Source: a virus. Taken from it: a stretch of DNA of 64,000 bases. Position numbers and translations under genes: made by a program. The notes beneath the pieces are model-generated. The model saw only the letters and a program-made list of their open reading frames with translations, was not told where the DNA came from and searched no databases. How positions within the stretch are numbered: the stretch's first letter is position 1; each line of letters begins with the position of its first letter. Below, piece by piece: positions 1-64,000 of the stretch. Where the stretch lies: the IMG/VR virus record IMGVR_UViG_3300012683_000008, positions 1 to 64,000 of that record, one strand, 5' to 3'.

Positions 1-9
1 CTCAAGCAC

Positions 10-726
10 GTGCTCAACTTCAAGCCCAAGGAGATGATGTTCGTCGACTTGATACAGGACGGACTCATCAAGGCACTGGAGAAGAGCAAAGAGATTCAGT
101 ACTACGAAGGAGACGTCAAGGACTGCCTCACCGAGCTCATCAAGGGCGGCAAGAAGGCAGCCTTCGTGAACCTCGACTTCTGCGGGCGGTTTGGAGCGGA
201 TCGAGTTGAGGCATGCAGACTCGCATCGAAGCTGCTGAACCCACGAGGCCTGCTCTTCTACACGTTCTTTCGTGGGCGTGAGAGCGTTCGGGAGCGAGAG
301 GCCATGGGCATGGCGAAGAACATGCTCAGGTCCAAGACAGAAGAGCGTGAGCTCACTCGTTGCACGTACATCGCCAAGAACCTCATGCGAGCCATGGGTA
401 ACGAGTTCGAGCTGGTCTTCCTCTCTCGATACGACTCGTGGGACCCGAAGAAGAGCGACAGCCACTCTCCAATGGGAGTGGTCGGCTTTCAGAAGATGCC
501 CCTGGCATTCAGAGACTCCAGGTGGATGGAAGCACTCACCACGGAAATGGAAGGAGCTGTCAGCAACAAGATGCTGGCGGCCGAAATTGCAGAGGGGCTG
601 AGGATCTCCGCCCTGGCTCTTGCCCATGAGGGTAAGCGCTCAAGAGAGATTCAAGAAATCCTGAACGTCCCAGCGTCTCGAATCGCAGCTTGGATCGCGA
701 CAGATACGAGGAGGCGTAAAGGATAA
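10..726 (+). CDS. Probably 5'-truncated SAM-methyltransferase-like protein with C-terminal helix-turn-helix
   Basis: YYEGDV and FVNLDFCG resemble Rossmann MTase motifs; C-terminal SREIQEILNVPASRIAAW is HTH-like; frame is open to the window edge. Confidence 0.45.
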   Translation: MLNFKPKEMMFVDLIQDGLIKALEKSKEIQYYEGDVKDCLTELIKGGKKAAFVNLDFCGRFGADRVEACRLASKLLNPRGLLFYTFFRGRESVREREAMGMAKNMLRSKTEERELTRCTYIAKNLMRAMGNEFELVFLSRYDSWDPKKSDSHSPMGVVGFQKMPLAFRDSRWMEALTTEMEGAVSNKMLAAEIAEGLRISALALAHEGKRSREIQEILNVPASRIAAWIATDTRRRKG

Positions 727-742
727 TCCTCGGAGGCAGTAA

Positions 743-1279
743 ATGGATGCAGCAACACGGAAGTTGGTGGACGAGACCGCAGAAGGCCGTACGGAGCTGA
801 TGAACGAGATGCTGAAGGAAGATCCGGAGATCTCCCACAGCAAGGTCTCGAAGGCAGTGAAGGAGAAGTTCGGTGTCGGCATCGACTTCTACAGGTTCAA
901 GGAAGCGAAGAAGCCGAAGGCCCACCCCGATCGCAACAAGTGGCGCAAGGCCTACGCCAAGAAGGAGAAGTTCGCTCGGGAGACGTTGGCCAAAAGACCC
1001 TCACTGTCGTTCGAGGATCTCAACCAGCTCTCCAGGCGGCAGCTCAACACCAACATCCCCAAGGGCCTCTACAAGATGTACTCCAAGAAGAAGCTCTTCA
1101 AGGCGAAGGTGATCGACAGGGTGAAGGCCGACCTGAAGCAAGGCACGACGCCGCTGAAGACAGAAGCACACCGCTTTGGCAAGCTCGCCATCGAATGCGG
1201 TGTGGAAGAAGCACATCTGAAGGTCATTGACGGCGTGCCACAGTGGCATATCGTCGAGAAGCGGATGTACCAGCTCTAG
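743..1279 (+). CDS. Lys-rich hypothetical protein, possibly DNA-binding
   Basis: GGAGG RBS, phage-like codon usage, basic composition. Confidence 0.7.
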   Translation: MDAATRKLVDETAEGRTELMNEMLKEDPEISHSKVSKAVKEKFGVGIDFYRFKEAKKPKAHPDRNKWRKAYAKKEKFARETLAKRPSLSFEDLNQLSRRQLNTNIPKGLYKMYSKKKLFKAKVIDRVKADLKQGTTPLKTEAHRFGKLAIECGVEEAHLKVIDGVPQWHIVEKRMYQL

Positions 1280-1287
1280 GAGGTAGT

Positions 1288-1812
1288 ATGGGGTGTTTCA
1301 GCGAGGAGAAGATCGCTGAGCTCATCAAGAACCAGGCAGTCTTCCTGATGCGAGGACTGCCTGGTTCAGGGAAGACGACGTGGGTGCGAAAGACCTTCGT
1401 CGGCAAGGACTACGGAATCTACTCGGCCGACGACTACTTCATGAAGGACGGCAAGTACGAGTTCAAGTTCGAGGAGGCCTCGAAGGCCCATGACTGGGTC
1501 CTGAGGCGCTTCTTGGATGGGCTCACGCAGCCGTATCTCGTGAATGGCCCCAGCGTGGTCGACAACACCAACCTGTTCGCTCTCGACATGGCACCGTACA
1601 TCGCCTTGGCCAGAGCGTTTCACAGGCCGTTCTGCATCGTGACCATCTACGAGAACCTCGAAGTGGCACAGAAGCGGAACCTCCATGGAATCGATCAGGC
1701 CACCTTCAACAGGAAGGCTGACTGGTTCGTTCACGAGAGGCTGCCGAAGTTCTGGCTGCCGTACCACCACGAAGTGAGAAATTCCGAGCTGGCTCCTGAG
1801 ATAAGCGGGTAG
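1288..1812 (+). CDS. AAA_33/N4BP2-like P-loop polynucleotide kinase
   Basis: MRGLPGSGKTT Walker A, SADDYF, VVDNTN and RNLHG motifs; GGAGG RBS before ATG 1288. Confidence 0.85.
   Translation: MGCFSEEKIAELIKNQAVFLMRGLPGSGKTTWVRKTFVGKDYGIYSADDYFMKDGKYEFKFEEASKAHDWVLRRFLDGLTQPYLVNGPSVVDNTNLFALDMAPYIALARAFHRPFCIVTIYENLEVAQKRNLHGIDQATFNRKADWFVHERLPKFWLPYHHEVRNSELAPEISG
1798..1805 (+). promoter_or_regulatory. Putative phage promoter motif GAGATAAG
   Basis: Member of the recurrent G(G/A)NATAAG family found upstream of plus-strand genes. Confidence 0.55.
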
Positions 1813-1849
1813 TGCAACAGGCACATTCAACTCTTCAAAGGAGATGGTC

Positions 1850-1969
1850 GTGATCTTCATCCTCGTGATGTTGTCGGCGTTCCTCTGGGGCGCTCGCAAG
1901 GGCTACATGCAGTGGAAGGCTCAACAGCCGGTCTATGTCGTCCAGCGCCGTAACGGCTGGAGGAACTGA
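1850..1969 (+). CDS. Small membrane peptide (39 aa), not in ORF track
   Basis: AAGGAG RBS, GTG start, hydrophobic N-terminus IFILVMLSAFLWG, followed by a terminator. Confidence 0.65.
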   Translation: MIFILVMLSAFLWGARKGYMQWKAQQPVYVVQRRNGWRN

Positions 1970-1971
1970 CC

Positions 1972-2000
1972 AAAAGGGGCCTCTCGCCCCTTCTTTAGCC
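1972..2000 (+). terminator. Hairpin terminator followed by TTTAGCC
   Basis: GGGGC-ctctc-GCCCC stem then TTCTTTAGCC. Confidence 0.65.
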
Positions 2001-2062
2001 CTCAGCAATAGGACAACAAGCTGAGGGCATAAGAATGGAGCATGAAGGTGTAGAGTATGACC

Positions 2063-2668
2063 TCAGTCGACTTCGACCTTTCGACCGAAGCCTGAGTCCT
2101 CATTCTTACCTGGCCGACCGAAGACGATGAACTCGACTCCGTCCCCATCATGCGAAGGTTCGAGGATGTCGCCATCTGGACCGTACGGGAAGTTCTTACG
2201 AACGATGCGGTAGGGCTTCACATCCTTGCGGCCCATGGCCCACTGCGAGAGCTCTTCTTGAGTCCTGAAGTGCAGGGTGAACTGCTGTCCGAGCTTGTCA
2301 CTGAAGAGCCCGACAGTGGACTTCCCACCCCGTGGGTCTGCCTCGATGACCCAAGCGAAGCCTTTCTCGACGTAGGTCGACAGCCGCTCCACGAGTGCTT
2401 TCGAGAAGACCTTGTCTTCGATCTGCTTGCTGGTAATGACGAGTCGATCTCGTTTCAAGATGTGGTCCACGGCCGAAGAGCCATTGAAGTTCCCCTCGCC
2501 AGCTTTGAACTCAGGTGCTCGTTTCGGGAAGACTGGAGAGCCGGAAGGAAGATCGCCGGTGGCCGGCACACGACGCAGTACGAAGTCGCCGTTCTCCAAC
2601 ACCCTCCGATAGGTGTAGGGCGTTTCGTCTTCAGCGGTCCTCGGAGAGATCAGGAAGCCCTGTGGCAT
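2063..2668 (-). CDS. Hypothetical protein
   Basis: 201-aa ORF with typical codon bias. Confidence 0.65.
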   Translation of the reverse strand: MPQGFLISPRTAEDETPYTYRRVLENGDFVLRRVPATGDLPSGSPVFPKRAPEFKAGEGNFNGSSAVDHILKRDRLVITSKQIEDKVFSKALVERLSTYVEKGFAWVIEADPRGGKSTVGLFSDKLGQQFTLHFRTQEELSQWAMGRKDVKPYRIVRKNFPYGPDGDILEPSHDGDGVEFIVFGRPGKNEDSGFGRKVEVD

Positions 2669-2798
2669 GGCGTCACAATATCAAGGGAAAGATGACGGCT
2701 CCACCCGTTTCAAGTGGAGCCGTCGAAGCCAGCAGTTAGGGGGAGGGGGGGGGACCTGACTGCGGCGACAAGAAGACTCTAACAGACGAGAGGAGCCC

Positions 2799-3344
2799 AT
2801 GGAACTGGACACGGTGATTGAGAGCATGAAGCAGGACAACGAGAAGTTGAAGCGAGAGCTGGACCGGTTCCTCAGTGCCTACCACGAGGAGAGCACTCTG
2901 AGGGTGAGTCGAGAGCCTTTCGAGCGGCTCGTCGACCTGATGCAGGTCATCGCTGTTCGACAGGACGAGCTTCCGTGTCCTCAGTGTGGGAGACCTCATC
3001 CTCCGGACTCTCAGCTCGTGAAGATGGCCTACATCAATGGAGATCCTGGGAAACGTCTTACCGTCGTTGGGATTGCACTACGGACGAAGACCATTCTCAT
3101 GGTCAACAAGACGGGCGAAGAGATGAAGGAGGACTGGAAAGAGGCTGGTGCGGCCGGTATTCCAGCACTGGCTCAAGAACTCCTCGGTGCATTCATCATC
3201 CGACCCACTCAGGTCACCCTCGAAGACCTGGCTGGCATCGGAGTACGGCCATTCCACATCGTTCGTTGGTTGAGGGCAGAGCTCGACCAGCACGACTTCC
3301 AGATGGCAGCGAGAAAGTCGACGCAGCACATGGCCCAGGCGTGA
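2799..3344 (+). CDS. Hypothetical protein with CxxC motif
   Basis: GAGGAG RBS; CPQCG. Confidence 0.7.
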   Translation: MELDTVIESMKQDNEKLKRELDRFLSAYHEESTLRVSREPFERLVDLMQVIAVRQDELPCPQCGRPHPPDSQLVKMAYINGDPGKRLTVVGIALRTKTILMVNKTGEEMKEDWKEAGAAGIPALAQELLGAFIIRPTQVTLEDLAGIGVRPFHIVRWLRAELDQHDFQMAARKSTQHMAQA

Positions 3345-3365
3345 AGAAAACCCCCTCAGGAATGA

Positions 3366-3373
3366 GAGATAAG
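3366..3373 (+). promoter_or_regulatory. Putative phage promoter motif GAGATAAG
   Basis: Recurrent motif, about 55 nt upstream of GTG 3427. Confidence 0.55.
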
Positions 3374-3426
3374 GTTCAGCGCAGAGAGCATTGAGCTTTT
3401 CTCGCCATTCCTTGAGGGAGGAACAC

Positions 3427-4092
3427 GTGGACCAACAACCTAAGACTGAAATCGTTTACAAAGTTCTCGGCACTGAGCGAGAGCTGAACATCATCGAGAG
3501 AGGATTGGAGCTCGTTCAACGTCTCACCGAGATCGCAGAAGAGATCGTTGATGCATCGAGGACCGAAGTTGGCCTGGAAGGCGGAAGGAGCCTGGTGTCG
3601 AACCTCAATCGAGCGTTCGATCAGAGCGCTTTCCACCACGAGGCGAGCACTCGACACATTGAGTCAGCTACTCGACTCAACGAGCAGTACATCACCCTGC
3701 TGAGCAAGCAGGTCGAGAACCAGCAGAAGATCATGGAGCAGCAGGAGAAGTTGGCCAAGAGCGTAGAGGAGGTGAAGAAGGCTCAGGCAGGCCAGGCGAG
3801 TGCGATTCAGTCACTCGACCGCAGGTTCAAGAACATCGAGGGGGGTGCCACCCAGCAGTCGCAGAAGGCGCCTTTCCGAGATGGTCGAACCAAGCCGCAC
3901 AACAACCGTAGCTCGAAAGCTGAGGGTGTAGCTCAGCCGGCAGTACCCACATCCAATGAAGAACCACAACCTATGAAGAAGGAAGGAACCGTTGTGATCA
4001 CCCGAGCGCCAAGGGCGACCAACGAAGTAAACCAGGAAGCAAACGAAGAACTTCAAGAACAAGTTTCGAAGCTGTCAGTCGTAGCAGGTTGA
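3427..4092 (+). CDS. Coiled-coil hypothetical protein
   Basis: GGGAGGA RBS before GTG 3427; Q/E-rich heptads. Confidence 0.7.
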   Translation: MDQQPKTEIVYKVLGTERELNIIERGLELVQRLTEIAEEIVDASRTEVGLEGGRSLVSNLNRAFDQSAFHHEASTRHIESATRLNEQYITLLSKQVENQQKIMEQQEKLAKSVEEVKKAQAGQASAIQSLDRRFKNIEGGATQQSQKAPFRDGRTKPHNNRSSKAEGVAQPAVPTSNEEPQPMKKEGTVVITRAPRATNEVNQEANEELQEQVSKLSVVAG

Positions 4093-4100
4093 AGGTCAGT

Positions 4101-4132
4101 GCCTCCCCGCAAGGGGAGGCTTTGCCTTAGCC
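4101..4132 (+). terminator. GNRA hairpin terminator followed by CTTAGCC
   Basis: GCCTCCCC-GCAA-GGGGAGGC then TTTGCCTTAGCC, between convergent genes. Confidence 0.75.
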
Positions 4133-4137
4133 TTCCT

Positions 4138-4641
4138 TCAGAGCTCGTGGCGTTCGAGCTGCTCCATCAAGAGCTCTGGATCTTCCGAGTCAGCGATATC
4201 GGTGCTGAGGTTCTCGTATCCCGGAGACCACTGCATGGCCCTATAGACGGCCTCGGAGCAGAAGACGTGCTTCGAGCCACGGAATGGATTCCTCCACTTC
4301 CGCTTGAACCACATGCCGAGCTTCACGATGGCCATACCGAGGAGCCCACCCCAGTCGTAGCCAGAGCCCAGGTAACGTTGAGCGACACGAGCCAGGCCGT
4401 CGTCGATAGGATGCTTCGGAGTCAGCACCACCACAACGGTGTTCTCCTTCTTGAAGCGATCGTAGGGGATGATGCGGAACCCGAGCTCGTGGGCCTCCAT
4501 CACCACTTCCATCTTCAGGCGAGAGTTCCAGAAGAGGAACCAGGCGTGGCTGCACTTCGAGCCTGTGAACTTCCGTACAACCCACGAGACAGGGTTGAAC
4601 CTTCTCGGTGTTGAGAAGCCGATTCGAACGCTGGTGTCCAT
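4138..4641 (-). CDS. Permuted papain-like amidase (YiiX/YebB, NlpC/P60 superfamily)
   Basis: SHAW (His) precedes YDW and FCSE (Cys), the permuted order. Confidence 0.75.
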   Translation of the reverse strand: MDTSVRIGFSTPRRFNPVSWVVRKFTGSKCSHAWFLFWNSRLKMEVVMEAHELGFRIIPYDRFKKENTVVVVLTPKHPIDDGLARVAQRYLGSGYDWGGLLGMAIVKLGMWFKRKWRNPFRGSKHVFCSEAVYRAMQWSPGYENLSTDIADSEDPELLMEQLERHEL

Positions 4642-4650
4642 GAGGAGCTC

Positions 4651-5274
4651 CTAGAGCTCAGTGATGATGAGGCTACGAAGGATGCCAACAGCACGAGCCG
4701 ATGCTGCTGTTGCCTTCCATCGTACATCAAAGACGTGGCTCCCAGCAGCAAGTCCTGTGACTAGGGCCATCGTACTGCCCACCAGAGAGGCGATCAGCGT
4801 AGCGCTCTCCATGTGCCTCTTCGAGGGTGCATGCTCGGCCCCGTCGACGTGGATGGCGAAGTCGAATGCATCAGCAGCCTGAATGTTGAACGAGGAGGAG
4901 AATTCGATCAGCACGTTCTTGCCGTTGGTGCTGAGAGTCTTCGTCATCTCTGGAATGACGACGTAGGACCCTGAGGCCGTCGTAGGACCAGCGGTTGTGC
5001 CCACCGATTGCCCGTTCGTCGAGCCACCCTGGATCGCCGCCATGGCGATGAACTGAGCTCGGGTGTAGATCTGCTTCACAGCAGAGTCGAGGTTGACGGG
5101 AGTGGGGCTACCTCCGTTCGGAGGGTTCACCGTCCACGCTGGCGTGTTGAGAGCAGCACCAGTAGTCCCGTTCTTCACCACCTGCACGAATGCAGAGAGC
5201 AGCAGCTCAGCACGAGCCGTGACCGAATCGTCGATGGTGAGAGGGGAACCAGGAACTGGTACTGGGATGGGCAC
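4651..5274 (-). CDS. Putative virion structural/fiber-like protein
   Basis: T/S/G-rich beta composition; C-terminal GLAAGSHVFDVRWK. Confidence 0.5.
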   Translation of the reverse strand: MPIPVPVPGSPLTIDDSVTARAELLLSAFVQVVKNGTTGAALNTPAWTVNPPNGGSPTPVNLDSAVKQIYTRAQFIAMAAIQGGSTNGQSVGTTAGPTTASGSYVVIPEMTKTLSTNGKNVLIEFSSSFNIQAADAFDFAIHVDGAEHAPSKRHMESATLIASLVGSTMALVTGLAAGSHVFDVRWKATAASARAVGILRSLIITEL

Positions 5275-5486
5275 TACGTTCTCACTTTCAGGCTGGCGAG
5301 GTAGTGCTCGTCGATCCTCGTGCCGCAGAAGGGACAGTACTCGAAGAAGACTCTGAACTTCTTCCCGCCCTTGCCCTCCACGATGATCTCAAAGCCCTTG
5401 CCGCTGTAGTCGGCAGAGAGAATCTGGATTGCTGCCTTCCTCAACATCGGACATGGATCCGGTGGATCGCAAAAACGTGATGGCAT
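5274..5486 (-). CDS. Small zinc-ribbon protein
   Basis: N-terminal Cys pair plus YCPFCG. Confidence 0.6.
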   Translation of the reverse strand: MPSRFCDPPDPCPMLRKAAIQILSADYSGKGFEIIVEGKGGKKFRVFFEYCPFCGTRIDEHYLASLKVRT

Positions 5487-5498
5487 TCAGTAGATCCT

Positions 5499-5825
5499 TC
5501 AGCCCTTAGCGGCCTTCCTCCGAGACATGTATTCCAGAATCGTTTGTTCCGGATCACCCTGCGCCACCAGTGCTTCGATGGCTTCTTCCTCTTCCATCTC
5601 ATGCAGCTCTGCATCGTCCAAACGAGGCTGGTGCAGAACCTTCACAGAATCGAGAGGCATGAGACGCACTCGACCCTTCACATCCACCATCAGTACCGCC
5701 ATCTTCGTCATCTTCAGCGACTGACCAGCAGCCATTCCAAGAGCAAGCAGCGAAGGACGGTCGCCCGACGACACCTTGTCGAGCAGCAAGTCCTCTTCGA
5801 TCTCCTCCAGGTTGGGTACGTCCAT
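5499..5825 (-). CDS. Hypothetical protein
   Basis: GGAGG RBS; acidic 108-aa ORF. Confidence 0.65.
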   Translation of the reverse strand: MDVPNLEEIEEDLLLDKVSSGDRPSLLALGMAAGQSLKMTKMAVLMVDVKGRVRLMPLDSVKVLHQPRLDDAELHEMEEEEAIEALVAQGDPEQTILEYMSRRKAAKG

Positions 5826-5863
5826 GAACCCTCCGGCGAGCTTCTTACACTACCGAGGCCACG

Positions 5864-6091
5864 ATGATAACCTTCTTGGACTACCAGGAGATCGTCTTGA
5901 CCGCAAACTACCACAGGGTCTGGGTACGGTTTCGTAACCCCGAGCTGAAGCGTCGACTCCATGCACTGAAGCTGGAGATGAGAGAGAAGACTTCAAGGAG
6001 CATCTCGAATTCGGAGCTGGTCGAGAAGATTGTAGAGCAGTTCCTCGACAAGTACGACCCAGCGACTCATCTTCTTGGAGAATCTCCGTAA
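5864..6091 (+). CDS. Small putative DNA-binding protein (ribbon-helix-helix-like)
   Basis: Beta strand followed by two helices, ISNSELVEKIVEQFL. Confidence 0.45.
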   Translation: MITFLDYQEIVLTANYHRVWVRFRNPELKRRLHALKLEMREKTSRSISNSELVEKIVEQFLDKYDPATHLLGESP

Positions 6092-6178
6092 GAGCTCTTG
6101 CATCTCGTCTTGAATGGGCTAAGAAGAGTTCTCGCTCTTGGTCATTTCGACTGAGACAAACGAAGAAGGATCTACCAA

Positions 6179-6664
6179 ATGCCCAGAGGCGTTTACGATC
6201 GCAGCAAGAGCAAGGCGCAGAGAGCGACCGAGAAGGCCGCAGCTCCCGCTCAGGCTGCGGCACCGAAGAAGAAGTACACGAAGAAGGCGCTCGTCTCGGC
6301 CAAGGCCGAGCTCGTCGAGAAGATCCAGAACGTGGGGCAGGTCGCTGGCTCCGACGTGCTGAAGGCCTACGAGCCTCTCCTCAAGGGCCGCACGAACCTG
6401 TTCGCAGGTGCGCTGCGTCTGCTCTCGGAGATCAGGCCTGCCCTCAGTGGGTCGAACGCAACGGCTGCGGTCGACACCCTGCTCAACAAGGTGGTCGCCG
6501 AGTACTCGAAGGAGCTCTTCCCGCCTGCCGTGCAGGAAGCCGTCGAGGTCGCTCAGGTGGCTGCTCCATCGATCGGCAACGGTGCCCCGGTCCCTGCCCC
6601 TGTGGCAGTCGCCCCGGTTCCGTTCAACCCTCCGACGTTCGCTCCGACTCCGGCTCAGAGCTGA
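6179..6664 (+). CDS. Hypothetical protein with basic Ala/Lys-rich N-terminus
   Basis: MPRGVYDR start, histone H1-like composition, strong codon bias. Confidence 0.7.
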   Translation: MPRGVYDRSKSKAQRATEKAAAPAQAAAPKKKYTKKALVSAKAELVEKIQNVGQVAGSDVLKAYEPLLKGRTNLFAGALRLLSEIRPALSGSNATAAVDTLLNKVVAEYSKELFPPAVQEAVEVAQVAAPSIGNGAPVPAPVAVAPVPFNPPTFAPTPAQS

Positions 6665-6667
6665 TCG

Positions 6668-6958
6668 ATGAAGATCCGCCCACTCCAGGACCGGATGATC
6701 GTGCGCCGTGAGAAGGCGCAGGAGAAGTCTCAGGGCGGCATCATCATCCCGGATGACGCCAAGGAGAAGCCGGTGCGAGGAGAAGTTCTCGCCATCGGCA
6801 ACGGCAAACTGCTCGAAGACGGCAAGTTGCGGCCGATGGACATCTCGGTGAACGATGTCGTTCTCTTCAGCAAGTACGCCGGCACGGAGATCAAGGTCGA
6901 GGGCGAGGACTTCCTCATTCTCAAAGAAGAAGACATCCTCGGCATCGTCACGAAGTAG
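6668..6958 (+). CDS. groES: Co-chaperonin GroES
   Basis: [34 protein letters not shown]. Confidence 0.97.
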
Positions 6959-6974
6959 CGACATTCCTCTCAAG

Positions 6975-7015
6975 GAAAGAGAGCCCTGCTTCTTCGGAGG
7001 CGGGGCTTTTCTTTT
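6975..7015 (+). terminator. Intrinsic terminator with C(UUCG)G tetraloop
   Basis: GAGCCCTGCTTC-TTCG-GAGGCGGGGCTT followed by a T-rich tail. Confidence 0.85.
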
Positions 7016-7078
7016 CCCTACCCACTGTGCTCCCTGGTAGGGAGAATCCTGAAAGTAGCGCAACTTCAGGAGATACAC

Positions 7079-7291
7079 GTGACGGGCACAGTGAAGTGGT
7101 TCAACGATCAGAAGGGCTATGGCTTCATCCGGCCCGATGACGGCGGCAAGGACGTCTTTGTCCACCACTCTTCAATCCAGATGAAGGGATTCAAGACCCT
7201 GAACGAGGGCGACAAGGTCTCGTACGACGTCGGCAATGGGCCGAAGGGCATTCAGGCCGAGAATGTCGTGAAGCTCGAAGCAACGGCGTAA
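7079..7291 (+). CDS. cspA: Cold-shock protein
   Basis: GTVKWFN, KGYGFI (RNP1), DVFVH (RNP2). Confidence 0.95.
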
Positions 7292-7307
7292 GCCGTTCTC
7301 ACCTCAG

Positions 7308-7351
7308 AAACGAGAAGAGGGCCTCCGATGTTCTGGAGGCCCTCTTCGTTT
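7308..7351. terminator. Bidirectional terminator between csp and tail tube genes
   Basis: GAAGAGGGCCTCC / GGAGGCCCTCTTC inverted repeat with A/T flanks. Confidence 0.8.
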
Positions 7352-7390
7352 GTGGTTTCGATCAAGGACTGCTTCTCTGGTGTACGCCCT

Positions 7391-7430
7391 TACTCCGGAG
7401 GGATTCGAACCCTCACCGCGAAGGGAGCGG
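7391..7430 (-). other. tRNA-like 3'-half fragment (variable arm plus T-arm)
   Basis: Minus strand CCGC-loop-GCGG, T, then GAGGG-TTCGAAT-CCCTC; no matching 5' acceptor strand found. Confidence 0.45.
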
Positions 7431-7435
7431 CCAGC

Positions 7436-8140
7436 TTACTCGACCCCAGGACCCTCGGCAATGAGGGCGACGGCCGAGACGGCGACCGGGACCACACGCT
7501 CTGGCTGGAGTGACACCTGCTCTTGGATGACGACTCCCTGAGCGTCGGTGGCGATCGAGTGCGAGGGGATGTACGTCTCTTCGAGGTAGACGGCCCCGAG
7601 CGTGTTCTCGTTCGAGTCCTTCATGTACACGAGGAGACCGCACGGCTGCGAAAAGAGGTCCGAGGCCAGGTTGAGGTAGATGTTCTCGAAGCCTGGTGGG
7701 ATCTTCACGTTGTGCTGGTTGGCGATCTGAGGCGGGATGCTCGGATCGATGCCGAACGTCGGCACCAGCGTTGGTGGCAGCGCATCGTTGTAGAACGAGT
7801 ACATCATGCGCAGGAGCGAAGGGCCGTTGTAGAGCACCCGACCGAAGCCGACCTGCGCCACGGTGCGTCCCGAGATGAAGTAGCTGCGCTCCGAACCGAG
7901 TTCCCAGAACCGGGCGAACTGCCGGTTGTGGCTCATGTTGAAGTTCTGAACGAGGCCGATGGGCAGTGCCCAGTTCCTCGAACCGAGTGCAGCAGCAGCC
8001 GCCACACCTCCGCCGATGGCCGCCAGCCTGGGAGGGCCAGCGGCGATCATCGTGAATGTGCCGGAGGCAAAGAGGCCCTCTTTGAGCGCAGAGTTGTCGA
8101 TCTTCTGCGAGTACGGCTTCCAGTTGGTGACCGTCGACAT
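7436..8140 (-). CDS. Tail tube protein
   Basis: Downstream of the sheath gene; PIGLVQNF, FWELGS.RSYFISG, AVYLEETYI pattern of tube proteins. Confidence 0.7.
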   Translation of the reverse strand: MSTVTNWKPYSQKIDNSALKEGLFASGTFTMIAAGPPRLAAIGGGVAAAAALGSRNWALPIGLVQNFNMSHNRQFARFWELGSERSYFISGRTVAQVGFGRVLYNGPSLLRMMYSFYNDALPPTLVPTFGIDPSIPPQIANQHNVKIPPGFENIYLNLASDLFSQPCGLLVYMKDSNENTLGAVYLEETYIPSHSIATDAQGVVIQEQVSLQPERVVPVAVSAVALIAEGPGVE

Positions 8141-8184
8141 GTGTTCTCCTTAACCCGAGTCTGTCATCTTACGACAAGACCAGG

Positions 8185-8787
8185 TTACTGGTTGAACGAG
8201 AGCACGTACGACCTGGCCCCGTTCGGGATCGAGGTCGGGGTGAACCCGTTGGTGGCCGTATCGAAGGTCACAGCCTCGGCGACACCGCTGGTGTAGAGGA
8301 TGACGGGGCTCGACGTCGCCGGCGAGGTGAACGCCGGGAGACCGAGCTTGTCGCCATCACCAGTGGAGTAGGTGTTGGCGGTGGCACCCACGGCATTGTG
8401 AGCGACCGAGGTGACCGTCTTGAAGATCTTCGTTCCGACTCTGGTGGCGCCAGCGTTCGAGAGGAAGGTCTCGGTGATGACCGCACCGTTCTGATCGGTG
8501 CCCACCACGATCACGTCACCACCGTCCCATGAAGCGGCGAAGGTGATGATGAGATTGCGGGGGTAGGTCGGAGCAGTGATGCCGGTGGTGACAGGAACCA
8601 CCGAGGTGTTGCCGGCGATGGCTGCGTGAATCGTGGTGGCGCCCTTGGCCGAAACAGCGGTACCGGCGGCCACGAGAGCCGTCGAACCCTGGTTCGCTTC
8701 GAGGGATGCCCGAGCAAGGATGTCTCCAGCCTTGCTCCAGGCCTTCAACATCGCCTGCTGTGTGGTGCTCAGTCTTGGTGCGGCCAT
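8185..8787 (-). CDS. Putative virion structural protein
   Basis: T/A/G-rich beta protein between sheath and tube; AGGAG RBS. Confidence 0.55.
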   Translation of the reverse strand: MAAPRLSTTQQAMLKAWSKAGDILARASLEANQGSTALVAAGTAVSAKGATTIHAAIAGNTSVVPVTTGITAPTYPRNLIITFAASWDGGDVIVVGTDQNGAVITETFLSNAGATRVGTKIFKTVTSVAHNAVGATANTYSTGDGDKLGLPAFTSPATSSPVILYTSGVAEAVTFDTATNGFTPTSIPNGARSYVLSFNQ

Positions 8788-8838
8788 GGTGTGTTCTCCT
8801 TACGGCTTGACTCCCTACTGCGTTGAACTGCGTACTGC

Positions 8839-11800
8839 TTACACCACCAGGGTCACCCTGATGTAGTTGCACGGGAACGGGACATCGAGCGTGATGTCGA
8901 CGAGCACGGTGTCTGGCGCCAGCTCGTCCTGAACGATGTTGTTGATGTTCGCCCCGTTGAGGACGCCGTTCTCGATGAGGAACTGAAGCATGCCCTGGAT
9001 CGTGGTGCCGATCGTGTCCAGGAGCTGGTTGTTGATGACCTGCGTTCCGATGAACTTCCGGATGCCGAGGCGGATGAACTTCGCGGTGAAGTCCACCACC
9101 TTGGTGATCGAGAGCTCACGGGTCTCGATCGAGGTGAGGTCGGTCGAGAGCTGGTGACGGCTGGAGACAGGGCCACCCTGAACGTCTTGGATCAGGATGT
9201 ACGTGCCGCCACCGGCCATGATGTTGAGCTGCCGCTTGGTGTACTTCTCCGTGCCCACGACGCCGGTGAGGCCCGTGATGGGGAAGTTCGTGAACGGCTG
9301 CTGCGGCGGCTGACCGGCCACCATGCCTGCGATGGCGGCGCAGGCGTAGTAGCCCGGCAGGCTCTTCGTGATCCCGTTGATGACCGTCTGGATGACGTCG
9401 GGGAAGACGGAGAAGGCCCTGCGGTTCTTGAGCCCAGCGTTGGCTTCGGCCACCGTGTCCGCCACGAGGCTGTAGTCGAGACGAGGCGGGTTCGAGCCGG
9501 GGATGATGAGCGAGTGACCACGGACCTTCAGAGACCAGGCGGCGTTGATGACCGACTCGGTCAGTGCAGTCGTGGTGTAGAACGCATCGGTGTTCTCACC
9601 CGTGGCGAACACCACGTTGAAGTTCGCCAGTGCGCCTGTGACGCTCGCCACGCTGTAGCGGCGGAACTCTCCAGCCACCTCGAACTCGCAGTAGACACCC
9701 ATCGCGACCGTGAACGGGTCGGCTGGGTTCAGACCGAGAGCGACGAGACCGGCTGCCGGGTTCACGTCCAGCAGGCCCTGGTTCTGCGTGGCCGTGCTGT
9801 TGAGCTGAGTGCCTGAAGCACCGATGCCTGGGTTCTTGCGGACGGGCACCTTGTGGTTGAAGAAGACGATGCGCTCGCCTCCCTGCTCAGGAGCCGACAT
9901 CGCCACGGCGTGGGTCCTCCACAGTCCCGTGATGACCTCGTCCTGGGTCAGCGGAGCGATGGCGTACACCTCTTCGGCTTCGAGCAGACCAGCCGCACGA
10001 GCGTAGGCCAGTGCGGTGCCTTCTGGAGCCGCAGCGGTGATCTCGTCGACACCGAGTCCCTTGACCTCGAAGCCTGGGCAGTTCAGGAGGCAGAGGAAGA
10101 GAGCGAGACCGAGCGGGTTGTCCTCGGTGAGAGGATCGAGCACGGCGGCGAGAGTCTCGACGTCCGGGAGACGGAGCACGCCAGCGATGGCCGCCACTGC
10201 CGTGACGTCCTTCCTGAGCGCCTTGTACTGAACGTACAGGGTGCCGAAGTCGAACGTGAAGTCGAGTGGGTAGCCCGTGACCTGATCACGGAGGATCTCG
10301 GACCCGATGACCAGGTTGTTGAGGTCGTCGAGGTACGCATCCGGGAACGGGCGAGCGGAGCCCGAGGCCGGTGAGGTCGAGAGGCCGAAGGCAGTGGCTG
10401 CCTTGCCTGCGAGGATCGCCACCCTCGAAGCTGCACCCTTCAGAGGAGAGGTGATCTTGAGCTTGTCGAGACCACCGCCCGTCTTCGCAGCCACCGTGAA
10501 TCCGACCAGGAGGTTGATCGCATCGATCGCCTCATCGAGGCTGTCCGAGGCGAACGACGCTTGGTAGATGTGGGGGTTGTTGTCGAACTTGAACGACAGC
10601 GACTGGCCGTTGAGGTTCTCTTCGCCGACGTCGATCGTGCCGTTGACCAGGTTCAGCTTGCCTGCACCGTTCGAAGTCGAGGCGACGTTGATGCGGATGG
10701 CGATGAGCGAGCCACCAGCCACCGTCTTGATGGAGAACGTGGTGCCGTTGTTGATGACCGTGATGAAGCCACCGAGGAAGGCACCGTCGGCCATGAGGTC
10801 TGCGACGATGAGAGCGACCGAGGCCTTCTCTGCGATGAAGGCGTGAGTGAGGGTCGTCGGGAAGGTCACGCCACCGTCAGTCGAGTAGCCGACCACCAGT
10901 GAAGTGCCCGAGAGGGTCGTGGTCGGGACGGTCTGAGTGCCCGACGTGATCATCGCCGGGATGTCCTTGAACTCGACGTCCACACCCGTGTCGGTGGTGT
11001 CGACTGAGATCGAGAACCCGAGCGTGGTGTTGGCCGTGCCGTTCGCCTTCAGCTTGACTGACTGGAGACGACCGAACTTCAAGGTCTGGAGCTGGAGCTG
11101 GCCAGCGGCGTCGAGCGGCGTGACACCTGGGATGTTGCCGCCGATGGCCGCAGCGACGAGAGCCATGGAGGCGTACGAGTTCGTGAAGGTGAAGTTCCCT
11201 TCCGTCTCGACTCCATCGATGGTCACGACGTAGTGCAGCTTGAGGCCGGTGAGCAGGAACGGAGGACCCACTGCGCCGGAGCCCACGATCGAAGCCTGCT
11301 CTGCCGGAGCTCCAGAGACGGAGCCAGCGACGGAGGCTGCGGTCGGAGCCGCAGTGGCATCGTCGAGACCAGTCGCCTTGTACCAGACGTACTTGGGGGC
11401 GAACGGGCTGTCGGCGAAGAGCGTGTCGACTTGCTGAACGTCGTACACCTTGATGATGTACCGGCCGTTCGAATCGGCAGTCGAGAGAGCGGTGTTGATG
11501 GTGCCGACCTTGAACCTGGTCGCCTCCACCTTCATGATCTCCCCGCCCTTGAGCTTCACGCCGTCGACGTAGATGAAGTCGCCGATGTGGATGGGGATCG
11601 TGTTGCCGTCTCCGAAGGTGACAGCAGCGGCCTGAGCCGAGAGGAAGGTCAGCGTCTCGACGTTGATGATGCCGGCCTTCGGGTCGAACGACGTGCTGAC
11701 TCCGTTGACGAGGAAGTCGCCACGGAAGAACTCGATCCACGGGGTGAGCGTGTCGTTGTTCTGATCGTCCTGGCCACGGTAGCCCGAGCCCTCGACACGC

Positions 11801-12477
11801 TCTTCACGCTGCGAAGGGCCGACCGTCTCGTAGCCGATCTCCAGCGTCGAGTTGGCCGAGGCACCAGCACGCACGGTGATGGAGCTCAGAGCTCCGAACC
11901 GAGTCGAGGCGATCTGCACCTTGTCGGTGTCGACCACCGTGGCGACGTCCTGGCCCACGCCATCGTTGATCTGCGCCGCAGCCTGAGCTGCCGTGAGAGT
12001 GCCACCCGTGAAGGTGATCGAGATGTCAGCCGAGGTGTCGAGACGAGCGGGCTGGTCGACTGCGAGAACCAGCGTCTTGCCACCGAGCACCAGACCGACA
12101 CCGAAGCTCTTCGTCTTGATGGCAGCACGAGCAGAGCCGTGCGATGTGGCGAGGAACGACTCGCCGGGGGACATGAAGAGCTCGTTGAGTTCTCCACCTG
12201 CCACCATGAAGGGGCGGATGGTCTCTTCGAGAATGTTGAGCTCGTCCACGTTGCCACGTGGATCAGGGAAGGCGCTCTGAGTGATCGTCTTCCCGATCTG
12301 GCGGTACTCGCCGTACTTCGCCTTGCTGTTGATCGTCCCTTCCGAGGTCAGAACGTTGATGACCTCGAAAGCTGGGCCGACCACCACCGGGGCGAGGGTC
12401 GGTTGGACGAAGGACGGGGCAGGCGACTTGAAGGTCTGGATGACTTCAACGCCTGGTCTGATAAGTTCACCGGCCAT
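8839..12477 (-). CDS. Contractile tail sheath protein (1212 aa)
   Basis: N-terminal RPGVEVIQ; C-terminal RELSITKVVDF..K and V.FPCNYIRVTLVV, typical of sheaths. Confidence 0.9.
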   Translation of the reverse strand: MAGELIRPGVEVIQTFKSPAPSFVQPTLAPVVVGPAFEVINVLTSEGTINSKAKYGEYRQIGKTITQSAFPDPRGNVDELNILEETIRPFMVAGGELNELFMSPGESFLATSHGSARAAIKTKSFGVGLVLGGKTLVLAVDQPARLDTSADISITFTGGTLTAAQAAAQINDGVGQDVATVVDTDKVQIASTRFGALSSITVRAGASANSTLEIGYETVGPSQREERVEGSGYRGQDDQNNDTLTPWIEFFRGDFLVNGVSTSFDPKAGIINVETLTFLSAQAAAVTFGDGNTIPIHIGDFIYVDGVKLKGGEIMKVEATRFKVGTINTALSTADSNGRYIIKVYDVQQVDTLFADSPFAPKYVWYKATGLDDATAAPTAASVAGSVSGAPAEQASIVGSGAVGPPFLLTGLKLHYVVTIDGVETEGNFTFTNSYASMALVAAAIGGNIPGVTPLDAAGQLQLQTLKFGRLQSVKLKANGTANTTLGFSISVDTTDTGVDVEFKDIPAMITSGTQTVPTTTLSGTSLVVGYSTDGGVTFPTTLTHAFIAEKASVALIVADLMADGAFLGGFITVINNGTTFSIKTVAGGSLIAIRINVASTSNGAGKLNLVNGTIDVGEENLNGQSLSFKFDNNPHIYQASFASDSLDEAIDAINLLVGFTVAAKTGGGLDKLKITSPLKGAASRVAILAGKAATAFGLSTSPASGSARPFPDAYLDDLNNLVIGSEILRDQVTGYPLDFTFDFGTLYVQYKALRKDVTAVAAIAGVLRLPDVETLAAVLDPLTEDNPLGLALFLCLLNCPGFEVKGLGVDEITAAAPEGTALAYARAAGLLEAEEVYAIAPLTQDEVITGLWRTHAVAMSAPEQGGERIVFFNHKVPVRKNPGIGASGTQLNSTATQNQGLLDVNPAAGLVALGLNPADPFTVAMGVYCEFEVAGEFRRYSVASVTGALANFNVVFATGENTDAFYTTTALTESVINAAWSLKVRGHSLIIPGSNPPRLDYSLVADTVAEANAGLKNRRAFSVFPDVIQTVINGITKSLPGYYACAAIAGMVAGQPPQQPFTNFPITGLTGVVGTEKYTKRQLNIMAGGGTYILIQDVQGGPVSSRHQLSTDLTSIETRELSITKVVDFTAKFIRLGIRKFIGTQVINNQLLDTIGTTIQGMLQFLIENGVLNGANINNIVQDELAPDTVLVDITLDVPFPCNYIRVTLVV

Positions 12478-12498
12478 CGTGAATCTCCTTTTCTGCTG

Positions 12499-13299
12499 TT
12501 ACTGCCGAGGCTTCGGGGTCTTCGCTGCGGTGAGGTGGACCCGTTGAGTAAGCGAAAGAGCCTTGTCCCTGTCGTATTCTAGGATGCGTCCGTTGATGGC
12601 CGGAGCGTTTATGGCTGCAACGCCCGGTGAGAAATTGACGGTTGACCTTAAGGCTAGGTCCAGCTTTTTGAGAAGCACTTTGTCTGCCGGCTCGATGGTC
12701 CAGAAGTCTTGGAAGAAGAATGGGACCGAGACAGTCACCATCACGATCTCGTTTGCGTCTGGCTGAACGATCGCTCCAGGAGCTGATTCTGGCCCTACTT
12801 GGATCTCTTCACCGATGCGGTGAAAGCCGGCTCTCATGAGAGACCTCTTCAGGCGTCTCACGGCCATGGCACAGATCCACGCCATTCTCTGAGCCTCAAC
12901 ACCGACTGAAGAGAGGCAGTTGAAAGAAGCAGACGCAGACACGAGGTCCGTGTGCCGTCTTGCTCCACTGGCTGGATCGAAGTTGGGAACGAACCCTTCT
13001 TTCCTGTTGAGTCTCGGACCAGCGAACTGATCGATGGCGACGTTCCCGAAGCTGGCCCCACCTCTTGCAACGATGATGGCCGGTCTCTTCTCGACGACCT
13101 CACGATTGACGGTGGCCTGGTCGGAGATCATGACCTCCGTGAGAGCGTCATCATCATCCCAGTGGTAGTTGCCCTTGTCGAAGGTCTGGAAGACGAGCTG
13201 AAGAAAGCGAACGAGAAGACGGTTGTAGTGGTAGAGCGGATCCTCCCCAGGCCCTTGAGGCTGAGCTGGACCACTGGGGATGCGCTCTGCGTCAGACAT
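12499..13299 (-). CDS. Putative tail terminator/neck protein
   Basis: Immediately upstream of the sheath gene; EKRPAIIVARG motif. Confidence 0.5.
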   Translation of the reverse strand: MSDAERIPSGPAQPQGPGEDPLYHYNRLLVRFLQLVFQTFDKGNYHWDDDDALTEVMISDQATVNREVVEKRPAIIVARGGASFGNVAIDQFAGPRLNRKEGFVPNFDPASGARRHTDLVSASASFNCLSSVGVEAQRMAWICAMAVRRLKRSLMRAGFHRIGEEIQVGPESAPGAIVQPDANEIVMVTVSVPFFFQDFWTIEPADKVLLKKLDLALRSTVNFSPGVAAINAPAINGRILEYDRDKALSLTQRVHLTAAKTPKPRQ

Positions 13300-13636
13300 C
13301 CTTCTTCTCTTCCTTCTTCGTCATCTCGTGTTGGAGCGCCATCATCGCAGCAGTGAGAGCCATGGATCCGATTCCCACGGCTGGAGCGATGAACTTCATG
13401 CGAGTGGCTGGGAGGACCTGTTCATACCTCTTGGAGAGTCCTGTCGCCTTCATGATGTGGGGGAGAGCCAGAGTGATGCCTGTTCCTACTGCCCCACCAA
13501 GAGTCGCAAGGCCGATGTTCTTCAGCACCTTCTTGAGAGGCTGATCCTTCTTCTCCTCAGCGATCTTGTCGAGCTCATCGAAGAGCCCCACGAGGGTGGC
13601 CGTAGACAGCGAAGATGTCGGAGAAGTCTTCTTCAT
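13292..13636 (-). CDS. Leader-tagged glycine-zipper membrane-like protein
   Basis: LSTATLVGLFDELDKIA followed by two hydrophobic GxxxG helices; start codon uncertain. Confidence 0.65.
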   Translation of the reverse strand: MKKTSPTSSLSTATLVGLFDELDKIAEEKKDQPLKKVLKNIGLATLGGAVGTGITLALPHIMKATGLSKRYEQVLPATRMKFIAPAVGIGSMALTAAMMALQHEMTKKEEKKDV

Positions 13637-14480
13637 CGAGGTTCTGGGGGTTGGTGAAGTTTCTCTCTGCGGCCGGCTTGAGAGACTGTGCGTCAACCTT
13701 CACCGGTAGTGCGTACTCGATGTCGCCTTTCGGGATCTCGTGAATCGTGAGCTCCTGACGAACGTTTGCTCTCAAACGCTGGGTTGGCGTCACCGAGATG
13801 ACCCTCCAACGCTTGTTCTCCGACTCTACGAGTATGTCGTTCGGCGACACTGGTGGGAAGGAAATCATCCTCCCAGCAGTGTCACCTGGCTGCCGTTCTT
13901 GGAGGGCGCTCTTGCTTGAGATCTTGGGGTACGGGTCGATCTGAACGAAGACCTGAACTGGGGCCATGAACCCACCGAGCCACCCAGTTCCGAAACAGGT
14001 CTTGCATCCTGACCTGGTGACCTTCTTCGTCACCGTGTCATAGCAGAAGCAGACCGGGCCGAAGGTTCTTGCCGGGAAGAGGATGCACGATCTTCCAGCG
14101 AACTCACGGAAGAGCATGTCCTCTTGACGGATGATCTCGGCGGCGATGAGGTCGGGCTCAGGCTCAGTTGAAGACGCAGGGCCGAACGTCTCTTCCTCGC
14201 TCGTGACCCGGTTCACTACTCGAATCTTGTAGAAGTACTGCCGCCACTTGTGCAGCAGCGAGACCGTGATGTCTCTGAGGTTGTACTGGTCTCGAAGAGG
14301 CCCGGCAATCTGGTCGTAAGGCCCCAGAGCTGCCTCTGACCTCAAGACGTAGAAGTCGTAGTCGAAGATCTCGTGAGGCGCACTGGCGCTGGGAGGGGCC
14401 GAGACAGGGGCGATCTCCCAGAACACGTCCATGTGGTCGAGGTTGAAAGACCTGACCGTGAGTTTGGTGACCTTAATCAC
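13575..14480 (-). CDS. Putative head-closure/neck protein with Zn-finger insertion
   Basis: N-terminal FN3-like segment, CFC..CKTCFGTGWLGGF, C-terminal DILVE..NKRWRV. Confidence 0.55.
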   Translation of the reverse strand: MIKVTKLTVRSFNLDHMDVFWEIAPVSAPPSASAPHEIFDYDFYVLRSEAALGPYDQIAGPLRDQYNLRDITVSLLHKWRQYFYKIRVVNRVTSEEETFGPASSTEPEPDLIAAEIIRQEDMLFREFAGRSCILFPARTFGPVCFCYDTVTKKVTRSGCKTCFGTGWLGGFMAPVQVFVQIDPYPKISSKSALQERQPGDTAGRMISFPPVSPNDILVESENKRWRVISVTPTQRLRANVRQELTIHEIPKGDIEYALPVKVDAQSLKPAAERNFTNPQNLDEEDFSDIFAVYGHPRGALR

Positions 14481-15253
14481 GGTTCGATCACGACAGTGTA
14501 CGTCTGGATGTTCGACCCCGTATAGGTTGCCGTGACGGTGTAGGTGGCAACCAGACCTCCACCCCCGGCCAGCAGCGCATTCGCCTTCGAGTTGTAGAGC
14601 CTCATGCGAGCAGCGGTGAGGTTGTTGCTGCCGTCGAAGACGGTGTTGTCGATGACGGTGTTCTCATGCATCAGACCGAGAGCTCTCGTGAGCTGCACGG
14701 CCATGCCTGGGAGGTTGGTCGAATCGCTCTTGATGGAAGCGATGTCGGCGGAGACGCTGGCTCCAGCAGGAGCTCCGAGGCGAGTGAAGTTCTGCTTCAC
14801 GCTGTTGCCGTCCGAGGTGCCTGCCGAGTCACCACGCACGCTCTCCTTGTAGAGGAGAGACTTGCCGAAGACAGAGGCCGTTGCTGAGGTATCACCGGAA
14901 GCACCGATGTCGTCGACCCTCTTGCCCTTCTGGCCAGCCGAGTAGCCGGTGTTGTCCGCCCAGACGTCCGTCTTCACCTGGCTGGTGGGCTCGTCGATGA
15001 AGACGTCGCTTGGTCCGATCCTGTCGGCGATGTACCTGATGGTCTCGTCGGCAATGCCAGCCCCACCGTCGACCTCGAAGATGATGTCGAAGGTCGGGGT
15101 GTAGTCGAAGTAGTACGTTCCGTCGGTGCTGACCGGGCCACTGATGGCGGGAGGAGAACCGACGTTGGAGTGATCCGAGCTCTTCTTGAAGTAGTTGAAG
15201 CTGGGCGTCAGGGCGTTGTCTGAATGCCGAAAGCGGAGGTAGTAGCGAGCCAT
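14477..15253 (-). CDS. Putative virion structural protein
   Basis: Within the structural operon; beta-rich; AGGAG RBS. Confidence 0.55.
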   Translation of the reverse strand: MARYYLRFRHSDNALTPSFNYFKKSSDHSNVGSPPAISGPVSTDGTYYFDYTPTFDIIFEVDGGAGIADETIRYIADRIGPSDVFIDEPTSQVKTDVWADNTGYSAGQKGKRVDDIGASGDTSATASVFGKSLLYKESVRGDSAGTSDGNSVKQNFTRLGAPAGASVSADIASIKSDSTNLPGMAVQLTRALGLMHENTVIDNTVFDGSNNLTAARMRLYNSKANALLAGGGGLVATYTVTATYTGSNIQTYTVVIEP

Positions 15254-15262
15254 GAATCTCCT

Positions 15263-18200
15263 TTAGGGGCCGCTGATCTCGGCAGAAGCCAGAGCCGTGA
15301 ACGTGTCGTCCTCACCACCTACAACGAGAACCGTGTTGTTGGGGAGCATGAAGGATACATGACCAGCCCTCTTCGTGGTCATGTTGATGCCAGCAGGGTG
15401 GCTCCAAGTGTCGCCACCTGGGTTGTAGAGACGCACATCGTTGGTAGCTGCACCACCGGTGAGCTGACCACCAAACACACCTACTGACCCATCTGCGAAG
15501 AGGTGGGCAGTGTGTCGAGACCTGCTTGAGGGGAGGTTCGCACCGTGCGTCACCTGACCGCCGGACCAGATGTCAGGGCCCTGGGGGTCGAAGATGTCGA
15601 GGGCCGAGTTGCCACCGAAGTTCCCTTCTCCGCCGATCAACAAGACCTTCGAGTAGCCGAAGGCCGGGGGTAGCTTGACCATGGCGAACTTCACGTGAGG
15701 TCGAATCTTCTCTTGAGTCGCAGCACTGGTAGTGACTTCCTTGTCCGTCCCCAAGAGATTCATGATCACTGCGGTCGTGCCTGACGTGCCACCCGTGATG
15801 GTTTCACTTAGGGAGAAACCACCGACGGCACTGCCGTAGACAAGGACGCCGGTAAACCCATCGACCGGCACCGCATAGACAACAGCAGTAGCCCCGCTTG
15901 TGCCCCCTGTGATGGTCTCCCCTGGGGTGAAAGTTCCGAACTTGAAGCTGAAGGCGATGTTCTGGCCTGAGACAGCTTCTCCGTTGAGAATGTTGAGGAC
16001 AGAGCCCTCATCGGTTCCAAAAGTCAGAACGCCTGTAGTGGTCAAGATCGGATGAGGGTTGTCATCCTCCAGTCTTCCCCAAGAGAACGTCGTACCACTG
16101 GCGATGTAGACCCCAGAGTTCATGGGACTGCCGCCACCAGTTGCTCCTGTGTACGGAAGGAGAATCCCAGGGATGCGACGCCAGATGTCGAAGTCCTTGT
16201 CGTAGGCCTCCATGGTCCTGACGTTCAGACCGTTGTCGTCAACTCCGCCGGCCACCAAGACCATGTCCGAACCAGCGATATGAGCCTCGACGACGCTGTG
16301 GTCTCTTCGCTTGTAGAGCATCGGAGAGACGAAGGCCCACTCCTGGAGGTAGTAGGGGCCATTGGAGAAGAAAGCTGCGAAAGCGTCTCCTCCTGAGCTG
16401 TCGGTGATCTCTTCCGACTGAACCCAAAAGCCACCGACTACGTCAGAGACGATGAGCTCAGGGCCCCCAAAGAACCCGAACGGATTGATCTGCCGAATGA
16501 TGCCCGTAGTCCCGCTCGTGAGACCGGTGAGAGTTGCCCCGACAGTGAATGGCGAAGTCTGGGCGGTGACTGGAACACGCTGGCAGGTGCGGTAGAAGAG
16601 GCGCTCTGCGGTATTGGTGACGCCCGAAACCGTCTCACCACCTGCTCTCAGAAGGTCATTGACCTCGATACCTCCCACAACGTGTCCCTCGACAGCCTCC
16701 TGCATAGAGGGCGTGGAGCTGTGGCTGTTGCTGAAGAAGCCATCGATGCTGCCGAAGCCCGGTGAGTAGGGGTTGTATCTCGCGACGGAGTCTGTCCTGA
16801 AGGTGCCGCCCTGAAGGCCGCCGACGATGGCTCCGTAACGATTCTCCGCATCGTTGATGGTGACATCACTGTGAACGACGGCTGCACCTTGAAGGCTGGT
16901 CGTGATGTTCGTGATTCGCTCTACTTCTTGTCCATCGATGCTGTAGATGTCCCCATCAATCGGATCGACACCAGCATTGGTGCCGCCGAAGACCATGTAG
17001 CGACTGACGTCAGAAGCCGGGTTGATGGGGCCCCATCCAATCTTGTAGCCCTGCAAGTCTTTGCGGGGCTGGCTCATCGAGGCAGCGGCGGTCCAGTTCC
17101 AAGTCGGAGCCGCAGGTGTCGCCGGTGTGTGGAAGTGAACCTCGACGAGATTGGTATCGAGGTTGAATGCTATGGGCGTCTCGCCCTGAAACGTCTCGAA
17201 GACATCCATGTCTCTTGCACGAACCACGAAGTAGTAGTCCGTGTCAGGAGTGAGGCCGAAGAGTTCGATCCCTTTGCTGCCAGCCCATGCCTGCGTAGTG
17301 ACGTTCGGAGAATTGAAGTCCTGCCCGCCTGAGCTATTGGCGTAGTAGACGTAGTAGTTGAGGTCGTTGACGAAGGTCTTCGCATCCGATCCTGGAGCCC
17401 AGCTCAGGTAGACCCGTCCATCTTGGCTGCCGGCTCTGACTGAGACGAGACCTGCGAAGGTCGGCTTCCCACCGTCATCCTTCTTGAAGGTGCTCAGCAG
17501 AGAGTAGTGGCCAACATGATGAGGGACGAGGAATCCGCCGGTCTGACCACCCAACATCAAGAAGGTGTTCTTCGTGATGTGGAAGAGGCAGTCTCCAACT
17601 GGAAGAGGCTCAGGGTAATTGAACTGCTTCTCGAACCAGGTGTTGGTCTTGATGTCGTAGTACGAATCTCTCGGAAAGAAGTTCTTCAACACCATCACGA
17701 GAAAGCCGCCGCCAATGTCAAAGAGGAGCTGAGATCCGGGGCTCGAAGAGATGCTCTGGAATGACCCACTCATGGTCGCCAGAGGAACGAACGAATTCGT
17801 GATCAGATTGAAGCGGTCGATGTAGAGAATGAAGGAGCTGTTCGAATCGGCTGCATACGTCTCACCAGCATCGGTGGTGAGAAGCATGAAGCCCCTGTTA
17901 CCGGCCTGGGGCTGATTCGCCGTAGGAGCCCACGAGTTGCCGACCGGATCATAGATCTCAGCCGTTGCGACACCTCCGGCAGTCACGAGCACACGGCCAT
18001 CGGCCAGCAGAACTGCGACGCACCCAACTCGTGCGTGCGCCATAGAAGCCTTGGCGGACCATGTATTGGAGCCCTGGTTGAACATCTCAACGGTGGCGAC
18101 AGGGGCAGCGAGATTGTCGACTCCGCCGATGCGAAGGACGTGGCCGCTTGCGAGAGTGACGAGCGTGTAGCCGCTGACTGCATTGCCGCCCATGTCAGGC

Positions 18201-18625
18201 TGGCTCGTCCAGAGAAGCGTTCCTGGGTGAAGAGTCCGAGTCTTGATTCCTGTGGATCCTCCGCAGAAGAGGATCCGTCCATCTCCGAGAGTCGCACTGA
18301 GGATCAGGAATCCACCGTTGTTGGGGAACGCCGGAAGAGCCGTAACAGTCTCCCCGCTGGCGGAGAACACCCAAGCATCGTCAGTGGGCGCCGTAGTGTC
18401 GTCAACGACCTTGTTGCCTCCGACAACCACGGCCCTCTTGTCGAGGAACTGGCCCTGGCCCATTCCGGAGTACGAGTCGTTGAAGACGTGAGAGATGCCC
18501 CACTCCAGCTCAGGAGCCTGGCGAATCCTGGCGAATGATTTGTTCGTCTCTCGAAGAAAGTTGGAGACGCCCCTCGTCAGAGGGCGAAACGCCTTGTTCC
18601 TGAGAAGAGTCTGAGCACGACGCAT
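15263..18625 (-). CDS. Kelch-repeat and fibronectin type III protein (putative receptor-binding or decoration protein)
   Basis: Multiple Kelch blades (LADGRVLVTAGG..AEIYDP..NSW); FN3 signature GLTPDTDYYFVVRARD. Confidence 0.85.
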   Translation of the reverse strand: MRRAQTLLRNKAFRPLTRGVSNFLRETNKSFARIRQAPELEWGISHVFNDSYSGMGQGQFLDKRAVVVGGNKVVDDTTAPTDDAWVFSASGETVTALPAFPNNGGFLILSATLGDGRILFCGGSTGIKTRTLHPGTLLWTSQPDMGGNAVSGYTLVTLASGHVLRIGGVDNLAAPVATVEMFNQGSNTWSAKASMAHARVGCVAVLLADGRVLVTAGGVATAEIYDPVGNSWAPTANQPQAGNRGFMLLTTDAGETYAADSNSSFILYIDRFNLITNSFVPLATMSGSFQSISSSPGSQLLFDIGGGFLVMVLKNFFPRDSYYDIKTNTWFEKQFNYPEPLPVGDCLFHITKNTFLMLGGQTGGFLVPHHVGHYSLLSTFKKDDGGKPTFAGLVSVRAGSQDGRVYLSWAPGSDAKTFVNDLNYYVYYANSSGGQDFNSPNVTTQAWAGSKGIELFGLTPDTDYYFVVRARDMDVFETFQGETPIAFNLDTNLVEVHFHTPATPAAPTWNWTAAASMSQPRKDLQGYKIGWGPINPASDVSRYMVFGGTNAGVDPIDGDIYSIDGQEVERITNITTSLQGAAVVHSDVTINDAENRYGAIVGGLQGGTFRTDSVARYNPYSPGFGSIDGFFSNSHSSTPSMQEAVEGHVVGGIEVNDLLRAGGETVSGVTNTAERLFYRTCQRVPVTAQTSPFTVGATLTGLTSGTTGIIRQINPFGFFGGPELIVSDVVGGFWVQSEEITDSSGGDAFAAFFSNGPYYLQEWAFVSPMLYKRRDHSVVEAHIAGSDMVLVAGGVDDNGLNVRTMEAYDKDFDIWRRIPGILLPYTGATGGGSPMNSGVYIASGTTFSWGRLEDDNPHPILTTTGVLTFGTDEGSVLNILNGEAVSGQNIAFSFKFGTFTPGETITGGTSGATAVVYAVPVDGFTGVLVYGSAVGGFSLSETITGGTSGTTAVIMNLLGTDKEVTTSAATQEKIRPHVKFAMVKLPPAFGYSKVLLIGGEGNFGGNSALDIFDPQGPDIWSGGQVTHGANLPSSRSRHTAHLFADGSVGVFGGQLTGGAATNDVRLYNPGGDTWSHPAGINMTTKRAGHVSFMLPNNTVLVVGGEDDTFTALASAEISGP

Positions 18626-18634
18626 CCGATCACC

Positions 18635-20173
18635 TTAGCGCCGTTGCGGAATTGGCTGAGTAACACCGCTCTTGAATCCAGGGGTGATGGCGGTGTGCTC
18701 TTGGGCTGCGAAGTTCGCACCCGTTCGAGCAGGGGCATGCAGTCCAGGAGTGGCGGACTTGTAGGCTTTCTGCATCGAAGGGAGGGCGGCCTTGGCTCCA
18801 GCTCCAAGAGCTCCACCCACCATCGCTCCACCGGCAGCTCCACGTGCCATTGCTCCGATGCGGCTCTTCGGCTGTCCGGTTGCTGGGTCACGCCCAGGAG
18901 CCACGAGTCCCTTCGCAGCTCCGAGAGCAGCGCCACCAGCGGCTCCCATGCCTGCGGCCTGACCCATCGTCTTGCCACCCAGAGCCTTGGTGGCCATGGG
19001 AGCGGCCTTCGCCATGGCGTTCTGCATCATCGGCTTGGCAGCTCCCATTGCCTTCTGAGCGATCGGCTTCATCTGTCCGACGAAGTTCTTCGCCATCGAG
19101 CCGATGCCGGCCATACCGGTACCGAGAGCAGCCCTCTTCTCCATCGCTGCTGCGAGCTTCTGGACGCTCACTGAAGAGGTCTTGCCGATCGAGCCGAAGA
19201 GAGCACCAGTTGCTGCACCACCAGCAGCTCCTGAGAGCCCACGGCGCATCATCGTCTTCATGCGCTGCTTCTCTCCAGTGACTGGATCTTCTTTCGGATC
19301 GAGGAAGCCAGAGACGGCACCACCGGCACCACCGGTCGCAGCACCGATCGCAGTGCCTCTGAGGATGGGGTCCTGAATCTTGCTGATGCCGGAGCCGACT
19401 GCCTTCACAGCTCCATGAGCCTTCGAGCCGACAGCCTTGGCTGCGGCCCCGATCGGTCCCTTGACTCGATCGTAGGCACGCATGACCCGACCTGGGATCT
19501 TCGAGGCCTCGTTCACCTGGTGGAAGCTGGTCGCTTCCTTCTTCTTCTCGATCTTGCCGTACGTGCCGAGGAAACCAGGCTTCGCTCCCTTCTCCTCTGA
19601 AAGAGGCGTGAGCTCTCCGCCCATCGGGTTCCAGGCGTTCTTGCCCTCACGGTGCTTCTTCTCGACGTAAGAGTAGTGACGAGCTGCTCCTCGTGGGTCT
19701 CCCTCACCGAACATGAAGCGAAGAACCCTGAGAATCTTTGCTGGATTCTTTCCGGTCTTGGAATCGATGTGGCCGAGGGCGTTGTGCTCTTGAAGGTGAG
19801 CCGCACGGTTGGTGAAATACTCCTTCCGATGCTTGGCTCTCTCAGCATCGAAGGCATGTCCTTCTGGAGTCACTGCAAGAGCCTGCTTCTCCATCCGAGC
19901 GATCTCACGGCCCCAGGCTTCTGCCTTCTTCAGCAGCTCCTGCGGAGACGGCTTCTCGTTCTTCTCCATGTCCCTCTTGATGAGAGACGAAGCAGCCTCG
20001 TTGGTCTCCAGCTCTGAGGAGGATCTCTTGTGCAGTTTCTGGGCAGCGTTGTCATCGGGGAAGGACCAAGCCTGCTTCAAGAGCCCTTCGAGCTCCTCGA
20101 CGGACATTGAGCGGAGAGGAGTGATCTCCTCATCCTCACTCAGGGTCCACGCCAGCTTCATCTCGGGCTTCAT
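18635..20173 (-). CDS. Glycine-zipper repeat protein with K-x-A sites (putative internal virion protein)
   Basis: Two G-zipper hairpin modules; KQA, KKA, KEA, KLA and KRA sites. Confidence 0.7.
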   Translation of the reverse strand: MKPEMKLAWTLSEDEEITPLRSMSVEELEGLLKQAWSFPDDNAAQKLHKRSSSELETNEAASSLIKRDMEKNEKPSPQELLKKAEAWGREIARMEKQALAVTPEGHAFDAERAKHRKEYFTNRAAHLQEHNALGHIDSKTGKNPAKILRVLRFMFGEGDPRGAARHYSYVEKKHREGKNAWNPMGGELTPLSEEKGAKPGFLGTYGKIEKKKEATSFHQVNEASKIPGRVMRAYDRVKGPIGAAAKAVGSKAHGAVKAVGSGISKIQDPILRGTAIGAATGGAGGAVSGFLDPKEDPVTGEKQRMKTMMRRGLSGAAGGAATGALFGSIGKTSSVSVQKLAAAMEKRAALGTGMAGIGSMAKNFVGQMKPIAQKAMGAAKPMMQNAMAKAAPMATKALGGKTMGQAAGMGAAGGAALGAAKGLVAPGRDPATGQPKSRIGAMARGAAGGAMVGGALGAGAKAALPSMQKAYKSATPGLHAPARTGANFAAQEHTAITPGFKSGVTQPIPQRR

Positions 20174-20182
20174 GAACTCTCC

Positions 20183-20656
20183 TTAACCAACGAACCTGCG
20201 AGCCAGGGCACCAGCGGCGTAGCCTGCGGCGCCTCCAAGGGGAGCAGCCAGCAGAGCTCCACGAACCGGGTGCTTCTCTGAGATGCGAGCGATGTCGACT
20301 GAGGACTTCGCACGAGCATGGCCCATCTGCTGATCGAACGATGGGGTCTGAGTCTCTCCCATCTCCTTCTCTCGACCGGCCAGGCTCTTCTCGGCCACCT
20401 CACGCTGCTTCGAAGGCTTGCCGTCCTTGGACTTGTTCGCCAGGTACTGAAGACCCGTGGCAGTGGCCATGCCGATGGCGGCTCCGAGAAGAGGAGCCTT
20501 CCTGCCGGCGACGAACTCTCCGACCTCTCGGACTCCCTTGGCTGCGAGGTCCTTCACGCCGGCGGCGGACTTCCTGAGCTCAGAGAAGTACTCTGAGGCC
20601 TCCTTGGCGAAGGTCCCATCTGTCTTCAGAGCTGACAGGAAGTCTCTCTCGTCCAT
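20183..20656 (-). CDS. Glycine-zipper membrane-like protein
   Basis: YFSELRKSA leader-like segment; LLGAAIGMA and PLGGAAGYAAG helices. Confidence 0.7.
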   Translation of the reverse strand: MDERDFLSALKTDGTFAKEASEYFSELRKSAAGVKDLAAKGVREVGEFVAGRKAPLLGAAIGMATATGLQYLANKSKDGKPSKQREVAEKSLAGREKEMGETQTPSFDQQMGHARAKSSVDIARISEKHPVRGALLAAPLGGAAGYAAGALARRFVG

Positions 20657-20695
20657 GGCACCAGGGTACGACGGTCGAACGGGTGTGGGAACTGC

Positions 20696-20839
20696 TCAGG
20701 TGTAGAACAGGACGTACTTGCCGCTGGACGTGTCGAAGACGATCGAGACGACGGTGGTGACGTTGTTCGGGGCTGAGGCAGCGTACGCTGCGGCCTCTGA
20801 AGCGTTGGCAAATGCTTTCTGCTTGAGTGCGACGGCCAT
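20696..20839 (-). CDS. Small protein (47 aa), not in ORF track
   Basis: AAGGAG RBS; MAVALKQKAFANASEAAAYAASAPNNVTTVVSIVFDTSSGKYVLFYT; fills the intergenic gap. Confidence 0.75.
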   Translation of the reverse strand: MAVALKQKAFANASEAAAYAASAPNNVTTVVSIVFDTSSGKYVLFYT

Positions 20840-20848
20840 GATCTCTCC

Positions 20849-21460
20849 TTACGCAGGGGTTCTCTTGAACAGCTTCATCGGATTCGCTTTGGAGAGAGCG
20901 GACCCTACACTCTTTCCGACACTCTTCGCAGCGTTCCCGACTCCCTGAGCTGCCCTTCCTGCCACGCCCTTCAGGTCTTTGCCAACCTGGCTGACTGGAG
21001 TGAACCCGTAGTCGACCACCTTGCGCAGGCCCTTGGACTCCAGAGGAATGCCCTTGGCGAACTCGGCAGCGTGGGCCAGCTCGGGGATGTGCTTCGCCGC
21101 AGAGAGGTGTTGTCCAAGCTGCTGAAGACCTCCCATGCCCTTCGCCGCCCCAGCGGCTCTGTGCGCCGTCTCGTAGAGGTTGGTCAGCTTGGGATCAACG
21201 CCGATGGCCATTGCATGACGCAGAGGAGCTGAGAGCATCGGCTTCCCCTGCATGGCTGTACGAGCTCCGACGCCGGCCACCTCTTGAGCGAGCCGACGAA
21301 GCGGAGGAAGGTGGTGACCGAACCTGTTGAGAGCGTTCGTTGCCATGATCTTCCCGCCTGCGACCATGCCGGCCATGGCCATGGGATCGATCGCCGCCTG
21401 CTTCTTGTGAGCGATCTTCTCGACCTCGTCGAGGAATGCCTTGTACGTGGCGGGATGCAT
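20849..21460 (-). CDS. Leader-tagged G/A-rich protein
   Basis: MHPATYKAFLDEVEKIA; TAATG overlap with the upstream stop. Confidence 0.75.
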   Translation of the reverse strand: MHPATYKAFLDEVEKIAHKKQAAIDPMAMAGMVAGGKIMATNALNRFGHHLPPLRRLAQEVAGVGARTAMQGKPMLSAPLRHAMAIGVDPKLTNLYETAHRAAGAAKGMGGLQQLGQHLSAAKHIPELAHAAEFAKGIPLESKGLRKVVDYGFTPVSQVGKDLKGVAGRAAQGVGNAAKSVGKSVGSALSKANPMKLFKRTPA

Positions 21461-21948
21461 TACCACTCACCGTAGAAGTTGTTCACGAAACGGTACTCCG
21501 AGAAGATGCCTCCACCCCAGGCGTTCTCGATGTTGATGGCGACCTTGATGCGCTGCTTCTTCTCTTCGTACGAGTTCTTGAAGAGCTGGATCCAGGACTG
21601 AATGAAAGGCGTCTTGTCGCTGACGCCGACCTGGATGCCACCGTCGCTGAACTGGAGATGGTTCCGAGTCTGGAGGATGCCCACGGACTCGTAGAGCGAG
21701 ATGACGGTCCCTCGAAGCAGGAGACTCGCCGAGGGGAAGTTGACGATACCGTAGTTCGTGAAGTGCGGAGTCGTGTTGAAGTCGTCGATGGCGTCGGCGA
21801 TGGCCCAGACGATCTGCCGGTTGGAGCTCTCGAAGCCGGCGATAAGCCGGTTGAGCTCAGGGTAATCCCGAGTGAAAGTCCGCACCGTCTGGATGAACCT
21901 GTTCAGTTCCAGACTTGCATTCGGGATTCCTGGGCCAAACTCGTCCAC
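21460..21948 (-). CDS. Putative head-tail connector
   Basis: Helical 162-aa protein downstream of the capsid gene; FSDGG motif. Confidence 0.55.
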   Translation of the reverse strand: MDEFGPGIPNASLELNRFIQTVRTFTRDYPELNRLIAGFESSNRQIVWAIADAIDDFNTTPHFTNYGIVNFPSASLLLRGTVISLYESVGILQTRNHLQFSDGGIQVGVSDKTPFIQSWIQLFKNSYEEKKQRIKVAINIENAWGGGIFSEYRFVNNFYGEW

Positions 21949-21960
21949 GCCGCACCCCTG

Positions 21961-22293
21961 TTACTTCTTCTTCTTGGAATCGTCCTTCGACTCGGGCCTG
22001 GCCTCGGCCGGAATCTTGACCTCGACCTTCACCGTCTCTTCGAGCTTGACGACGTCGGAGGCCTTCTTGGCCGGCACTTCCTTCATCGCCAGCTCGTCGG
22101 GCGTCGGCTCGGGAACAGGCTCAGGCTTCGACCACCCCTTCGGGAGAGATCCGAAGGCGAGAATGCCTGCGTCCTGTAGGGCGAGGTCACGATCCGGAAC
22201 GTGCTTCAGGTCGGCGTGCTCGCTCATCCCGTACCCCGGCATCGTCCGGCCACGGTAGTCCACGTGCTTGTCGGTCAGGTTGAAGACTTTCAC
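21961..22293 (-). CDS. Hypothetical protein with Pro/Lys-rich tail
   Basis: GGAG RBS, GTGA overlap. Confidence 0.65.
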   Translation of the reverse strand: MKVFNLTDKHVDYRGRTMPGYGMSEHADLKHVPDRDLALQDAGILAFGSLPKGWSKPEPVPEPTPDELAMKEVPAKKASDVVKLEETVKVEVKIPAEARPESKDDSKKKK

Positions 22294-22883
22294 TTGGAGG
22301 CTCCCTTCTTCTTCGAGCTGGACTTGGACTCGGCCTTCGGCGCCGAGGGAGGAGGTGCAGGAATCTCCTCTTCCTTCTTCTCTTCGACGACCGGAGTCGG
22401 CTCAGGAGCTGGAGGAGGTGGCTCTTCCGCCGGTGGGGTTGGAGCAGGAGGCTCCGACGGTGGGTGAGGCGGGATGATGACTTCAGGCGGCGCAGGAGGA
22501 GCGGCGACTACTTCTGGAGCCACCACCTCCCCCTGCGTCGCTGGAGCGTCCCCGGCTCCTGGATCGTGGACCATTGGCAGACCACAGACTGGGCACTTGT
22601 ACTCGCCGCCCTGCCCACGTGGAACCTGCCCACACTTCGAACACGGAACTGGTGCTGCCATGGCTTCCTCCTTCGGTCGATCGATCTTGATTGCGCCTGC
22701 CTTCTCCAGTTCGAGCAGTTGGCGTTCGTTCGCTTTGTAGTCCACATCTGCGAGCCGCATCGGCTTGCTACCACGACGTAGCACTCGCCCGAGAACAACG
22801 GGCTCCTCTGCGAAGCGAGCAGAGGTCTTCTGCGCAGTAGAAAGCTGCTTCCCCTCTTGAAACCCCCTGGTGATGACGTACAT
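22290..22883 (-). CDS. Zn-ribbon, Pro-rich hypothetical protein
   Basis: CSKC and CPVC; PE-rich tail; AAGGA RBS. Confidence 0.7.
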   Translation of the reverse strand: MYVITRGFQEGKQLSTAQKTSARFAEEPVVLGRVLRRGSKPMRLADVDYKANERQLLELEKAGAIKIDRPKEEAMAAPVPCSKCGQVPRGQGGEYKCPVCGLPMVHDPGAGDAPATQGEVVAPEVVAAPPAPPEVIIPPHPPSEPPAPTPPAEEPPPPAPEPTPVVEEKKEEEIPAPPPSAPKAESKSSSKKKGASK

Positions 22884-22950
22884 CGACAGGTCCTTTCAGT
22901 TATTGCTGCTTGAAGGTCCAAGCTACTCCATCTTGGGCCCACAAACAGCA

Positions 22951-22982
22951 AGAGGAAGGAAGGAACATCCCTTCCTTCCTCT
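22951..22982 (-). terminator. Terminator after the major capsid gene
   Basis: AGAGGAAGGAAGG / CCTTCCTTCCTCT 13-bp stem. Confidence 0.75.
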
Positions 22983-23021
22983 CGGACTCAGCCAGTTACG
23001 GCCAAGAGTCGATGGACTCGC

Positions 23022-24143
23022 TTAGAACTGGTCGACCTGGGGGTAGGTCAGGCCAGCGTCGGCACGGTTGTTCACCGTGGACAGGTTCTCCTCGGAGACC
23101 GGCAGGGCGGCTGCGAAGCCGGTGTCGGTTGCGCCGGGGGTGACCGAGCCCGAGTAGAGCTCCAGCTTGACGACGGCGGCGATGTTGCCGAAGCCCATGC
23201 CGATGTCTTCCCAGCTCATCCAGGTGATCAGGTTCGCGATCTTGTCGATGTAGAACTTGGTCTGGTTGAGGATGTAGAACCGGCCGAAGAACTCCGGCGC
23301 CGTGAAGCAGTAGATGTTGCCTTCACGGAGGAGGTCCGTCTTGATGGTCCGGATGATCTTCAGTCCGGTCACCGTGTTGGACTTCCAGCCCTCGGTTGCC
23401 GTCTCGCCGGCGATCGTCATGCCGACGTCCTGGATGGTCCAGGCCGAGATGTCGTCGTAGTCCGGCTCCGTGATGAGAACCCGCTCCGCACGCAGCTTCT
23501 TGCGGTGGAGCAGCTTCTTCAGCTTGATGAAGTCCGGCTTCAGCACCGGGTTGATCGTGAAGTTGTCCGTCGCCTGCGACAGAGCACCCTCACCCTTCAC
23601 CACCGCCGAGCCGATGACCGTGGCGGCGAGCACCGCCGAGGTCCGGAAGCCCGTGGCCGAGCCGTTCACGTCGAGCTGCACCGCCTGGATGCAGGCTTCG
23701 ACGTACAGCAGGAACTGCCGGTCTTCGATCTCCTGGATGTCCTTCACCGAGTTCTCTTCGATGATCTTGGTGATGGGCATCTCGTACGCCAGGAGCTCCT
23801 GCTCGTACTTCTCGAACTTCTCGCTCGCGATCGTGAAGAACGGGATCTCGTAGCGGGCCGCCCTGATGAGGCGAGCCGTGGGCTGGCCACGGAAGGTCAG
23901 CGCCATCGCCCGTGAGTTGGGCTCGATGTCGACGATCTTCACCAGCGTGTCGTGGTTGACCGACCGCTGGAGTTCGGTGCGCTGCACGTTCGTGGGAGGA
24001 ACGATCTTTCTGGCGAAGCTGACTTCACGCAGACGGTCGCGGATGTACGACCCGCCGAACTCTGCGATCTTGTCCTTGCCCGCTGAGGATCCGATCTTCT
24101 CGAAGAACATCTCGTTGAGGACCTTTGCTGGGACTGCGCTCAT
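23022..24143 (-). CDS. Major capsid protein
   Basis: 373 aa, very strong codon bias, downstream of protease and scaffolds, followed by a terminator; YIRDRLRE.SFARKI.PP. Confidence 0.8.
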   Translation of the reverse strand: MSAVPAKVLNEMFFEKIGSSAGKDKIAEFGGSYIRDRLREVSFARKIVPPTNVQRTELQRSVNHDTLVKIVDIEPNSRAMALTFRGQPTARLIRAARYEIPFFTIASEKFEKYEQELLAYEMPITKIIEENSVKDIQEIEDRQFLLYVEACIQAVQLDVNGSATGFRTSAVLAATVIGSAVVKGEGALSQATDNFTINPVLKPDFIKLKKLLHRKKLRAERVLITEPDYDDISAWTIQDVGMTIAGETATEGWKSNTVTGLKIIRTIKTDLLREGNIYCFTAPEFFGRFYILNQTKFYIDKIANLITWMSWEDIGMGFGNIAAVVKLELYSGSVTPGATDTGFAAALPVSEENLSTVNNRADAGLTYPQVDQF

Positions 24144-24218
24144 GGTCTGTCTCCTGTTTCTTTCTTTGGGTGGACGAGGGTATCTACGTCCAAGTTGGTG
24201 TTTGTTGGACTTCCTCGC

Positions 24219-24686
24219 TCACATCTTCTGGTTGCCGAAGTGCACGAAGCGGACGAATCCGCCGTCGAGCAGCTTGCTCACGTACCCGACCCGAACACGG
24301 CCGGCGCCGGCGGCGTCCTTCTTCACGCCACGGCGGGTCAGCGACTGGTAGGTGACGTCCTGAACCGTCAGGGAGTCGCCCAGGGCCAGAGCGGTGGTGT
24401 CGATCACCTTCGTCTGGGCCTCGTACATGCCCAGCATCAGCGTGCTGACCTTGCCGATGGCCTGCGTGTCGTAGCGACCACGCTCGGTGAAGACCGGGAA
24501 CACGTTCGGATCGGTGCCCTCACCCGTGCCACGAGCGAGGTTGTAGTTGGTGTCGATGACGAGCCACTCGCCGTCGATCACTGGGTTGGCGTTGAACGGG
24601 TTCACCAGAGTCTGGTCCGCCAGGTAGAAGTCCCGGCGAGTCAGGGTCTGAATCTCGGTGACCAGTTGAAAGTTTGGTCCAGGCAT
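24219..24686 (-). CDS. Putative capsid decoration/cement protein
   Basis: 155-aa beta protein just upstream of the major capsid gene; strong codon bias. Confidence 0.55.
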   Translation of the reverse strand: MPGPNFQLVTEIQTLTRRDFYLADQTLVNPFNANPVIDGEWLVIDTNYNLARGTGEGTDPNVFPVFTERGRYDTQAIGKVSTLMLGMYEAQTKVIDTTALALGDSLTVQDVTYQSLTRRGVKKDAAGAGRVRVGYVSKLLDGGFVRFVHFGNQKM

Positions 24687-24740
24687 CTTGTTACTCCTTC
24701 AAAGTGTGTTGGTGTGAAGTTCAAACAGCGGTGGGAGGCC

Positions 24741-25136
24741 TCACTCGATCGTGGAGAGATTGGCGGCGAAAGCATCGGCAGCGTTGTCTCCATCGCTGTC
24801 GCTTCCTTCGACCGTCACGTGGCCGCCTTCAGCCACCGAGGCGAGCTTCATCTGGGGGGCGGAGAGGTTGACTGCCTCTTCGAGGACCTCCAGCTTCTCG
24901 TGCTGACGAAGGCTGGCGACCTTTTCCTCCAGGCTGAGCTCGGGGTTCAGACCCTTGGACTCCATCGCCTTGGCGACCTTCTCGATGCGCTTGTCACGCT
25001 CGAAGCCGGCGACCTTGGTCTGGAGCTCCTCGTTCTTCGCCTTGACCGTCTTGTTCTCCTCCGAGAGCGCCCGGAGGTTCTCGGCGGCCACTTTCATCAT
25101 CTGGCCCGCCTGTGCTGCACTGACTTTGTTCATCAT
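24741..25136 (-). CDS. Putative scaffold protein (coiled coil)
   Basis: Coiled coil with KVA and KLA sites. Confidence 0.55.
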   Translation of the reverse strand: MMNKVSAAQAGQMMKVAAENLRALSEENKTVKAKNEELQTKVAGFERDKRIEKVAKAMESKGLNPELSLEEKVASLRQHEKLEVLEEAVNLSAPQMKLASVAEGGHVTVEGSDSDGDNAADAFAANLSTIE

Positions 25137-25163
25137 GGGCGTTTCTCCTTGGACTTTGGCCTC

Positions 25164-26381
25164 TTACATCGAGGGAGCGGGCGTCGAAGTCGTGGAGGAG
25201 CCGGTCATGGGCATGCCCATGCTCTTCTTCTCCATCGCCTTCTTCATCTTGCAGTGCTTGCACTCGCCCTTCCCGTCGCACGTGCAGCCCTCTTCAGCGA
25301 TCTTCTTGAGGAGCTCCCGTGCCGCTGCGATCTTCACGCCGCCTTTGGCGGCATTCCGCAGGTTCTCTTGGACCTTGGCGTCGTGAGCCTTGGACATCAT
25401 CGGCTCGGTGAGCACCTCGGCCATCAGCTTCTTCTGCGGCGCCTTCGCCTGAACCTTCTTGGCGTTGGTCGCGGCAGCGTTGGAATCGATCATCGAACGA
25501 GCGCTGTTGGTGCCGCCCGACGGAGGCTTGGGGCCGTCACCCGACTTGGAGTCGAGCGTCTCGCCGCCCATCTTCTTCTCGACGTTGGCGATCTTGCCGA
25601 GGATGAAGTCGACGGCGGAAGCCTTCTTCTCGCCATCCTTCTTGTCGAAGGTGACGACCTCGGCCGGCTTGGTCTCTTCCTTGGACTCTTCGTCCTTGGG
25701 AGCCAGAGCAGCCTGGAGGCGGGCGACGGAAGCCGACTTCGGCTTCTCGGTCTTGGCCTGCTCCTCGACCTCGGCGGTGTCGTCTTCGTGACCGACGTCC
25801 TCGTTCAGGGTCGTCGGCTTCGGGGCAGCAGCGGAGCGGATCTTGTCCAGCACCGACTCGGCCGCCGTCTTCATGACGCCCTTCTTGGGGTACGGAGTCC
25901 CACCGGGACGCTTGGCGTGATCGTTCTTGACCTGGGTGGGGGCTGGTCCGCCGGCATCACCCTTCTGGCTCTCGGTCGACATCGGCACGTTGTGCGCCTT
26001 CGACTTGTCCTTGCCGTAGTTCTGCTTGCCGGAAACGGGCTTCATGACGGCGAGGGTCTGACCGCCACCCTTGTACTCGGCCCCGTGGTCCTGCTCGTCG
26101 GCCGACGTCTTCATGAGCTGATCGCCGACCGTCTCCAGCGCCGAGGCGAGCTTCTCGACCTCTTCTGGATCAGCGAAGTCGATCGCCGAGGCTTCCTTGT
26201 CCTTCTCCTCTTTCTCTTCCTTCACGGAGGGGACGTGGCCGTGTTCCTTCTTCTCGTAGTCGACGAGCTTCTTGACCTTCTCGTCCTTGCCTTCTGCGGC
26301 AGCGATCTTCACGCGGGAGTCGTCGATGATCCGAGCGACCATATCGGCGAGCGGAAGGTTGCCTGCGAGCTTTGAGATCAT
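25164..26381 (-). CDS. Putative scaffold/internal head protein
   Basis: Highly charged, low complexity, many K-x-A sites, C-terminal CxC..CxxC. Confidence 0.55.
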   Translation of the reverse strand: MISKLAGNLPLADMVARIIDDSRVKIAAAEGKDEKVKKLVDYEKKEHGHVPSVKEEKEEKDKEASAIDFADPEEVEKLASALETVGDQLMKTSADEQDHGAEYKGGGQTLAVMKPVSGKQNYGKDKSKAHNVPMSTESQKGDAGGPAPTQVKNDHAKRPGGTPYPKKGVMKTAAESVLDKIRSAAAPKPTTLNEDVGHEDDTAEVEEQAKTEKPKSASVARLQAALAPKDEESKEETKPAEVVTFDKKDGEKKASAVDFILGKIANVEKKMGGETLDSKSGDGPKPPSGGTNSARSMIDSNAAATNAKKVQAKAPQKKLMAEVLTEPMMSKAHDAKVQENLRNAAKGGVKIAAARELLKKIAEEGCTCDGKGECKHCKMKKAMEKKSMGMPMTGSSTTSTPAPSM

Positions 26382-26393
26382 TTCGGCGTCTCC

Positions 26394-26633
26394 TTACTGC
26401 GTCACGGGAGGAGGTGGGTTTGCCTTCATACTGCTAAGGTGGTCTTGAACGGGAGAAGTTTCTGGTGGTGTCTGTGGCTTTGAGACCAACTTGGGCAGCT
26501 TTGGCTTGTTGGCCATCACCGGCTTCGTTACCTGCGCAACCGATGATGCCGTGTTTTGAGTGGTGGTGGCAATCTTCTTGAGTTCGTCTGAGAACCCCAA
26601 GAACATCTCCAAGCTGATTCTTCTGTTGGACAT
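26394..26633 (-). CDS. Small leader-tagged protein
   Basis: ISLEMFLGFSDELKKIA then a P/T/K-rich tail; GAGG RBS. Confidence 0.65.
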   Translation of the reverse strand: MSNRRISLEMFLGFSDELKKIATTTQNTASSVAQVTKPVMANKPKLPKLVSKPQTPPETSPVQDHLSSMKANPPPPVTQ

Positions 26634-26654
26634 GTTCGTCGTTTCCTCAGACAA

Positions 26655-26692
26655 GCTCCTGGGGCCTGCAAAGATACATCTGCCCCAGGAGC
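26655..26692 (-). terminator. Hairpin after the scaffold-like gene
   Basis: GCTCCTGGGGC / GCCCCAGGAGC 11-bp stem. Confidence 0.55.
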
Positions 26693-26708
26693 CCGTACGC
26701 CTGATGTC

Positions 26709-27578
26709 TTACTTCGCAGCTTCCTCGGCCGGAGCCTCTTCTTCCTTGGCCGGGAGCTCGTAGCCGGCGTTGGCGATCATCGCCAGGGCCCGCTCGTCGA
26801 CCTTCTGAGCGAGCAGAGCTGCCTGCTCCTCGTTGATCGAGCTCTTCTTCTCGCTCTCTTCCGTCTCCTGCTGGGCGTTCGGGTCGATCCCGTGCTCCTT
26901 CAGGATCTCGTGAGCCCGAACGACGGCGAGCTGATCGAGAGCGGAGAGCTGCTGCTCTTCCTCTGCCGGCTGCTCAGCCGATGCCTTCTTCGACTTGCGG
27001 CCGGCTGCGAAGCCAGCTCCTGCCGAGGCGGCGGCACCTGCTGCCATCGCCTTGCCCTTGTTCTTGGCCATGAAGTCACCGACCTTGCCTGCGCCCGACT
27101 TCAGCGCCGCCTTGGCAGTGTCCTTGTGCTTCGAAGCCGCAGCGCCAGTCATGGCCACTGCGCCCTTCAGGTTGTCGAGCTTGTTGGCCGTCTTCGTCTT
27201 GGCAGCGGCCTCCTTCTCGATCTCCTTGCGCTCCGCCACGTAGGCGTGCGCCATCACGCGACCCAGGTAGTCGGCCTCGGCGATCTTCTCCTGCTCGGGC
27301 GTGAGCTGCTCGCCCTCTTCGCCGGCCGTCTTCTCTTCGCCCTCTTCACCTTCGTCGCCTTCTGCTTCGGTCTGCTCTTCTGCCGGAGTCTCCTCGGCAG
27401 CCGAGTCGCCATCGAGGATCGAAGCGGCCAGCGTCTCTGCCTCTTCGTCGCTCAGGCCACTGACGTCGACTGATTCGTCAGACGCCAGCTTCTCGGCGAG
27501 AGCTGCCGTGGCGATGGCTTCGAGGTCGGTCTCGTCGGCCTGGTTGGTCTTGTACACCTCTGCGAGCTTGGGATCCAT
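26709..27578 (-). CDS. Acidic scaffold-like protein
   Basis: E/A-rich; EKLA, EKTA, EKIA, EKEA; directly downstream of the protease. Confidence 0.6.
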   Translation of the reverse strand: MDPKLAEVYKTNQADETDLEAIATAALAEKLASDESVDVSGLSDEEAETLAASILDGDSAAEETPAEEQTEAEGDEGEEGEEKTAGEEGEQLTPEQEKIAEADYLGRVMAHAYVAERKEIEKEAAAKTKTANKLDNLKGAVAMTGAAASKHKDTAKAALKSGAGKVGDFMAKNKGKAMAAGAAASAGAGFAAGRKSKKASAEQPAEEEQQLSALDQLAVVRAHEILKEHGIDPNAQQETEESEKKSSINEEQAALLAQKVDERALAMIANAGYELPAKEEEAPAEEAAK

Positions 27579-27637
27579 CTTGTGTCTCCTTCAACGAATG
27601 AACTTCTGGAAGATGGCCGTCTTCAAGGTCGAGACCT

Positions 27638-29299
27638 CTAGGCCTGGGGGTACTGCGGAATCACTCCGACATCGATCGGAGTGTCGAGAAGCAGGTCCCG
27701 GTTCTGAAGATGAACGCCCGAGAAGTACGAAAGCGAGTCGAGAGAGATCATCGGGGCGCTGGCGGTCTTCGTGAACATGTCTACCAGTTGGCTCCCAACT
27801 ACTGCGTCTCTCAACTTCGGGTCGTTCTGAATCACTTCTTCGGCCTGCGACAGCTTCTGCATGAGCGAACGACGGTAGCCGTTGTAGGCAGCGCCGATCT
27901 TACTCAACAAAGGATGGTCTACCTGAGTCTCAGTGGGAAGAGGCTTTTTGCTTGTCACCGTGATGCGAATCACTCTTCCCTGTAGAGGACTTCCAAGACC
28001 GCTTCTTTGACCGATCAGACCTTCCAAGAGCTTCTTCAGTTCTTCATTGAAACGGCTCTTGTCGACGGCCACTGATTCGTCGAAGTCTCCCGTCTGCTTG
28101 AAGACCTCATTCTTGTCGTCGAGCTTGTCTGCGAGCCCACCCTCGCCCATGCGCATCAGCACCAGCCTCTGGAACTCACGAGGCTTGAGGACGATGCCCA
28201 TCATCCCAGCCGTCGAGCAGCAGGAGCCGAGGTCGTGCTCAGCCATCTCATCCAGGGCGCTCCTTGAGATGGTGATCTCGTCCTTCTCCAACTTCGGAAG
28301 AGACGACATCGAAAAGGCACCAGCCGGGACGGTCTTGACGATCTCACTGAGCTTGAGCTGAGCGGCCGTCTTCGTCGGCTTCTTGCCAGTCATGGCGAAA
28401 CCGAGCTTGTCGATCTCCGAACACTCGTCTGGGCATCCGCACTCGCAGTGCGCTGAAGCGGTCTTCTCGACCCCGTAGGTGCTGGGCACCTGGATCATGA
28501 AAGCGACCTCAGACGAGAGACGAGGCATCGAGCATACGTCGCCGAGACACACATACTGGCCTCTCGACGCCAGCTTCGCCATCACCTTGGCCGTCTTGTC
28601 CGCACCGATGAAGACGAACGAGATGTCGAAGAAGCGAGGGTGGGTGTTCTCGACGCAGCACCTCAGCCCGTTCGGGAGAATCTTGTTCGGGCCGTACAGA
28701 TGCCGCAGGTGCTCTGGCGGCAGCATGTGCTCGCAGTAGTCGTCCTTGGTCTTGGACGAGTGGCGGCACACCATGCAGATGTCGTAGGGGACCTTGCAGC
28801 CCATCGAGACGTCGGGGAACTCCCCGGCGTCGATGCGAGCGATGATGCCGTCTGCACCTTCGAGCTTCGCCTTCTCCCTGTTGAGCTGAACGATGAGCTC
28901 GACCCGCTTCATGTACGGGTTGAGCAGAGAGAGGACCGGCTTGCCGAAAGCCCGGCTCGGGTCCTTGTTCACGTGGTGCTGAAAGGCGTGGGCCTTGAGG
29001 AACGTCAGGTAGCCGTAGTCGTCACCCTGGTGAGCGAGAGCGTTCCAGGGAAAGTAGTCGGCGTTGATGTTGGAGCCGAAGTACTCACCAGCTCCGAGCG
29101 CATTGACGAGAACGTAGGCGTTCTCTTGGCGGTTCTTCTTGGAGATCTGCGAGAGGAAGTGGCGAAGTCTGTCGCCGTTGGCCCAGTCGGCAAAGGCTGG
29201 CGCACCGGCTGTCTTCTCGAAAGCCCCGGCTGAGCCGAAAAGGGACTGACAGAAGATGCCGGAAGCGGTCTTGCCGAAGAATTGGACCTGCTTGTCCAT
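27638..29299 (-). CDS. Prohead maturation protease (HK97/herpes-assemblin-like) with Zn finger
   Basis: N.N.D.F, QHH (His), DVSMGC (catalytic Ser), FFDISFV..GAD; located upstream of scaffold and capsid genes. Confidence 0.75.
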   Translation of the reverse strand: MDKQVQFFGKTASGIFCQSLFGSAGAFEKTAGAPAFADWANGDRLRHFLSQISKKNRQENAYVLVNALGAGEYFGSNINADYFPWNALAHQGDDYGYLTFLKAHAFQHHVNKDPSRAFGKPVLSLLNPYMKRVELIVQLNREKAKLEGADGIIARIDAGEFPDVSMGCKVPYDICMVCRHSSKTKDDYCEHMLPPEHLRHLYGPNKILPNGLRCCVENTHPRFFDISFVFIGADKTAKVMAKLASRGQYVCLGDVCSMPRLSSEVAFMIQVPSTYGVEKTASAHCECGCPDECSEIDKLGFAMTGKKPTKTAAQLKLSEIVKTVPAGAFSMSSLPKLEKDEITISRSALDEMAEHDLGSCCSTAGMMGIVLKPREFQRLVLMRMGEGGLADKLDDKNEVFKQTGDFDESVAVDKSRFNEELKKLLEGLIGQRSGLGSPLQGRVIRITVTSKKPLPTETQVDHPLLSKIGAAYNGYRRSLMQKLSQAEEVIQNDPKLRDAVVGSQLVDMFTKTASAPMISLDSLSYFSGVHLQNRDLLLDTPIDVGVIPQYPQA

Positions 29300-29305
29300 C
29301 AGTCG

Positions 29306-30031
29306 TCAGTCGTTCGTGGGCGTGGAGCCAGGGGTGTTGTCCGGTCTTGGCCCCTTCTTGAAGCCGAAGACCTTGCGGCCTTTTCCTTCTTCCTGATGCA
29401 GGTGGTAGTGGAGTGGGCCTTCCTTCTTCTCCTGCTTCTTGCCCATCTCCCTGAGGTCGAGACGGAACTGGTTGTTCCGGATGTCGACCAGGTTCTTGCG
29501 AGAACCGATGAGGTCCCGGATCAGCACGTGCTCGTTGCCCGGTGCCTGATTCGCCAGAGACTTGAGAAGCGAGCCTCCGACCAGCGGATCCTTCATGAGG
29601 TCCGGGGCGTAGTGGTGAAGGGCGTTGAACGCCGGCTTCAGGCGTTCCGGATCGTTCACTTCCTCACGTAGCTTCGGGTTGCTCGCCATGATGCGGCGAA
29701 GGTCCCGAGCCTTGGTGAGGCCTCTCTTGGCCGTGTCGAAGAGGTCCGCAGCGATGGCAGACCCCAGAGAAGCTGCGACTCCCACGCCGATGGAGGCTGC
29801 GACTCCGATGGCAGCTTGGCCCACGGGAGAAGAGAACACCCGACTTGAAGCAGCGCTCGGGGCCGCTGCCAGCTTCTCGGTGGTGACACTGGCGATCGTC
29901 TCGAACTCCTGGAGGACGTCGGGCAGGAACTCGGGTGCCAGCTTCTCGATGAGAGACAGGGCCTGCGCCGTCTTCTGCATCAGCTCTGGCTCCGCCTGGT
30001 TGGCTGCTTCGAGGTATCTCTTGTCCATCAT
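29306..30031 (-). CDS. Head-associated protein with a hydrophobic G/A helix
   Basis: QKTA and EKLA sites; AAIGVAASIGVGVAASLG. Confidence 0.65.
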   Translation of the reverse strand: MMDKRYLEAANQAEPELMQKTAQALSLIEKLAPEFLPDVLQEFETIASVTTEKLAAAPSAASSRVFSSPVGQAAIGVAASIGVGVAASLGSAIAADLFDTAKRGLTKARDLRRIMASNPKLREEVNDPERLKPAFNALHHYAPDLMKDPLVGGSLLKSLANQAPGNEHVLIRDLIGSRKNLVDIRNNQFRLDLREMGKKQEKKEGPLHYHLHQEEGKGRKVFGFKKGPRPDNTPGSTPTND

Positions 30032-30273
30032 CCAACTCCTGGCGGTAGGGGCTGCCCCTGGGCTTCTTGGAACTTCTTCTTGTTCTTGTCGTACTCGCCC
30101 TTGGCACCTGGGATCACCGTCGCAGCGGTGAGAGTAGCGACTGGATGCTTTGCTGCGGTGATGGCAGCTTTCCCGGCAAGCGTGCCGAGGACCCCGAGGA
30201 TGGCCATCTTCTCCATTGGCGCTCTCCGAAGAGCGATGGAGATCGAGGCCAGCTTAGCGAGCCGAGCGAGCAA
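30028..30273 (-). CDS. Small hydrophobic protein
   Basis: MEKMA followed by ILGVLGTLAG. Confidence 0.6.
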   Translation of the reverse strand: MLARLAKLASISIALRRAPMEKMAILGVLGTLAGKAAITAAKHPVATLTAATVIPGAKGEYDKNKKKFQEAQGQPLPPGVG

Positions 30274-31201
30274 GGAATTGCTCCTTGATGAAGCCGTCCA
30301 CCCGACCGAGTTGAGCGTTGACGTCTTCGAGAGACATCGCCACCTTGTCGATCTCCGCCTCCAGAGCGAGCATGGAGCGGAAGGTCGAAACGAACGGGTG
30401 CTTCTCGTTCACGACCCTGTGCGCCAGCTTCTCCAACTGCTCGGTCATGATCTTGAGCTGGAGAGGTGAGGCGACCTTCTCGGTGAGGAGACGCTCGACG
30501 ATGGGTCGGAACGCCTCGGCGATCTTCTGCTTGTCGGACCCGGAGCTCTGGGCTGCGACAAGGACGTCGCTGAAGCTGTTGCCCTCCAGGAGGTGGTTCT
30601 TCACCATGGCGTAGTACTCCGCCTGGGCTTCCTTGAGGGCCATCTCGTGCCGCTCACCGTCGTACGACAGCGTGTCCTTGAAAGCCTTGAGCTCGGCCTT
30701 CGTGTCCATCACCTGCTTCACGGCCTGGTCACGAGTGACCTCCTGAGAGGAGGCCTTCTTGATGCCGAACATCGTCTCGATGACCGAGTCCTTCATCGAG
30801 GAGACGTGAGCTGACGCCGTCTTCGACTTCTGCGGCATCTTCGAGTACTCGATGTCGACGGGAGTCGTGACCGTGGGCCGGGCACCGTCCGACATCTCCT
30901 GGATGATGCGGCCAGCGTCTGCGAGCTGGAACTGGGGGTAGCTGCTTTCTGCCCCTGCCGTCTTGCTCTGGTCGTGCTTCGCCAGGTAGACAGCGGTGTT
31001 CGCGAACTCCACGATGCGCTTGATCTGGTCGCCGTTGATGTCCTTGTGCTCGCCGGCGAGCTTGCAGATCGACTCGTTGAGAGCCAGACCTTCGTTCAGG
31101 AACCGGTTGGCTGCCTGCTTGCCCATCAGCTCCAGAGCCTCGGCCGAGACAGAGGCATGCCGAGAGCCGGTCATCAGGTAGTTCGTGAGCTCGTCTGACA
31201 T
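30254..31201 (-). CDS. Helical head-associated protein
   Basis: GGAG RBS before ATG 31201; many K-x-A sites. Confidence 0.7.
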   Translation of the reverse strand: MSDELTNYLMTGSRHASVSAEALELMGKQAANRFLNEGLALNESICKLAGEHKDINGDQIKRIVEFANTAVYLAKHDQSKTAGAESSYPQFQLADAGRIIQEMSDGARPTVTTPVDIEYSKMPQKSKTASAHVSSMKDSVIETMFGIKKASSQEVTRDQAVKQVMDTKAELKAFKDTLSYDGERHEMALKEAQAEYYAMVKNHLLEGNSFSDVLVAAQSSGSDKQKIAEAFRPIVERLLTEKVASPLQLKIMTEQLEKLAHRVVNEKHPFVSTFRSMLALEAEIDKVAMSLEDVNAQLGRVDGFIKEQFLARSAR

Positions 31202-31264
31202 GTGATTTAGACTCCGAATCTGAAGAGAGTCAGTCTGTTGGAGGGTAGTTGTTGGGAGGACAAG

Positions 31265-31948
31265 ATGGGAAGAACTTTCGTGACCTTCGAAGACGCCGCA
31301 AAGCTGCTGAAGTGTAGCAAACGCACAGTCCACAACTACGTCAAGAAGGGGCGGCTCCGAAAGGACGTCGAGGATGGAGAAGTAGTACTTCGGCGGGAAG
31401 ATGTCGAGCAGCTCGCTGAAGGACTGGGCTCAGACCTGCCCGCTCTGAACAACCGCACGCTGTTGGAGCTGCTGGGCAGGATCAAGACTCTGGAGATGAA
31501 GGTCTCCGTATTCCAGAAGATACACGGCATCGAGGAGCACCCACCCCTCCGTCCAGGCACGGACGAGGCCCTGAAGCTGGTGAGCAACGCAGAGTGGTAC
31601 CTCCAGAAGAAGGACATCACCTCACCGGAGATCGGTCTCTGGGTCTCGCTCTTCCAGCGCATGGATGAGCTCACCTTCCAGATGATTCACCGGGCAGGGG
31701 CCAAACCAGAGTTCTGGAAGACCCTCTTCGACCTCTGTCTCTACCTCATGGACTTCGTCTCGAACCCCAGGCGGTGCAAAGAGACCCGTACGTGGCTTGC
31801 CCACCACCTGGAGCTCAACGAGTGCAGGAAGTCCCTTCGATCGATCATCCTCCTGTGGGTGGAGCTGACCAGGGAGAGCCATACCAAGGGCCTGCACAAG
31901 TACCTGGGTGGGGGCAAAGAGGACCTTGCCCGTCGGCTGGGCAATTAG
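31265..31948 (+). CDS. HTH_17 (excisionase/MerR-like) DNA-binding protein
   Basis: TFEDAAKLLKCSKRTVHNYVKKGRL; GGGAGGA RBS. Confidence 0.8.
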   Translation: MGRTFVTFEDAAKLLKCSKRTVHNYVKKGRLRKDVEDGEVVLRREDVEQLAEGLGSDLPALNNRTLLELLGRIKTLEMKVSVFQKIHGIEEHPPLRPGTDEALKLVSNAEWYLQKKDITSPEIGLWVSLFQRMDELTFQMIHRAGAKPEFWKTLFDLCLYLMDFVSNPRRCKETRTWLAHHLELNECRKSLRSIILLWVELTRESHTKGLHKYLGGGKEDLARRLGN

Positions 31949-31960
31949 ACCCCCTCCTCC

Positions 31961-31968
31961 GGGATAAG
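31961..31968 (+). promoter_or_regulatory. Putative phage promoter motif GGGATAAG
   Basis: Recurrent motif, intergenic, upstream of ATG 32025. Confidence 0.6.
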
Positions 31969-32024
31969 GACTTGGGCCGGATAAACCTGCCCATGTTCAA
32001 TCCCCATTGGGAGGAGAGTCGAAG

Positions 32025-32543
32025 ATGGAAATCGAGAAGACGGAGACGGTGCATCAGTTGCCTCGGCCGGGTGTCAGTCTGAAGCCGGCAACTGGGGAGG
32101 CACACGTGCCGACCCCCGAAGGTGATGTTCGGGTCGAGGTGAAGGCGGGCGGTTCGACGCACTTCCTGTTCAACGACACGCCGGCCTCCAGGGACTTCCT
32201 GAAGAAGCTCGTCGAGAAGAACGATCTGAAGGCCGAGGCGTCTGCGGCTCAGGGCGAGAGCTACAACCTCACGCTCTGGGGTCGGATCAAGGGCGTGAGC
32301 ACTTCGAACGTGACGCCGGCCAGGCTGGTCATCGGTGGCGTCGTCATGTTCGTGGCGTACCAGGGTGCCAAGTGGCTCGGCAAGCGCATCGCCGAGTACT
32401 TCGGCTGGAACCTCTTCGGCAACATCGTCAGCGAGGAAGAGATGTACGCTGGGGGCAACAAGGACTTCGACGAGCGGAAGGCTCCTCGTCGGCAGGCTCC
32501 TCGTCGGCCCAACGAGCCGACGATGCCGTCTGCTGCGGCCTAG
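32025..32543 (+). CDS. Hypothetical single-pass membrane protein
   Basis: GAGGAG RBS; LVIGGVVMFVAY hydrophobic helix. Confidence 0.7.
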   Translation: MEIEKTETVHQLPRPGVSLKPATGEAHVPTPEGDVRVEVKAGGSTHFLFNDTPASRDFLKKLVEKNDLKAEASAAQGESYNLTLWGRIKGVSTSNVTPARLVIGGVVMFVAYQGAKWLGKRIAEYFGWNLFGNIVSEEEMYAGGNKDFDERKAPRRQAPRRPNEPTMPSAAA

Positions 32544-32556
32544 TGCGGCCAGAGAG

Positions 32557-32596
32557 TACCGGGAGGATGAGCTCGCTCCCGGTATTTCTCTTAGTC
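32557..32596 (+). terminator. Hairpin terminator followed by CTTAG
   Basis: TACCGGGAG / CTCCCGGTA then TTTCTCTTAG. Confidence 0.7.
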
Positions 32597-34411
32597 CTCA
32601 GACTGGACGCCCGTCTTGGCAGTGGGGTTCAGGATGTCGAAGCGGGGGATCTTCAGCATCGATGCCAGCGTGCAGAGAAGGATGGAGTGGAACGAGTCGT
32701 CCGTCGCATCGGGGGTCTTCTTGTACTGAATCTGCCGCTGCTGCTCGTTGTACTCCGAGAAGATGTTCAGCATGTCCTTCGAGAACGGCTCTTCGAAGTG
32801 GACCCAGTTCGGGAACCGGAAGACGTTGCGACGCTTGATGGCGTTGAAGACGTCGGACATCACTTCGGTGCGGTGAACCAAGAACCGAGAGAGCTCGGGG
32901 TGCCACTGCACCTTCTGCCCAGGCTGAGAGTACTGGTACTTCCGAATGCGTTCGGGACCGAACTTGCGAGTCAGGTGATCGTTGCGGTCGAAGCCACCGC
33001 CGTAGTCGACGCCGACCACCATGCAGTTCCAGGCCTTGATGATCTGGTCGATCTTGTCGAGCTGCACCTGCGGCTCGGTGTCCTGGTGCTCGAACCGGTG
33101 GATGTAGAAGATGCAGAAGAACCCATTCAGCATGTATGCGCCGAGTGAGAGAACCGTGTACGAACCTTCGCCAGTACCCCAGTCGATGCCAGCGAAGACC
33201 GGGCTGCTTCCGCCAAGGTTGTGGCGGATCATGTCCAAGGTCGCCTGGTCCATCAGCAACTCGTTGGCACAGTTGTCCATGATGTCCTGGCGAGTGAGCG
33301 GACGAGTGCCAGAGTCGTACGAAAGACCGAGAACTTCGTTGTGGAACTGAGAGGGCGGGTAGGTCGTGTACTTGACCAGAATCTCGTTCCACTCCAGCCA
33401 CGGCACCATCACCTGGGGAACTCGGAAGCCTTCGTAGGCCTTGTCTCCGAGACCACCTTCCTGAGGCGGCCGACGAACGGTGGGGTTCATCGACGCCCAG
33501 CAGGACTCTGCACTCATGGCGTGGATACGCTGCTTGCACTTGTCGCAGACGAGACCGTCTGAACCGATGTTGTTCTCGCCGAGGACGTTCCAGTGCCACG
33601 AGGACGGATCCTTCGGAGTCCCATGGCGCTGACAAGGAACGACCCACTCGTTCTGTGTCGAGAACGCCGACCAATAATGCTCGATGGCGTTGTCGTAGGA
33701 CTTCGGCGTCCCCGAGTACATGAAGAGCTTGAATGGAGAGTGAGAGGCGCACTCTTCGATGACGGGGATGTTGTCCGTGATGACGTCTTGGAGCTCGTCG
33801 ATCAGGATGAGGTCGGCGGGGATACCACGGGTTCGGTCGGCGTTGTGGTAGGCGTAGCGGAGGGTGATCTGGCTCCGGTTGATGAACTTCTTGAGGAAGA
33901 CGTTGTCCGAGAGCTTCGTCGTCGTCCAAGCTCGCAGCGAGTCCGAGGTCTCGATGGGCTCCTTCAGACGGTCCTGCGAGAACACCTTCGTCTGCTGGTT
34001 GGTCGGCGAGACGTAGAGGATGTTGAAGGCGTTGTTGATGCAGGCGTACGCCAGGCTCTTGTTGCCGAGGAAGGTCGACTTCTCGACCTGCCGGCCGCAC
34101 TTGAAGAGAGTCCGCTTCGCCGAGGTGTCATACGGGAGCTTCAGGTACTCACGGCCTTCGAAGGAGAAGGGCACGTGCTTCTGGGCCTTCTTGTCTGGCA
34201 CCTTGATGGCGAACTGCACGAACTCGGAAGGCATGACGCCCATGAGGCGTGCGTTGCGTCGTAGGATGTCCTCATCCAAGAGGGCTTCATCGAGGTCCGG
34301 CTCGAAGTCCCATTCCTCTTTGAGCTCAAGCCTGCCGCTCTCGGACAAGACGACGTTGGAGCCGAACTTCCGTCGATACTCGTCGCTGGATAGAACGTTG
34401 TCTTCGTACAT
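32591..34411 (-). CDS. Terminase large subunit (GpA-like)
   Basis: CGRQVEKST Walker A, ILIDE Walker B, SGTP, nuclease GIDWG and DDSFHS. Confidence 0.9.
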   Translation of the reverse strand: MYEDNVLSSDEYRRKFGSNVVLSESGRLELKEEWDFEPDLDEALLDEDILRRNARLMGVMPSEFVQFAIKVPDKKAQKHVPFSFEGREYLKLPYDTSAKRTLFKCGRQVEKSTFLGNKSLAYACINNAFNILYVSPTNQQTKVFSQDRLKEPIETSDSLRAWTTTKLSDNVFLKKFINRSQITLRYAYHNADRTRGIPADLILIDELQDVITDNIPVIEECASHSPFKLFMYSGTPKSYDNAIEHYWSAFSTQNEWVVPCQRHGTPKDPSSWHWNVLGENNIGSDGLVCDKCKQRIHAMSAESCWASMNPTVRRPPQEGGLGDKAYEGFRVPQVMVPWLEWNEILVKYTTYPPSQFHNEVLGLSYDSGTRPLTRQDIMDNCANELLMDQATLDMIRHNLGGSSPVFAGIDWGTGEGSYTVLSLGAYMLNGFFCIFYIHRFEHQDTEPQVQLDKIDQIIKAWNCMVVGVDYGGGFDRNDHLTRKFGPERIRKYQYSQPGQKVQWHPELSRFLVHRTEVMSDVFNAIKRRNVFRFPNWVHFEEPFSKDMLNIFSEYNEQQRQIQYKKTPDATDDSFHSILLCTLASMLKIPRFDILNPTAKTGVQSED

Positions 34412-34450
34412 GAATCCCCATACCGTACTGAAGCGAGAAGGGATTGCAAG

Positions 34451-34756
34451 ATGCTACCGCCACCGTTGGCCTGGGTAGATGGCTTCATCCACTCCATTCA
34501 AGGAGCTCTTGGCCAGCAGGTCCGGCACGAGGTCAAAAGCACCGTCAACCCACTCGTCTACAGGATTCGAGTCGACTTCCCGGAGAAGATCTCGGGCAAG
34601 AACTTGATGCTGGTGTGGAACCTCTTTCAGATGTACGCCGCAAAGAATGACGGCGTTCCGCAAGGAAAAGCAGCCGACACAGAACGCTGCCTCGTAGCCG
34701 ACGTCATCATCAAAAGACGGCTCGGCCTGCCCCGGAAGAAGCACCCACTGGAGTGA
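34451..34756 (+). CDS. Hypothetical protein
   Basis: 101-aa ORF coupled to rnhB by GTGA overlap. Confidence 0.6.
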   Translation: MLPPPLAWVDGFIHSIQGALGQQVRHEVKSTVNPLVYRIRVDFPEKISGKNLMLVWNLFQMYAAKNDGVPQGKAADTERCLVADVIIKRRLGLPRKKHPLE

Positions 34757-35400
34757 ACATGTCACCAGTCAGAGCTGGCCTCGATGAGGTCGGCATCGGT
34801 GCTCTCTCGGGCCCGTACATCGCCGCCGTTGCCGTCTTCCGAGAACGAGATCTTCTTCTCCTGCCACATGGAGTGAAGGACTCGAAGAAGACGACTGAAG
34901 AACAGAGAGGCAACCTCTACCTCCCCATCTGTGCAGCAGCCTGGGACGTTGGGCTTGGCTGGGCCTGGCCATGGGAGATCGATCGATACGGCCCCTCTGA
35001 AGCCCTTCAGATGACGTACCGCAGAGCACTTGGAGAACTGAGGGTCCAGTACGACGTCCTGGTGGTCGACGGCAACATCGGGGTCCAGAGTTTCAAGGAC
35101 CTATACCGCCCTGGGCGCATCATCGTTGAGCCGAAAGCCGACGTGAACCACCGAGAAGTCTCGGCCGCATCGATCATCGCCAAGTGGGCCCGAGACGAGA
35201 TGATGATTTCGTACTCGAAGAGGTTCCCTCAGTACGCCTGGAACGAGAACAAGGGCTACGGCACGAAGTCTCATGAAGACGGTATAAGGAAGTACGGACT
35301 ACTCGTAGACCCTCAAGACACGAGTAGGTACCTTCACCGGAGACACTACTGCAAGAAGTTCATGTATGAGACAAACAACGGTACCACCAGGGTTCGATAG
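34753..35400 (+). CDS. rnhB: Ribonuclease HII
   Basis: GLDEVG..LSGP, DSKK, VDG, KAD, AASIIAK, NKGYGT..H. Confidence 0.93.
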   Translation: MNMSPVRAGLDEVGIGALSGPYIAAVAVFRERDLLLLPHGVKDSKKTTEEQRGNLYLPICAAAWDVGLGWAWPWEIDRYGPSEALQMTYRRALGELRVQYDVLVVDGNIGVQSFKDLYRPGRIIVEPKADVNHREVSAASIIAKWARDEMMISYSKRFPQYAWNENKGYGTKSHEDGIRKYGLLVDPQDTSRYLHRRHYCKKFMYETNNGTTRVR

Positions 35401-35644
35401 CCAGGTCCCCTGTCTCTGCTGCAACCAGATGGTGCTGATCAGATCCAACGACTGGACCAATTCATCGGCCGGTCTTTGCGTTGGCTGCTACGGCTTCTTG
35501 CCGCTTCAGCTCATCCAGGTGCTGTACATCCTGAGATGCCAGATCGGTGCGATCCACATCCAAGTCGGAGAGGTGCAGGGGAACATGCAGAAGCTCTTCA
35601 ACACTGTCAGGGACCTCGAAGAACTGGTCCTCAACACGCCCTGA
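35366..35644 (+). CDS. Small Zn-finger/coiled-coil protein
   Basis: CLCC and CVGC; preceded by GGTATAAG at 35281. Confidence 0.55.
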   Translation: MRQTTVPPGFDSQVPCLCCNQMVLIRSNDWTNSSAGLCVGCYGFLPLQLIQVLYILRCQIGAIHIQVGEVQGNMQKLFNTVRDLEELVLNTP

Positions 35645-35649
35645 AAGGG

Positions 35650-35682
35650 AAACAGAGAGGACGAACCTCTCTGTTTTTAGCT
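35650..35682 (+). terminator. Hairpin terminator followed by TTTAGCT
   Basis: AAACAGAGAGG-acgaa-CCTCTCTGTTT then TTAGCT. Confidence 0.8.
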
Positions 35683-35683
35683 C

Positions 35684-36160
35684 TCAGTCCTTGCCGCCCA
35701 TCGCCTTGTGCAGCTCCATCGCTGCCTCGATGCAGATGTTCCGGAAGAACTGGTTCGTGCCGAAGCCGTTCACCTTCACGAACCACGCACCGATGTCGGC
35801 ATCGAAGCTGAGATCGCAGCGGCCCTGACCGAAGACCTTCGCCATCACCATGCTGAGGGTCTTCTCGAAGTCCTTCTTGAACGCCGGCAGGCGCTCGTCC
35901 TTCTTGCGGTCCGCATCGTGGTAGCCCCACGGCCAGACGTGGTAGATGACGTCGTCACCCTTCACGCCGAACTCGGCCTCGAAGGTGTGCACTCCCTTGA
36001 TGGGCTGGAAGTCGACCTTCTCGAAGGGACGGGTCCCTCTGTCGGCTTCCTTCTGAACGACCGGCAGACTCTCCTTCCTGACTTCGGTCAGGAGACGAGC
36101 TCTTGCCTCATCGACCTGCAACTTCTCTCGGGTCTGGGTCTGCTGCTCAGTCCATTCCAT
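35684..36160 (-). CDS. Hypothetical protein
   Basis: GAGG RBS, strong codon bias. Confidence 0.75.
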   Translation of the reverse strand: MEWTEQQTQTREKLQVDEARARLLTEVRKESLPVVQKEADRGTRPFEKVDFQPIKGVHTFEAEFGVKGDDVIYHVWPWGYHDADRKKDERLPAFKKDFEKTLSMVMAKVFGQGRCDLSFDADIGAWFVKVNGFGTNQFFRNICIEAAMELHKAMGGKD

Positions 36161-36402
36161 AGTGCCCTCGTGTGCTGAAAGAACTCCGTATCCCTCTACC
36201 TACGGCGCTCTGTACCATAGCACTCGAATGAGTTCTTGCAGCCCCTCTTGTAGACGGGTTTCGAATCGAGTAGTCGGATGTCCGAGATGCAGCCCTTGCC
36301 ACCAACGGAGTCAACGAAGGAAGTGACCTTCCTTCGAGCTCAGCCCTCTCTGGGTCTACGAGAAGCCGAGCTCTGTCTCCTGTACTCGGATCTTCGCCCG
36401 AT

Positions 36403-37101
36403 TCAGAAGCGCTGAGGCTGCTGCGGTTGCTGCTGTTGGTGATGGGGCATCATGTGCCCGGCCACCATGGCGCCACCCACGGCCCCACCGATGGCGAGGT
36501 TGCGACGCAGGTTCGACGCCTGCGCCGTTGGAGAGCCTTGAGGCCTGACGTGAGTCTTGGTCAACCCACCGCCACCCAGAGACTGCGGAAGCACTCCAGC
36601 GTTCGTTGCTCCATGCGCTGCACCGCCACCGATGTTGACGGGAGCCTTGGTGGAAGAGAAGCCACCGGCGACATGCATGCCTGCTGCACGAGGCTTGAGA
36701 GCCGGCATTGCTTGAGTGACACCTGTCTTGAGAGCCGGGGAGACAGCCTTCATCTCCGTCCGAGCAGTGCGAGCCAAGCCACCAAGCGCCCGACCAGCAA
36801 CCGTCAGCTCGTTGGCCTCCTTGGCCATCCCGAGCTTCTCCAACTCGTCGAAGAACGCTGCGATGCTGACGCTGTCCATGCCCTTCTTCTCCCAGCCACG
36901 AAGGCTCTTGTCGAAAGCGTCTGAAGCTACCGCGAGCTGAGCCATCACGGGAATGGAAGCCTTCTTCACGTGATACGGAAGCTTCTTCTTCACCTTCTTA
37001 GGAGTGGCGTGCTCCCACTCGTGAACCATCTTCTCGGACATCTCTCCACGACCTGCCTTCGCGTGGAACAGTCGCCGCTGGGCCTCTGACTTGAACGGCA
37101 T
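36403..37101 (-). CDS. Putative internal virion protein with internal leader and C-terminal G-zipper
   Basis: MPFKSEAQRR N-terminal domain; MDSVSIAAFFDELEKLG; LAIGGAVGGAMVAG. Confidence 0.7.
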   Translation of the reverse strand: MPFKSEAQRRLFHAKAGRGEMSEKMVHEWEHATPKKVKKKLPYHVKKASIPVMAQLAVASDAFDKSLRGWEKKGMDSVSIAAFFDELEKLGMAKEANELTVAGRALGGLARTARTEMKAVSPALKTGVTQAMPALKPRAAGMHVAGGFSSTKAPVNIGGGAAHGATNAGVLPQSLGGGGLTKTHVRPQGSPTAQASNLRRNLAIGGAVGGAMVAGHMMPHHQQQQPQQPQRF

Positions 37102-37991
37102 CAGTGAACCTCTTCTTCCTTCTTCTTCTCGTCAGCCCCGCTGCTCGTGTAGTTCCCGCCCGGAGCGAGCTCGTGGATGGATGGAGGAGAGCCCATCGGG
37201 TGCTCCATGCGCCAGCGCTCGAACTGCTGGAGCACGTCCTTGAGAGCCATGTCGGAAGTCGACAGAGCGTTGTGGCACTCGACGACGACTTTGCTGAGAA
37301 GGGCGATGGACTTCACCTTGTCTGGCATCGTTCCGGGCTTGGTGTTGACCTCTTCGATGTTGTGGAAGGAGATCTCCTGCACCCGCTGAATCATCCTCTT
37401 CGACTCGATCGTCTGGTCGAGACGGAGATGGAAGTAGACGAGGGACGGAGGCCCATGAAGAAGGGCCATGTGGCGTTCGTACATCGCCGTGCGACCGTAG
37501 AGGAAGCGGCCCCACTCATCGAACGTCATCAGCTTCACGTTCCAGAAGAAGTGGTAGAACGCCTGGAGACCGTCTGCGGTGAGGAAGATGTTGTACTTCT
37601 TGTTCAGCTTCTGAGCGGTGGTCTTGAGCTCCAGCCGGCCCATCAGTGCCTGCTCTACGAGCAGACGTCGATTCGGGTCCGCCAAGATGTCCCAGGCCTC
37701 TTGAACAGCCTCAGTCGGGTAGAAGAGGTCGTAGACCTTCATGTCCCTCAGGTACCGCATCGAGGGAAGGTGGGTGCGGCTCGCTGGGTCGAACGCCGGT
37801 GGGAGCTCTGCCATCTTCTGGCGCAGGAAGCCCCAGAACGTCGGAGCCGGCTGGAGGAAGCCCCAGTCGTCCAGAGCCTTCGTCAGCATCGCATCCGTGA
37901 TGCCTGGCTCACGGAGCAACAAGTACCGGAGGTAGTGCTCCGCCGGATGCTTGTTGAGGTTGACGATGTGGTTGGTGAAGACCTCGGGCAT
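37101..37991 (-). CDS. Hypothetical protein
   Basis: 296 aa, translationally coupled on both sides. Confidence 0.75.
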   Translation of the reverse strand: MPEVFTNHIVNLNKHPAEHYLRYLLLREPGITDAMLTKALDDWGFLQPAPTFWGFLRQKMAELPPAFDPASRTHLPSMRYLRDMKVYDLFYPTEAVQEAWDILADPNRRLLVEQALMGRLELKTTAQKLNKKYNIFLTADGLQAFYHFFWNVKLMTFDEWGRFLYGRTAMYERHMALLHGPPSLVYFHLRLDQTIESKRMIQRVQEISFHNIEEVNTKPGTMPDKVKSIALLSKVVVECHNALSTSDMALKDVLQQFERWRMEHPMGSPPSIHELAPGGNYTSSGADEKKKEEEVH

Positions 37992-40399
37992 TACGCCTCC
38001 GCGTGCTGAACGGCCTTGAGGGCGACCAGGACCTCTTCGAGGTTCTTCATACCTCTCTCGATGGCCCCTTCTGGAAGCTGCTTCATGCCGAGGTAGCTCG
38101 ACAGAAGCATCTCAGCGAGCTTCTCCGAAGTTGCCTCCAGGTCCGGCATGTACGAGACGAAGATGCCCAGGTTCTCCGGGTTGATGAAGTTGAGGGCCAG
38201 GAGGCTGTCCACCGTGCTCTCATCGTCCAGAGCTGCGGCTTCCTTCGTCAGGTCACGGCGCAGGTTCGGCATCTTCGAGATGAGAGCCGACGCTGTCTTG
38301 GTCGCCTCTGCGTACCTCTCGGCGAGCAGGGTGATGGTCTTCAGACCAGCGAGCTTGACGGTCCCCTTCTTCCGGGCCTCGGCCATCTTCTGCTTGGCCT
38401 TTGGACCTTCGACGCCGAGAACACCGAGCATGAACTCGGTGGTGACGGGATCGAGATCCTGGCGGAAGTCACGGGCCAGCTTGTTGAGACCGCAGCCACC
38501 TTCGAGGTTGAAGGAGCCGTTGAAGAAGAGCGTGACACCGCTCTTCGCAGCAGCGTGCTTCGTGGCCTGGTTCATCGCCACTGGGTCAGAGGCGAGCTGC
38601 GTCTGGCCGTTGAGCCGCATGAACTTCCAGCTCTTGGGCAAGGCGTACTCGACATCGGAAACCCGAGTCGGGCGAGCGATTCCCTCGGCGAGGTGGACCT
38701 GAATCTGGTTGCCGAAGAGATCCTGACCCATGAGGATCTGGTTCCCGTCAGGGCCGGCTGCGGTCGAGCCGATGGTGATCGGGGCGGTGCAGACAGCACC
38801 TCCGCCCTCGGACGAGTAGAAGACTCCGTCGCCACGAGGCTCATCGACCGGGAAGGTCGTGCCCTTGCCGACGAGACGACCGGCGATGGTGTCCTGAACG
38901 GCGTAGGCCGACCCGTTCGTGAAGAGGGCGATGGGCTGCGGAGTGAACTCCCCGTCCCACGACAGCATCTGGGGGAAGACCCAGCCCATGATCTGATTGC
39001 CCATGGCGTCTTGAACGAGCCACTCACCGAACTCGTCGACCGCCTTCTCGTTGGTCGTGTAGAGCGGCTGCTCTTCGGCTGGGTCCGCCACCGCAGTGGC
39101 GACCTGACCTGGCTGCATGGCCATGGCCTGCTCCTGGCCCATCGCCTCGGCAGCCTCGTCTCCAGGCAGAACTTCTCCCTGTGCTGTCTGAGGAGAGAAC
39201 GCACCGGTGTTGGCGGTCTTGAAGAGGAAGTCTCCGCCCGGCAGCTTCTGGATGGTGACGGCCGTGGGCTGAATGCGGTCGGCCAGGTTCTTCATCATCT
39301 CGTTGGTGGTGGCGTACTTCTCCTGGTCCATCACCTGGATGAGGGTCTTGCTGATGCCGCTGCGAGAGAAGCCGGCTCGGAGAGTCGGGTCCGAGGCCAC
39401 CTTGTCGATGAACGATGAGCGATCCTTCTCTCTGATGGTCGGAGCGATGGCAACGAGCAGAGATGCCCTCTTCTCGGACATCGCCAGAACACTGGCAGTC
39501 TTCGCCTTCGCTGAGACGGGCTTCTTCTCTGTCGACTTGGCGATGTCCTTCGCTTTCTGCTCGATCGCCTTCATCTCAGGAGGCTTCGAGTACACCTTCG
39601 GGTGGAAGCCGTAGACCTTGGCGGCGGTCTCGTAGACCTTGTTGGTCACCTCGGGGTGCGAAACGGTGCCGTTCTTCTGGACCGCCTTCATGACGCCGTC
39701 GCTCTTGTAGATGGCGTCCCACTGCGGCTTCGAGATGTGGTTGAAGGCCTCTTTGACCATGGCCTCCTTCTTCTTGGGGTCCTTCATGCAGTCGAGCTCG
39801 GACATCCACGAGTCGACGATCTCCTGGAGGCCACCGTCGCCGTAGTACTTGGTGACCGTCTGCACCATCGCAGCCGTCTTCGTCTTCGCCGACGCCTGCT
39901 TGTACTCACCGCCCTGGCCGATGCCGGAGCGCTGCGGAGGGTTGGTCGCTTCGACGAGGCTCGGGTCCCGAGGAGTCGAGGTCGAGAGATCGAACGTGCC
40001 TGGGTTGAAGAGAATCTCCCGGATCCGCTCCTCCGTCATCGGCATCACCTTCTCGCCGTCGAGGAAGACAGAGAAAGGCTTCACGGCCCGGTCTTCGATC
40101 ACCAGCGGGATGCGGATGTGAGGGAGACCTGCTTCCTGGTGCTCGACCTCCGGCCGCTCGGTCTTGTTCGAGACGTCAGCGTAGCCAAAGGCGAACCCAC
40201 GCTGCGGATCGACCTTCGCCAGGTTCACGTTCACCTCGTAGTCCGAGAGGAACGGGAGCTGCTTGTAGAGCTCGCTGGTGAGCTCCTGCGGCCACATGTC
40301 GATGTTCTCCGACAGGCGGCTTGCGAAACCGGCTTCCTTCCTGAAGGACCGGTCGAGCTCTGGGAGCTGATCGAGGAACAGTGGTTCAGACATGTTCAT
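37991..40399 (-). CDS. Large head-associated protein rich in K-x-A sites
   Basis: 802 aa; KEA, KQA, KTA, KRA, KVA, KHA and KLA sites. Confidence 0.7.
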   Translation of the reverse strand: MNMSEPLFLDQLPELDRSFRKEAGFASRLSENIDMWPQELTSELYKQLPFLSDYEVNVNLAKVDPQRGFAFGYADVSNKTERPEVEHQEAGLPHIRIPLVIEDRAVKPFSVFLDGEKVMPMTEERIREILFNPGTFDLSTSTPRDPSLVEATNPPQRSGIGQGGEYKQASAKTKTAAMVQTVTKYYGDGGLQEIVDSWMSELDCMKDPKKKEAMVKEAFNHISKPQWDAIYKSDGVMKAVQKNGTVSHPEVTNKVYETAAKVYGFHPKVYSKPPEMKAIEQKAKDIAKSTEKKPVSAKAKTASVLAMSEKRASLLVAIAPTIREKDRSSFIDKVASDPTLRAGFSRSGISKTLIQVMDQEKYATTNEMMKNLADRIQPTAVTIQKLPGGDFLFKTANTGAFSPQTAQGEVLPGDEAAEAMGQEQAMAMQPGQVATAVADPAEEQPLYTTNEKAVDEFGEWLVQDAMGNQIMGWVFPQMLSWDGEFTPQPIALFTNGSAYAVQDTIAGRLVGKGTTFPVDEPRGDGVFYSSEGGGAVCTAPITIGSTAAGPDGNQILMGQDLFGNQIQVHLAEGIARPTRVSDVEYALPKSWKFMRLNGQTQLASDPVAMNQATKHAAAKSGVTLFFNGSFNLEGGCGLNKLARDFRQDLDPVTTEFMLGVLGVEGPKAKQKMAEARKKGTVKLAGLKTITLLAERYAEATKTASALISKMPNLRRDLTKEAAALDDESTVDSLLALNFINPENLGIFVSYMPDLEATSEKLAEMLLSSYLGMKQLPEGAIERGMKNLEEVLVALKAVQHAEA

Positions 40400-40402
40400 C
40401 TC

Positions 40403-41470
40403 CTACTTGGCGAACAGGGACGACGAGGTGATGTCAGGGGTCGTTGGGGAAAGGGGAGGGCCGGTTGGAGCTCCAGGCGACGTTGTCGAGTGCATGTGGT
40501 TGTCGAGCCATGTCAGAAGAGGAGGGGCGAGAGCAACTCCCTTGGTCCCACCGCCGGCGTAGAGCTTTGGCTTGCAGTTCACCTGGCCCGAGCCTTCGAT
40601 GTTGACGTCGCCTCCTGATGACTTGATGTCGACACCGTCGCTGCCCTTGATCTCCGCTTTCTTCTTTGAGTCGACGTTGAAGTTGTCTTCCGTCTTGATG
40701 GTGATGGCCTTCTTTACCGTGAGCTTGAACTCCCCGTCGATCACCAGCTCAGCGTCCTTCTTCGTCGTCAGCTTGAGCTTGCCGTCTTTACCAAGACTTA
40801 GCTCGATCTGTTTCTCGGCGCCGCTCTTGCCCTTGTCATTGATGAGAAGGGTGAGAATACGGTCGTCTCCATCACCGTGGGAACCGATAAGAAGCTTGGC
40901 AATTGGCTCCTCGTCGTCTGCGAACTCTCGGGCTGCGATCAAGAGAGAGGCTGGTCTCTTCCCGTCAGTCGTGCTCTCTTCTCGTTCCACTTTCCATTCG
41001 AGGTCACCACCGAGAGTATGGAGACCGTAGTTCTCACAGAAGTCTTTGATGGTGTTGGCGATGGGCAGGAAGATCCTCTGGCACAGAGGCCCAGCCCCTA
41101 TCTGTACGACTCCACCTCTCCGCAGAAACAGAAAGTTCTCGTCACGGGTGCCCATGTAAATGTCACCCGGATTGAGGTCTTTCTTCTTCGCCCTCGCATC
41201 TCCGTCTTCGGACGCTGGCCCCCATGCGAGGATGAAGGGCCGGTTGTGATCTGAGGGCGAACAGATCCAACAGAGGCTGCCCACCTCCGGCATGAAGTAG
41301 ATGCCCTCACCGTTCGAGTAGTGCTGGTACGGCGTGGCGAACTTGATGCCGGTCAGAGGCTTCTTCGAGAACTCGGTGGCAGCAGAGACCGTGTAGGTCG
41401 TGATGTCGACGTCCAGGATGATCCCGGACTCGATCCTGGCTGCAATTACCTCAGACTGAGTCGGAGTCAT
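40403..41470 (-). CDS. Baseplate central spike (gpV/gp5-like)
   Basis: OB-fold MPEVGSLC, beta-helix repeats, C-terminal HxH (NHMH) metal tip and PTGPP. Confidence 0.75.
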   Translation of the reverse strand: MTPTQSEVIAARIESGIILDVDITTYTVSAATEFSKKPLTGIKFATPYQHYSNGEGIYFMPEVGSLCWICSPSDHNRPFILAWGPASEDGDARAKKKDLNPGDIYMGTRDENFLFLRRGGVVQIGAGPLCQRIFLPIANTIKDFCENYGLHTLGGDLEWKVEREESTTDGKRPASLLIAAREFADDEEPIAKLLIGSHGDGDDRILTLLINDKGKSGAEKQIELSLGKDGKLKLTTKKDAELVIDGEFKLTVKKAITIKTEDNFNVDSKKKAEIKGSDGVDIKSSGGDVNIEGSGQVNCKPKLYAGGGTKGVALAPPLLTWLDNHMHSTTSPGAPTGPPLSPTTPDITSSSLFAK

Positions 41471-44400
41471 CAGTACACGTACTTGGCTTTGCTCGGCGGA
41501 GCCTTACCGAACTCGGCCCCATACGCTACACCAGGAATCGGGTGAGTGCCGTGGAGGTCGGACTTCATGTTCGTTGCCACACCCTCCTGAAGGGTCGAAC
41601 GAATCTGCTGGAAGTTGAGCCGGGCCATCCAGTCCTTCGACCGCATGGGCAACTGGTTGACCGACTGGAGCATCGGCCGGTGAACGACCTGCCTGGCACC
41701 CTTTGCCATCTCCCGGTTTCTCTCTTCGACCTTCGAAAGGGCGATGATGTCTCCAGGCGTGTAGTCCGAGTCTCCTGGCTCTACGACCTTGGTGAGGTTC
41801 GTGAGGGCCCTGACCACCGTCTCGATGTTCCTCCGCCGCACGCCCTCTTTCTTGTAGAGGCCATTGTAGAGCTCGTTCGTGAGGTGGTTCTGCACGTTGG
41901 ACATGTCGGTGTACTTCAGGAGGTGCAGAGGGTTGACGTGACCTTCTGAAATCGCATCACCCTTCTTCACCTCGGACCCGATCTGAACCATGAGCGGCAG
42001 CTTCACCGGCACGTAGTGACGCTCGTCACCGATGAAGATGTCGTGACCACCGGCCGCATCCTTCTTGATGTCCGTCACCTTGCCGGTCACCTTCGAGAGG
42101 GTCGCCTCGTTCTTCAACTTCTTTGGCACCTTGAGGAGGTTGTTCAGCTTCTCGAAACGGCTGACCGACATCGCTCCTCTCGTGCTGCCGGCGATGCCGC
42201 CGGAGTGGAATGCGTCCATCGCCATCTGCACAGCCGGTTCACCCATCGACTGGCCAGCGAGGATGCCGACGTTCGTGCCCTCTGAGTGGAGGGTTCCGTT
42301 CTCGTTGAGACCGAAGCACTTGGCGCAGATGCCTTCGCCCTTGTGGCACTTGAGCGGAGAACGAACGACGACCTTGTCGTGCTTCGAGTTCTTCAGCCGG
42401 CTCCAGATCTCTGGAGTGACGAGCGTTCCGGCCTTGATGACCTTGCCGTCTTTCGTCTCGTACGGCTTGGCCAAGAAGCGATCGTGGATGTCCTCGTGTT
42501 CGAGCGGCATCAGAACGCCGTGGGTAGTACCGCAGTCCTCAGACGTGATGAGGTAGTTCATCGTCGAGTTGAGGATCTCCTTCGACATCGCTCCAGGCTC
42601 GCTGGTGCCCTGAGCACGCTGGAGGGTTCCCTTGCGAGCGCCGTGCTGTGCCAGCCAGTAGTCGCCGATGTCCAGACCTTCGGAGTAGCTCCTGGTCACA
42701 GGCGTTGGGATGGTCCGGTTGGTCGCATCCTGCATCAACATCGGAGCAGCGATCATCTGTCGGAGCTGCTCTGGCTTTCCACGAGCCCCGGAGTAGACCA
42801 TCGTGGCAAGACGGTTCGACGTACCAGCGAGCTGGTGCCGAGCTGAGGCATCGAGCTCTTCGGTCGCCTTCGAGTAGATACTGACGAGCTTCGCATCGAG
42901 CTCGTCCTTGCCCTTGACGGTCTTCTTGGCCTGATCCGCTTCCTTGTGGGCGACGGCCAGGATGCGGTCTCGACCTTCTAGGGGCTTCAGGTCCTTCAAG
43001 CCGATGGAGAACGCCGTCTGGTAGGAGTGCTCGTTGCCGAGATCCTTCAGGGCGTCGATGGCCTGAGCGAAGTGCTCTGAATGGTTCTTGGCGAGATCCG
43101 TCGCCATGTGGCTCATCGTCTTCTTGTTGATCTCGTAGCTCGGATCGTGAAGAACACCCTCACGCATATGCATGGTCTTCGGCAGCCACGCAGCGATGCG
43201 CATGCGGCCGAGAGTGGTGTCCTTGCCGTTGAGCTTGATGATGTCCGTGTGCTCGATCTCGTGCTTGTCAGCAGCACGGTCGACTCCGGCACCGTCAGTG
43301 AAGCTCTTGGTCGTCTTCTTGCCCCACTTCGACATCAGGTGGAGACCGAGCATTGCTTCCTGGCTCGGCGTGTACATGACGCTGCCCGTGGTCGGGGAGA
43401 AGAGGTTCCTCGACGGGAACATCTTCTTGGCCTCGTCCACTGCCTCACGAGACAGAGGCACAGTACCGGCCATAGTGTCACCGTCGAAGTCGGCGTTGAA
43501 ACCACCGGTGACGAGCGGGTGAATCTGAATGGCCTTGCCTTCGATGAGCTTCGGCTGGAACGCCATCACCGAGAACTTGTGGAGTGCAGGGTCACGCTTC
43601 AGGAGGATGGGGCGGTCCTTCACCACCTCTTCGAGTGCCTTGAAGGCGAAGTCGGTCCCGTCCTTCATCTCCTTGCGAGCGACGAGAGGATCCATGCCCC
43701 AGCGTCCGAGCTGGGCGACCACGAAGGGCTTGTAGAGCTCCATCGCTGCGTTCTTCGGCAGGCCGACCTGATCGATGTGCAGGTTCGGCTCGGGGATGAT
43801 GGTGGAACGGATCGAGAGGTTCTGCCGCCTCTTGACGAGCTTCGACTGGAAGTAGGCGTCCTTTGGCTGGTCGCCTTCTCCAGAGCCACCGAGAGTCTCC
43901 AGGATGCCCTTGAGCTTCCTCCGACCGCTCGACTCGTCGTAGACGGGTCGGTAGTCGCCGACTGCCTGGAGTGCTTTGTAGGCGTCCCAGAGAGCTGACT
44001 GGAGCGGCTTCCGATCGCTCTCCGTGAAGACCGCTGGGTCCCAGTCCTTGAGAGCCTGGTTGACGATGGCGAAGTTCTTGTAGTGCTGAACGATGGGCGG
44101 AGTGTTCACGTCCCCACGGTCTGTCGGCGTCATCGGCCGGAAGACCGGCGGGATGATCGGCAGGTAGTGGGTCATGTACGCCTCAGCGGGCGACATGCCG
44201 TTCTCTTTCAGAGCGGTGAGGAACTTCACCTTCTTGTGGAGACGATCGAGCTGAGCTCCCTTCACCGTCTTGAGCCGCTCCTTGGCCCCACGAAGTTCGG
44301 CATCGACGTCAAGCTTCTGCAATGCGGACTTGATGGCCGCACCACCGGTCTTGCCGTTGAGGTCCTGCTTGCCGGCCATGATGGCGTCGATGTCTTCGAG

Positions 44401-47400
44401 CTTCAGGTGCAGCAAGGTCGGAACCGGACCTGGTCGGTTGCCGGCGCCCACGAAGATGGGAGACGGCATCGGCTCCGCCATGCGGATGAAGGACCACTTC
44501 TCGCCCTCGATCCCGCCCGTGGCGTGAGGGTCGTAGAGACCACCCTTCTCTTCCTTCAGGTCCTTCGCACGGAGGGTGTACTTGCCCTTGGTGATTTCGT
44601 TCTTGCCGTTGTTGGCGAGACGAAGAGTGTCCTTGTCCGTGAGAGGCAAGAGACGGATCTCCGTCCCCTCCTTCTGCACGTTGATGCCTGAGCCTTTGAG
44701 CAGCGCCTCGAACTTCTTGTACGAGAACGGGACCTGAGGAGGAGGCGGCTCGAACCCCTGCTGGATGCGGACCCAGAAAGAGTCGTCCTGCTTGTCGGAC
44801 TTGTACGTCGCCATCTCTCGAACGTTGTGCCGAGCTCCGTGTCCCAGCATCGAGTAGAGCTCAAGCTGGCCGAAGCCCTGCCCACCGTGGGCACCGCCCT
44901 TCACCGGCTGACGATCGAGGCTGTAGGTCAACGGCTTGTTGTCGAGTGTCGTGCCACCGCCACGAACGCTGAGCTTCTTCTCGACCTGGTGACGCAGCTT
45001 CAACAGGTACTGCGGCCCGACCAGGACCGAGCCCATCACCCTCGACGGGTCCTTCGGGTCGAAGACGTGCTCTTCATCGTTGATGCCGTGGTGCTTGAGC
45101 TCATCAACAACCTGAGAACGGTAGTCGTGGTTCGGTCCTGAGAAGTTGTTGACGACATACGGCTTGCCCGTCTTCTCGGCGATCTTTCCGGCGGCGGTCT
45201 CCAGAAGTTGTCCGACGTTGATGCGTGTAGGAACTCCTGAAGGGTTGAGAAGAACTTCGAGGGGCTTGTGCTCACCTTTGGGATCCTTCGTGAACGGCAT
45301 CTCGTGATCGGGAATGATCTGCGTGATGATGCCCTTGTTTCCGTGACGACCAGAGAGCTTGTCTCCGACCACCATCTGCTCTTCGGTCCTGACGTAGACC
45401 TTCACGCCCTTGCCGTTCGGCTGATGAACGACTCGAACCACCTCGCCCATGTGGTCCTCGTCCCAGACGAGGCTCTTGTCCTTGTAGGCGAAGAACTTGT
45501 TGTAGCGAGAGCCGAGGGCCGCCAAGGCGCTGCCGCCCTTGGTGTTGGTGTTCTTGGACAGGGCAGTGATCAGCACTGAACCAGGCTTCACCTTCGTGCC
45601 GACCTTGATGACACCGTGCTCGTCGAGAGAGTCGAACTCCTCTTTCGTCATCTCCGTCGCCCGACGGGAGGCGAAGGCGTGCCAGGACTTCTTGTTGACC
45701 GTATCGTTGTCCGGATCGATCTCCAGGTTCTTCCGGTACAGGTGCTCGGAGGTCAGCTTCTTGGCTGCCGTCTCTGAGATGACGATGCCGTCTTCGAAGT
45801 TGTAGCCCTTGTACGGCATGTACCCGACCCGGAGGTTCGTTCCGATCGCGAGCTGGCCGTCTCTGGTGAAGTTCGTATCGGCCAGGAGCTGGCCTTGCTT
45901 CACCGAGTCTCCGACCTTCACCTGGGGAGTCGAGTGCATCATCCCCTTGTCGTCGTTGAGCGGGAAGTGGTTGTAGAGGTGGACTTCGTGCTTGCTCTTC
46001 CCCTCGCCGATGACGATGAAGTTCGGGGTCACGCTGGTGACCTTGCCGGAGACTGGAGAGTTGATGGAGCTGAACGAGCCGATGACCTTCTCGAAGGTGC
46101 TGGCTCCTTCCGTCTTTGATTGCACCAGTGGCGCCTCACGATGCTTCAGTGAGATGGCCTGCTCCATCTGCTTGTCGGCCATCGACACACGGTTTCCTTG
46201 GTCGGTTGGTAGGAAGGGAATGAGGTTCGAGGTGTAGTCGAAGAGACCCTTGGCCGAGGGAAGGACGTACGTCGCCTCCTTGAACGGCCGGGTCTCGATG
46301 GCCCCGCCTGGAAGCTTCATCTTAACGTTGGCGGAGATGGGTACTGGCTTGCCCTTCTCCCACTTCACCTGGTCAGGAAGCACAGCAGACGCCTGGTGAA
46401 ACGCTGGCACCCCCACGTACTCGATCTTGCCGGAGGCGATGGAGAAGGCGGGTGTCTCCAGCTCCTTGCCGTTCTTCCGAACGTTGGCTGCCAGGTAGAG
46501 CGTGATGCCTGTGCGCTCTGACTCCGGGGTGTGCATCGGGTCGAGGAACCCGAAGTGGCTCGGGTTGATGACCTGCATCTGCTCGGTGATGGCGTTCTTG
46601 TTCTTGATACCGCCGAGGTCAGAGAAGAGCGTCGTCTTCCGGTGACCCGCCATCATCTGGAGCGGGTTGGTCTGGTCGTACCGCTCGATGATCTTGGTGC
46701 CGCCGCTGAGGAAGAAGGCGTTGATGGGCTTCTTGAACAGGTCAGGAGAGACGATCTCCGTGATGGTCTTCTTGTGGTCGACCGTCTGACGCAGCTTCAC
46801 CTTGATGTTCTTGGCGTTCCTCGCCAGCATCTCGGGAACGAAGTCCTCGACAGAGACGACCTCCTTGAAGGCGAGGCTGTCACGGTCATCCGGCTCCTGG
46901 GTGCCACGAGAGACGCCCAGAATCTTGTTGGCTGCCAACTTGAGCACTTCGCCGTTCACCTGAGTGAAGGGCTTGCCCAGCGTCACCTTCGTGGTGTCAG
47001 GAAGCAGGGCCGTGCTGTCGAAGAAGTGGTGAACGTAGGCGTGGTGACCGGCGTCGTCCTTCGGTACCTCAGCGTCCTCTTCGTTCGTCCTCTTGAAGAA
47101 GTCCTGAAGAGCCTTCTCGTTCTTCTTGTCGAACTTGTTGGAGTGGAAGATCTCCGCTCCCCACTGGTGCTCCAGCTCGTCGTCCGAGACGCCCATCGAC
47201 TTCATGATGGGGTAGAGCGGAATGTGAGCTGAGCCGTACTTGAACGAGAACTTCTTCGTGCGAGGGTTCAGGTGGATGGAGAAGTTGCTGCCCAGCTTGC
47301 GAGCCAAGTTGAACTCAGATTCGAGCTCGCCGTTCTCCTGCACTCGGGCGTAGACGCCTGACTTGAGGCGGAAGAGGTGGTCGACCTGGTACTCGTTGCC

Positions 47401-47709
47401 GCTGACGATGAAGCCGTAGCGGCTGGTGAGCTTCGGAATGGTGGCCAGTGTGGCCTTCTTCTTGTCGATGACCTGCCCTGTCGTCTTGTCGATGAGAGAC
47501 AGGTTGGCGACGACCGGCACGCCCCAGGTGCGCTCGTTGTCCTTGGCGTCGGCCTGGGACTTGATGTCACCGATGTCGAGCTTGTCGTCGACTCCGATGC
47601 TGTCGAGAACGATCTTCTGTCGCTTGCCCTCGAACGGGAAGTACGCACCGATGGAGCTGACGACGTTCTTCTTCAGCGTCTCGAAGCTTGCTTCTGGGGT
47701 GATGTCCAC
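41470..47709 (-). CDS. rpoBC: Fused beta-beta' multisubunit DNA-directed RNA polymerase
   Basis: beta motifs GYNFEDG, GDKLSGRHGNKG, NPSGVPTR.N.GQ, GGQGFG; beta' motifs RDPALH, NADFDGD, GARKG, RSPLKC..CAKCFG, GEPAVQMAMDAFHSGG. Confidence 0.97.
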   Translation of the reverse strand: MDITPEASFETLKKNVVSSIGAYFPFEGKRQKIVLDSIGVDDKLDIGDIKSQADAKDNERTWGVPVVANLSLIDKTTGQVIDKKKATLATIPKLTSRYGFIVSGNEYQVDHLFRLKSGVYARVQENGELESEFNLARKLGSNFSIHLNPRTKKFSFKYGSAHIPLYPIMKSMGVSDDELEHQWGAEIFHSNKFDKKNEKALQDFFKRTNEEDAEVPKDDAGHHAYVHHFFDSTALLPDTTKVTLGKPFTQVNGEVLKLAANKILGVSRGTQEPDDRDSLAFKEVVSVEDFVPEMLARNAKNIKVKLRQTVDHKKTITEIVSPDLFKKPINAFFLSGGTKIIERYDQTNPLQMMAGHRKTTLFSDLGGIKNKNAITEQMQVINPSHFGFLDPMHTPESERTGITLYLAANVRKNGKELETPAFSIASGKIEYVGVPAFHQASAVLPDQVKWEKGKPVPISANVKMKLPGGAIETRPFKEATYVLPSAKGLFDYTSNLIPFLPTDQGNRVSMADKQMEQAISLKHREAPLVQSKTEGASTFEKVIGSFSSINSPVSGKVTSVTPNFIVIGEGKSKHEVHLYNHFPLNDDKGMMHSTPQVKVGDSVKQGQLLADTNFTRDGQLAIGTNLRVGYMPYKGYNFEDGIVISETAAKKLTSEHLYRKNLEIDPDNDTVNKKSWHAFASRRATEMTKEEFDSLDEHGVIKVGTKVKPGSVLITALSKNTNTKGGSALAALGSRYNKFFAYKDKSLVWDEDHMGEVVRVVHQPNGKGVKVYVRTEEQMVVGDKLSGRHGNKGIITQIIPDHEMPFTKDPKGEHKPLEVLLNPSGVPTRINVGQLLETAAGKIAEKTGKPYVVNNFSGPNHDYRSQVVDELKHHGINDEEHVFDPKDPSRVMGSVLVGPQYLLKLRHQVEKKLSVRGGGTTLDNKPLTYSLDRQPVKGGAHGGQGFGQLELYSMLGHGARHNVREMATYKSDKQDDSFWVRIQQGFEPPPPQVPFSYKKFEALLKGSGINVQKEGTEIRLLPLTDKDTLRLANNGKNEITKGKYTLRAKDLKEEKGGLYDPHATGGIEGEKWSFIRMAEPMPSPIFVGAGNRPGPVPTLLHLKLEDIDAIMAGKQDLNGKTGGAAIKSALQKLDVDAELRGAKERLKTVKGAQLDRLHKKVKFLTALKENGMSPAEAYMTHYLPIIPPVFRPMTPTDRGDVNTPPIVQHYKNFAIVNQALKDWDPAVFTESDRKPLQSALWDAYKALQAVGDYRPVYDESSGRRKLKGILETLGGSGEGDQPKDAYFQSKLVKRRQNLSIRSTIIPEPNLHIDQVGLPKNAAMELYKPFVVAQLGRWGMDPLVARKEMKDGTDFAFKALEEVVKDRPILLKRDPALHKFSVMAFQPKLIEGKAIQIHPLVTGGFNADFDGDTMAGTVPLSREAVDEAKKMFPSRNLFSPTTGSVMYTPSQEAMLGLHLMSKWGKKTTKSFTDGAGVDRAADKHEIEHTDIIKLNGKDTTLGRMRIAAWLPKTMHMREGVLHDPSYEINKKTMSHMATDLAKNHSEHFAQAIDALKDLGNEHSYQTAFSIGLKDLKPLEGRDRILAVAHKEADQAKKTVKGKDELDAKLVSIYSKATEELDASARHQLAGTSNRLATMVYSGARGKPEQLRQMIAAPMLMQDATNRTIPTPVTRSYSEGLDIGDYWLAQHGARKGTLQRAQGTSEPGAMSKEILNSTMNYLITSEDCGTTHGVLMPLEHEDIHDRFLAKPYETKDGKVIKAGTLVTPEIWSRLKNSKHDKVVVRSPLKCHKGEGICAKCFGLNENGTLHSEGTNVGILAGQSMGEPAVQMAMDAFHSGGIAGSTRGAMSVSRFEKLNNLLKVPKKLKNEATLSKVTGKVTDIKKDAAGGHDIFIGDERHYVPVKLPLMVQIGSEVKKGDAISEGHVNPLHLLKYTDMSNVQNHLTNELYNGLYKKEGVRRRNIETVVRALTNLTKVVEPGDSDYTPGDIIALSKVEERNREMAKGARQVVHRPMLQSVNQLPMRSKDWMARLNFQQIRSTLQEGVATNMKSDLHGTHPIPGVAYGAEFGKAPPSKAKYVY

Positions 47710-47824
47710 GTTGTGCCCTTACCCTGCGCCAGGTGAGGAAGTCACGATCGACCAGACCCTACCCTTGCGCAGCAAGGGTCCTCAGGCCCGTCGGCAGGGT
47801 ACATGAAAACAGACTCTTGCCCAA

Positions 47825-47832
47825 GGTATAAG
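47825..47832 (+). promoter_or_regulatory. Putative phage promoter motif GGTATAAG
   Basis: Recurrent motif heading a plus-strand cassette. Confidence 0.6.
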
Positions 47833-47871
47833 GTCAGAGTCGTAGAGTAACAGCTCTGCGACGGAGGGATC

Positions 47872-48024
47872 ATGGGACCAGACGACAAAGATGAAGAGAA
47901 GCCGAAGTCGCAGTCCGAGATGTTCGAAAAGGAACGCAACGATGCGTTCTTCAGTCATCTCGATGGGGAGAAGAAAGAAGACGAAGAGGAAGAGGAGAAG
48001 AAGCCGGCAGAGGAACCGAAGTGA
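47872..48024 (+). CDS. Small acidic protein (50 aa), not in ORF track
   Basis: GGAGG RBS; MGPDDKDEEKPKSQSEMFEKERNDAFFSHLDG. Confidence 0.65.
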   Translation: MGPDDKDEEKPKSQSEMFEKERNDAFFSHLDGEKKEDEEEEEKKPAEEPK

Positions 48025-48129
48025 AGATCTTCCTGCTGGGAATACTGATCCGAGTCCTCCAGTACGTCGTGTGGACTCTCCACGTCGAGTACCAACGTCT
48101 CTCAGGGATGACCCTGAACTGAGGTCCGA

Positions 48130-48612
48130 ATGCTCGCCTCTTGTCCCATTCTCTTCTTGAGTACGGGTGGCCAGTTAGACAAACGAGGCAGGCCTCTTTT
48201 TACCTTCAACGGAACTGAGATGGTGCCTCTGGGAAATCCAGAGGCACGTCTCAACTGCGATCGAGCGTACGACTGCGGAGTCTGCACCCTGCTCCACAGA
48301 TGGCTCGAAGCCAGAACCGCTGAGGGGTACTCCTTTGGGTGGGAGTGCGACCGCTGCCTCAAGTACACCCTGGAGCTCGACAGGACGAACAACATCGAGC
48401 GCATCGTCACCGGCTACTACCAGGCCGGGAGAAAGTTCGACATCGATCCAGGGGATGAGGCCTTTGATCCCGACAGGCCTGGCCTCGATGGATGCACCCA
48501 CGTTCATGAGTTCGAAGACCCCGAAGTGAACAAACAAGCGGGCGAGAGATGCTGCTGGGAGACTTCCTTCCTGCAACTCGTCCTGCGCAGAAGGAGAGCG
48601 GATGGCCGATGA
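48130..48612 (+). CDS. Cys-rich hypothetical protein
   Basis: GAGG RBS; CGVC and CDRC. Confidence 0.65.
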   Translation: MLASCPILFLSTGGQLDKRGRPLFTFNGTEMVPLGNPEARLNCDRAYDCGVCTLLHRWLEARTAEGYSFGWECDRCLKYTLELDRTNNIERIVTGYYQAGRKFDIDPGDEAFDPDRPGLDGCTHVHEFEDPEVNKQAGERCCWETSFLQLVLRRRRADGR

Positions 48613-49015
48613 AATTCCCCCATACCCGTTCTTCCAACAACCCGACTACGTCCAAGCATTCGAACCGGCTCAGTACCAGCCGGTGCCAGTGCCTCAAGCT
48701 CATGTGGAGTCGCAGAAGAACCTGACCTGCGACTACTGCAAAGAGCCCATCGTCGAAGGCGATGAGGCTATCAATGGGCTCTACGGAACGGCCAGCAAGG
48801 GTAGGAAGAGCGGACGCCTGATGGTGATGCCCGACAAGAACATTCCAGCGGGCGAGTTCAACATTCACATCATCTGCGTCTCAGGGTTCGTCGAAGAGAA
48901 CCTGCCCGAGGCTGCGGATGAGATTCGCCAGATGGAGTACGAGCCAGGAGACGAAGAAGCCGAGATCTTCTGCGCCAACTGTGACGCTAAGATCACCGAT
49001 GACAACGTCGGCTGA
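48602..49015 (+). CDS. Zn-finger hypothetical protein
   Basis: AAGGAG RBS; CDYC, HIIC, CANC. Confidence 0.7.
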   Translation: MADEIPPYPFFQQPDYVQAFEPAQYQPVPVPQAHVESQKNLTCDYCKEPIVEGDEAINGLYGTASKGRKSGRLMVMPDKNIPAGEFNIHIICVSGFVEENLPEAADEIRQMEYEPGDEEAEIFCANCDAKITDDNVG

Positions 49016-49229
49016 GCCGGTCTGGAAAGAAGACGTCGAGAAGGAAGTGGAGTACCTCGGAGAGGGATCTCGGACCCTCGCTGAGTTCTACCATCGACTC
49101 AAAGCCCATCAGGCACCTGCCGCACTGCTCGATGAACTAGCAGCAGCGTGGCAGGGCCTTGACGGCTCTCGACGTCGTCTCGAAGCACTGCTGGCGTGCT
49201 TCCCACCAGAACCAAGGACCACAAGATGA
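48999..49229 (+). CDS. Hypothetical protein
   Basis: Overlap-coupled small ORF. Confidence 0.5.
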   Translation: MTTSAEPVWKEDVEKEVEYLGEGSRTLAEFYHRLKAHQAPAALLDELAAAWQGLDGSRRRLEALLACFPPEPRTTR

Positions 49230-49429
49230 GACAGATGTCGGACAAGATGTTCACTGCGGTGGTGATCTCAGCGCTTCTCGCCTTTCTAGGGGCCCTGGGT
49301 TTTCTCATCTGGGCCACAAGGCCAACGGCAGCGAAGTACGAGGAGTGTCGACACTACTGCGCTCGCATGGATGCCCCTTCTTGGCAGTACGGAGCTCACG
49401 GATGCTTATGCGGAGGACCTACAAATTGA
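49226..49429 (+). CDS. Small membrane protein with Cys-rich C-terminus
   Basis: TM helix then C..C..CLC; ATGA overlap. Confidence 0.55.
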   Translation: MRQMSDKMFTAVVISALLAFLGALGFLIWATRPTAAKYEECRHYCARMDAPSWQYGAHGCLCGGPTN

Positions 49430-49782
49430 GTCGACCAAGCTTACAGAGAGTCAAAGAGTTCTCCGACGGCCTACCTTCATTCGGGAAGGTTCTGCGTGAG
49501 AAACGTGAAGCGAAGAGGATGACCATTCGAGGAACCGGAGAAGCATCCGGCATGGGCGCCTCGGACTGGAGCTACATCGAACACGGCCGCCTCTGGCCCC
49601 AGGAGAAGTACTACGACTTCTTGGCCACGTTCCTCGACACTTCTCCAGCGATGCTGAGGCAGGACATCAAGCGCATTCAGCATGAGCAGGAGCTGTGGAT
49701 GAAGAAGTACCAGGACGTCGCGGACTGGCTCAAGAAGATGGGCGAGAACAATGCGGCTATCCGAACGCTTGTCCTCCGCTAG
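49426..49782 (+). CDS. XRE-family HTH regulator
   Basis: FGKVLREKREAKRMT...WSYIEHGR; GGAGG RBS before TTG. Confidence 0.75.
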   Translation: MSRPSLQRVKEFSDGLPSFGKVLREKREAKRMTIRGTGEASGMGASDWSYIEHGRLWPQEKYYDFLATFLDTSPAMLRQDIKRIQHEQELWMKKYQDVADWLKKMGENNAAIRTLVLR

Positions 49783-50005
49783 GGAGAGGTACTGGAAGCT
49801 CAGCGGCTTCTCCCACCCTGAGGCCATTCGGCTCTACAAGCTCACCATCCAGCTTCGAGAGATGCCGGGTGGTGAGTGTCAGGTCATCCGGTTCATCGAC
49901 AAAGAGGAACACGAGCGGGTGATCATGGCGCCAATCCACTGGCCGTACGAACACGGAGCTCTCGTGCTGGCACGGGCCAAGAGCTGGAAGGAGCTAGGAC
50001 TGTGA
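49751..50005 (+). CDS. Hypothetical protein
   Basis: Coupled ORF. Confidence 0.55.
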   Translation: MRLSERLSSARERYWKLSGFSHPEAIRLYKLTIQLREMPGGECQVIRFIDKEEHERVIMAPIHWPYEHGALVLARAKSWKELGL

Positions 50006-50247
50006 GGAACTTTCTACGCCGCCTGAGGATCTGGCTGCTCGATCTCAGGTGCCCTGTCTGCTCTCTTGAGCTGGTCGACGAAGCAGGGTCAGCGATTCAC
50101 TGTGTCGAAAGGCACTACGTCCGCATCGAGATTCCGATGCAGGGCGGAGGTCTCTGCAAGATCGAACGCTACGACGAAGATGCGGAAGAGAATCTCTTCG
50201 TGTACGGCCACGAATCCTGTGATCATGGAATCGTGGGCTACGTGTAA
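50002..50247 (+). CDS. Hypothetical protein with CPVC
   Basis: GTGA overlap, ends just before a terminator. Confidence 0.55.
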   Translation: MRNFLRRLRIWLLDLRCPVCSLELVDEAGSAIHCVERHYVRIEIPMQGGGLCKIERYDEDAEENLFVYGHESCDHGIVGYV

Positions 50248-50250
50248 GGG

Positions 50251-50285
50251 GAGAAACGACCGGGCCGGGTCGTTTCTCTTTAGCC
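50251..50285 (+). terminator. Hairpin terminator followed by TTTAGCC
   Basis: GAGAAACGACC / GGTCGTTTCTC then TTTAGCC. Confidence 0.8.
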
Positions 50286-50368
50286 TTCGAACCGCAGCAC
50301 AACAGGAGAGAGGAAGCTCAGCGTCTGTTCTAGGTCCCTCAACGGTTCCAAGACGCCTTGCTACAAGC

Positions 50369-50635
50369 CTACGTTGCGGAAGGTGCCACTACGGGGTTGG
50401 GCTCTTCATCCGCCCACTTCCAGTAGTTGCCGTGCACCGGAGTCGCACTCTTGTGCGAGACAGACGTGTACCTCTTGATCTGCCTGCCGTAGGGATCCGT
50501 CTCAGCCTCGTTGTCGCTCAGCACGACGACGTTGATGCATGTCGGTCCCCAGACTGCGGTGACCAAGGCGTTGGACGGCTTGCCCACTGGATCCATGTAC
50601 TCGACGACACTTCCAACTTTCAGCTCTTTGCTCAT
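50369..50635 (-). CDS. Small SH3-like hypothetical protein
   Basis: LKVGSVVEY..ALVTAVW..INVVV. Confidence 0.65.
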   Translation of the reverse strand: MSKELKVGSVVEYMDPVGKPSNALVTAVWGPTCINVVVLSDNEAETDPYGRQIKRYTSVSHKSATPVHGNYWKWADEEPNPVVAPSAT

Positions 50636-50690
50636 TGCCTCTCTCCTGCGTGCTACTCCGCCCACTATGGGCGGGTAGTTCAGGAATCTC

Positions 50691-50957
50691 TCAGAGAATC
50701 AGCCCGCGAATCGTGTCCTTGGCGAAGGTCCACAAGAACTGACCCTCGGTCGTCGGGTCAAGCTCCTTCTTGCCTTCGGGACCAGGAGTCGCCTCGTCCC
50801 ACTTCTTCTGAACTCTCGCCTGCATCCTCTTGACGGCCTCGAAGACGACGACTGCGGCACGATCTGCCTGGCCGGCGTCAGGAGCGTGACCACGAGTCTT
50901 GATGAGGTCACGGATGTCAGCGAGCATCTTTTCATCTGTGGTGTTCTTGAGTGCCAT
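50691..50957 (-). CDS. Hypothetical protein
   Basis: Directly downstream of the portal gene. Confidence 0.65.
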   Translation of the reverse strand: MALKNTTDEKMLADIRDLIKTRGHAPDAGQADRAAVVVFEAVKRMQARVQKKWDEATPGPEGKKELDPTTEGQFLWTFAKDTIRGLIL

Positions 50958-50959
50958 GT

Positions 50960-52984
50960 TCAGCTCACCGGGGCGGGACGACGAGAAGGCTTCTGCTGCG
51001 GAATCGGACTCTGCGTCGGGTTCAACGGATCGGCCTGTGATCCCTGCTCGCTCTGGAGGAGACGGAAGACCACCATGTAGAGCTGGGGGTTCGACATCTT
51101 CATCCGGTTGAGCTCTTGGTACTTCTGAGCCTCAGGCATGCCCTGGAGCTTCTCGGCTGCACGCTTGGCGAGGTACAGGATGTTCGCACCTCCACCCTGC
51201 ATGCCCATCGTGAGTGGGCTCTGCATCTGCTGCGGAACACCTTCCTGAGGTGCCTGCTGGGCATTCTCCATCGAGACCGAAGAGCCCGGAGGCATCGCTG
51301 GGTCGACCGCCTGCCCGTCGAGCATCTCGCCTTCTTGCCCCGTCTGACCTCCGCCCTCTTGCCCTGGTGCCCCTCCTCCTGGAGGAGCCCCTTCCATGCC
51401 TGGCGCTCCGCCCTGGGGCATGGCGGCCATCATGATCTGCTGGGCCTGAGCCTGGTAGCGGGCCGTGACGACCTGCACTTCGCCCTGCACACCAGCCTGA
51501 GCGAGCTGCATCTTCCTCTGGTACTCCAGCTCCTTGTCGAGCTCGCCCTTCCGGCGCTCGGCCTCGACGATCGGGTCGAAGTCGGCTTCTTGGAGCATGG
51601 TCTGCTTCGAGATCATCATCGCCTGGTTCATCTGGAAGAAGAACGCAGTGCGCTGGAGATCGTCCGCCATCTTGAACCGGCGCATGTGGGCCTTCACTAC
51701 CGGCCAGCCCATGAACTCGGCGATGCGTTTGATGACGAACTTGTTGAGCATCAGGTGGTGGTCCGTGCGGTACCCGATGAACATGTTCTCCAGCATCCGC
51801 ATCGAGACGTTGGAGCCGGAGTACTGCATGCCGCCGAAAACGAACTCTTCGGGCACGCCCATGCCAGCCACGATGTGCCGGCTCCAGACTTCCATCTCCT
51901 GGTAGAGGCCGAGGGCCTTACCGTCTCCGCCGATGGACTCGTTGCCGATCGGCAGCGGCATGATGGGGATGTAGTTCTGGTCGTACTTCCACTTGGCGAT
52001 CTCCGACTCGATCCGACCCTTCCAGTTGTCGAGGTTGATCGTGGTGTACGGGTCGGCCGTGCCACCGTTGCCGGTCGGGAAGAGAACTCGCAGAGGAACG
52101 ATGTGCTCCTGAGCGATGGCTTCCTGAGCCTTGCGGAGGATCTGAAGGTAGAACGTATCCTTCAGCACCGGGAAGATGAGCGGCATGCCCCAGCCCATGT
52201 CCTTCTGGCTGATGATGGGCCGCTTGAAGACGAAGATGTTGTCGTCGGAGAACCGGATGAACTTGTTCCGACGCATCGCCTCGATGAACGTGTCGGGCAC
52301 GGTGTCGAGAACGTTCTTCTTCCCGAGGATGATGTCGTTCTTGAGCTGGATGGGGATCTCGAAGGTGTAGACCGGATCCGCTCCTGCGAAAGCTGGGTCG
52401 ACGTTGATGTACTCGGGGTTCCACCGCATCAGGCGAATGCGGCGGACGTCTCGCTCGAAGTAGTCGAGCACCTTCGCCGGGCCGTAGTGGCTGCACTTGT
52501 CGCACTGGATGATGTAGTCGAAGTTCTTCCAGGTGTAGGCCAGCTTCGAGGCCTTCTCCTTGTGCTTGCAGCGCTCGCAGATGAGCCACTTCGTGTACGG
52601 GAAGTGAACCGTGACGACGCACATCCCGTAGGTGTAGTAGTCGAGACCGACCTCGATCTGAAACGCTCGGTACCGCAGCATCTCTCCGAGAAGTGTCTCC
52701 CACTTCTCTTTGACTTCTTTCCTCTCCTCGTCGACGACGATCTCCGTCACCGGGTACTCGCTCATCTTGTGGACCACTGCGTTGATGAGCGGATTGACGA
52801 GGTAGTAGTACCGGCACCACCTCATCAGCGCCTTCATCGAAGGCGGGAGGTACGTGTGGCCGATGTCGAAGAATGGAGAGGGGTATCGGACGCCGCTCCG
52901 GCTCATGCCGTCAGCGGTACGCCCACGCTGACCGGAGAACCGGGACGTTCCCGAGAAACCAAGACCAAGATTGTCGAAGCTCAA
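50960..52984 (-). CDS. Portal protein
   Basis: NPLINAVV.KMSEYP, GWGMPLI, AGMGVP.EFVFGG..YS; Zn-ribbon insertion; Q/G-rich tail. Confidence 0.8.
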   Translation of the reverse strand: MSFDNLGLGFSGTSRFSGQRGRTADGMSRSGVRYPSPFFDIGHTYLPPSMKALMRWCRYYYLVNPLINAVVHKMSEYPVTEIVVDEERKEVKEKWETLLGEMLRYRAFQIEVGLDYYTYGMCVVTVHFPYTKWLICERCKHKEKASKLAYTWKNFDYIIQCDKCSHYGPAKVLDYFERDVRRIRLMRWNPEYINVDPAFAGADPVYTFEIPIQLKNDIILGKKNVLDTVPDTFIEAMRRNKFIRFSDDNIFVFKRPIISQKDMGWGMPLIFPVLKDTFYLQILRKAQEAIAQEHIVPLRVLFPTGNGGTADPYTTINLDNWKGRIESEIAKWKYDQNYIPIMPLPIGNESIGGDGKALGLYQEMEVWSRHIVAGMGVPEEFVFGGMQYSGSNVSMRMLENMFIGYRTDHHLMLNKFVIKRIAEFMGWPVVKAHMRRFKMADDLQRTAFFFQMNQAMMISKQTMLQEADFDPIVEAERRKGELDKELEYQRKMQLAQAGVQGEVQVVTARYQAQAQQIMMAAMPQGGAPGMEGAPPGGGAPGQEGGGQTGQEGEMLDGQAVDPAMPPGSSVSMENAQQAPQEGVPQQMQSPLTMGMQGGGANILYLAKRAAEKLQGMPEAQKYQELNRMKMSNPQLYMVVFRLLQSEQGSQADPLNPTQSPIPQQKPSRRPAPVS

Positions 52985-53715
52985 GTAGTCCTCTCAGGAG
53001 GTGGATTGGCGGGTGCCGTGTGCTTCTTCTTGAGGTTTCGAGCGACCTCAACACCCTTGCCTACCAGTCCGCCAGCCTTTCTTCCAATCTGTCCGCCGAC
53101 GATGCCGCCAGCCAGTCCGAAAGGAGAGCCGATGATGCCACCGACCTGGTCTCCGATTGCCGTTCCGACACGAACCGTCCGGCTACGTCCTTGCCGCATC
53201 GGGTCTTCCTTCGACAGGGCCTCATGACCACCGGCGACGAGACCTGTGACAGCGAGAGCCTTCATGCCTGGGCCCATCTTGCCGAAGTCGGTGACGGAAG
53301 TCTGCCAGCCCTTCTTGAAAGACTGGACTGGGTTCGCGAACGCACTGACGGCGCTGCCTGCGTTCCGAATGCCACCCTGCACTGCACCGGGAGTGGCTTT
53401 GACGAGTCCCAATGCAGCAGAGGGAGCTGACCGAAGTCTGGAGCCGAGGTTCTGGATGAGGCCTGCATTCTTGAGGAGTCCAGGCAAGAACATGGCGCCG
53501 GTCGTCAGAGCCAGGCCTTTCCCTGCGCCCTTCAGAGCTCCGCCAAGGCGGCTCTTCTTCTCGCCTTTCTCATTGTGTCCTGGGCGCAAGGCGCCGTAGC
53601 CAGAACCAAGAAGGGCTCCCGCCATCATTATTTCGGAGACGGTGGTTGCCTTCTTCTCCATGGCGGCGATCTTCTCCAACTCATCCATGAAGGACAGGTA
53701 GGTTGCGGTTCTCAT
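52981..53715 (-). CDS. Leader-tagged glycine-zipper protein
   Basis: MRTATYLSFMDELEKIA; several GxxxG helices; ATGA overlap. Confidence 0.75.
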   Translation of the reverse strand: MRTATYLSFMDELEKIAAMEKKATTVSEIMMAGALLGSGYGALRPGHNEKGEKKSRLGGALKGAGKGLALTTGAMFLPGLLKNAGLIQNLGSRLRSAPSAALGLVKATPGAVQGGIRNAGSAVSAFANPVQSFKKGWQTSVTDFGKMGPGMKALAVTGLVAGGHEALSKEDPMRQGRSRTVRVGTAIGDQVGGIIGSPFGLAGGIVGGQIGRKAGGLVGKGVEVARNLKKKHTAPANPPPERTT

Positions 53716-54647
53716 GAGGCACCCAGCCACGAACGCAGAGAGACGAGCTGCTCGGCGAGCTGCCGTCTCCGAACGTTCATGTAGTCACGAGAGACGATGA
53801 GCTTGGCGACCTGAACGTCGACCTGGGTCTCTTGGAGTTCGATGTCCATCTCAGACTTCTTCCGAACTTCTTCCCAGCGGGTTTGGACTGGATCCGGGTC
53901 GTACTTCACGATCAGCGCCATCTTCTTCCCGAGTCCTGCCTCCAGAAGCTCTTGCTTGGGCCGCATCGAGAGGCCCTGCTCTGGGTCGAACTTCTCCGTG
54001 CAGTTGTCGCAGACGCCGTCGTGGAAGGCTGCCAGGAACGTCGAGTTGCAGTCTCCGCACTGGTAGAAGGGCCTGCTCACCTCGACTTGGATGAAGTCGA
54101 GAGGAGACGGGACGTAGAACACGTCTTCGTGCAGAACGGCGGCACCCATGTACTGCTTCACCTCGTCGGAGAACTCTTCACGACGAAGCGTGTCCATGAT
54201 GTCGATGCCGGCGTAGAGCTGTTCCAGGGACGGAGCCTGCATGATGTCGAAGTTGGGGACGTTGTTGTTCAACGCCTGAATGACCTTCTCGAAGACCTGC
54301 CACTGCATCCAAGGGGCATGGGAGACGTGCATCGTCTGCACGGCCATGATCTTGGCTCGATTGTGTTCCGAGACGTTGCTCTTGAACATGTCGAGAATGG
54401 AGGCCCAGATGGTCTCCGGCTCCCAGAGAAGCCAATCGAGCTGGAACGCCTTGATGAGGGCGAAGTCCAGCACGATGGGGTGAGCATCGTGGTGAGTGAA
54501 GAGGTTCCTCAGGGTGAGAGGAACGCGGAAGTCGGAGTCGGTCTTGGCCAACTCCTTCTCGACAGCGCCTCCCATGACGGGTGCCGTCTCTTTCACCTTC
54601 TCGGCTTCTGACAGCCGAGAATAGAGGTCGTCTTCTGGAGTCCTCAA
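53712..54647 (-). CDS. Hypothetical protein with Zn ribbon
   Basis: GGAG RBS before TTG 54647; CGDC and CDNC. Confidence 0.7.
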   Translation of the reverse strand: MRTPEDDLYSRLSEAEKVKETAPVMGGAVEKELAKTDSDFRVPLTLRNLFTHHDAHPIVLDFALIKAFQLDWLLWEPETIWASILDMFKSNVSEHNRAKIMAVQTMHVSHAPWMQWQVFEKVIQALNNNVPNFDIMQAPSLEQLYAGIDIMDTLRREEFSDEVKQYMGAAVLHEDVFYVPSPLDFIQVEVSRPFYQCGDCNSTFLAAFHDGVCDNCTEKFDPEQGLSMRPKQELLEAGLGKKMALIVKYDPDPVQTRWEEVRKKSEMDIELQETQVDVQVAKLIVSRDYMNVRRRQLAEQLVSLRSWLGAS

Positions 54648-54660
54648 AGCAACTCCGTTC

Positions 54661-55158
54661 TTACAACGAAATGGCTCTCTTCGCAGCAGCCGCAGGATTC
54701 CAGGCGTGTCCACCGGTTGCCACATTGGCAGCGAGGTGGGAAGCCCGGCTCATGTTGTTCGGGCTGGTGAGGGCCTTGCCAGCTTGCGCCATCGGCTTCG
54801 CCACACCTTTGGCGGCCTTCGCAGCGTCGGCCAGACGGTGCATGTTCATCATGGCGCCCATCGAAGGGGCGGCATGCTTCGGCATCTTCGAGGCGAGGCC
54901 CCGAAGCTTGGAGAGACCGCTCTTGCCGGCCTTCAGGGCATCACCTGCGTGCTCTGCGGCGACGCTGGCTCCGAGAAGACCGAGACCGCCCGCTTCCCAC
55001 TTGGCCTTGGTCTTTTCTTCTTTCGGAGCGGTCTTGCTCATCAACGTGTGAGCCACAGGCACGCCGAGAGCTCCGAGACCGGCCATGTCCAGCGCCGGCC
55101 CTAGAAGGGCGATCTTCTCCAGCTCATCCTGGAACGACAGCATCGTTGCGAGGTGCAT
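54661..55158 (-). CDS. Leader-tagged glycine-zipper protein
   Basis: MHLATMLSFQDELEKIA then LLGPALDMAGLGALG. Confidence 0.75.
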   Translation of the reverse strand: MHLATMLSFQDELEKIALLGPALDMAGLGALGVPVAHTLMSKTAPKEEKTKAKWEAGGLGLLGASVAAEHAGDALKAGKSGLSKLRGLASKMPKHAAPSMGAMMNMHRLADAAKAAKGVAKPMAQAGKALTSPNNMSRASHLAANVATGGHAWNPAAAAKRAISL

Positions 55159-55164
55159 GGTTCC

Positions 55165-56583
55165 TCAGTTGGTCGGGAGTCCGTCGAATTCCTGGCTGGC
55201 GAGACGAGCCAGGACCTTCTTCTGAAGGTCGGGCAGGGACTCGAAGATGGTGATGGGATCTTTCGAGAAGGCAGCGGCCAGCCCAGGTTCGAACTGCTTC
55301 GAGACCAGCGGCCGGCCGTTGAGGGCGAGCTTCTTGAGCTGGTCGCCGGAGACGTAGTCGCCCGTGTTGCTCATCCAGCTCCAGGCAGCACTCGCTTCCT
55401 TCACCTTGTTGCCGCCGAAGGTGGCGTAGAACGGGTCAGCGAGGTGGCCACCGTAGTACCAGTTCAGTCCGGCGACCTCGTCTGCCTCAGCGAGGAGCTT
55501 CACGAACTCGTCAGGCTCGATGCTGGCTCGCTTCTCCTGGAGAGTGTCCCAGAGCTCTGCGTGATCCGAAGCGAGGGAACGGCGGTTCGCCAGGTGCGCC
55601 TCGACATCAGGGGCGTACTCGACCGAGCCGTACCGCTCCAGCTCTTCGCTCACCGAGATGCCGAGCTCTTCAGCCCGTGAGGCTGTCTTCACGGCGAAGT
55701 CGTGACGGTCTTCTGGAGTGAGCTCCAGGTAGTTCTCGTTGAAGAACCGAACCGCCATCTGGACATCGCCGAAGCTGTCGAGCGGGTACTGGTTCAAGGC
55801 CATGTGCTGCGCTGAGGCCTTCTTCACTAGCAGAGGAGCTTCGAGGTTCGAGACGTCCACGACGTTGGCCATCTTCACCGGGCCGCAGCCGTCCTTCTCT
55901 TTCGGCTCGGCCTCGGGGTTCAGCTTGTGGAAGTCCTTGAGGTAGTCGACCTTGTCGCCCTTCTTGGGAGCCTTGGGCTTGAACCCGTCCCTCTTGTTGT
56001 CGGCCTTCTCCTGAGCATCGTCGATGTGATCCTGTGCCTCTTTCACCGAGGCGGTCTTCATCGAGCTCGCCGTGGGAATGACCCGACCAGCGTCGGCACC
56101 GCCTCGAACGCTCACGAGGTTCGTCCTCTCGTTCCAGTCGGCTTCGTCTCCGACCAGAGGCTGCCGCATCGGGTCTCTCGACCGAGCAGACCCCTTCGTC
56201 GGAGCGGCAGTAGCCTGCTCCTTCCGACCAGCGATCTTCTCCAGGCTCTCGATGGGAAGACCGAAGAACGAGCACGCCTGCCCGATGTTGGCCGCAGCGA
56301 CCTTCACTGCTTCCTCCGGGAGACGGTCTGCGTTCTCTGCGAGGTAGAGCGCCGAGAGAAGGGTGTTGCCGGGGTCGACGCAGGCGAACTTCCGAATCAT
56401 CTTGCCGTCGTTCTTCATGACGAGAGCGAAGGCATCGTCTCGGAGAATGTCTCTCTCTTCCGAAGACAGGATGTGGGCCACCTTGATGACCTCTGGAAGG
56501 GTCTCGGCCGTCGGGAAACTCCTCTTCAAGAGGGCGCCCTCCAGGTCGTCATAGAAGTCGAGAACCACGCCTGCGGTCTTCAT
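55165..56583 (-). CDS. Head-associated protein rich in K-x-A sites
   Basis: AAGGAG RBS; MKTA, KVA, EKIA, KEA, KMA and KKA sites. Confidence 0.7.
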   Translation of the reverse strand: MKTAGVVLDFYDDLEGALLKRSFPTAETLPEVIKVAHILSSEERDILRDDAFALVMKNDGKMIRKFACVDPGNTLLSALYLAENADRLPEEAVKVAAANIGQACSFFGLPIESLEKIAGRKEQATAAPTKGSARSRDPMRQPLVGDEADWNERTNLVSVRGGADAGRVIPTASSMKTASVKEAQDHIDDAQEKADNKRDGFKPKAPKKGDKVDYLKDFHKLNPEAEPKEKDGCGPVKMANVVDVSNLEAPLLVKKASAQHMALNQYPLDSFGDVQMAVRFFNENYLELTPEDRHDFAVKTASRAEELGISVSEELERYGSVEYAPDVEAHLANRRSLASDHAELWDTLQEKRASIEPDEFVKLLAEADEVAGLNWYYGGHLADPFYATFGGNKVKEASAAWSWMSNTGDYVSGDQLKKLALNGRPLVSKQFEPGLAAAFSKDPITIFESLPDLQKKVLARLASQEFDGLPTN

Positions 56584-56681
56584 CAACTGCTCCTTGGAGG
56601 GAGGGAATCGAGCATTTCAGTGTAGGTCCTTCCCCTCGGAACGGTCAACGAATTCCCCCGGACAAGAACGAATGCTTTCAC

Positions 56682-56689
56682 GGGATAAG
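56682..56689 (+). promoter_or_regulatory. Putative phage promoter motif GGGATAAG
   Basis: In the divergent intergenic region heading the replication genes. Confidence 0.6.
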
Positions 56690-56725
56690 AGGCAAGCGGG
56701 AATCATTAAACTTGAAGGAGGTGGA

Positions 56726-57316
56726 ATGCAGCCGCAACTTTACGGGAATCCGAGCGTCGGTAATCGCCCAAGCTGCTGGGGCAAGCCGGACATCTACGAC
56801 AGTCAAGACCGTGAGTGTCGAGGATGCGGATTCCAGAGTTCATGCCGTGATCAAGTCATCAAGTTAACCCCAGCCCAACAGAACCCGCCTGTGACGACCA
56901 CACCTGCGCCGTATTATCACTCGTACGCTCCATACGCTGCGCCGCAACCGACTGTCGCTCCAGCGCCAGTGCCGGCTCCGGTTCAGATCTCGCAGTACAG
57001 ACCGGCTCCAGTGGCACCTGCTCCAATCGCTCCGCCGACGTATACAGCGCCAGCGACGAGGGCACCAGTTCCACAACAGCCACCGCAAGCCGCTCAGTTC
57101 CAGCAAGACTGGTACGGGCGGATGCAAGATCCTCTCTTCTTCACGGTTCTCTCTCCTCCGCCTCTTCGTCAGCAAATGTACGGCGAGACGTTCGGAGAGC
57201 GCTTCTTCAAGAACCTTCTTCTGGATGTTGGTGCGATGGCTGCTGGCCATCTCATGCTCGCTCTGCGGCAGATGCTGCTTCCGCCGCTGCCTCCGGATCC
57301 GACTCAGCGTCGGTGA
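56726..57316 (+). CDS. Cys-cluster, Pro-rich hypothetical protein
   Basis: AAGGAGG RBS; CWG...CRGC...C. Confidence 0.7.
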   Translation: MQPQLYGNPSVGNRPSCWGKPDIYDSQDRECRGCGFQSSCRDQVIKLTPAQQNPPVTTTPAPYYHSYAPYAAPQPTVAPAPVPAPVQISQYRPAPVAPAPIAPPTYTAPATRAPVPQQPPQAAQFQQDWYGRMQDPLFFTVLSPPPLRQQMYGETFGERFFKNLLLDVGAMAAGHLMLALRQMLLPPLPPDPTQRR

Positions 57317-57349
57317 TCGAATGTCAGAGCGGCAAGGTAAGGTGAAATC

Positions 57350-58822
57350 ATGAAGCTGACCCTGCCGTTCAAAGACCCAACGAGAGCGTACGTCTCGAAC
57401 CAGCTCTGGCTCCCCAAGGAAGGAAACGTCCTTGGTGGGGTCAGAGTCGGTCCGATTCAAAAGGCTCTTGAGTTCACTGTGGGTCGAGCGGGGCAACTCG
57501 ATGTTCTGAAGATGTGGGAAGAGTCTAGGGGTCACGTCATCTGCCCCCGAGAGTTCCTTCCGACGTCGGAGTACGTGAAGTACAAGTTCCCCTTCGTCGA
57601 TCTTAGGCCTCGGTTCCAGGACCGCTACTTCCAAGACCTCGTAGAGCCGAGGAACGAAGAGCAGGTCAAAGCTTGGGAGGCGCTGAGTCGCAACGACAAC
57701 GGCATCCTCAACTTGGGCTGCGGCAAGGGGAAGACGAAGCTCTCTCTGAAGAAGATTGCTCAGAAGGGAACGCCCACTCTGATCATCGTTCCGGATGGCG
57801 GGATGCTCGACCAATGGCGGCAGTCGATTCAAGGAAGCGACAGAACCCCACAGGGTCTGCGCTTCGACGGAGGCATCGGTCTCGTCCACGAGAGTCACTT
57901 CGACTGGAGAGGCCGTCCTCTGGTGTTGGCGAACGTTTACAACTTAGCCCTCAAGATCCGAGATGGAAGAGTTCCTGAGGAGTTCTTCAGGTACTTCGGA
58001 CTTGTCGTCTACGACGAGGTCCACCAGATGGGGGCGCCAGTCTTCAGTCAGTGCGCCTGGCCCTTCTATGGAGACCGCATCGGCCTCACCGCAACGGTGC
58101 AGAGAGAAGACGGGCTCGACCCCATCTACCGCTACCACATCGGAGAGCCCTTCTACTCCGACCTCGTGCAGCCCCTCATTCCTCTGATCTACTTCCAGAA
58201 GACACCAGTCAGGCTCGACATCGCTCCGACCATCAGGAACGGTTCCGTTCACCTCGGGCTGTTGCGAACGTCACTGGGCAGGGACCTGACCGGGAACACG
58301 TATCGCTACTACGCCATCAAGGAAGCGCTGGACCAGGGCAGGAAGATCCTCTGCCTCTCGCACTCGAAGGACCAGCTCTACCTGATGCACTCGCTCTTCC
58401 CAGGCTCCGGACTCCTCGTTCAGGAGACACCGACGAACCGGCGGCTGGAGATTCTACGGAACAGCCAGGTCTGCTTCGCCATCTCACGGCTCGGGGACAA
58501 GGGCGTAGATGATGACCGCTTGGACACGTTGTTCTGGCTCACCCCGTTCAAGTCTCTCATCTCCTTGCAGCAATCCATCGGTCGAGTACAAAGGTCCCTC
58601 GAAGGCAAGAGGCATCCTGTGGTGGTCATCTTCGAGGACAACCTCGTCTCGACGCTGAAGAACCTGTGCCTGAGACTGAAGCAGACGTTCAGGCAGTGGC
58701 AGTTCAACTTCGATGTACTTCAACCGGGACGGTTCCAGAGGGAGCTGCCCCCAGAACTGAGAGCAATCTATGAGCAACGATTCCAGCAACTCCCCCAACG
58801 CGGCGACGCAGACGACGACTGA
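57350..58822 (+). CDS. Superfamily 2 DExH helicase
   Basis: GCGKGKT, YDEVH, GLTAT, QSIGRVQR. Confidence 0.92.
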   Translation: MKLTLPFKDPTRAYVSNQLWLPKEGNVLGGVRVGPIQKALEFTVGRAGQLDVLKMWEESRGHVICPREFLPTSEYVKYKFPFVDLRPRFQDRYFQDLVEPRNEEQVKAWEALSRNDNGILNLGCGKGKTKLSLKKIAQKGTPTLIIVPDGGMLDQWRQSIQGSDRTPQGLRFDGGIGLVHESHFDWRGRPLVLANVYNLALKIRDGRVPEEFFRYFGLVVYDEVHQMGAPVFSQCAWPFYGDRIGLTATVQREDGLDPIYRYHIGEPFYSDLVQPLIPLIYFQKTPVRLDIAPTIRNGSVHLGLLRTSLGRDLTGNTYRYYAIKEALDQGRKILCLSHSKDQLYLMHSLFPGSGLLVQETPTNRRLEILRNSQVCFAISRLGDKGVDDDRLDTLFWLTPFKSLISLQQSIGRVQRSLEGKRHPVVVIFEDNLVSTLKNLCLRLKQTFRQWQFNFDVLQPGRFQRELPPELRAIYEQRFQQLPQRGDADDD

Positions 58823-59270
58823 ACTCGATGAGCTCAAGAAAGAGCTCAAGGAGAAGGGCATCGACACGGAGAAGCTCGCCGTCCTCATGATCGGAGGGGA
58901 GCAGATTCTCGGCGAGGTCGTTCACGAGGATCGGGACATCATGACGGACGATCGCCTGGTCGGGAACCTCGTCAGGCTCAAGAACCCGAAGCGGTACATG
59001 CGGCTTCAGCGGATGACTCAGGACGGATCGGCAATGTCCGTCGACGTCTTCGTGGGCGGCCTCGATCTCATCGAAGACGATGGGTCCGAGATTCAGGTGC
59101 ACGCACTCGGTGGCTACTGGCTCAGGAAGCTCGGCCTGAACTCGCAGCGGGAGCTGATGAAGACGCTGGTGATGTTCTTCAAGCACAGGACGATGGCTCG
59201 GGCCGCCAAGGCCGGTCTCATTACGCCCGACGGGCGTCTCAACATCGGAGGGATGGGTGGCAAAGGCTAA
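58770..59270 (+). CDS. Hypothetical protein
   Basis: Coupled ORF with typical codon bias. Confidence 0.65.
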   Translation: MSNDSSNSPNAATQTTTELDELKKELKEKGIDTEKLAVLMIGGEQILGEVVHEDRDIMTDDRLVGNLVRLKNPKRYMRLQRMTQDGSAMSVDVFVGGLDLIEDDGSEIQVHALGGYWLRKLGLNSQRELMKTLVMFFKHRTMARAAKAGLITPDGRLNIGGMGGKG

Positions 59271-60057
59271 GAAGGAAGAAGCAGTTCCCCTCCCTTACTT
59301 GGAGGGAGACGGTGATGAACAGCTCCAGGGCCTCTACGGTCAGTGGTACGCCTGTTCGAAGTGCCCGCTGCACGTAGAGAGACCGGGACCAGACGTTGTC
59401 TTCGGAGAGGGCAAGGCGAAGGCTCGCATCCTGTTGGTCGGAGAGGCCCCTGGTGAGGAAGAAGAACGCACGGGCATCCCGTTCCATGGACCCTCGGGTC
59501 AGCTCTTGAACCAGATGCTGGCTCTCGTGTCTGACGACCTGGAAGTCCAGGAGATCAGCAAATGGTACGACAAGGCGGCTCGGACGAAGGAGAACGTGCG
59601 GCGCTTCCACGAAGTCGTTGCCGAGTGGAGGAAGAAGGAGTTCTTCATCACCAACGTCGTCTGCTGTCGGCCACCGGAGAACAGGCAGCCGACCAACCCA
59701 GAGATCAAGTCCTGCTCTGAGCGCCTCAGGGCGATCATCAACATCGTCGACCCGCTGGTCATCATCAGCATCGGCAAGACGGCTCTCGAAGCTCTGGTTC
59801 ACAGAGTGACCGAGATCACCCAGAAGCGTGGTCAGCTCCATGAGATCGAAGTCATGGGGCGAGTCATGCCGGTGAAGTACCCGGTGATGCCCATCCTTCA
59901 TCCCTCGTACCTCCTGCGAAAGGCGGACTGGAAGGTGAAGGATGGTGACTACGCCAAGACGGTGAAGGACCTCTACAAGGCGATGCGTCTGAAGGACGAG
60001 CTCATGCTCCACAACTTCGGCACGCCCATTCCAGAAAGGGTGGATCCCACCAGATGA
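59257..60057 (+). CDS. Family-4 uracil-DNA glycosylase (Fe-S)
   Basis: CSKC, GEG, GEAPG, CRPPENR, HPS. Confidence 0.92.
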   Translation: MAKAKKEEAVPLPYLEGDGDEQLQGLYGQWYACSKCPLHVERPGPDVVFGEGKAKARILLVGEAPGEEEERTGIPFHGPSGQLLNQMLALVSDDLEVQEISKWYDKAARTKENVRRFHEVVAEWRKKEFFITNVVCCRPPENRQPTNPEIKSCSERLRAIINIVDPLVIISIGKTALEALVHRVTEITQKRGQLHEIEVMGRVMPVKYPVMPILHPSYLLRKADWKVKDGDYAKTVKDLYKAMRLKDELMLHNFGTPIPERVDPTR

Positions 60058-60365
60058 GTGAAGAAAACGAAGAGAAGACCTGGGCCTCGATCCTCGTTCC
60101 ACTGACGCTGGCAGTACCTCTGATCATGTGGAGAGGTTTCGTGTTCTGCAAGTTGTGGGGATGGTTCTTCCTCCGACTCGGGGCTCCGCCGGTAACGCTG
60201 GTGGAAGGGCTCGGCGTCTGGCTGGTCGTGTCGTTTGCGACGGTCAGGTACGACGGAAAGAAGGATCAACGAGCAGACGAGAAGTGGTGGGCAGTGCAGT
60301 TCGTCAGGTTCCTCTTTCCTGCCTGCTTTCTTCTCTCAGGATGGATCTACCAGAAGTTCCTGTGA
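60054..60365 (+). CDS. Small multi-pass membrane protein
   Basis: Three hydrophobic segments; LWGWF. Confidence 0.65.
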   Translation: MSEENEEKTWASILVPLTLAVPLIMWRGFVFCKLWGWFFLRLGAPPVTLVEGLGVWLVVSFATVRYDGKKDQRADEKWWAVQFVRFLFPACFLLSGWIYQKFL

Positions 60366-60373
60366 GGTAAGCC

Positions 60374-60610
60374 ATGAGTGGCGACATTCCGTTCTACGTA
60401 ACCGTCATGGGGAAGAGGTTCTACGAAGGGACCGTCCCCAAGCTCGTGAGAGAGCTCGAACGTCTCAACGACAACCTGGAGAAGTTCATCAAGGAGGGTA
60501 AGAAAGATGGAAAAGCAGGAGCACCAGCAGAGGATCGACGAGTACACGGAAGCGGTGAAGAAGTACAAGGAGATGGAGGAACACTTCCTCAGTGGCGGAG
60601 TGGCTGTTGA
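60374..60610 (+). CDS. Hypothetical protein
   Basis: GAGG RBS; T.MGKRFYE.T.P.L. Confidence 0.55.
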   Translation: MSGDIPFYVTVMGKRFYEGTVPKLVRELERLNDNLEKFIKEGKKDGKAGAPAEDRRVHGSGEEVQGDGGTLPQWRSGC

Positions 60611-61106
60611 GATCAACCGCTTCGCCGGTGGCGACGCAGCTCGGGTCAAGGAGCAGTTCCAGGCCTACGTGCAGCAGCTTCAGGCTGCTCTCGAAGACTC
60701 GAATGCCAAGCTCCAAGCTGCCAAGAACTCCTTCCGGCAGCTCGTGCAGCTCACGCCCATGCAGCAGCGTGGGCCTGAGGGGAAGGCCACCAAGATCGAC
60801 TACGGCCCTCTGAACGTCACCTCGGCGACCAAGAGGTGGCTCGACGCAACGTCCCTTCTGCAACTGGCCGCCAAGCACCAGATCCTGGACCGTCTTCTGG
60901 CCCTGACCACCTTCGACAAGGAAGGCAAAGAGTTCAAGCTCGTCGAGCAGCAGTGGATCATCAACTACGAGCACGTCTACAAGTGGCTCAAGGAGAACAA
61001 GCTCGACAACATCATCGACGGCTCCTACGACGAGAAGGAAGAGACTCCTCGTGTCGGTGGTGCCAAGCCTCTCGCCTTCCTGGGAGAGAAGATCGAGAAG
61101 TCGTGA
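60507..61106 (+). CDS. Coiled-coil hypothetical protein
   Basis: GGAGG RBS, strong codon bias. Confidence 0.7.
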   Translation: MEKQEHQQRIDEYTEAVKKYKEMEEHFLSGGVAVEINRFAGGDAARVKEQFQAYVQQLQAALEDSNAKLQAAKNSFRQLVQLTPMQQRGPEGKATKIDYGPLNVTSATKRWLDATSLLQLAAKHQILDRLLALTTFDKEGKEFKLVEQQWIINYEHVYKWLKENKLDNIIDGSYDEKEETPRVGGAKPLAFLGEKIEKS

Positions 61107-61315
61107 AGAACATCGACATCAGCTACACGCGGCGACAGTTCGATCTGATGATGACAGCCCTGGCCGCTCTGAGTGAGCACGACCTGGCAGTAGCCGAGCA
61201 CGCCAAGGGTCGGAAGTCGGCTCGTCGTGCGGTCAGGTTCTTTCTCGCCAGGAAGAACAGGGCTGCGAGGCTTCAGGTGAAGATGCTCCTGACCAAGCAG
61301 AAGCAGAAGAGGTGA
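61103..61315 (+). CDS. Small basic hypothetical protein
   Basis: GTGA overlaps on both sides. Confidence 0.55.
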   Translation: MKNIDISYTRRQFDLMMTALAALSEHDLAVAEHAKGRKSARRAVRFFLARKNRAARLQVKMLLTKQKQKR

Positions 61316-61686
61316 CGATGCATACCTACGTCAAAGAGCCCAGGTTCCATGTCACCTGTCAGCTCGAAGCACCAGACATGAAGACCGAAACACTCATCTT
61401 CGAAGGCGAAACCCCGAGGGAACTCATGGACCAGTACAAGCAGTTGATCGGTGACGGCAATGCGAGCGTGTCTGTGTCGACGGACATGAGCATCAAGAAG
61501 TTCGGCGCAGGTTCTTCGGCGATGGTGACGGTCTCACTGACCTGCAACCAGGATCAGCAGACCATCGCTGCGGCCATCGACCTGGCGGCGCAGACGGGCC
61601 GCTACTACGCCAAGGCGTACCAGCAGCAGGCCGAAGGAGAACTCCGTACTCTGCTCCAGTCGCAGGGTCGGCCAGTGGAGTTCTGA
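61312..61686 (+). CDS. Hypothetical protein
   Basis: Coupled ORF. Confidence 0.65.
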   Translation: MTMHTYVKEPRFHVTCQLEAPDMKTETLIFEGETPRELMDQYKQLIGDGNASVSVSTDMSIKKFGAGSSAMVTVSLTCNQDQQTIAAAIDLAAQTGRYYAKAYQQQAEGELRTLLQSQGRPVEF

Positions 61687-61997
61687 TGACGAAGCTCGAA
61701 CCCATCAGCAAGATCGACGCAGTCGACATCGGCGAGGTGACGATCAACCTCGCCATGCAGGGCAACTTCACCATGATGATCGCCACTGCTCACTACGCTC
61801 TCGTCGTCACTGAGACGGGAGTCAGAGTCGGCAAGGGCACTGTGTCTTCCTGGAGCCCTGCGACTCAGCAGAAGGTCAAGGACCTCCTCGCGGCGATGGA
61901 AGGTGACATCTGCGTCGAGGTGTTCGGGAAGGGACCTCAACCTGTTGAGGGTGCGGTCCAAGACACCCCCAATTCAGACGGCATCCCAGGGCTCTGA
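61686..61997 (+). CDS. Hypothetical protein
   Basis: TGATG overlap. Confidence 0.65.
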   Translation: MTKLEPISKIDAVDIGEVTINLAMQGNFTMMIATAHYALVVTETGVRVGKGTVSSWSPATQQKVKDLLAAMEGDICVEVFGKGPQPVEGAVQDTPNSDGIPGL

Positions 61998-62086
61998 TTG
62001 ACAGGGCCTTTCCGTCTGGTACTCAAGCGCCGCTCACCTCCTGCAAGAGGGGAGACTACTCGGCGACCAACTTGCTCCACTTGTCC

Positions 62087-62094
62087 GGGATAAG
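62087..62094 (+). promoter_or_regulatory. Putative phage promoter motif GGGATAAG inside a long hairpin
   Basis: Recurrent motif upstream of the DnaB-like gene. Confidence 0.6.
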
Positions 62095-62152
62095 GGACCC
62101 AGCGGTGGAACTTTAGGTCGCCGAGTCGGCGGCTCTAACCGGGGACTACAAC

Positions 62153-63586
62153 TTGTCAGCCAATATCGAACTCGCTCTCCTCACACGTGCTGCGGAGACG
62201 GGAGACTTCAACTCGCTTGTGAAAGCGGGAATCACCGAGGGCTACTTCTTCACGCCCGAGGCCAGAGAAGTCTTCCGTTTCCTCAATGAGATGTACCACG
62301 CACCAGCAACCGCTGGGCAGGTACCGACGATTGACTTCGTCCGGTACCGGTTTCCCACGCTGCACCTTAGCTCTCCTCCGGACACTGTTCCGATTCTTGC
62401 CGAGCAACTCAGGCAGGAGAAGCTTCGCATCGAGCTCTTGCAGTTGGCTCAGATGATCAACGATCGAGCAGGTCTCGACACTGCGGCATGTATCGCCGAG
62501 CTTCGACAGAAGTCTGTCGAGATCGCCTCGATGCATGAGCCAGGAGAAGACCTCTCCATGTCGGCTGTCTACGACATGATCAAGAGTGAGTACGAGCTCG
62601 TGCAGAACACGCACGGAATGCTCGGCATCCCATACCCATGGGCCGTTCTGAACGATGAGCTCCAAGGCATGCAGGCGAGCCAGTTCATCGTCCTGTTCGG
62701 TCGTCCGAAGTCGATGAAGACGTGGATCGCCGTCTACATGGCGGCTCATGCGTACATCCACTCTCGGAGAAGGGTTCTCTTCTACACGAGAGAGATGCAC
62801 CCGAAGCAGATCGCCAAGAGAGTCGCCTGCGCCATTGCTCGGGTCGACTACAAATCGTTCGTCAGCGGTCGTCTTCAGCCAGAGCTCAGGCAACGGGTCT
62901 TCACCATCCTCCAGGAACTCAGGGATGACGAGACTGCTTCCGGCACCTACGCAGGTCATCAGCCGTGCTTCCGCATCACCACGGACCGAGGTCGTTCTGG
63001 TCGTGGCAGCGGTGGCGTGGCGTGGCTCCAGGCGAAGATTCGTGAAGTCCAGCCGCACATCGTCTTCGTCGATGGCATGTACCTGATGAAGGACGACCGT
63101 TCGAACCAGCGCTCGATCGACTGGAAACAGGTCGCTCACATCTCTCAGGACCTGAAACTCACCTGCCAGGAGTTCGAGATTCCGCTCATCGGCATCACTC
63201 AAGCGAATCGTAGTTCGGACAAGTCCAAGGGCGAGGATCTCACCGAGCTCTCCTTCTCTGACTCACTGGGGCAGGACGCAGATGCAGTCTTCAGAGTGTC
63301 GAAGGTCAACAGAGTCGACGAAGCAGGTCAGAAGAGGACCGAACTCCTACTGACGGCGCCAGGTCTTCGAGAAGGAACCTTCGAGGGCATGGTGCTCAAC
63401 GGGCAGCCGGCGACGAACTTCGACTACATCCGGACGATGACGTCTGGAGACTCGGAGAGCGACTACGGTGACCAGAGAAACCGTGGTCGTGGTGGTGGCC
63501 CGAGAGGCGGGCCTCCTCCGGGAGGAGCCAGTTCGTTCCGACGTCCTCCCAATGACCCTCGCATCAACAACGGCGCATTGAGGTAG
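62153..63586 (+). CDS. dnaB: DnaB-like replicative helicase
   Basis: GRPKSMKT Walker A variant, TREM, FVDGMYL, QANR, SDSLGQDAD. Confidence 0.9.
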   Translation: MSANIELALLTRAAETGDFNSLVKAGITEGYFFTPEAREVFRFLNEMYHAPATAGQVPTIDFVRYRFPTLHLSSPPDTVPILAEQLRQEKLRIELLQLAQMINDRAGLDTAACIAELRQKSVEIASMHEPGEDLSMSAVYDMIKSEYELVQNTHGMLGIPYPWAVLNDELQGMQASQFIVLFGRPKSMKTWIAVYMAAHAYIHSRRRVLFYTREMHPKQIAKRVACAIARVDYKSFVSGRLQPELRQRVFTILQELRDDETASGTYAGHQPCFRITTDRGRSGRGSGGVAWLQAKIREVQPHIVFVDGMYLMKDDRSNQRSIDWKQVAHISQDLKLTCQEFEIPLIGITQANRSSDKSKGEDLTELSFSDSLGQDADAVFRVSKVNRVDEAGQKRTELLLTAPGLREGTFEGMVLNGQPATNFDYIRTMTSGDSESDYGDQRNRGRGGGPRGGPPPGGASSFRRPPNDPRINNGALR

Positions 63587-63588
63587 CC

Positions 63589-64000
63589 ATGCAGGATGAA
63601 GTCTTCGCCACGGTCCAGAAGTATCTGGCGGGTCCGTTCCGCCAACTAGGCGGAGGAAACGTCCTCACAAAGTGTCCGTTCCACAAGGGAGGAGAAGAAG
63701 CGAAACCGTCGTTCTCCATCAACATCCAGACAGGGCTGTTTCACTGCTTCACGGGTGGCTGCAACGTCGCAGGTGGCATTCAGTACCTGCTTCATCTCTT
63801 AGGTCTTCCACGGGACAGGATCGATGCCGAGCTAGCGGGCATTCGACCCATCCTGGAGAAGAACCGAGAGACATACCTCCTGGAGAAGCAGAACGTCTTC
63901 AAGAACAACAACCCCTTCAAGGCGGATGCGATTCTTCCGGAGTCCATCCTTGGGGTCTATGAGTGGGCGCCACAGAAGCTCATCAACGACGGCTTCGACG
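63589..64000 (+). CDS. DNA primase, N-terminal CHC2 zinc finger (runs off the window)
   Basis: ATG 63589 with GAGG RBS; CPFH..E.KPSFSIN...GLFHCF..C. Confidence 0.85.
   Translation, partial: MQDEVFATVQKYLAGPFRQLGGGNVLTKCPFHKGGEEAKPSFSINIQTGLFHCFTGGCNVAGGIQYLLHLLGLPRDRIDAELAGIRPILEKNRETYLLEKQNVFKNNNPFKADAILPESILGVYEWAPQKLINDGFD

Follow-up and report, generated by a model that had tools for sequence, protein, structure and literature searches.

A bipartite promoter class predicted from sequence on the non-structural gene strand of a phage with a single-chain RNA polymerase

A short word, G(G/A)NATAAG, recurs on one strand of the DNA of this large uncultured phage and raises the question of whether it is a promoter and, if so, which polymerase would read it. 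The stretch analysed here (the window) comprises 64,000 nt of IMG/VR record IMGVR_UViG_3300012683_000008; the whole contig is 79,797 bp, with a CheckV completeness estimate of 43%. Its genes are split by strand, with the major head protein, terminase, portal and RNA polymerase (RNAP) on the minus strand and the helicases and a DNA-polymerase-like gene on the plus strand. A first-pass annotation had taken the word for a short promoter, distinct from sigma70, of the plus-strand non-structural units, and had not seen it ahead of the minus-strand structural genes. That absence held in our analysis, and the promoter assignment finds strong support in strand bias, position, flanks, orthologues and rare codons.

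A strand-specific word and its two-part structure

The eight strict matches that had been listed for the window were all recovered, every one on the plus strand and none on the minus strand. Shuffled sequence would lead to 3.6 copies, strands combined, and 2 of 100 shuffles reached eight copies or more. Across the 79,797-bp contig the word occurs 10 times on the plus and 0 times on the minus strand, and bare ATAAG is divided 13 to 1. The same bias is found in the relatives, where counts on the motif strand and the opposite strand are 15/0, 19/1, 32/1, 25/1 and 30/5, with reversed-word controls balanced between strands. In the cultured Salmonella phage Arash the word is again strand-specific (36 vs 7), and its copies lie in short gaps ahead of annotated non-structural genes and tRNAs.

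A genome-wide scan with positional statistics, which had been put forward as a check, confirmed that the distribution is not random. A position weight matrix (PWM), built leave-one-genome-out and counted at 10 bits or more in five related genomes, gave 115 motif-strand hits against a single hit on the opposite strand. Of these 115 hits, 95 (83%) are intergenic, against the 7-14% of the DNA that is intergenic, and the modal gap to a start codon on the same strand is 35-65 nt. What had been described as a one-block promoter is in fact bipartite; a CAA at -19..-17 and a T-R-G at +12..+14 had been missed. Both elements are conserved in unconditioned flanks, the CAA in about 50 of 60 sites at its two A positions; its onset relative to the first G of the word is -19 in 62 of the 115 hits, -18 in 15 and -20 in 5. 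The full form, which we term the class I promoter, is CAA(A/G)-N15/16-GG(C/G/T)ATAAG-R-N3-T-R-G.

If the A of ATAAG is taken as -11, CAAR falls at -33..-30, and the spacer between the two short blocks, variable in sequence, has a fixed length of about 16-18 bp, as in -35/-10 promoters. The A at -11 is invariant, the base at -12 is free (C 26, G 23, T 8, A 3; n=60) and the last base of the hexamer, at -7, is G in essentially all strong sites, rather than the T of a canonical -10, so that class I carries a variant -10. A sigma70 consensus scan of 47000-63000 (at least 9/12, T at the last -10 position) called no class I site, which sets the class apart from canonical TTGACA-N17-TATAAT. Judged from sequence, GGnATAAG is the downstream half of a real, conserved bipartite promoter with -35/-10 geometry. 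We found no published description of the consensus CAA-N16-GGnATAAG with G at -7 in the literature.

Sites in the window and their conservation

Six sites (2026, 31961, 35281, 47825, 56682 and 62087, all on the plus strand) are supported by a matrix from other genomes only. On gene maps from a simple in-house caller, with which site-to-start distances are approximate, the distance of 35-80 nt to a plus-strand start codon noted in the first pass holds at five of them. The site at 31961 (31942..31975; GCAAttag-N-GGGATAAG; PWM 26.5 bits) lies 56 nt ahead of the ATG at 32025 and adjoins the gene of an HTH_17 protein (31265-31948); the site at 47825 (47806..47839; GGTATAAG; 17.6 bits) lies 39 nt ahead of the ATG at 47872. 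The site at 56682 (56663..56696; CAAGAA-N14-GGGATAAG; 19.1 bits), 45 nt ahead of the ATG at 56735, heads a unit with a DNA helicase (57350-58822) and the DNA-polymerase-like gene (59257-60057; both PHROGs). Upstream of a DnaB-like helicase gene (TTG 62153 or GTG 62219 to 63586; PHROGs) stands the site at 62087 (62068..62101; GGGATAAG; 11.6 bits), and the site at 35281 (35262..35295; GGTATAAG; 16.5 bits) lies inside the 3' part of gene 34759-35400, ahead of ORF 35366/35429-35644. The distance does not hold at 2026 (2007..2040; CAATAG-N15-GGCATAAG; 13.7 bits), which is directed at the 3' end of the minus-strand gene 2063-2668, a gene backed by GC3 and by a homologue in one relative (G004).

The other two strict matches, at 1798 (1779..1812, +; GAGATAAG; 7.6 bits) and 3366 (3347..3380, +; GAGATAAG; 7.3 bits), are regarded as borderline because GA variants are mostly intragenic in the relatives; the former stands where gene 1288-1812 ends, with a 39-codon ORF 44 nt further on, and the latter is intergenic, 53 nt ahead of the GTG at 3427. 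A further variant noted at 6116 does exist on the plus strand (GGGCTAAG, 6116..6123), but falls outside the class, since it scores -4.6 bits and has CTT in place of CAA at -19. At a PWM threshold of 6 bits this genome has 11 plus-strand hits and 1 minus-strand hit, and the plus-strand unit heads at 2799, 5864, 31265 and 34451 have no class I site in the PWM scan.

The sites at 31961, 47825 and 56682 have orthologues, at a protein identity of only 50-60%, in each of the four complete relatives examined, and these orthologous sites are the sole conserved intergenic blocks; in the alignment at 31961, gCAA and GGnATAAG alone are conserved. Nearly all of 18 IMG/VR relatives carry the counterpart of 47825 at about 150 nt from the start of the RNAP gene and on the strand opposite to it, and orthologues of 62087 were found in two relatives (G001 and G005). 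At contig position 75404, a site embedded within a gene has kept two rare codons, TCA and TAT, in 5/5 genomes; the joint probability of this by chance is about 1e-5 for each.

Candidate polymerase and sigma factor, and competing readings

The minus-strand gene at 41470..47709 encodes a single-chain beta-beta' RNAP of 2079 aa (Pfam Rpb2_6, Rpb2_3, Rpb2_7 and Rpb1_2-5), present as one copy in each complete relative. Its beta' clamp-helix region, the sigma-binding site, is retained and aligns to bacterial beta', and this RNAP is a plausible candidate for the core enzyme of class I. Spacing of the -35/-10 type is characteristic of sigma70-family factors, of which the complete relatives encode exactly one: a divergent protein found once each in G001-G004, and in G005 by tblastn. 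It gives a Pfam Sigma70_r3 match above cut-off, and spans regions 2-4, with alignments to RpoS 136-326 and FliA/SigBFG models; RpoD and RpoS models score as well as FliA/WhiG, whose scores are far under the curated cut-offs (31 bits vs 189.6). No sigma gene was found in the 79.8-kb contig; by extrapolation from synteny with the relatives, where it lies on the virion-gene strand, it would be located beyond the contig end. Arash shares with this lineage the RNAP (~31% identity), the terminase and the sigma, its gp10 having FliA/WhiG as best match. The suggestion that the word is read by the fused RNAP is plausible, since the clamp-helix region is kept and Arash virions contain RNAP beta, beta' and sigma (PMC10585845).

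We favour, with a probability of roughly 0.65, the reading that class I is a phage-specific bipartite promoter, most likely recognised by the lineage's divergent sigma70-family protein in partnership with the single-chain RNAP of 41470-47709. Its -10 region would comprise an extended -10-like GG at -14/-13, A at -11 and the invariant G at -7, with the CAA(A/G) element at about -33 to -30, and transcription would probably start at a conserved purine 5-6 nt past the word. Most likely it is the sigma that confers the specificity. What the sequences show is the motif with its two parts, its strand and position rules and its conservation, together with the second promoter class and the sigma of the relatives; which sigma and core would read class I, where it would start and when it would act are inferred.

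It is conceivable, though we consider it unlikely, that host core RNAP is diverted to class I by the phage sigma, in the manner of T4 gp55, SPO1 gp28 and phiEco32 gp36, the single-chain RNAP then transcribing something else, for example the TTGACC/TACnCT class. Phage sigmas that hijack the host core are the common case (PMC7824862), and an alignment to RpoS, RpoD and FliA over regions 2-4 means that this one could dock on a bacterial core. However, RNAP and sigma are kept together, one each, in every complete genome examined, the phage RNAP retains the clamp-helix sigma site, and in Arash both are virion proteins. The motif is moreover invariant in phages with GC contents of 50-65% as well as in a Salmonella phage, and therefore tracks the phage, not the host. 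Such conservation over very different GC contents, hence probably in different hosts, also speaks against weak host promoters that a host sigma would read by itself, either sigma70 with a TATAAG -10 or a sigma28-type TAAA-N15-GCCGATAA. For this improbable reading stand the bacterial promoter geometry, the TATAAG within GGTATAAG, a 5/6 match to TATAAT, and an ATAA core, preceding G/C-rich bases and an A-rich -35 that recall sigma28 promoters; against it, position -12 is unconstrained, the word invariably ends in G whereas sigma70 requires T there, CAA takes the place of TTG in the -35, the sigma70 scan of 47000-63000 passes no class I site, and the spacing is off the sigma28 consensus by 1-2 nt. 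The same genomes, furthermore, use good TTGACC-N17/18-TACnCT promoters for the other strand.

A non-promoter role, as a regulator site (for example of the HTH protein at 31265-31948), a 5' leader RNA signal or a polar DNA motif, appears more improbable still. The HTH_17 gene adjoins one site, and the motif is strand-polar, as Chi and KOPS are; yet it has no dyad symmetry and consists of two blocks at fixed -35/-10 spacing with a purine conserved at the expected start, and an intergenic share of 83%, at a set distance ahead of start codons, would not be expected of a polar DNA motif. At many sites it also lies less than 10 nt past a terminator and thus leaves no space for another promoter. Chance, an AT-rich word in GC-rich DNA, could be entertained from the window, with its eight copies and the 2 in 100 shuffles that reach that number, but is refuted by every copy lying on one strand, the strand counts in the relatives, the 115 vs 1 of the out-of-genome matrix, orthologous conservation and rare-codon retention.

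Among known systems, class I resembles the promoters of phage sigmas (T4 late TATAAATA/gp55, SPO1 gp28 and gp33-34, phiEco32 gp36) in that the consensus differs from that of the host housekeeping factor, and that one temporal or functional gene class is marked and specified by a phage-encoded sigma-type protein. Those sigmas ride the host core, whereas here a complete single-chain beta-beta' core is also encoded, one per genome, and the distant relative Arash has RNAP and sigma in its virions. Sigma28 (FliA/WhiG, group 3) promoters have the consensus TAAA-N15-GCCGATAA. The A-rich -35, the G/C-rich extended -10 followed by ATAA, the similar spacing and the FliA/WhiG models among the sigma matches recall class I, but class I spacing is 1-2 nt shorter, its word ends in G and the FliA/WhiG scores lie far under the cut-offs, which points to resemblance rather than membership. 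Extended -10 sigma70 promoters (TGnTATAAT) likewise place a two-base element immediately before a -10 hexamer whose -11 base is A, and the phage sigma has region 3 (the Pfam hit), the extended -10 reader in sigma70; class I differs in having GG at -14/-13 against TG at -15/-14, a free -12 and G at -7.

The promoters of the jumbo phages phiKZ and AR9 are short single-block signals near the start. These phages share with this lineage a phage-encoded RNAP of cellular type, phage-specific signals and, for early genes, a virion-packaged enzyme, but their RNAPs consist of 4-5 polypeptides in two paralogous sets, with no sigma homologue by sequence (PMC7598289, PMC13282480). The fused 2079-aa chain, the recognisable sigma70-family protein in the relatives and the bipartite signal here rule out a promoter of that sigma-less, split type. 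A T7-like or N4-hairpin promoter, which would call for a polymerase of the T7/N4 type and for either a hairpin or one uninterrupted element of roughly 20 bp, is ruled out by the two-barrel beta/beta' polymerase and by two short blocks with a variable spacer sequence. The multi-subunit-RNAP-encoding Caudovirales, or mReC (Weinheimer and Aylward 2020, PMC7481178), and Arash (PMC10585845) are likewise large tailed phages, with beta/beta' genes whose homology to cellular RNAP is recognisable, and the GGTATAAG word recurs in Arash. Promoters are mentioned in neither paper, nor is a sigma in the one on mReC.

The second promoter class and the RNAP locus

The virion genes, including the RNAP gene, lie on the strand opposite class I, and the three operon heads examined there carry ordinary sigma70-type promoters, TTGACC-N17/18-TACnCT, which we term class II. 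The virion operon from 56583 has TTGACC-N18-TACACT at 56619..56648 (-), called by the sigma70 consensus scan of 47000-63000 and kept in 4/4 relatives. At 31242..31271 (-), TTCCCA-N18-TACCCT heads the long head/tail operon 7436-31201, its -35/-10 pair being conserved in five genomes. The RNAP operon has TTGGGC-N17-TACCCT at 47796..47824 (-), and the relatives carry TTGACC/TTGCCA-N17/18-TAYCCT or TACTCT in the same place.

Class I is confined to the strand of replication and accessory genes. There a hairpin followed by TTTAGCC at 1972..2000 (+) closes the preceding plus-strand unit, with site 2026 directly behind it, and hairpin terminators of the same kind lie near 4100-4132, 35650-35682 and 50255-50285. 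Their folds range from -16 to -28 kcal/mol and end in TTAGCC or TTAGCT, and TTAGCY is strand-biased in this genome (11 vs 2). Class I sites often lie directly behind such terminators, which would divide the strand into promoter-terminator cassettes.

The class II promoters of the virion genes should be read by the host holoenzyme, and a host-type promoter on the RNAP operon would mean that the host enzyme is required at some stage. Should the virions of this phage, like those of Arash, contain RNAP and sigma, the early promoters would be those of class I. We advance only tentatively the wider scheme in which a self-contained, virion-delivered holoenzyme, a core without alpha plus a private sigma whose -10 pocket would accept G at -7, starts infection from class I sites independently of the host, and host RNAP transcribes the virion genes from class II. 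At the RNAP locus a promoter of each class is packed into the same stretch of about 45 bp (47796-47839), the two overlapping and facing away from each other, with the class II -35 abutting the GGTATAAG of the divergent class I promoter at 47825, so that occupancy by one enzyme would exclude the other. If this is the case, the overlap and a conserved leader hairpin would together form a switch feeding back on RNAP synthesis. The hairpin, in the leader of the RNAP gene (47755..47789, -), was found in an alignment of 13 relatives, with the form GGCYCGA..ACCYC..TGCG..GRGGTAGRGCC and compensatory changes in five of its seven predicted pairs.

Gene layout and relatives of the contig

The window is the first 64 kb of a 79,797-bp linear viral contig of ~59% GC, estimated by CheckV to be 43% complete, which was mapped with a simple codon-bias gene caller written for this analysis. 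The virion genes lie on the minus strand, i.e. those for the major head protein (23022-24143), the large terminase (32591-34411) and the portal (50960-52906), and a single-chain beta-beta' RNA polymerase (RNAP) of 2079 aa is also encoded on this strand (41470-47709). The plus strand holds helicases, a DNA-polymerase-like gene, a DnaB-like helicase and numerous small ORFs. No close DNA relative of the contig was found in the phage collection searched. The fused RNAP is also encoded by 18 IMG/VR contigs (53-66% identity, GC 50 to 65%), five of which (G001-G005; 177-209 kb) represent complete or near-complete genomes. Synteny links the contig to positions 5-98 kb of one of these five. ARAGORN detected no tRNA genes in the window; GGAGGGATTCGAACCCTC (7390-7435) is similar to a tRNA T-arm in reverse complement and may be the remnant of one such gene.

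A strand-specific, two-part signal and probable promoter

The first-pass annotation had proposed that the word G(G/A)NATAAG is a short phage-RNAP promoter, heading plus-strand non-structural units and read by the fused RNAP. The eight strict matches that it listed (1798, 2026, 3366, 31961, 35281, 47825, 56682 and 62087) are all present on the plus strand; shuffles expect 3.6 on both strands together. Over the whole contig the word occurs ten times on the plus strand and never on the minus strand, and ATAAG alone 13 times versus once. Counts on the motif strand and the other strand of the five large relatives are 15/0, 19/1, 32/1, 25/1 and 30/5; the motif strand is always opposite the RNAP gene, and the non-motif strand holds roughly half the genes and two thirds of the coding sequence. 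The word read backwards, used as a control, is balanced between the strands of these relatives.

Alignment of 60 sites on the word alone, with the flanks unconditioned, revealed CAA at -19 to -17 (its two A positions each in ~50 of 60), together with a purine at -16, a pyrimidine at -4, a purine at +8 and T-R-G at +12 to +14. The signal is therefore not short but bipartite, with a CAA block upstream of the word; we refer to it as class I, CAA(A/G)-N15/16-GG(C/G/T)ATAAG. A leave-one-out matrix, trained on four genomes and scanned over the fifth, gave plus/minus hits of 8/0, 21/0, 28/0, 30/0 and 28/1 at a cut-off of at least 10 bits, and the CAA starts at -19 in 62 of the 115 hits. The genome-wide scan upheld the proposed placement ahead of genes as non-random: 95 of the 115 hits are intergenic, against an intergenic share of only 7-14% per genome, and they are most frequent 35-65 nt ahead of the next start on the same strand. 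Nearly all GG-core sites lie between genes, and most GA variants are intragenic. Within the window, the matrix retains the plus-strand sites 2026, 31961, 35281, 47825, 56682 and 62087, leaves 1798 (7.6 bits) and 3366 (7.3 bits) borderline and rejects 6116 (GGGCTAAG), previously listed as a variant copy. A search ahead of the plus-strand units starting at 2799, 5864, 31265 and 34451 yielded not even a degenerate class I site.

Counting the A of ATAAG as -11 puts GG at -14/-13, adjoining the TG position read by region 3 of sigma70, and places the invariant G at -7, CAAR at -33 to -30 and a conserved G at +1. The -12 base is free, with a preference that differs between genomes (C in G004, T in Arash). 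By this layout, class I is a predicted sigma70-family promoter with a non-canonical -10. None of the class I sites passes a sigma70 consensus scan of 47000-63000, in agreement with the earlier remark that the word does not match the sigma70 box. The upstream CAA cannot be explained simply as a divergent TTGAC -35 read on the opposite strand, as CAA is equally present at tandem sites without a divergent gene; such a CAA/TTGAC overlap does occur at the RNAP locus of the relatives.

In each of the four complete relatives examined, whose proteins are 50-60% identical, the corresponding gene junctions carry orthologues of sites 31961, 47825 and 56682. Besides the Shine-Dalgarno and the divergent promoter, gCAA and GGnATAAG are the sole conserved blocks in intergenic alignments of these junctions, and the RNAP-adjacent site recurs in nearly all of the 18 IMG/VR loci. 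Beyond the window, a full class I site (contig 75385-75420, word at 75404) lies inside a conserved gene (75142-75591; ..S-R..R-Y-K..). Here Ser is encoded by TCA and Tyr by TAT in five of five genomes, codons that account for 4-17% and 5-23% of their families (joint chance ~1e-5 for each) and that keep CAA and TATAAG at the right spacing. This retention of rare codons points to selection on the DNA itself, and the embedded site is likely to be an internal promoter. The distant cultured Salmonella phage Arash, whose RNAP is only ~31% identical, carries GGNATAAG 36 times on one strand versus seven on the other, with GGTATAAG making up 31 of the 36. CAAT is often found upstream of these copies at the same spacing, and they occupy short intervals upstream of non-structural genes and tRNAs annotated on the reverse strand.

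Candidate reader of the class I promoters

Searches of the contig with the Pfam models Sigma70_r2, r4 and r4_2 found no sigma domain at threshold; what matched was HTH noise below it, at position 13-93, in the HTH_17 gene (31283) and at 78516. The genuine sigma of the relatives likewise escaped Sigma70_r2 and was reached only via gp10 of Arash. In purified Arash virions beta is the most abundant protein, and beta' and gp10, annotated as a sigma factor, are also present (PMC10585845). Homologues of gp10 (281-307 aa) occur in four complete relatives, and a profile search added one in G002; the four located on gene maps lie within a virion-strand block. They match Pfam Sigma70_r3 above cut-off and align to RpoS residues 136-326; alignments to the RpoD-C-terminal, FliA/WhiG and SigB/F/G models are all far below the curated cut-offs. 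Profile search of the four complete genomes found exactly one sigma in each (G001-G004), and the RNAP is likewise single-copy in each of G001-G005. Synteny would place the sigma gene ~40 kb past the end of the contig. The RNAP neighbours 40403-41470, 37101-37991 and 36403-37101 and the 234-aa and 200-aa genes at 7436-8787 were tried as sigma candidates and are not sigma-like.

The clamp-helix region of beta' is the main docking site for sigma, and the beta' part of the phage RNAP aligns to bacterial beta' through this region. The sigma in the relatives, the retained clamp-helix region and the Arash virion proteins lead us to read class I as the putative promoter of a phage holoenzyme, formed by the phage sigma and probably the phage core. 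It is possible that a host core is directed to these sites by the phage sigma; the sigma of the relatives could dock on a bacterial core, and the clamp-helix region and the beta and beta' in Arash virions argue for that of the phage. If RNAP and sigma are packaged as in Arash, class I would be the early class.

According to recent reviews, the studied phage cellular-type RNAPs (phiKZ, AR9, crAss-like, P23-45) are without a sequence-recognisable sigma, and known jumbo-phage RNAPs without sigma homologues. The present lineage pairs a one-chain beta-beta' core with a recognisable, very divergent sigma, and also has a clean genome-wide consensus with G in place of the T required by all housekeeping sigmas. 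It resembles the mReC phages, the description of which mentions neither sigma nor promoters (PMC7481178). Our literature searches found nothing relevant on sigma or promoters in mReC phages and, when made for the word, no published description of the class I consensus. The consensus provides an immediate transcription-unit map for a widespread group of 130-210-kb uncultured phages, and a defined DNA substrate for the biochemistry and structure of a minimal bacterial-type holoenzyme; the orthogonal promoter/sigma/polymerase set is a potentially useful tool. The idea is directly testable because the cultured phage Arash carries the same word.

Divergent promoters, terminators and the RNAP leader

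The virion operon heads examined carry ordinary sigma70-type promoters (class II, TTGACC-N17/18-TACnCT). On the minus strand, TTGACC-N18-TACACT (56648-56619) heads a virion operon, TTGGGC-N17-TACCCT (47796-47824) precedes the RNAP gene and TTCCCA-N18-TACCCT (31242-31271) heads the long head/tail operon; upstream of the RNAP gene the relatives have TTGACC or TTGCCA, N17/18, and TAYCCT or TACTCT. All three -10 boxes in the window are TAC(A/C/T)CT and not the generic TAnnnT, in phages of 50-65% GC, a shared form that may reflect orthology alone or a second specific recognition. At the RNAP locus (47796-47839), class I and the host-type promoter are divergent and overlap back-to-back within ~45 bp. 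In the window, one promoter's -35 borders directly on the other's -10, and the relatives have overlapping -35 elements (GTCAACGAAAG / CTTTCGTTGAC); the two enzymes may exclude each other at this locus. The gene for an HTH_17/MerR-like DNA-binding protein (31265-31948, plus), kept in all relatives, stands at the divergent junction with the head/tail operon, whose promoter shares part of its -35 with the start codon of this gene. The class I site at 2026 points into the 3' end of a minus-strand gene (2063-2668) supported by GC3 and a G004 homologue; the next plus-strand ORF begins only at 2799, and this promoter may yield an antisense transcript.

The 3' ends of plus-strand units are marked by a strong hairpin, after which come a short run of T and TTAGCC/TTAGCT (window 1972-2000, 4100-4132, 35650-35682 and 50255-50285; contig 66160-66206 and 78330-78362; all plus). 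TTAGCY is strand-biased, with 11 versus 2 copies in the contig's genome and 33 versus 9 in G004. Many class I promoters of the relatives start 2-7 nt past the TTAGCY tail, so that terminator and next promoter form a single compact junction. The RNAP leader contains a conserved hairpin (47755-47789, minus), with compensatory changes in five of seven pairs across 13 relatives. Its loop contains TGCGC(A), and a second (T)GCGCA copy adjoins the Shine-Dalgarno of the RNAP gene, which starts at 47709. TGCGCA is self-complementary, so pairing between the two copies is possible, suggesting that translation of the RNAP is controlled.

What the first reader, a model, noticed from the sequence alone, without database searches (positions are those of the whole stretch)
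41470..47709. Single-chain beta-beta' RNA polymerase embedded in the virion gene block
Seen: one 2079-aa ORF holds beta motifs (GDKLSGRHGNKG) and then beta' motifs (NADFDGD at 43477-43497, trigger loop GEPAVQMAMDAFH), with the junction near 44640-44735. It is far shorter than bacterial beta plus beta', shows no N-terminal beta' CxC..CxxC zinc ribbon, and its stop overlaps the start of the spike gene. No alpha, omega or sigma gene is recognisable in the window. Established: a lineage of Caudovirales encodes deep-branching multisubunit RNAPs. Inference: a minimal, late-expressed, possibly virion-packaged enzyme that transcribes early genes.
Basis: partly seen in the sequence, partly recalled or inferred. 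Interest (0 to 1): 0.8.

Follow-up and report, generated by a model that had tools for sequence, protein, structure and literature searches.

The report
Single-chain phage RNA polymerase (beta-beta' fusion)
A large uncultured phage encodes both big subunits of a bacterial-type RNA polymerase as one seamless, stripped-down 2,079-residue protein among its particle genes. Its relatives also carry their own sigma factor and a shared promoter motif, so the phage probably brings a private two-protein transcription machine into the cell.

Summary
Window 41470-47709 (-) is one intact 2,079-aa ORF with beta domains followed by beta' domains, joined without a linker at about residue 1015.

Compared with Salmonella beta+beta' (2,749 aa) it lacks beta SI1 and SI2, the beta' zinc ribbon, SI3 and both beta' termini, and it has no phage-specific insert.

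The contig is only about 43% of a roughly 190-kb myovirus. More than 150 clusters of uncultured phages share this fusion and its gene order. In a beta' tree they form a clade outside 35 bacteria from about 20 phyla, so it is not a recent capture.

Complete relatives have no second RNAP, alpha or omega. They do encode a sigma70-family protein, so "no sigma" holds only for this fragment.

The nearest cultured relative, Salmonella phage Arash, has a split version; its two RNAP pieces and its sigma were detected in virion preparations.

A strand-specific motif, CAAR-N16-GGNATAAG, is conserved across the clade and in Arash: 139 copies opposite the RNAP strand, 3 on it.

Virion packaging and early-gene transcription remain inferences. 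I found no paper describing the fusion. This scan reported the same family earlier on other DNA.

The parts
41470..47709 (-). Single-chain RNA polymerase gene (2,079 aa, ~230 kDa, GTG start)
   Evidence: A 93%-identical homologue has the same length.
44665..47709 (-). Beta module (residues 1-1015). Includes the rifampicin-pocket region (345-367), the flap, and the catalytic GDKLSGRHGNKG motif (782-793, window 45331-45366).
   Evidence: Pfam Rpb2_3/6/7. Alignment to Salmonella beta.
44650..44680 (-). Beta/beta' junction. The beta C-terminus ...GINVQKEG runs straight into TEIRLLPLT, which corresponds to E. coli beta' residue ~18. There is no linker.
41473..44664 (-). Beta' module (residues 1016-2079), lacking the zinc ribbon, SI3 and the C-terminal tail
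   Evidence: Pfam Rpb1_1..5. The best PDB matches are bacterial beta' chains, E ~1e-116. Deletion map.
44512..44544 (-). Site where the beta' zinc ribbon (E. coli 62-93) is missing: GGLYDPHATGG followed by WSFIRMAEP
43477..43497 (-). NADFDGD catalytic Mg2+ motif
42316..42534 (-). Second zinc site (C1726, C1788, C1795, C1798), the only cysteines in the protein
42205..42243 (-). Trigger loop GEPAVQMAMDAFH with no SI3 insertion. Asp stands where E. coli has R933; the His is kept.
41468..41472 (-). TGATG: the RNAP stop codon overlaps the start of the next gene by one base
40403..41470 (-). Downstream 355-aa baseplate hub/spike-like gene, conserved directly after the RNAP in 7 of 7 related loci
   Evidence: PHROG baseplate assembly protein, E 8e-7. 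Pfam Phage_base_V, E 0.004, below cut-off. Top Foldseek hits are contractile-injection-system baseplate/spike chains, but the model is poor. Synteny.
47757..47790 (-). Conserved hairpin 55-85 nt upstream of the RNAP start (core ACCCTTGC-TGC-GCAAGGGT). It is unique in the genome.
   Evidence: Alignment of 13 loci; 6 of 9 pairs show compensatory changes. Single copy. No Rfam family.
47806..47832 (+). Divergent promoter-like element (AAAA-N15-GGTATAAG) pointing away from the RNAP gene. It heads the plus-strand cassette that starts at 47891.
   Evidence: The same position and orientation recur in nearly every related locus.
50960..52984 (-). Portal gene, upstream neighbour of the RNAP block. The portal...RNAP order is also seen in Arash and Vibrio phage D69.

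Best explanation
The ORF encodes a functional, minimal, bacterial-type RNA polymerase core in which beta and beta' are one polypeptide.

**Shown**
- The catalytic parts are intact: the beta lysine motif, NADFDGD, the second zinc site, the bridge and trigger-loop region, the flap tip and the clamp helices.
- All lineage-specific insertions and the beta' zinc ribbon are absent.
- The gene sits in a conserved block of virion genes.
- Complete relatives have no other RNAP, no alpha and no omega, but they do encode one sigma70-family protein.

**Inferred**
- The covalent link replaces the assembly role of the alpha dimer.
- The enzyme and the phage sigma are made late with the structural proteins and packed into the particle, as the Arash homologues appear to be.
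- They enter the cell with the DNA.
- As a two-protein holoenzyme they start transcription at the clade-wide bipartite element CAAR-N16-GGNATAAG. In this contig that element heads only the plus-strand, non-structural units.

**Unknown**
Which polymerase transcribes the structural strand.
For: **Integrity and domain order.**

**Deletion map.** There is no phage-specific insert of 12 aa or more.

**A large, conserved family.**
- More than 100 full-length homologues at 48-93% identity.
- The top 150 clusters at 50% identity are all this family, and nearly all are fused.
- The gene order helicase | o473-o337-portal | antisense cassette | RNAP-o355-o802-o296-...-terL holds in 7 of 7 loci.

**Not a recent capture.**
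- All bacterial beta' sequences are only 27-33% identical.
- In the beta' tree, bacteria fall on one side (support 99), and the fused and split phage forms make one clade (support 97).

**Accessory subunits in relatives.** The ≥93%-complete relatives searched (G001-G005) have a single beta/beta' locus, and four of them (G001-G004) have no alpha or omega.

**Sigma.**
- Arash Gp10 matches Pfam Sigma70_r3.
- Homologues with regions 2, 3.0 and 4.2 occur in 9 of 12 clade records, including all 5 that are at least 90% complete.
- The sigma gene lies on the structural strand, in a block syntenic with Arash gp4-gp13.

**Arash virion mass spectrometry.** Gp206 gave the most spectra. Gp216 and sigma Gp10 were also present.

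**Promoter motif.**
- 10:0 strand bias in this genome.
- 139:3 across nine clade genomes, with unbiased controls.
- 36:7 in Arash.
- A conserved upstream CAAR element, and an RBS plus start codon 30-60 nt downstream.
Against: - There is no direct evidence for this phage or for any fused-clade phage: no proteome and no transcriptome.
- The Arash preparation was purified on a sucrose gradient and contained 116 of 272 proteins, including primase, helicases and ribonucleotide reductases. Its authors themselves allow for carry-over.
- The sigma gene is not on this contig.
- Nothing links sigma to the phage core rather than to the host core, or links either to the GGNATAAG motif.
- The protein has no extra domain that could serve as a capsid-targeting or ejection signal.
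- A sigma70-like TTGACC-18-TACACT element upstream of the portal block could equally well be the phage sigma's target.
- Vibrio phage D69 shows no strand bias for the motif.
Confidence: 0.6

Rival explanations
1. It is a non-virion polymerase. It is made during infection and used only for middle or late genes, like the phiKZ nvRNAP or the T7 RNAP. Host RNAP would start the programme, and the virion signal in Arash would be contamination by an abundant late protein.
For: The Arash virion list contains many non-structural enzymes, and the authors raise carry-over themselves. The protein has no recognisable packaging domain. A sigma70-like promoter precedes the portal block.
Against: The gene is embedded in the structural strand and translationally coupled to it in every relative, so it would be made too late to be useful within the same cycle. 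Gp206 is the top protein by spectra in Arash. The non-structural units carry a non-sigma70 motif that is conserved across phages with GC from 50% to 65% and in a Salmonella phage. That argues for phage-specific recognition from the very start of infection.
Confidence: 0.2
2. It is a hybrid enzyme. The fused core recruits host subunits (alpha, omega and/or host sigma70), and the phage sigma instead redirects the host RNAP.
For: It is a bacterial-type core with the flap tip and clamp helices retained. A TTGACC-18-TACACT element precedes the late block. In jumbo phages that lack their own RNAP, phage sigma factors are thought to act on the host RNAP (PMC13282480).
Against: The core is only 27-33% identical to any bacterial beta', so conserved binding surfaces for many different hosts' subunits are unlikely. 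The zinc ribbon and the beta' C-terminal tail are gone. RNAP and sigma co-occur across the clade, and both are in Arash virion preparations.
Confidence: 0.12
3. It is a recently captured bacterial rpoBC (for example from a host with a natural fusion), or bacterial contamination of the contig.
For: The best solved-structure matches are bacterial beta' chains. Natural rpoB-rpoC fusions exist in Helicobacter and Wolbachia (established knowledge).
Against: No bacterial genome among 185,579 species encodes a close relative. The 80 best bacterial beta' loci are all 27-33% identical. In the tree all bacteria, including a Campylobacterota member, lie on the other side of a branch with support 99. The gene is flanked by portal, baseplate and terminase genes in every relative.
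Confidence: 0.01

Closest known systems
RNA polymerase of Salmonella phage Arash (Gp206 + Gp216, with sigma-like Gp10) and of Vibrio phages D69/D181/D148
   Same: They fall in the same clade in the beta' tree, at ~31% identity over almost the whole length. The portal...RNAP order is shared. A homologous sigma70-family protein is present. Arash also shares the strand-biased GGTATAAG motif. The Arash proteins were detected in virion preparations.
   Different: There the chain is cut after the active site into a beta+beta'N piece (~1,525 aa) and a beta'C piece (~606 aa). The two pieces are separated by 0.6-4.8 kb, which in D181/D148 includes a homing endonuclease. Here it is a single chain. The Arash paper annotates the two pieces simply as beta and beta'.
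phiKZ/AR9-type virion and non-virion multisubunit RNAPs of jumbo phages
   Same: They are phage-encoded relatives of bacterial beta/beta' that work without alpha or omega. One set is delivered in the virion to transcribe early genes (PMC7598289, PMC13282480).
   Different: In those phages beta and beta' are each split into 2-3 polypeptides, two separate enzymes are encoded, and there is no sigma homologue. Here there is one chain, one enzyme per genome, and a sigma70-family partner. This protein is also much closer in sequence to bacterial RNAP.
mReC lineage (Weinheimer and Aylward 2020, PMC7481178)
   Same: Both are uncultured Caudovirales from IMG/VR whose bacterial-type beta/beta' branch outside the cellular clades.
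   Different: The published tables list separate beta (~920-1,560 aa) and beta' (~900-1,300 aa) proteins, often as two sets per contig, and no ~2,100-aa protein. The fusion, sigma and promoter are not described there.
Natural RpoB-RpoC fusions of Helicobacter and Wolbachia (established knowledge)
   Same: The beta C-terminus is joined head-to-tail to the beta' N-terminus.
   Different: Those are ordinary cellular enzymes of full size that keep alpha, omega and the zinc ribbon. Here the protein is 670 aa shorter than Salmonella beta+beta', and in the tree it lies outside all the bacteria sampled, including a Campylobacterota member, the phylum Helicobacter belongs to.
Single-chain virion RNAPs of other phages: crAss-like gp66, P23-45 tape-measure-fused RNAP, YonO, N4 vRNAP
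   Same: One large polypeptide is carried in the particle to start transcription (PMC10770324 and bioRxiv 2020.03.07.982082, from their abstracts).
   Different: Those enzymes are either too diverged for beta/beta' Pfam models to detect, or are T7-like (N4). None is reported to use a sigma70-family factor. This one scores 215 bits on Rpb2_6 and matches bacterial beta' at E ~1e-116.

Membership tests
Bacterial-type two-barrel RNAP catalytic core (beta + beta') | Beta barrel with the catalytic lysine motif GDKxxxRHGNKG | tested here: met
   Residues 782-793. Pfam Rpb2_6, E 2.5e-63.
Bacterial-type two-barrel RNAP catalytic core (beta + beta') | Beta' NADFDGD Mg2+ site, and the domain order Rpb1_1 to Rpb1_5 | tested here: met
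   Residues 1405-1411. Rpb1_2, Rpb1_4 and Rpb1_5 score above their cut-offs; Rpb1_1 and Rpb1_3 score below.
Bacterial-type two-barrel RNAP catalytic core (beta + beta') | Beta' N-terminal zinc ribbon (CxC..CxxC) | tested here: not met
   Deleted in this protein and in 140 of 140 full-length relatives.
Bacterial-type two-barrel RNAP catalytic core (beta + beta') | Second zinc site (four Cys around the bridge and trigger-loop region) | tested here: met
   C1726, C1788, C1795, C1798.
Bacterial-type two-barrel RNAP catalytic core (beta + beta') | Separate beta and beta' chains assembled on an alpha dimer, with omega | tested here: not met
   It is a single chain. No PF01000 or PF01192 match in this record or in four complete relatives, while all 14 control genomes matched.
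Arash-type phage RNAP clade | Falls in one clade with Arash and D69 beta', apart from bacteria | tested here: met
   Clade support 97, bacteria 99 (SH-aLRT, LG+C20 quick search, 64 rows). No archaeal or eukaryotic outgroup was available.
Arash-type phage RNAP clade | Chain split after the active site into beta+beta'N and beta'C | tested here: not met
   The chain is continuous here and in nearly all of the top 150 clusters.
Arash-type phage RNAP clade | Accompanied by the Gp10-like sigma70-family protein | tested here: inconclusive
   None in this 43%-complete record. Present in 9 of 12 clade records, including all 5 that are at least 90% complete.
Arash-type phage RNAP clade | Protein present in virions | not testable with these tools
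   Known only for Arash, from mass spectrometry of sucrose-gradient particles.
phiKZ/AR9-type jumbo-phage RNAPs | Beta and beta' each split into several polypeptides; two enzymes (virion and non-virion) per genome; no sigma homologue | tested here: not met
   One fused locus per complete genome. A sigma homologue is present.
mReC lineage (PMC7481178) | Groups with the published mReC beta/beta' sequences | not tested
   No mReC sequences were available to the tools. The published tables show separate subunits and no ~2,100-aa entry.

The most novel reading that the evidence does not exclude
One 230-kDa polypeptide plus one phage sigma factor is a complete, virion-delivered, host-independent transcription machine that reads the whole ~190-kb genome. 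It would need no alpha, no omega and no second polymerase. That would make it the smallest natural sigma-dependent RNAP of the cellular type, with its own clade-wide promoter code (CAAR-N16-GGNATAAG).
Probability: 0.25. Interest if true: 0.8.

Novelty: new variant of a known kind. Interest (0 to 1): 0.62.

Why it matters
Phage multisubunit RNAPs known so far (phiKZ, AR9) are fragmented into many polypeptides and have no sigma homologue. This clade does the opposite: it fuses everything into one stripped-down chain and keeps a sigma70-family partner.

If the two proteins suffice, three things follow:
- They would show how little of a cellular RNAP is needed. The covalent link would make alpha, omega, the zinc ribbon and all lineage-specific insertions dispensable.
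- They would give a compact orthogonal sigma-dependent transcription system.
- They would add a third design for how large phages escape dependence on the host polymerase.

The clade is large: more than 150 clusters at 50% identity, mostly on contigs of ~195-210 kb. It has a cultured, genetically accessible relative, Salmonella phage Arash, that shares the sigma and the promoter-like motif, so the model can be tested directly.

Tried and rejected
**Structure predictions**
- AlphaFold2 of residues 900-1500, spanning the junction, with an 11-row alignment gave mean pLDDT 47. The model is unusable.
- The model of the downstream 355-aa protein was poor (pLDDT 54) and gave only weak Foldseek hits.

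**Motif searches**
- A TGTA-type element conserved upstream of the RNAP gene is not enriched in the window.
- CTACACT(C), the -10-like part of the conserved portal-block promoter, is not enriched genome-wide.
- The upstream hairpin does not recur elsewhere in the genome and matches no Rfam family. Wobble pairs do not reveal which strand is functional.

**Database searches**
- A close-relative search of 185,579 bacterial and archaeal genomes found nothing.
- PF04542 alone did not detect the phage sigma. The Arash Gp10 sequence and a profile built from its homologues did.
- The PF00940 (T7-like RNAP) search found nothing, but its controls cannot match this family, so the result is uninformative.
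The beta' half was used instead.

**Literature**
Searches for a described fusion found none. Subscription-only papers are not covered.
Full report
**1. The observation**

The window holds one uninterrupted ORF at 41470-47709 on the minus strand, with a GTG start and 2,079 aa.
- Pfam finds the beta domains Rpb2_3, Rpb2_6 (E 2.5e-63) and Rpb2_7 at residues 345-974. The beta' domains Rpb1_1 to Rpb1_5 follow at residues 1134-1981.
GDKLSGRHGNKG is residues 782-793, NADFDGD is residues 1405-1411 (window 43477-43497), and GEPAVQMAMDAFH is residues 1823-1835.
- The stop codon shares one base with the start of the next gene (TGATG).
- A 93%-identical homologue has exactly the same length, so the start and end are sound.

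**2. Anatomy**

I aligned the protein and seven relatives with Salmonella and Acinetobacter beta+beta'.
- The beta C-terminus (...GINVQKEG) runs directly into the equivalent of E. coli beta' residue ~18 (TEIRLLPLT). There is no linker.
- Missing relative to Salmonella:
  - Most of beta 225-373 (SI1).
  - Beta 933-1047 (SI2).
  - Beta 1169-1210.
  - Beta' 1-17.
  - Beta' 62-93 (the zinc ribbon).
  - Beta' 146-176.
  - Beta' 952-1147 (SI3).
  - Beta' 1382-1407.
- There is no phage-specific insertion of 12 aa or more. The protein is 670 aa shorter than Salmonella beta+beta'.
- Retained: both catalytic motifs, the flap-tip segment, the beta' clamp helices and the second zinc site. The four cysteines of that site are the only ones in the protein.
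- Several rifampicin-contact positions differ, so rifampicin insensitivity is likely. This is an inference.

**3. What it belongs to**

*The genome.* The record is an IMG/VR contig of 79,797 bp, linear, and 43% complete by CheckV. Neighbouring genes are portal, a baseplate-like gene, large terminase, major head protein and tail sheath, so it is a myovirus.

*Size of the family.*
- More than 100 full-length homologues at 48-93% identity, many on contigs of 195-220 kb.
- With the beta' half as query, the top 150 clusters at 50% identity are all this family. The beta' part begins near residue 1000 of proteins of 2,000-2,130 aa, so they are fused.

*Gene order.* The order helicase | o473-o337-portal | small antisense cassette | RNAP-o355-o802-o296-o158...terL is the same in 7 of 7 related loci.

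*Cultured relatives.* The nearest are Vibrio phages D69/D181/D148 and Salmonella phage Arash, at ~31% identity. In them the chain is cut after the active site into ~1,525-aa and ~606-aa proteins.

*Not a bacterial capture.*
- No bacterial genome encodes a close relative.
- The 80 best bacterial beta' loci, from about 20 phyla, are all 27-33% identical.
- In a beta' tree (64 rows, LG+C20), all 35 bacteria lie on one side of a branch (SH-aLRT 99). The fused and split phage forms make one clade (97), and the split pair sits inside its basal polytomy.
- No archaeal or eukaryotic outgroup was available. "Deep-branching" therefore means only "outside the sampled bacteria".

**4. Partners**

*Other polymerase subunits.* Five relatives that are 93-100% complete (177-209 kb, three with terminal repeats) have a single beta/beta' locus. 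No alpha or omega was found in the four of them that were searched (G001-G004) or in this record.

*Sigma.*
- Arash Gp10 is a sigma70-family protein (Sigma70_r3, E 9e-9).
- It has homologues in 4 of 4 complete relatives.
- With a profile built from them, it is found in 9 of 12 clade records. That includes every record at least 40% complete, plus Arash and D69.
- The alignment shows regions 2, 3.0 and 4.2. PHROG 351, "RNA polymerase sigma factor", matches at E 1e-11.
- The sigma gene lies on the same strand as the RNAP, inside a block of large ORFs syntenic with Arash gp4-gp13.
- This window has no sigma gene. By synteny the gene would lie beyond the end of the contig.

**5. Virion association**

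- In Arash, Gp206 gave the most spectra of any protein (3,516), and Gp216 (1,210) and sigma Gp10 (467) were also detected.
- The particles were purified on a sucrose gradient, and 116 proteins were found, including replication enzymes. The authors allow for carry-over.
- For the fused clade, the evidence is the conserved position in the structural block and the translational coupling to a baseplate/spike-like gene.

**6. A candidate promoter code**

I followed up a lead from earlier first-stage notes.

*Strand bias of GGNATAAG (GRNATAAG in this genome).*

| Genome | Opposite the RNAP strand | Same strand as the RNAP |
|---|---|---|
| This genome (G000) | 10 | 0 |
| G001 | 15 | 0 |
| G002 | 12 | 1 |
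| G003 | 25 | 0 |
| G004 | 24 | 1 |
| G005 | 24 | 0 |
| G006 | 4 | 0 |
| G007 | 15 | 0 |
| G008 | 10 | 1 |
| Salmonella phage Arash | 36 | 7 |
| Vibrio phage D69 | 13 | 11 (no bias) |

- The nine clade genomes total 139 to 3. Controls with the reversed pattern are unbiased.
- In Arash the copies are mostly GGTATAAG.

*Other features of the sites.*
- An alignment of 61 sites shows a second element, c-A-A-r, about 16 nt upstream (A at 81-84%). An RBS and a start codon lie 30-60 nt downstream.
- Nearly every locus has one copy 135-180 nt upstream of the RNAP gene, pointing away from it. In the window this copy is at 47825-47832.

*Reading.* A bipartite element conserved across phages with GC from 50% to 65%, and in a Salmonella phage, fits recognition by the conserved phage sigma and RNAP rather than by diverse host sigma factors. 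That link is an inference.

*The structural strand.* It lacks the motif. The portal block is preceded by a conserved sigma70-like TTGACC-18-TACACT element (window 56648-56619). Its reader is unknown.

**7. Novelty**

- The published deep-branching lineage (PMC7481178) lists separate beta and beta' proteins and no ~2,100-aa entry.
- Reviews of jumbo-phage RNAPs describe only split enzymes without sigma homologues.
- The Arash paper annotates its two pieces as beta and beta'.
- Five literature searches found no description of the fusion.
- The scan itself reported the same family on other DNA (e1-4041765, e1-5801722). My results were obtained independently of those notes and agree with them.

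**8. Verdict**

- It is a real, minimal, single-chain bacterial-type RNAP of a large uncultured phage clade, and not a recent capture.
- It most likely works with a phage sigma factor that the incomplete contig does not show.
- Packaging and early-gene transcription are likely but unproven.

Noticed in passing
window 1798, 2026, 3366, 31961, 35281, 47825, 56682, 62087 (+); genome 74429, 75404 (+): Strand-specific promoter-like element CAAR-N16-G(G/A)NATAAG. All 10 copies in this genome lie on the plus strand. Across nine clade genomes the count is 139 to 3, and in Salmonella phage Arash it is 36 to 7. An RBS and a start codon lie 30-60 nt downstream. In Arash the motif is followed by ..GTGTAAAC...
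   Followed up: yes
window 47757-47790 (-): Conserved hairpin (8-bp core, loop containing TGC(G)) 55-85 nt upstream of the RNAP start. Six of 9 pairs show compensatory changes across 13 loci. It is a single copy in the genome and matches no Rfam family. It may be a 5'-UTR or autoregulatory element of the RNAP gene.
   Followed up: partly
window 56619-56648 (-): Sigma70-like TTGACC-18-TACACT element upstream of the o473/portal block, conserved in 12 related loci. A looser TTGAC-N17-TGTAYY sits upstream of the RNAP gene in relatives. The exact words are not enriched genome-wide.
   Followed up: partly
relatives P0007-P0264 (not in the window's gene): Eighty-two family members carry one to four intein-sized insertions (330-520 aa) with LAGLIDADG, Hom_end or intein-splicing Pfam domains. 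Hot spots lie at catalytic motifs: P0001 residues ~1411-1420 (NADFDGD), ~1836 (trigger loop), ~786 (GDK..RHGNKG) and ~396-405.
   Followed up: partly
L001 (Vibrio phage D69) 12545-13184; L002 (Arash) 12539-17310: In the cultured relatives the RNAP gene is split after the active site. Small ORFs fill the gap, with a homing endonuclease in D181/D148 and nine genes in Arash. With the tree, this suggests that the split forms derive from a fused ancestor through insertion of mobile elements.
   Followed up: partly
window 47891-50833 (+): A plus-strand cassette lies between the portal and RNAP genes and is headed by the promoter-like motif. Its 160-aa ORF (48130-48612) is conserved antisense to the RNAP in all relatives but matches no family. 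The 207-aa ORF (49159-49782) has an HTH_31 domain (E 2.5e-7).
   Followed up: partly
window 46609-46677 (-), residues 345-367: The rifampicin-pocket region differs from E. coli at several contact positions (around H526, R529 and S531), which suggests rifampicin insensitivity.
   Followed up: no
window 47742-47939 (-): The 65-aa ORF listed just upstream of the RNAP overlaps the conserved non-coding hairpin and promoter elements. It has no homologue in any related locus, so it is probably not a gene.
   Followed up: partly
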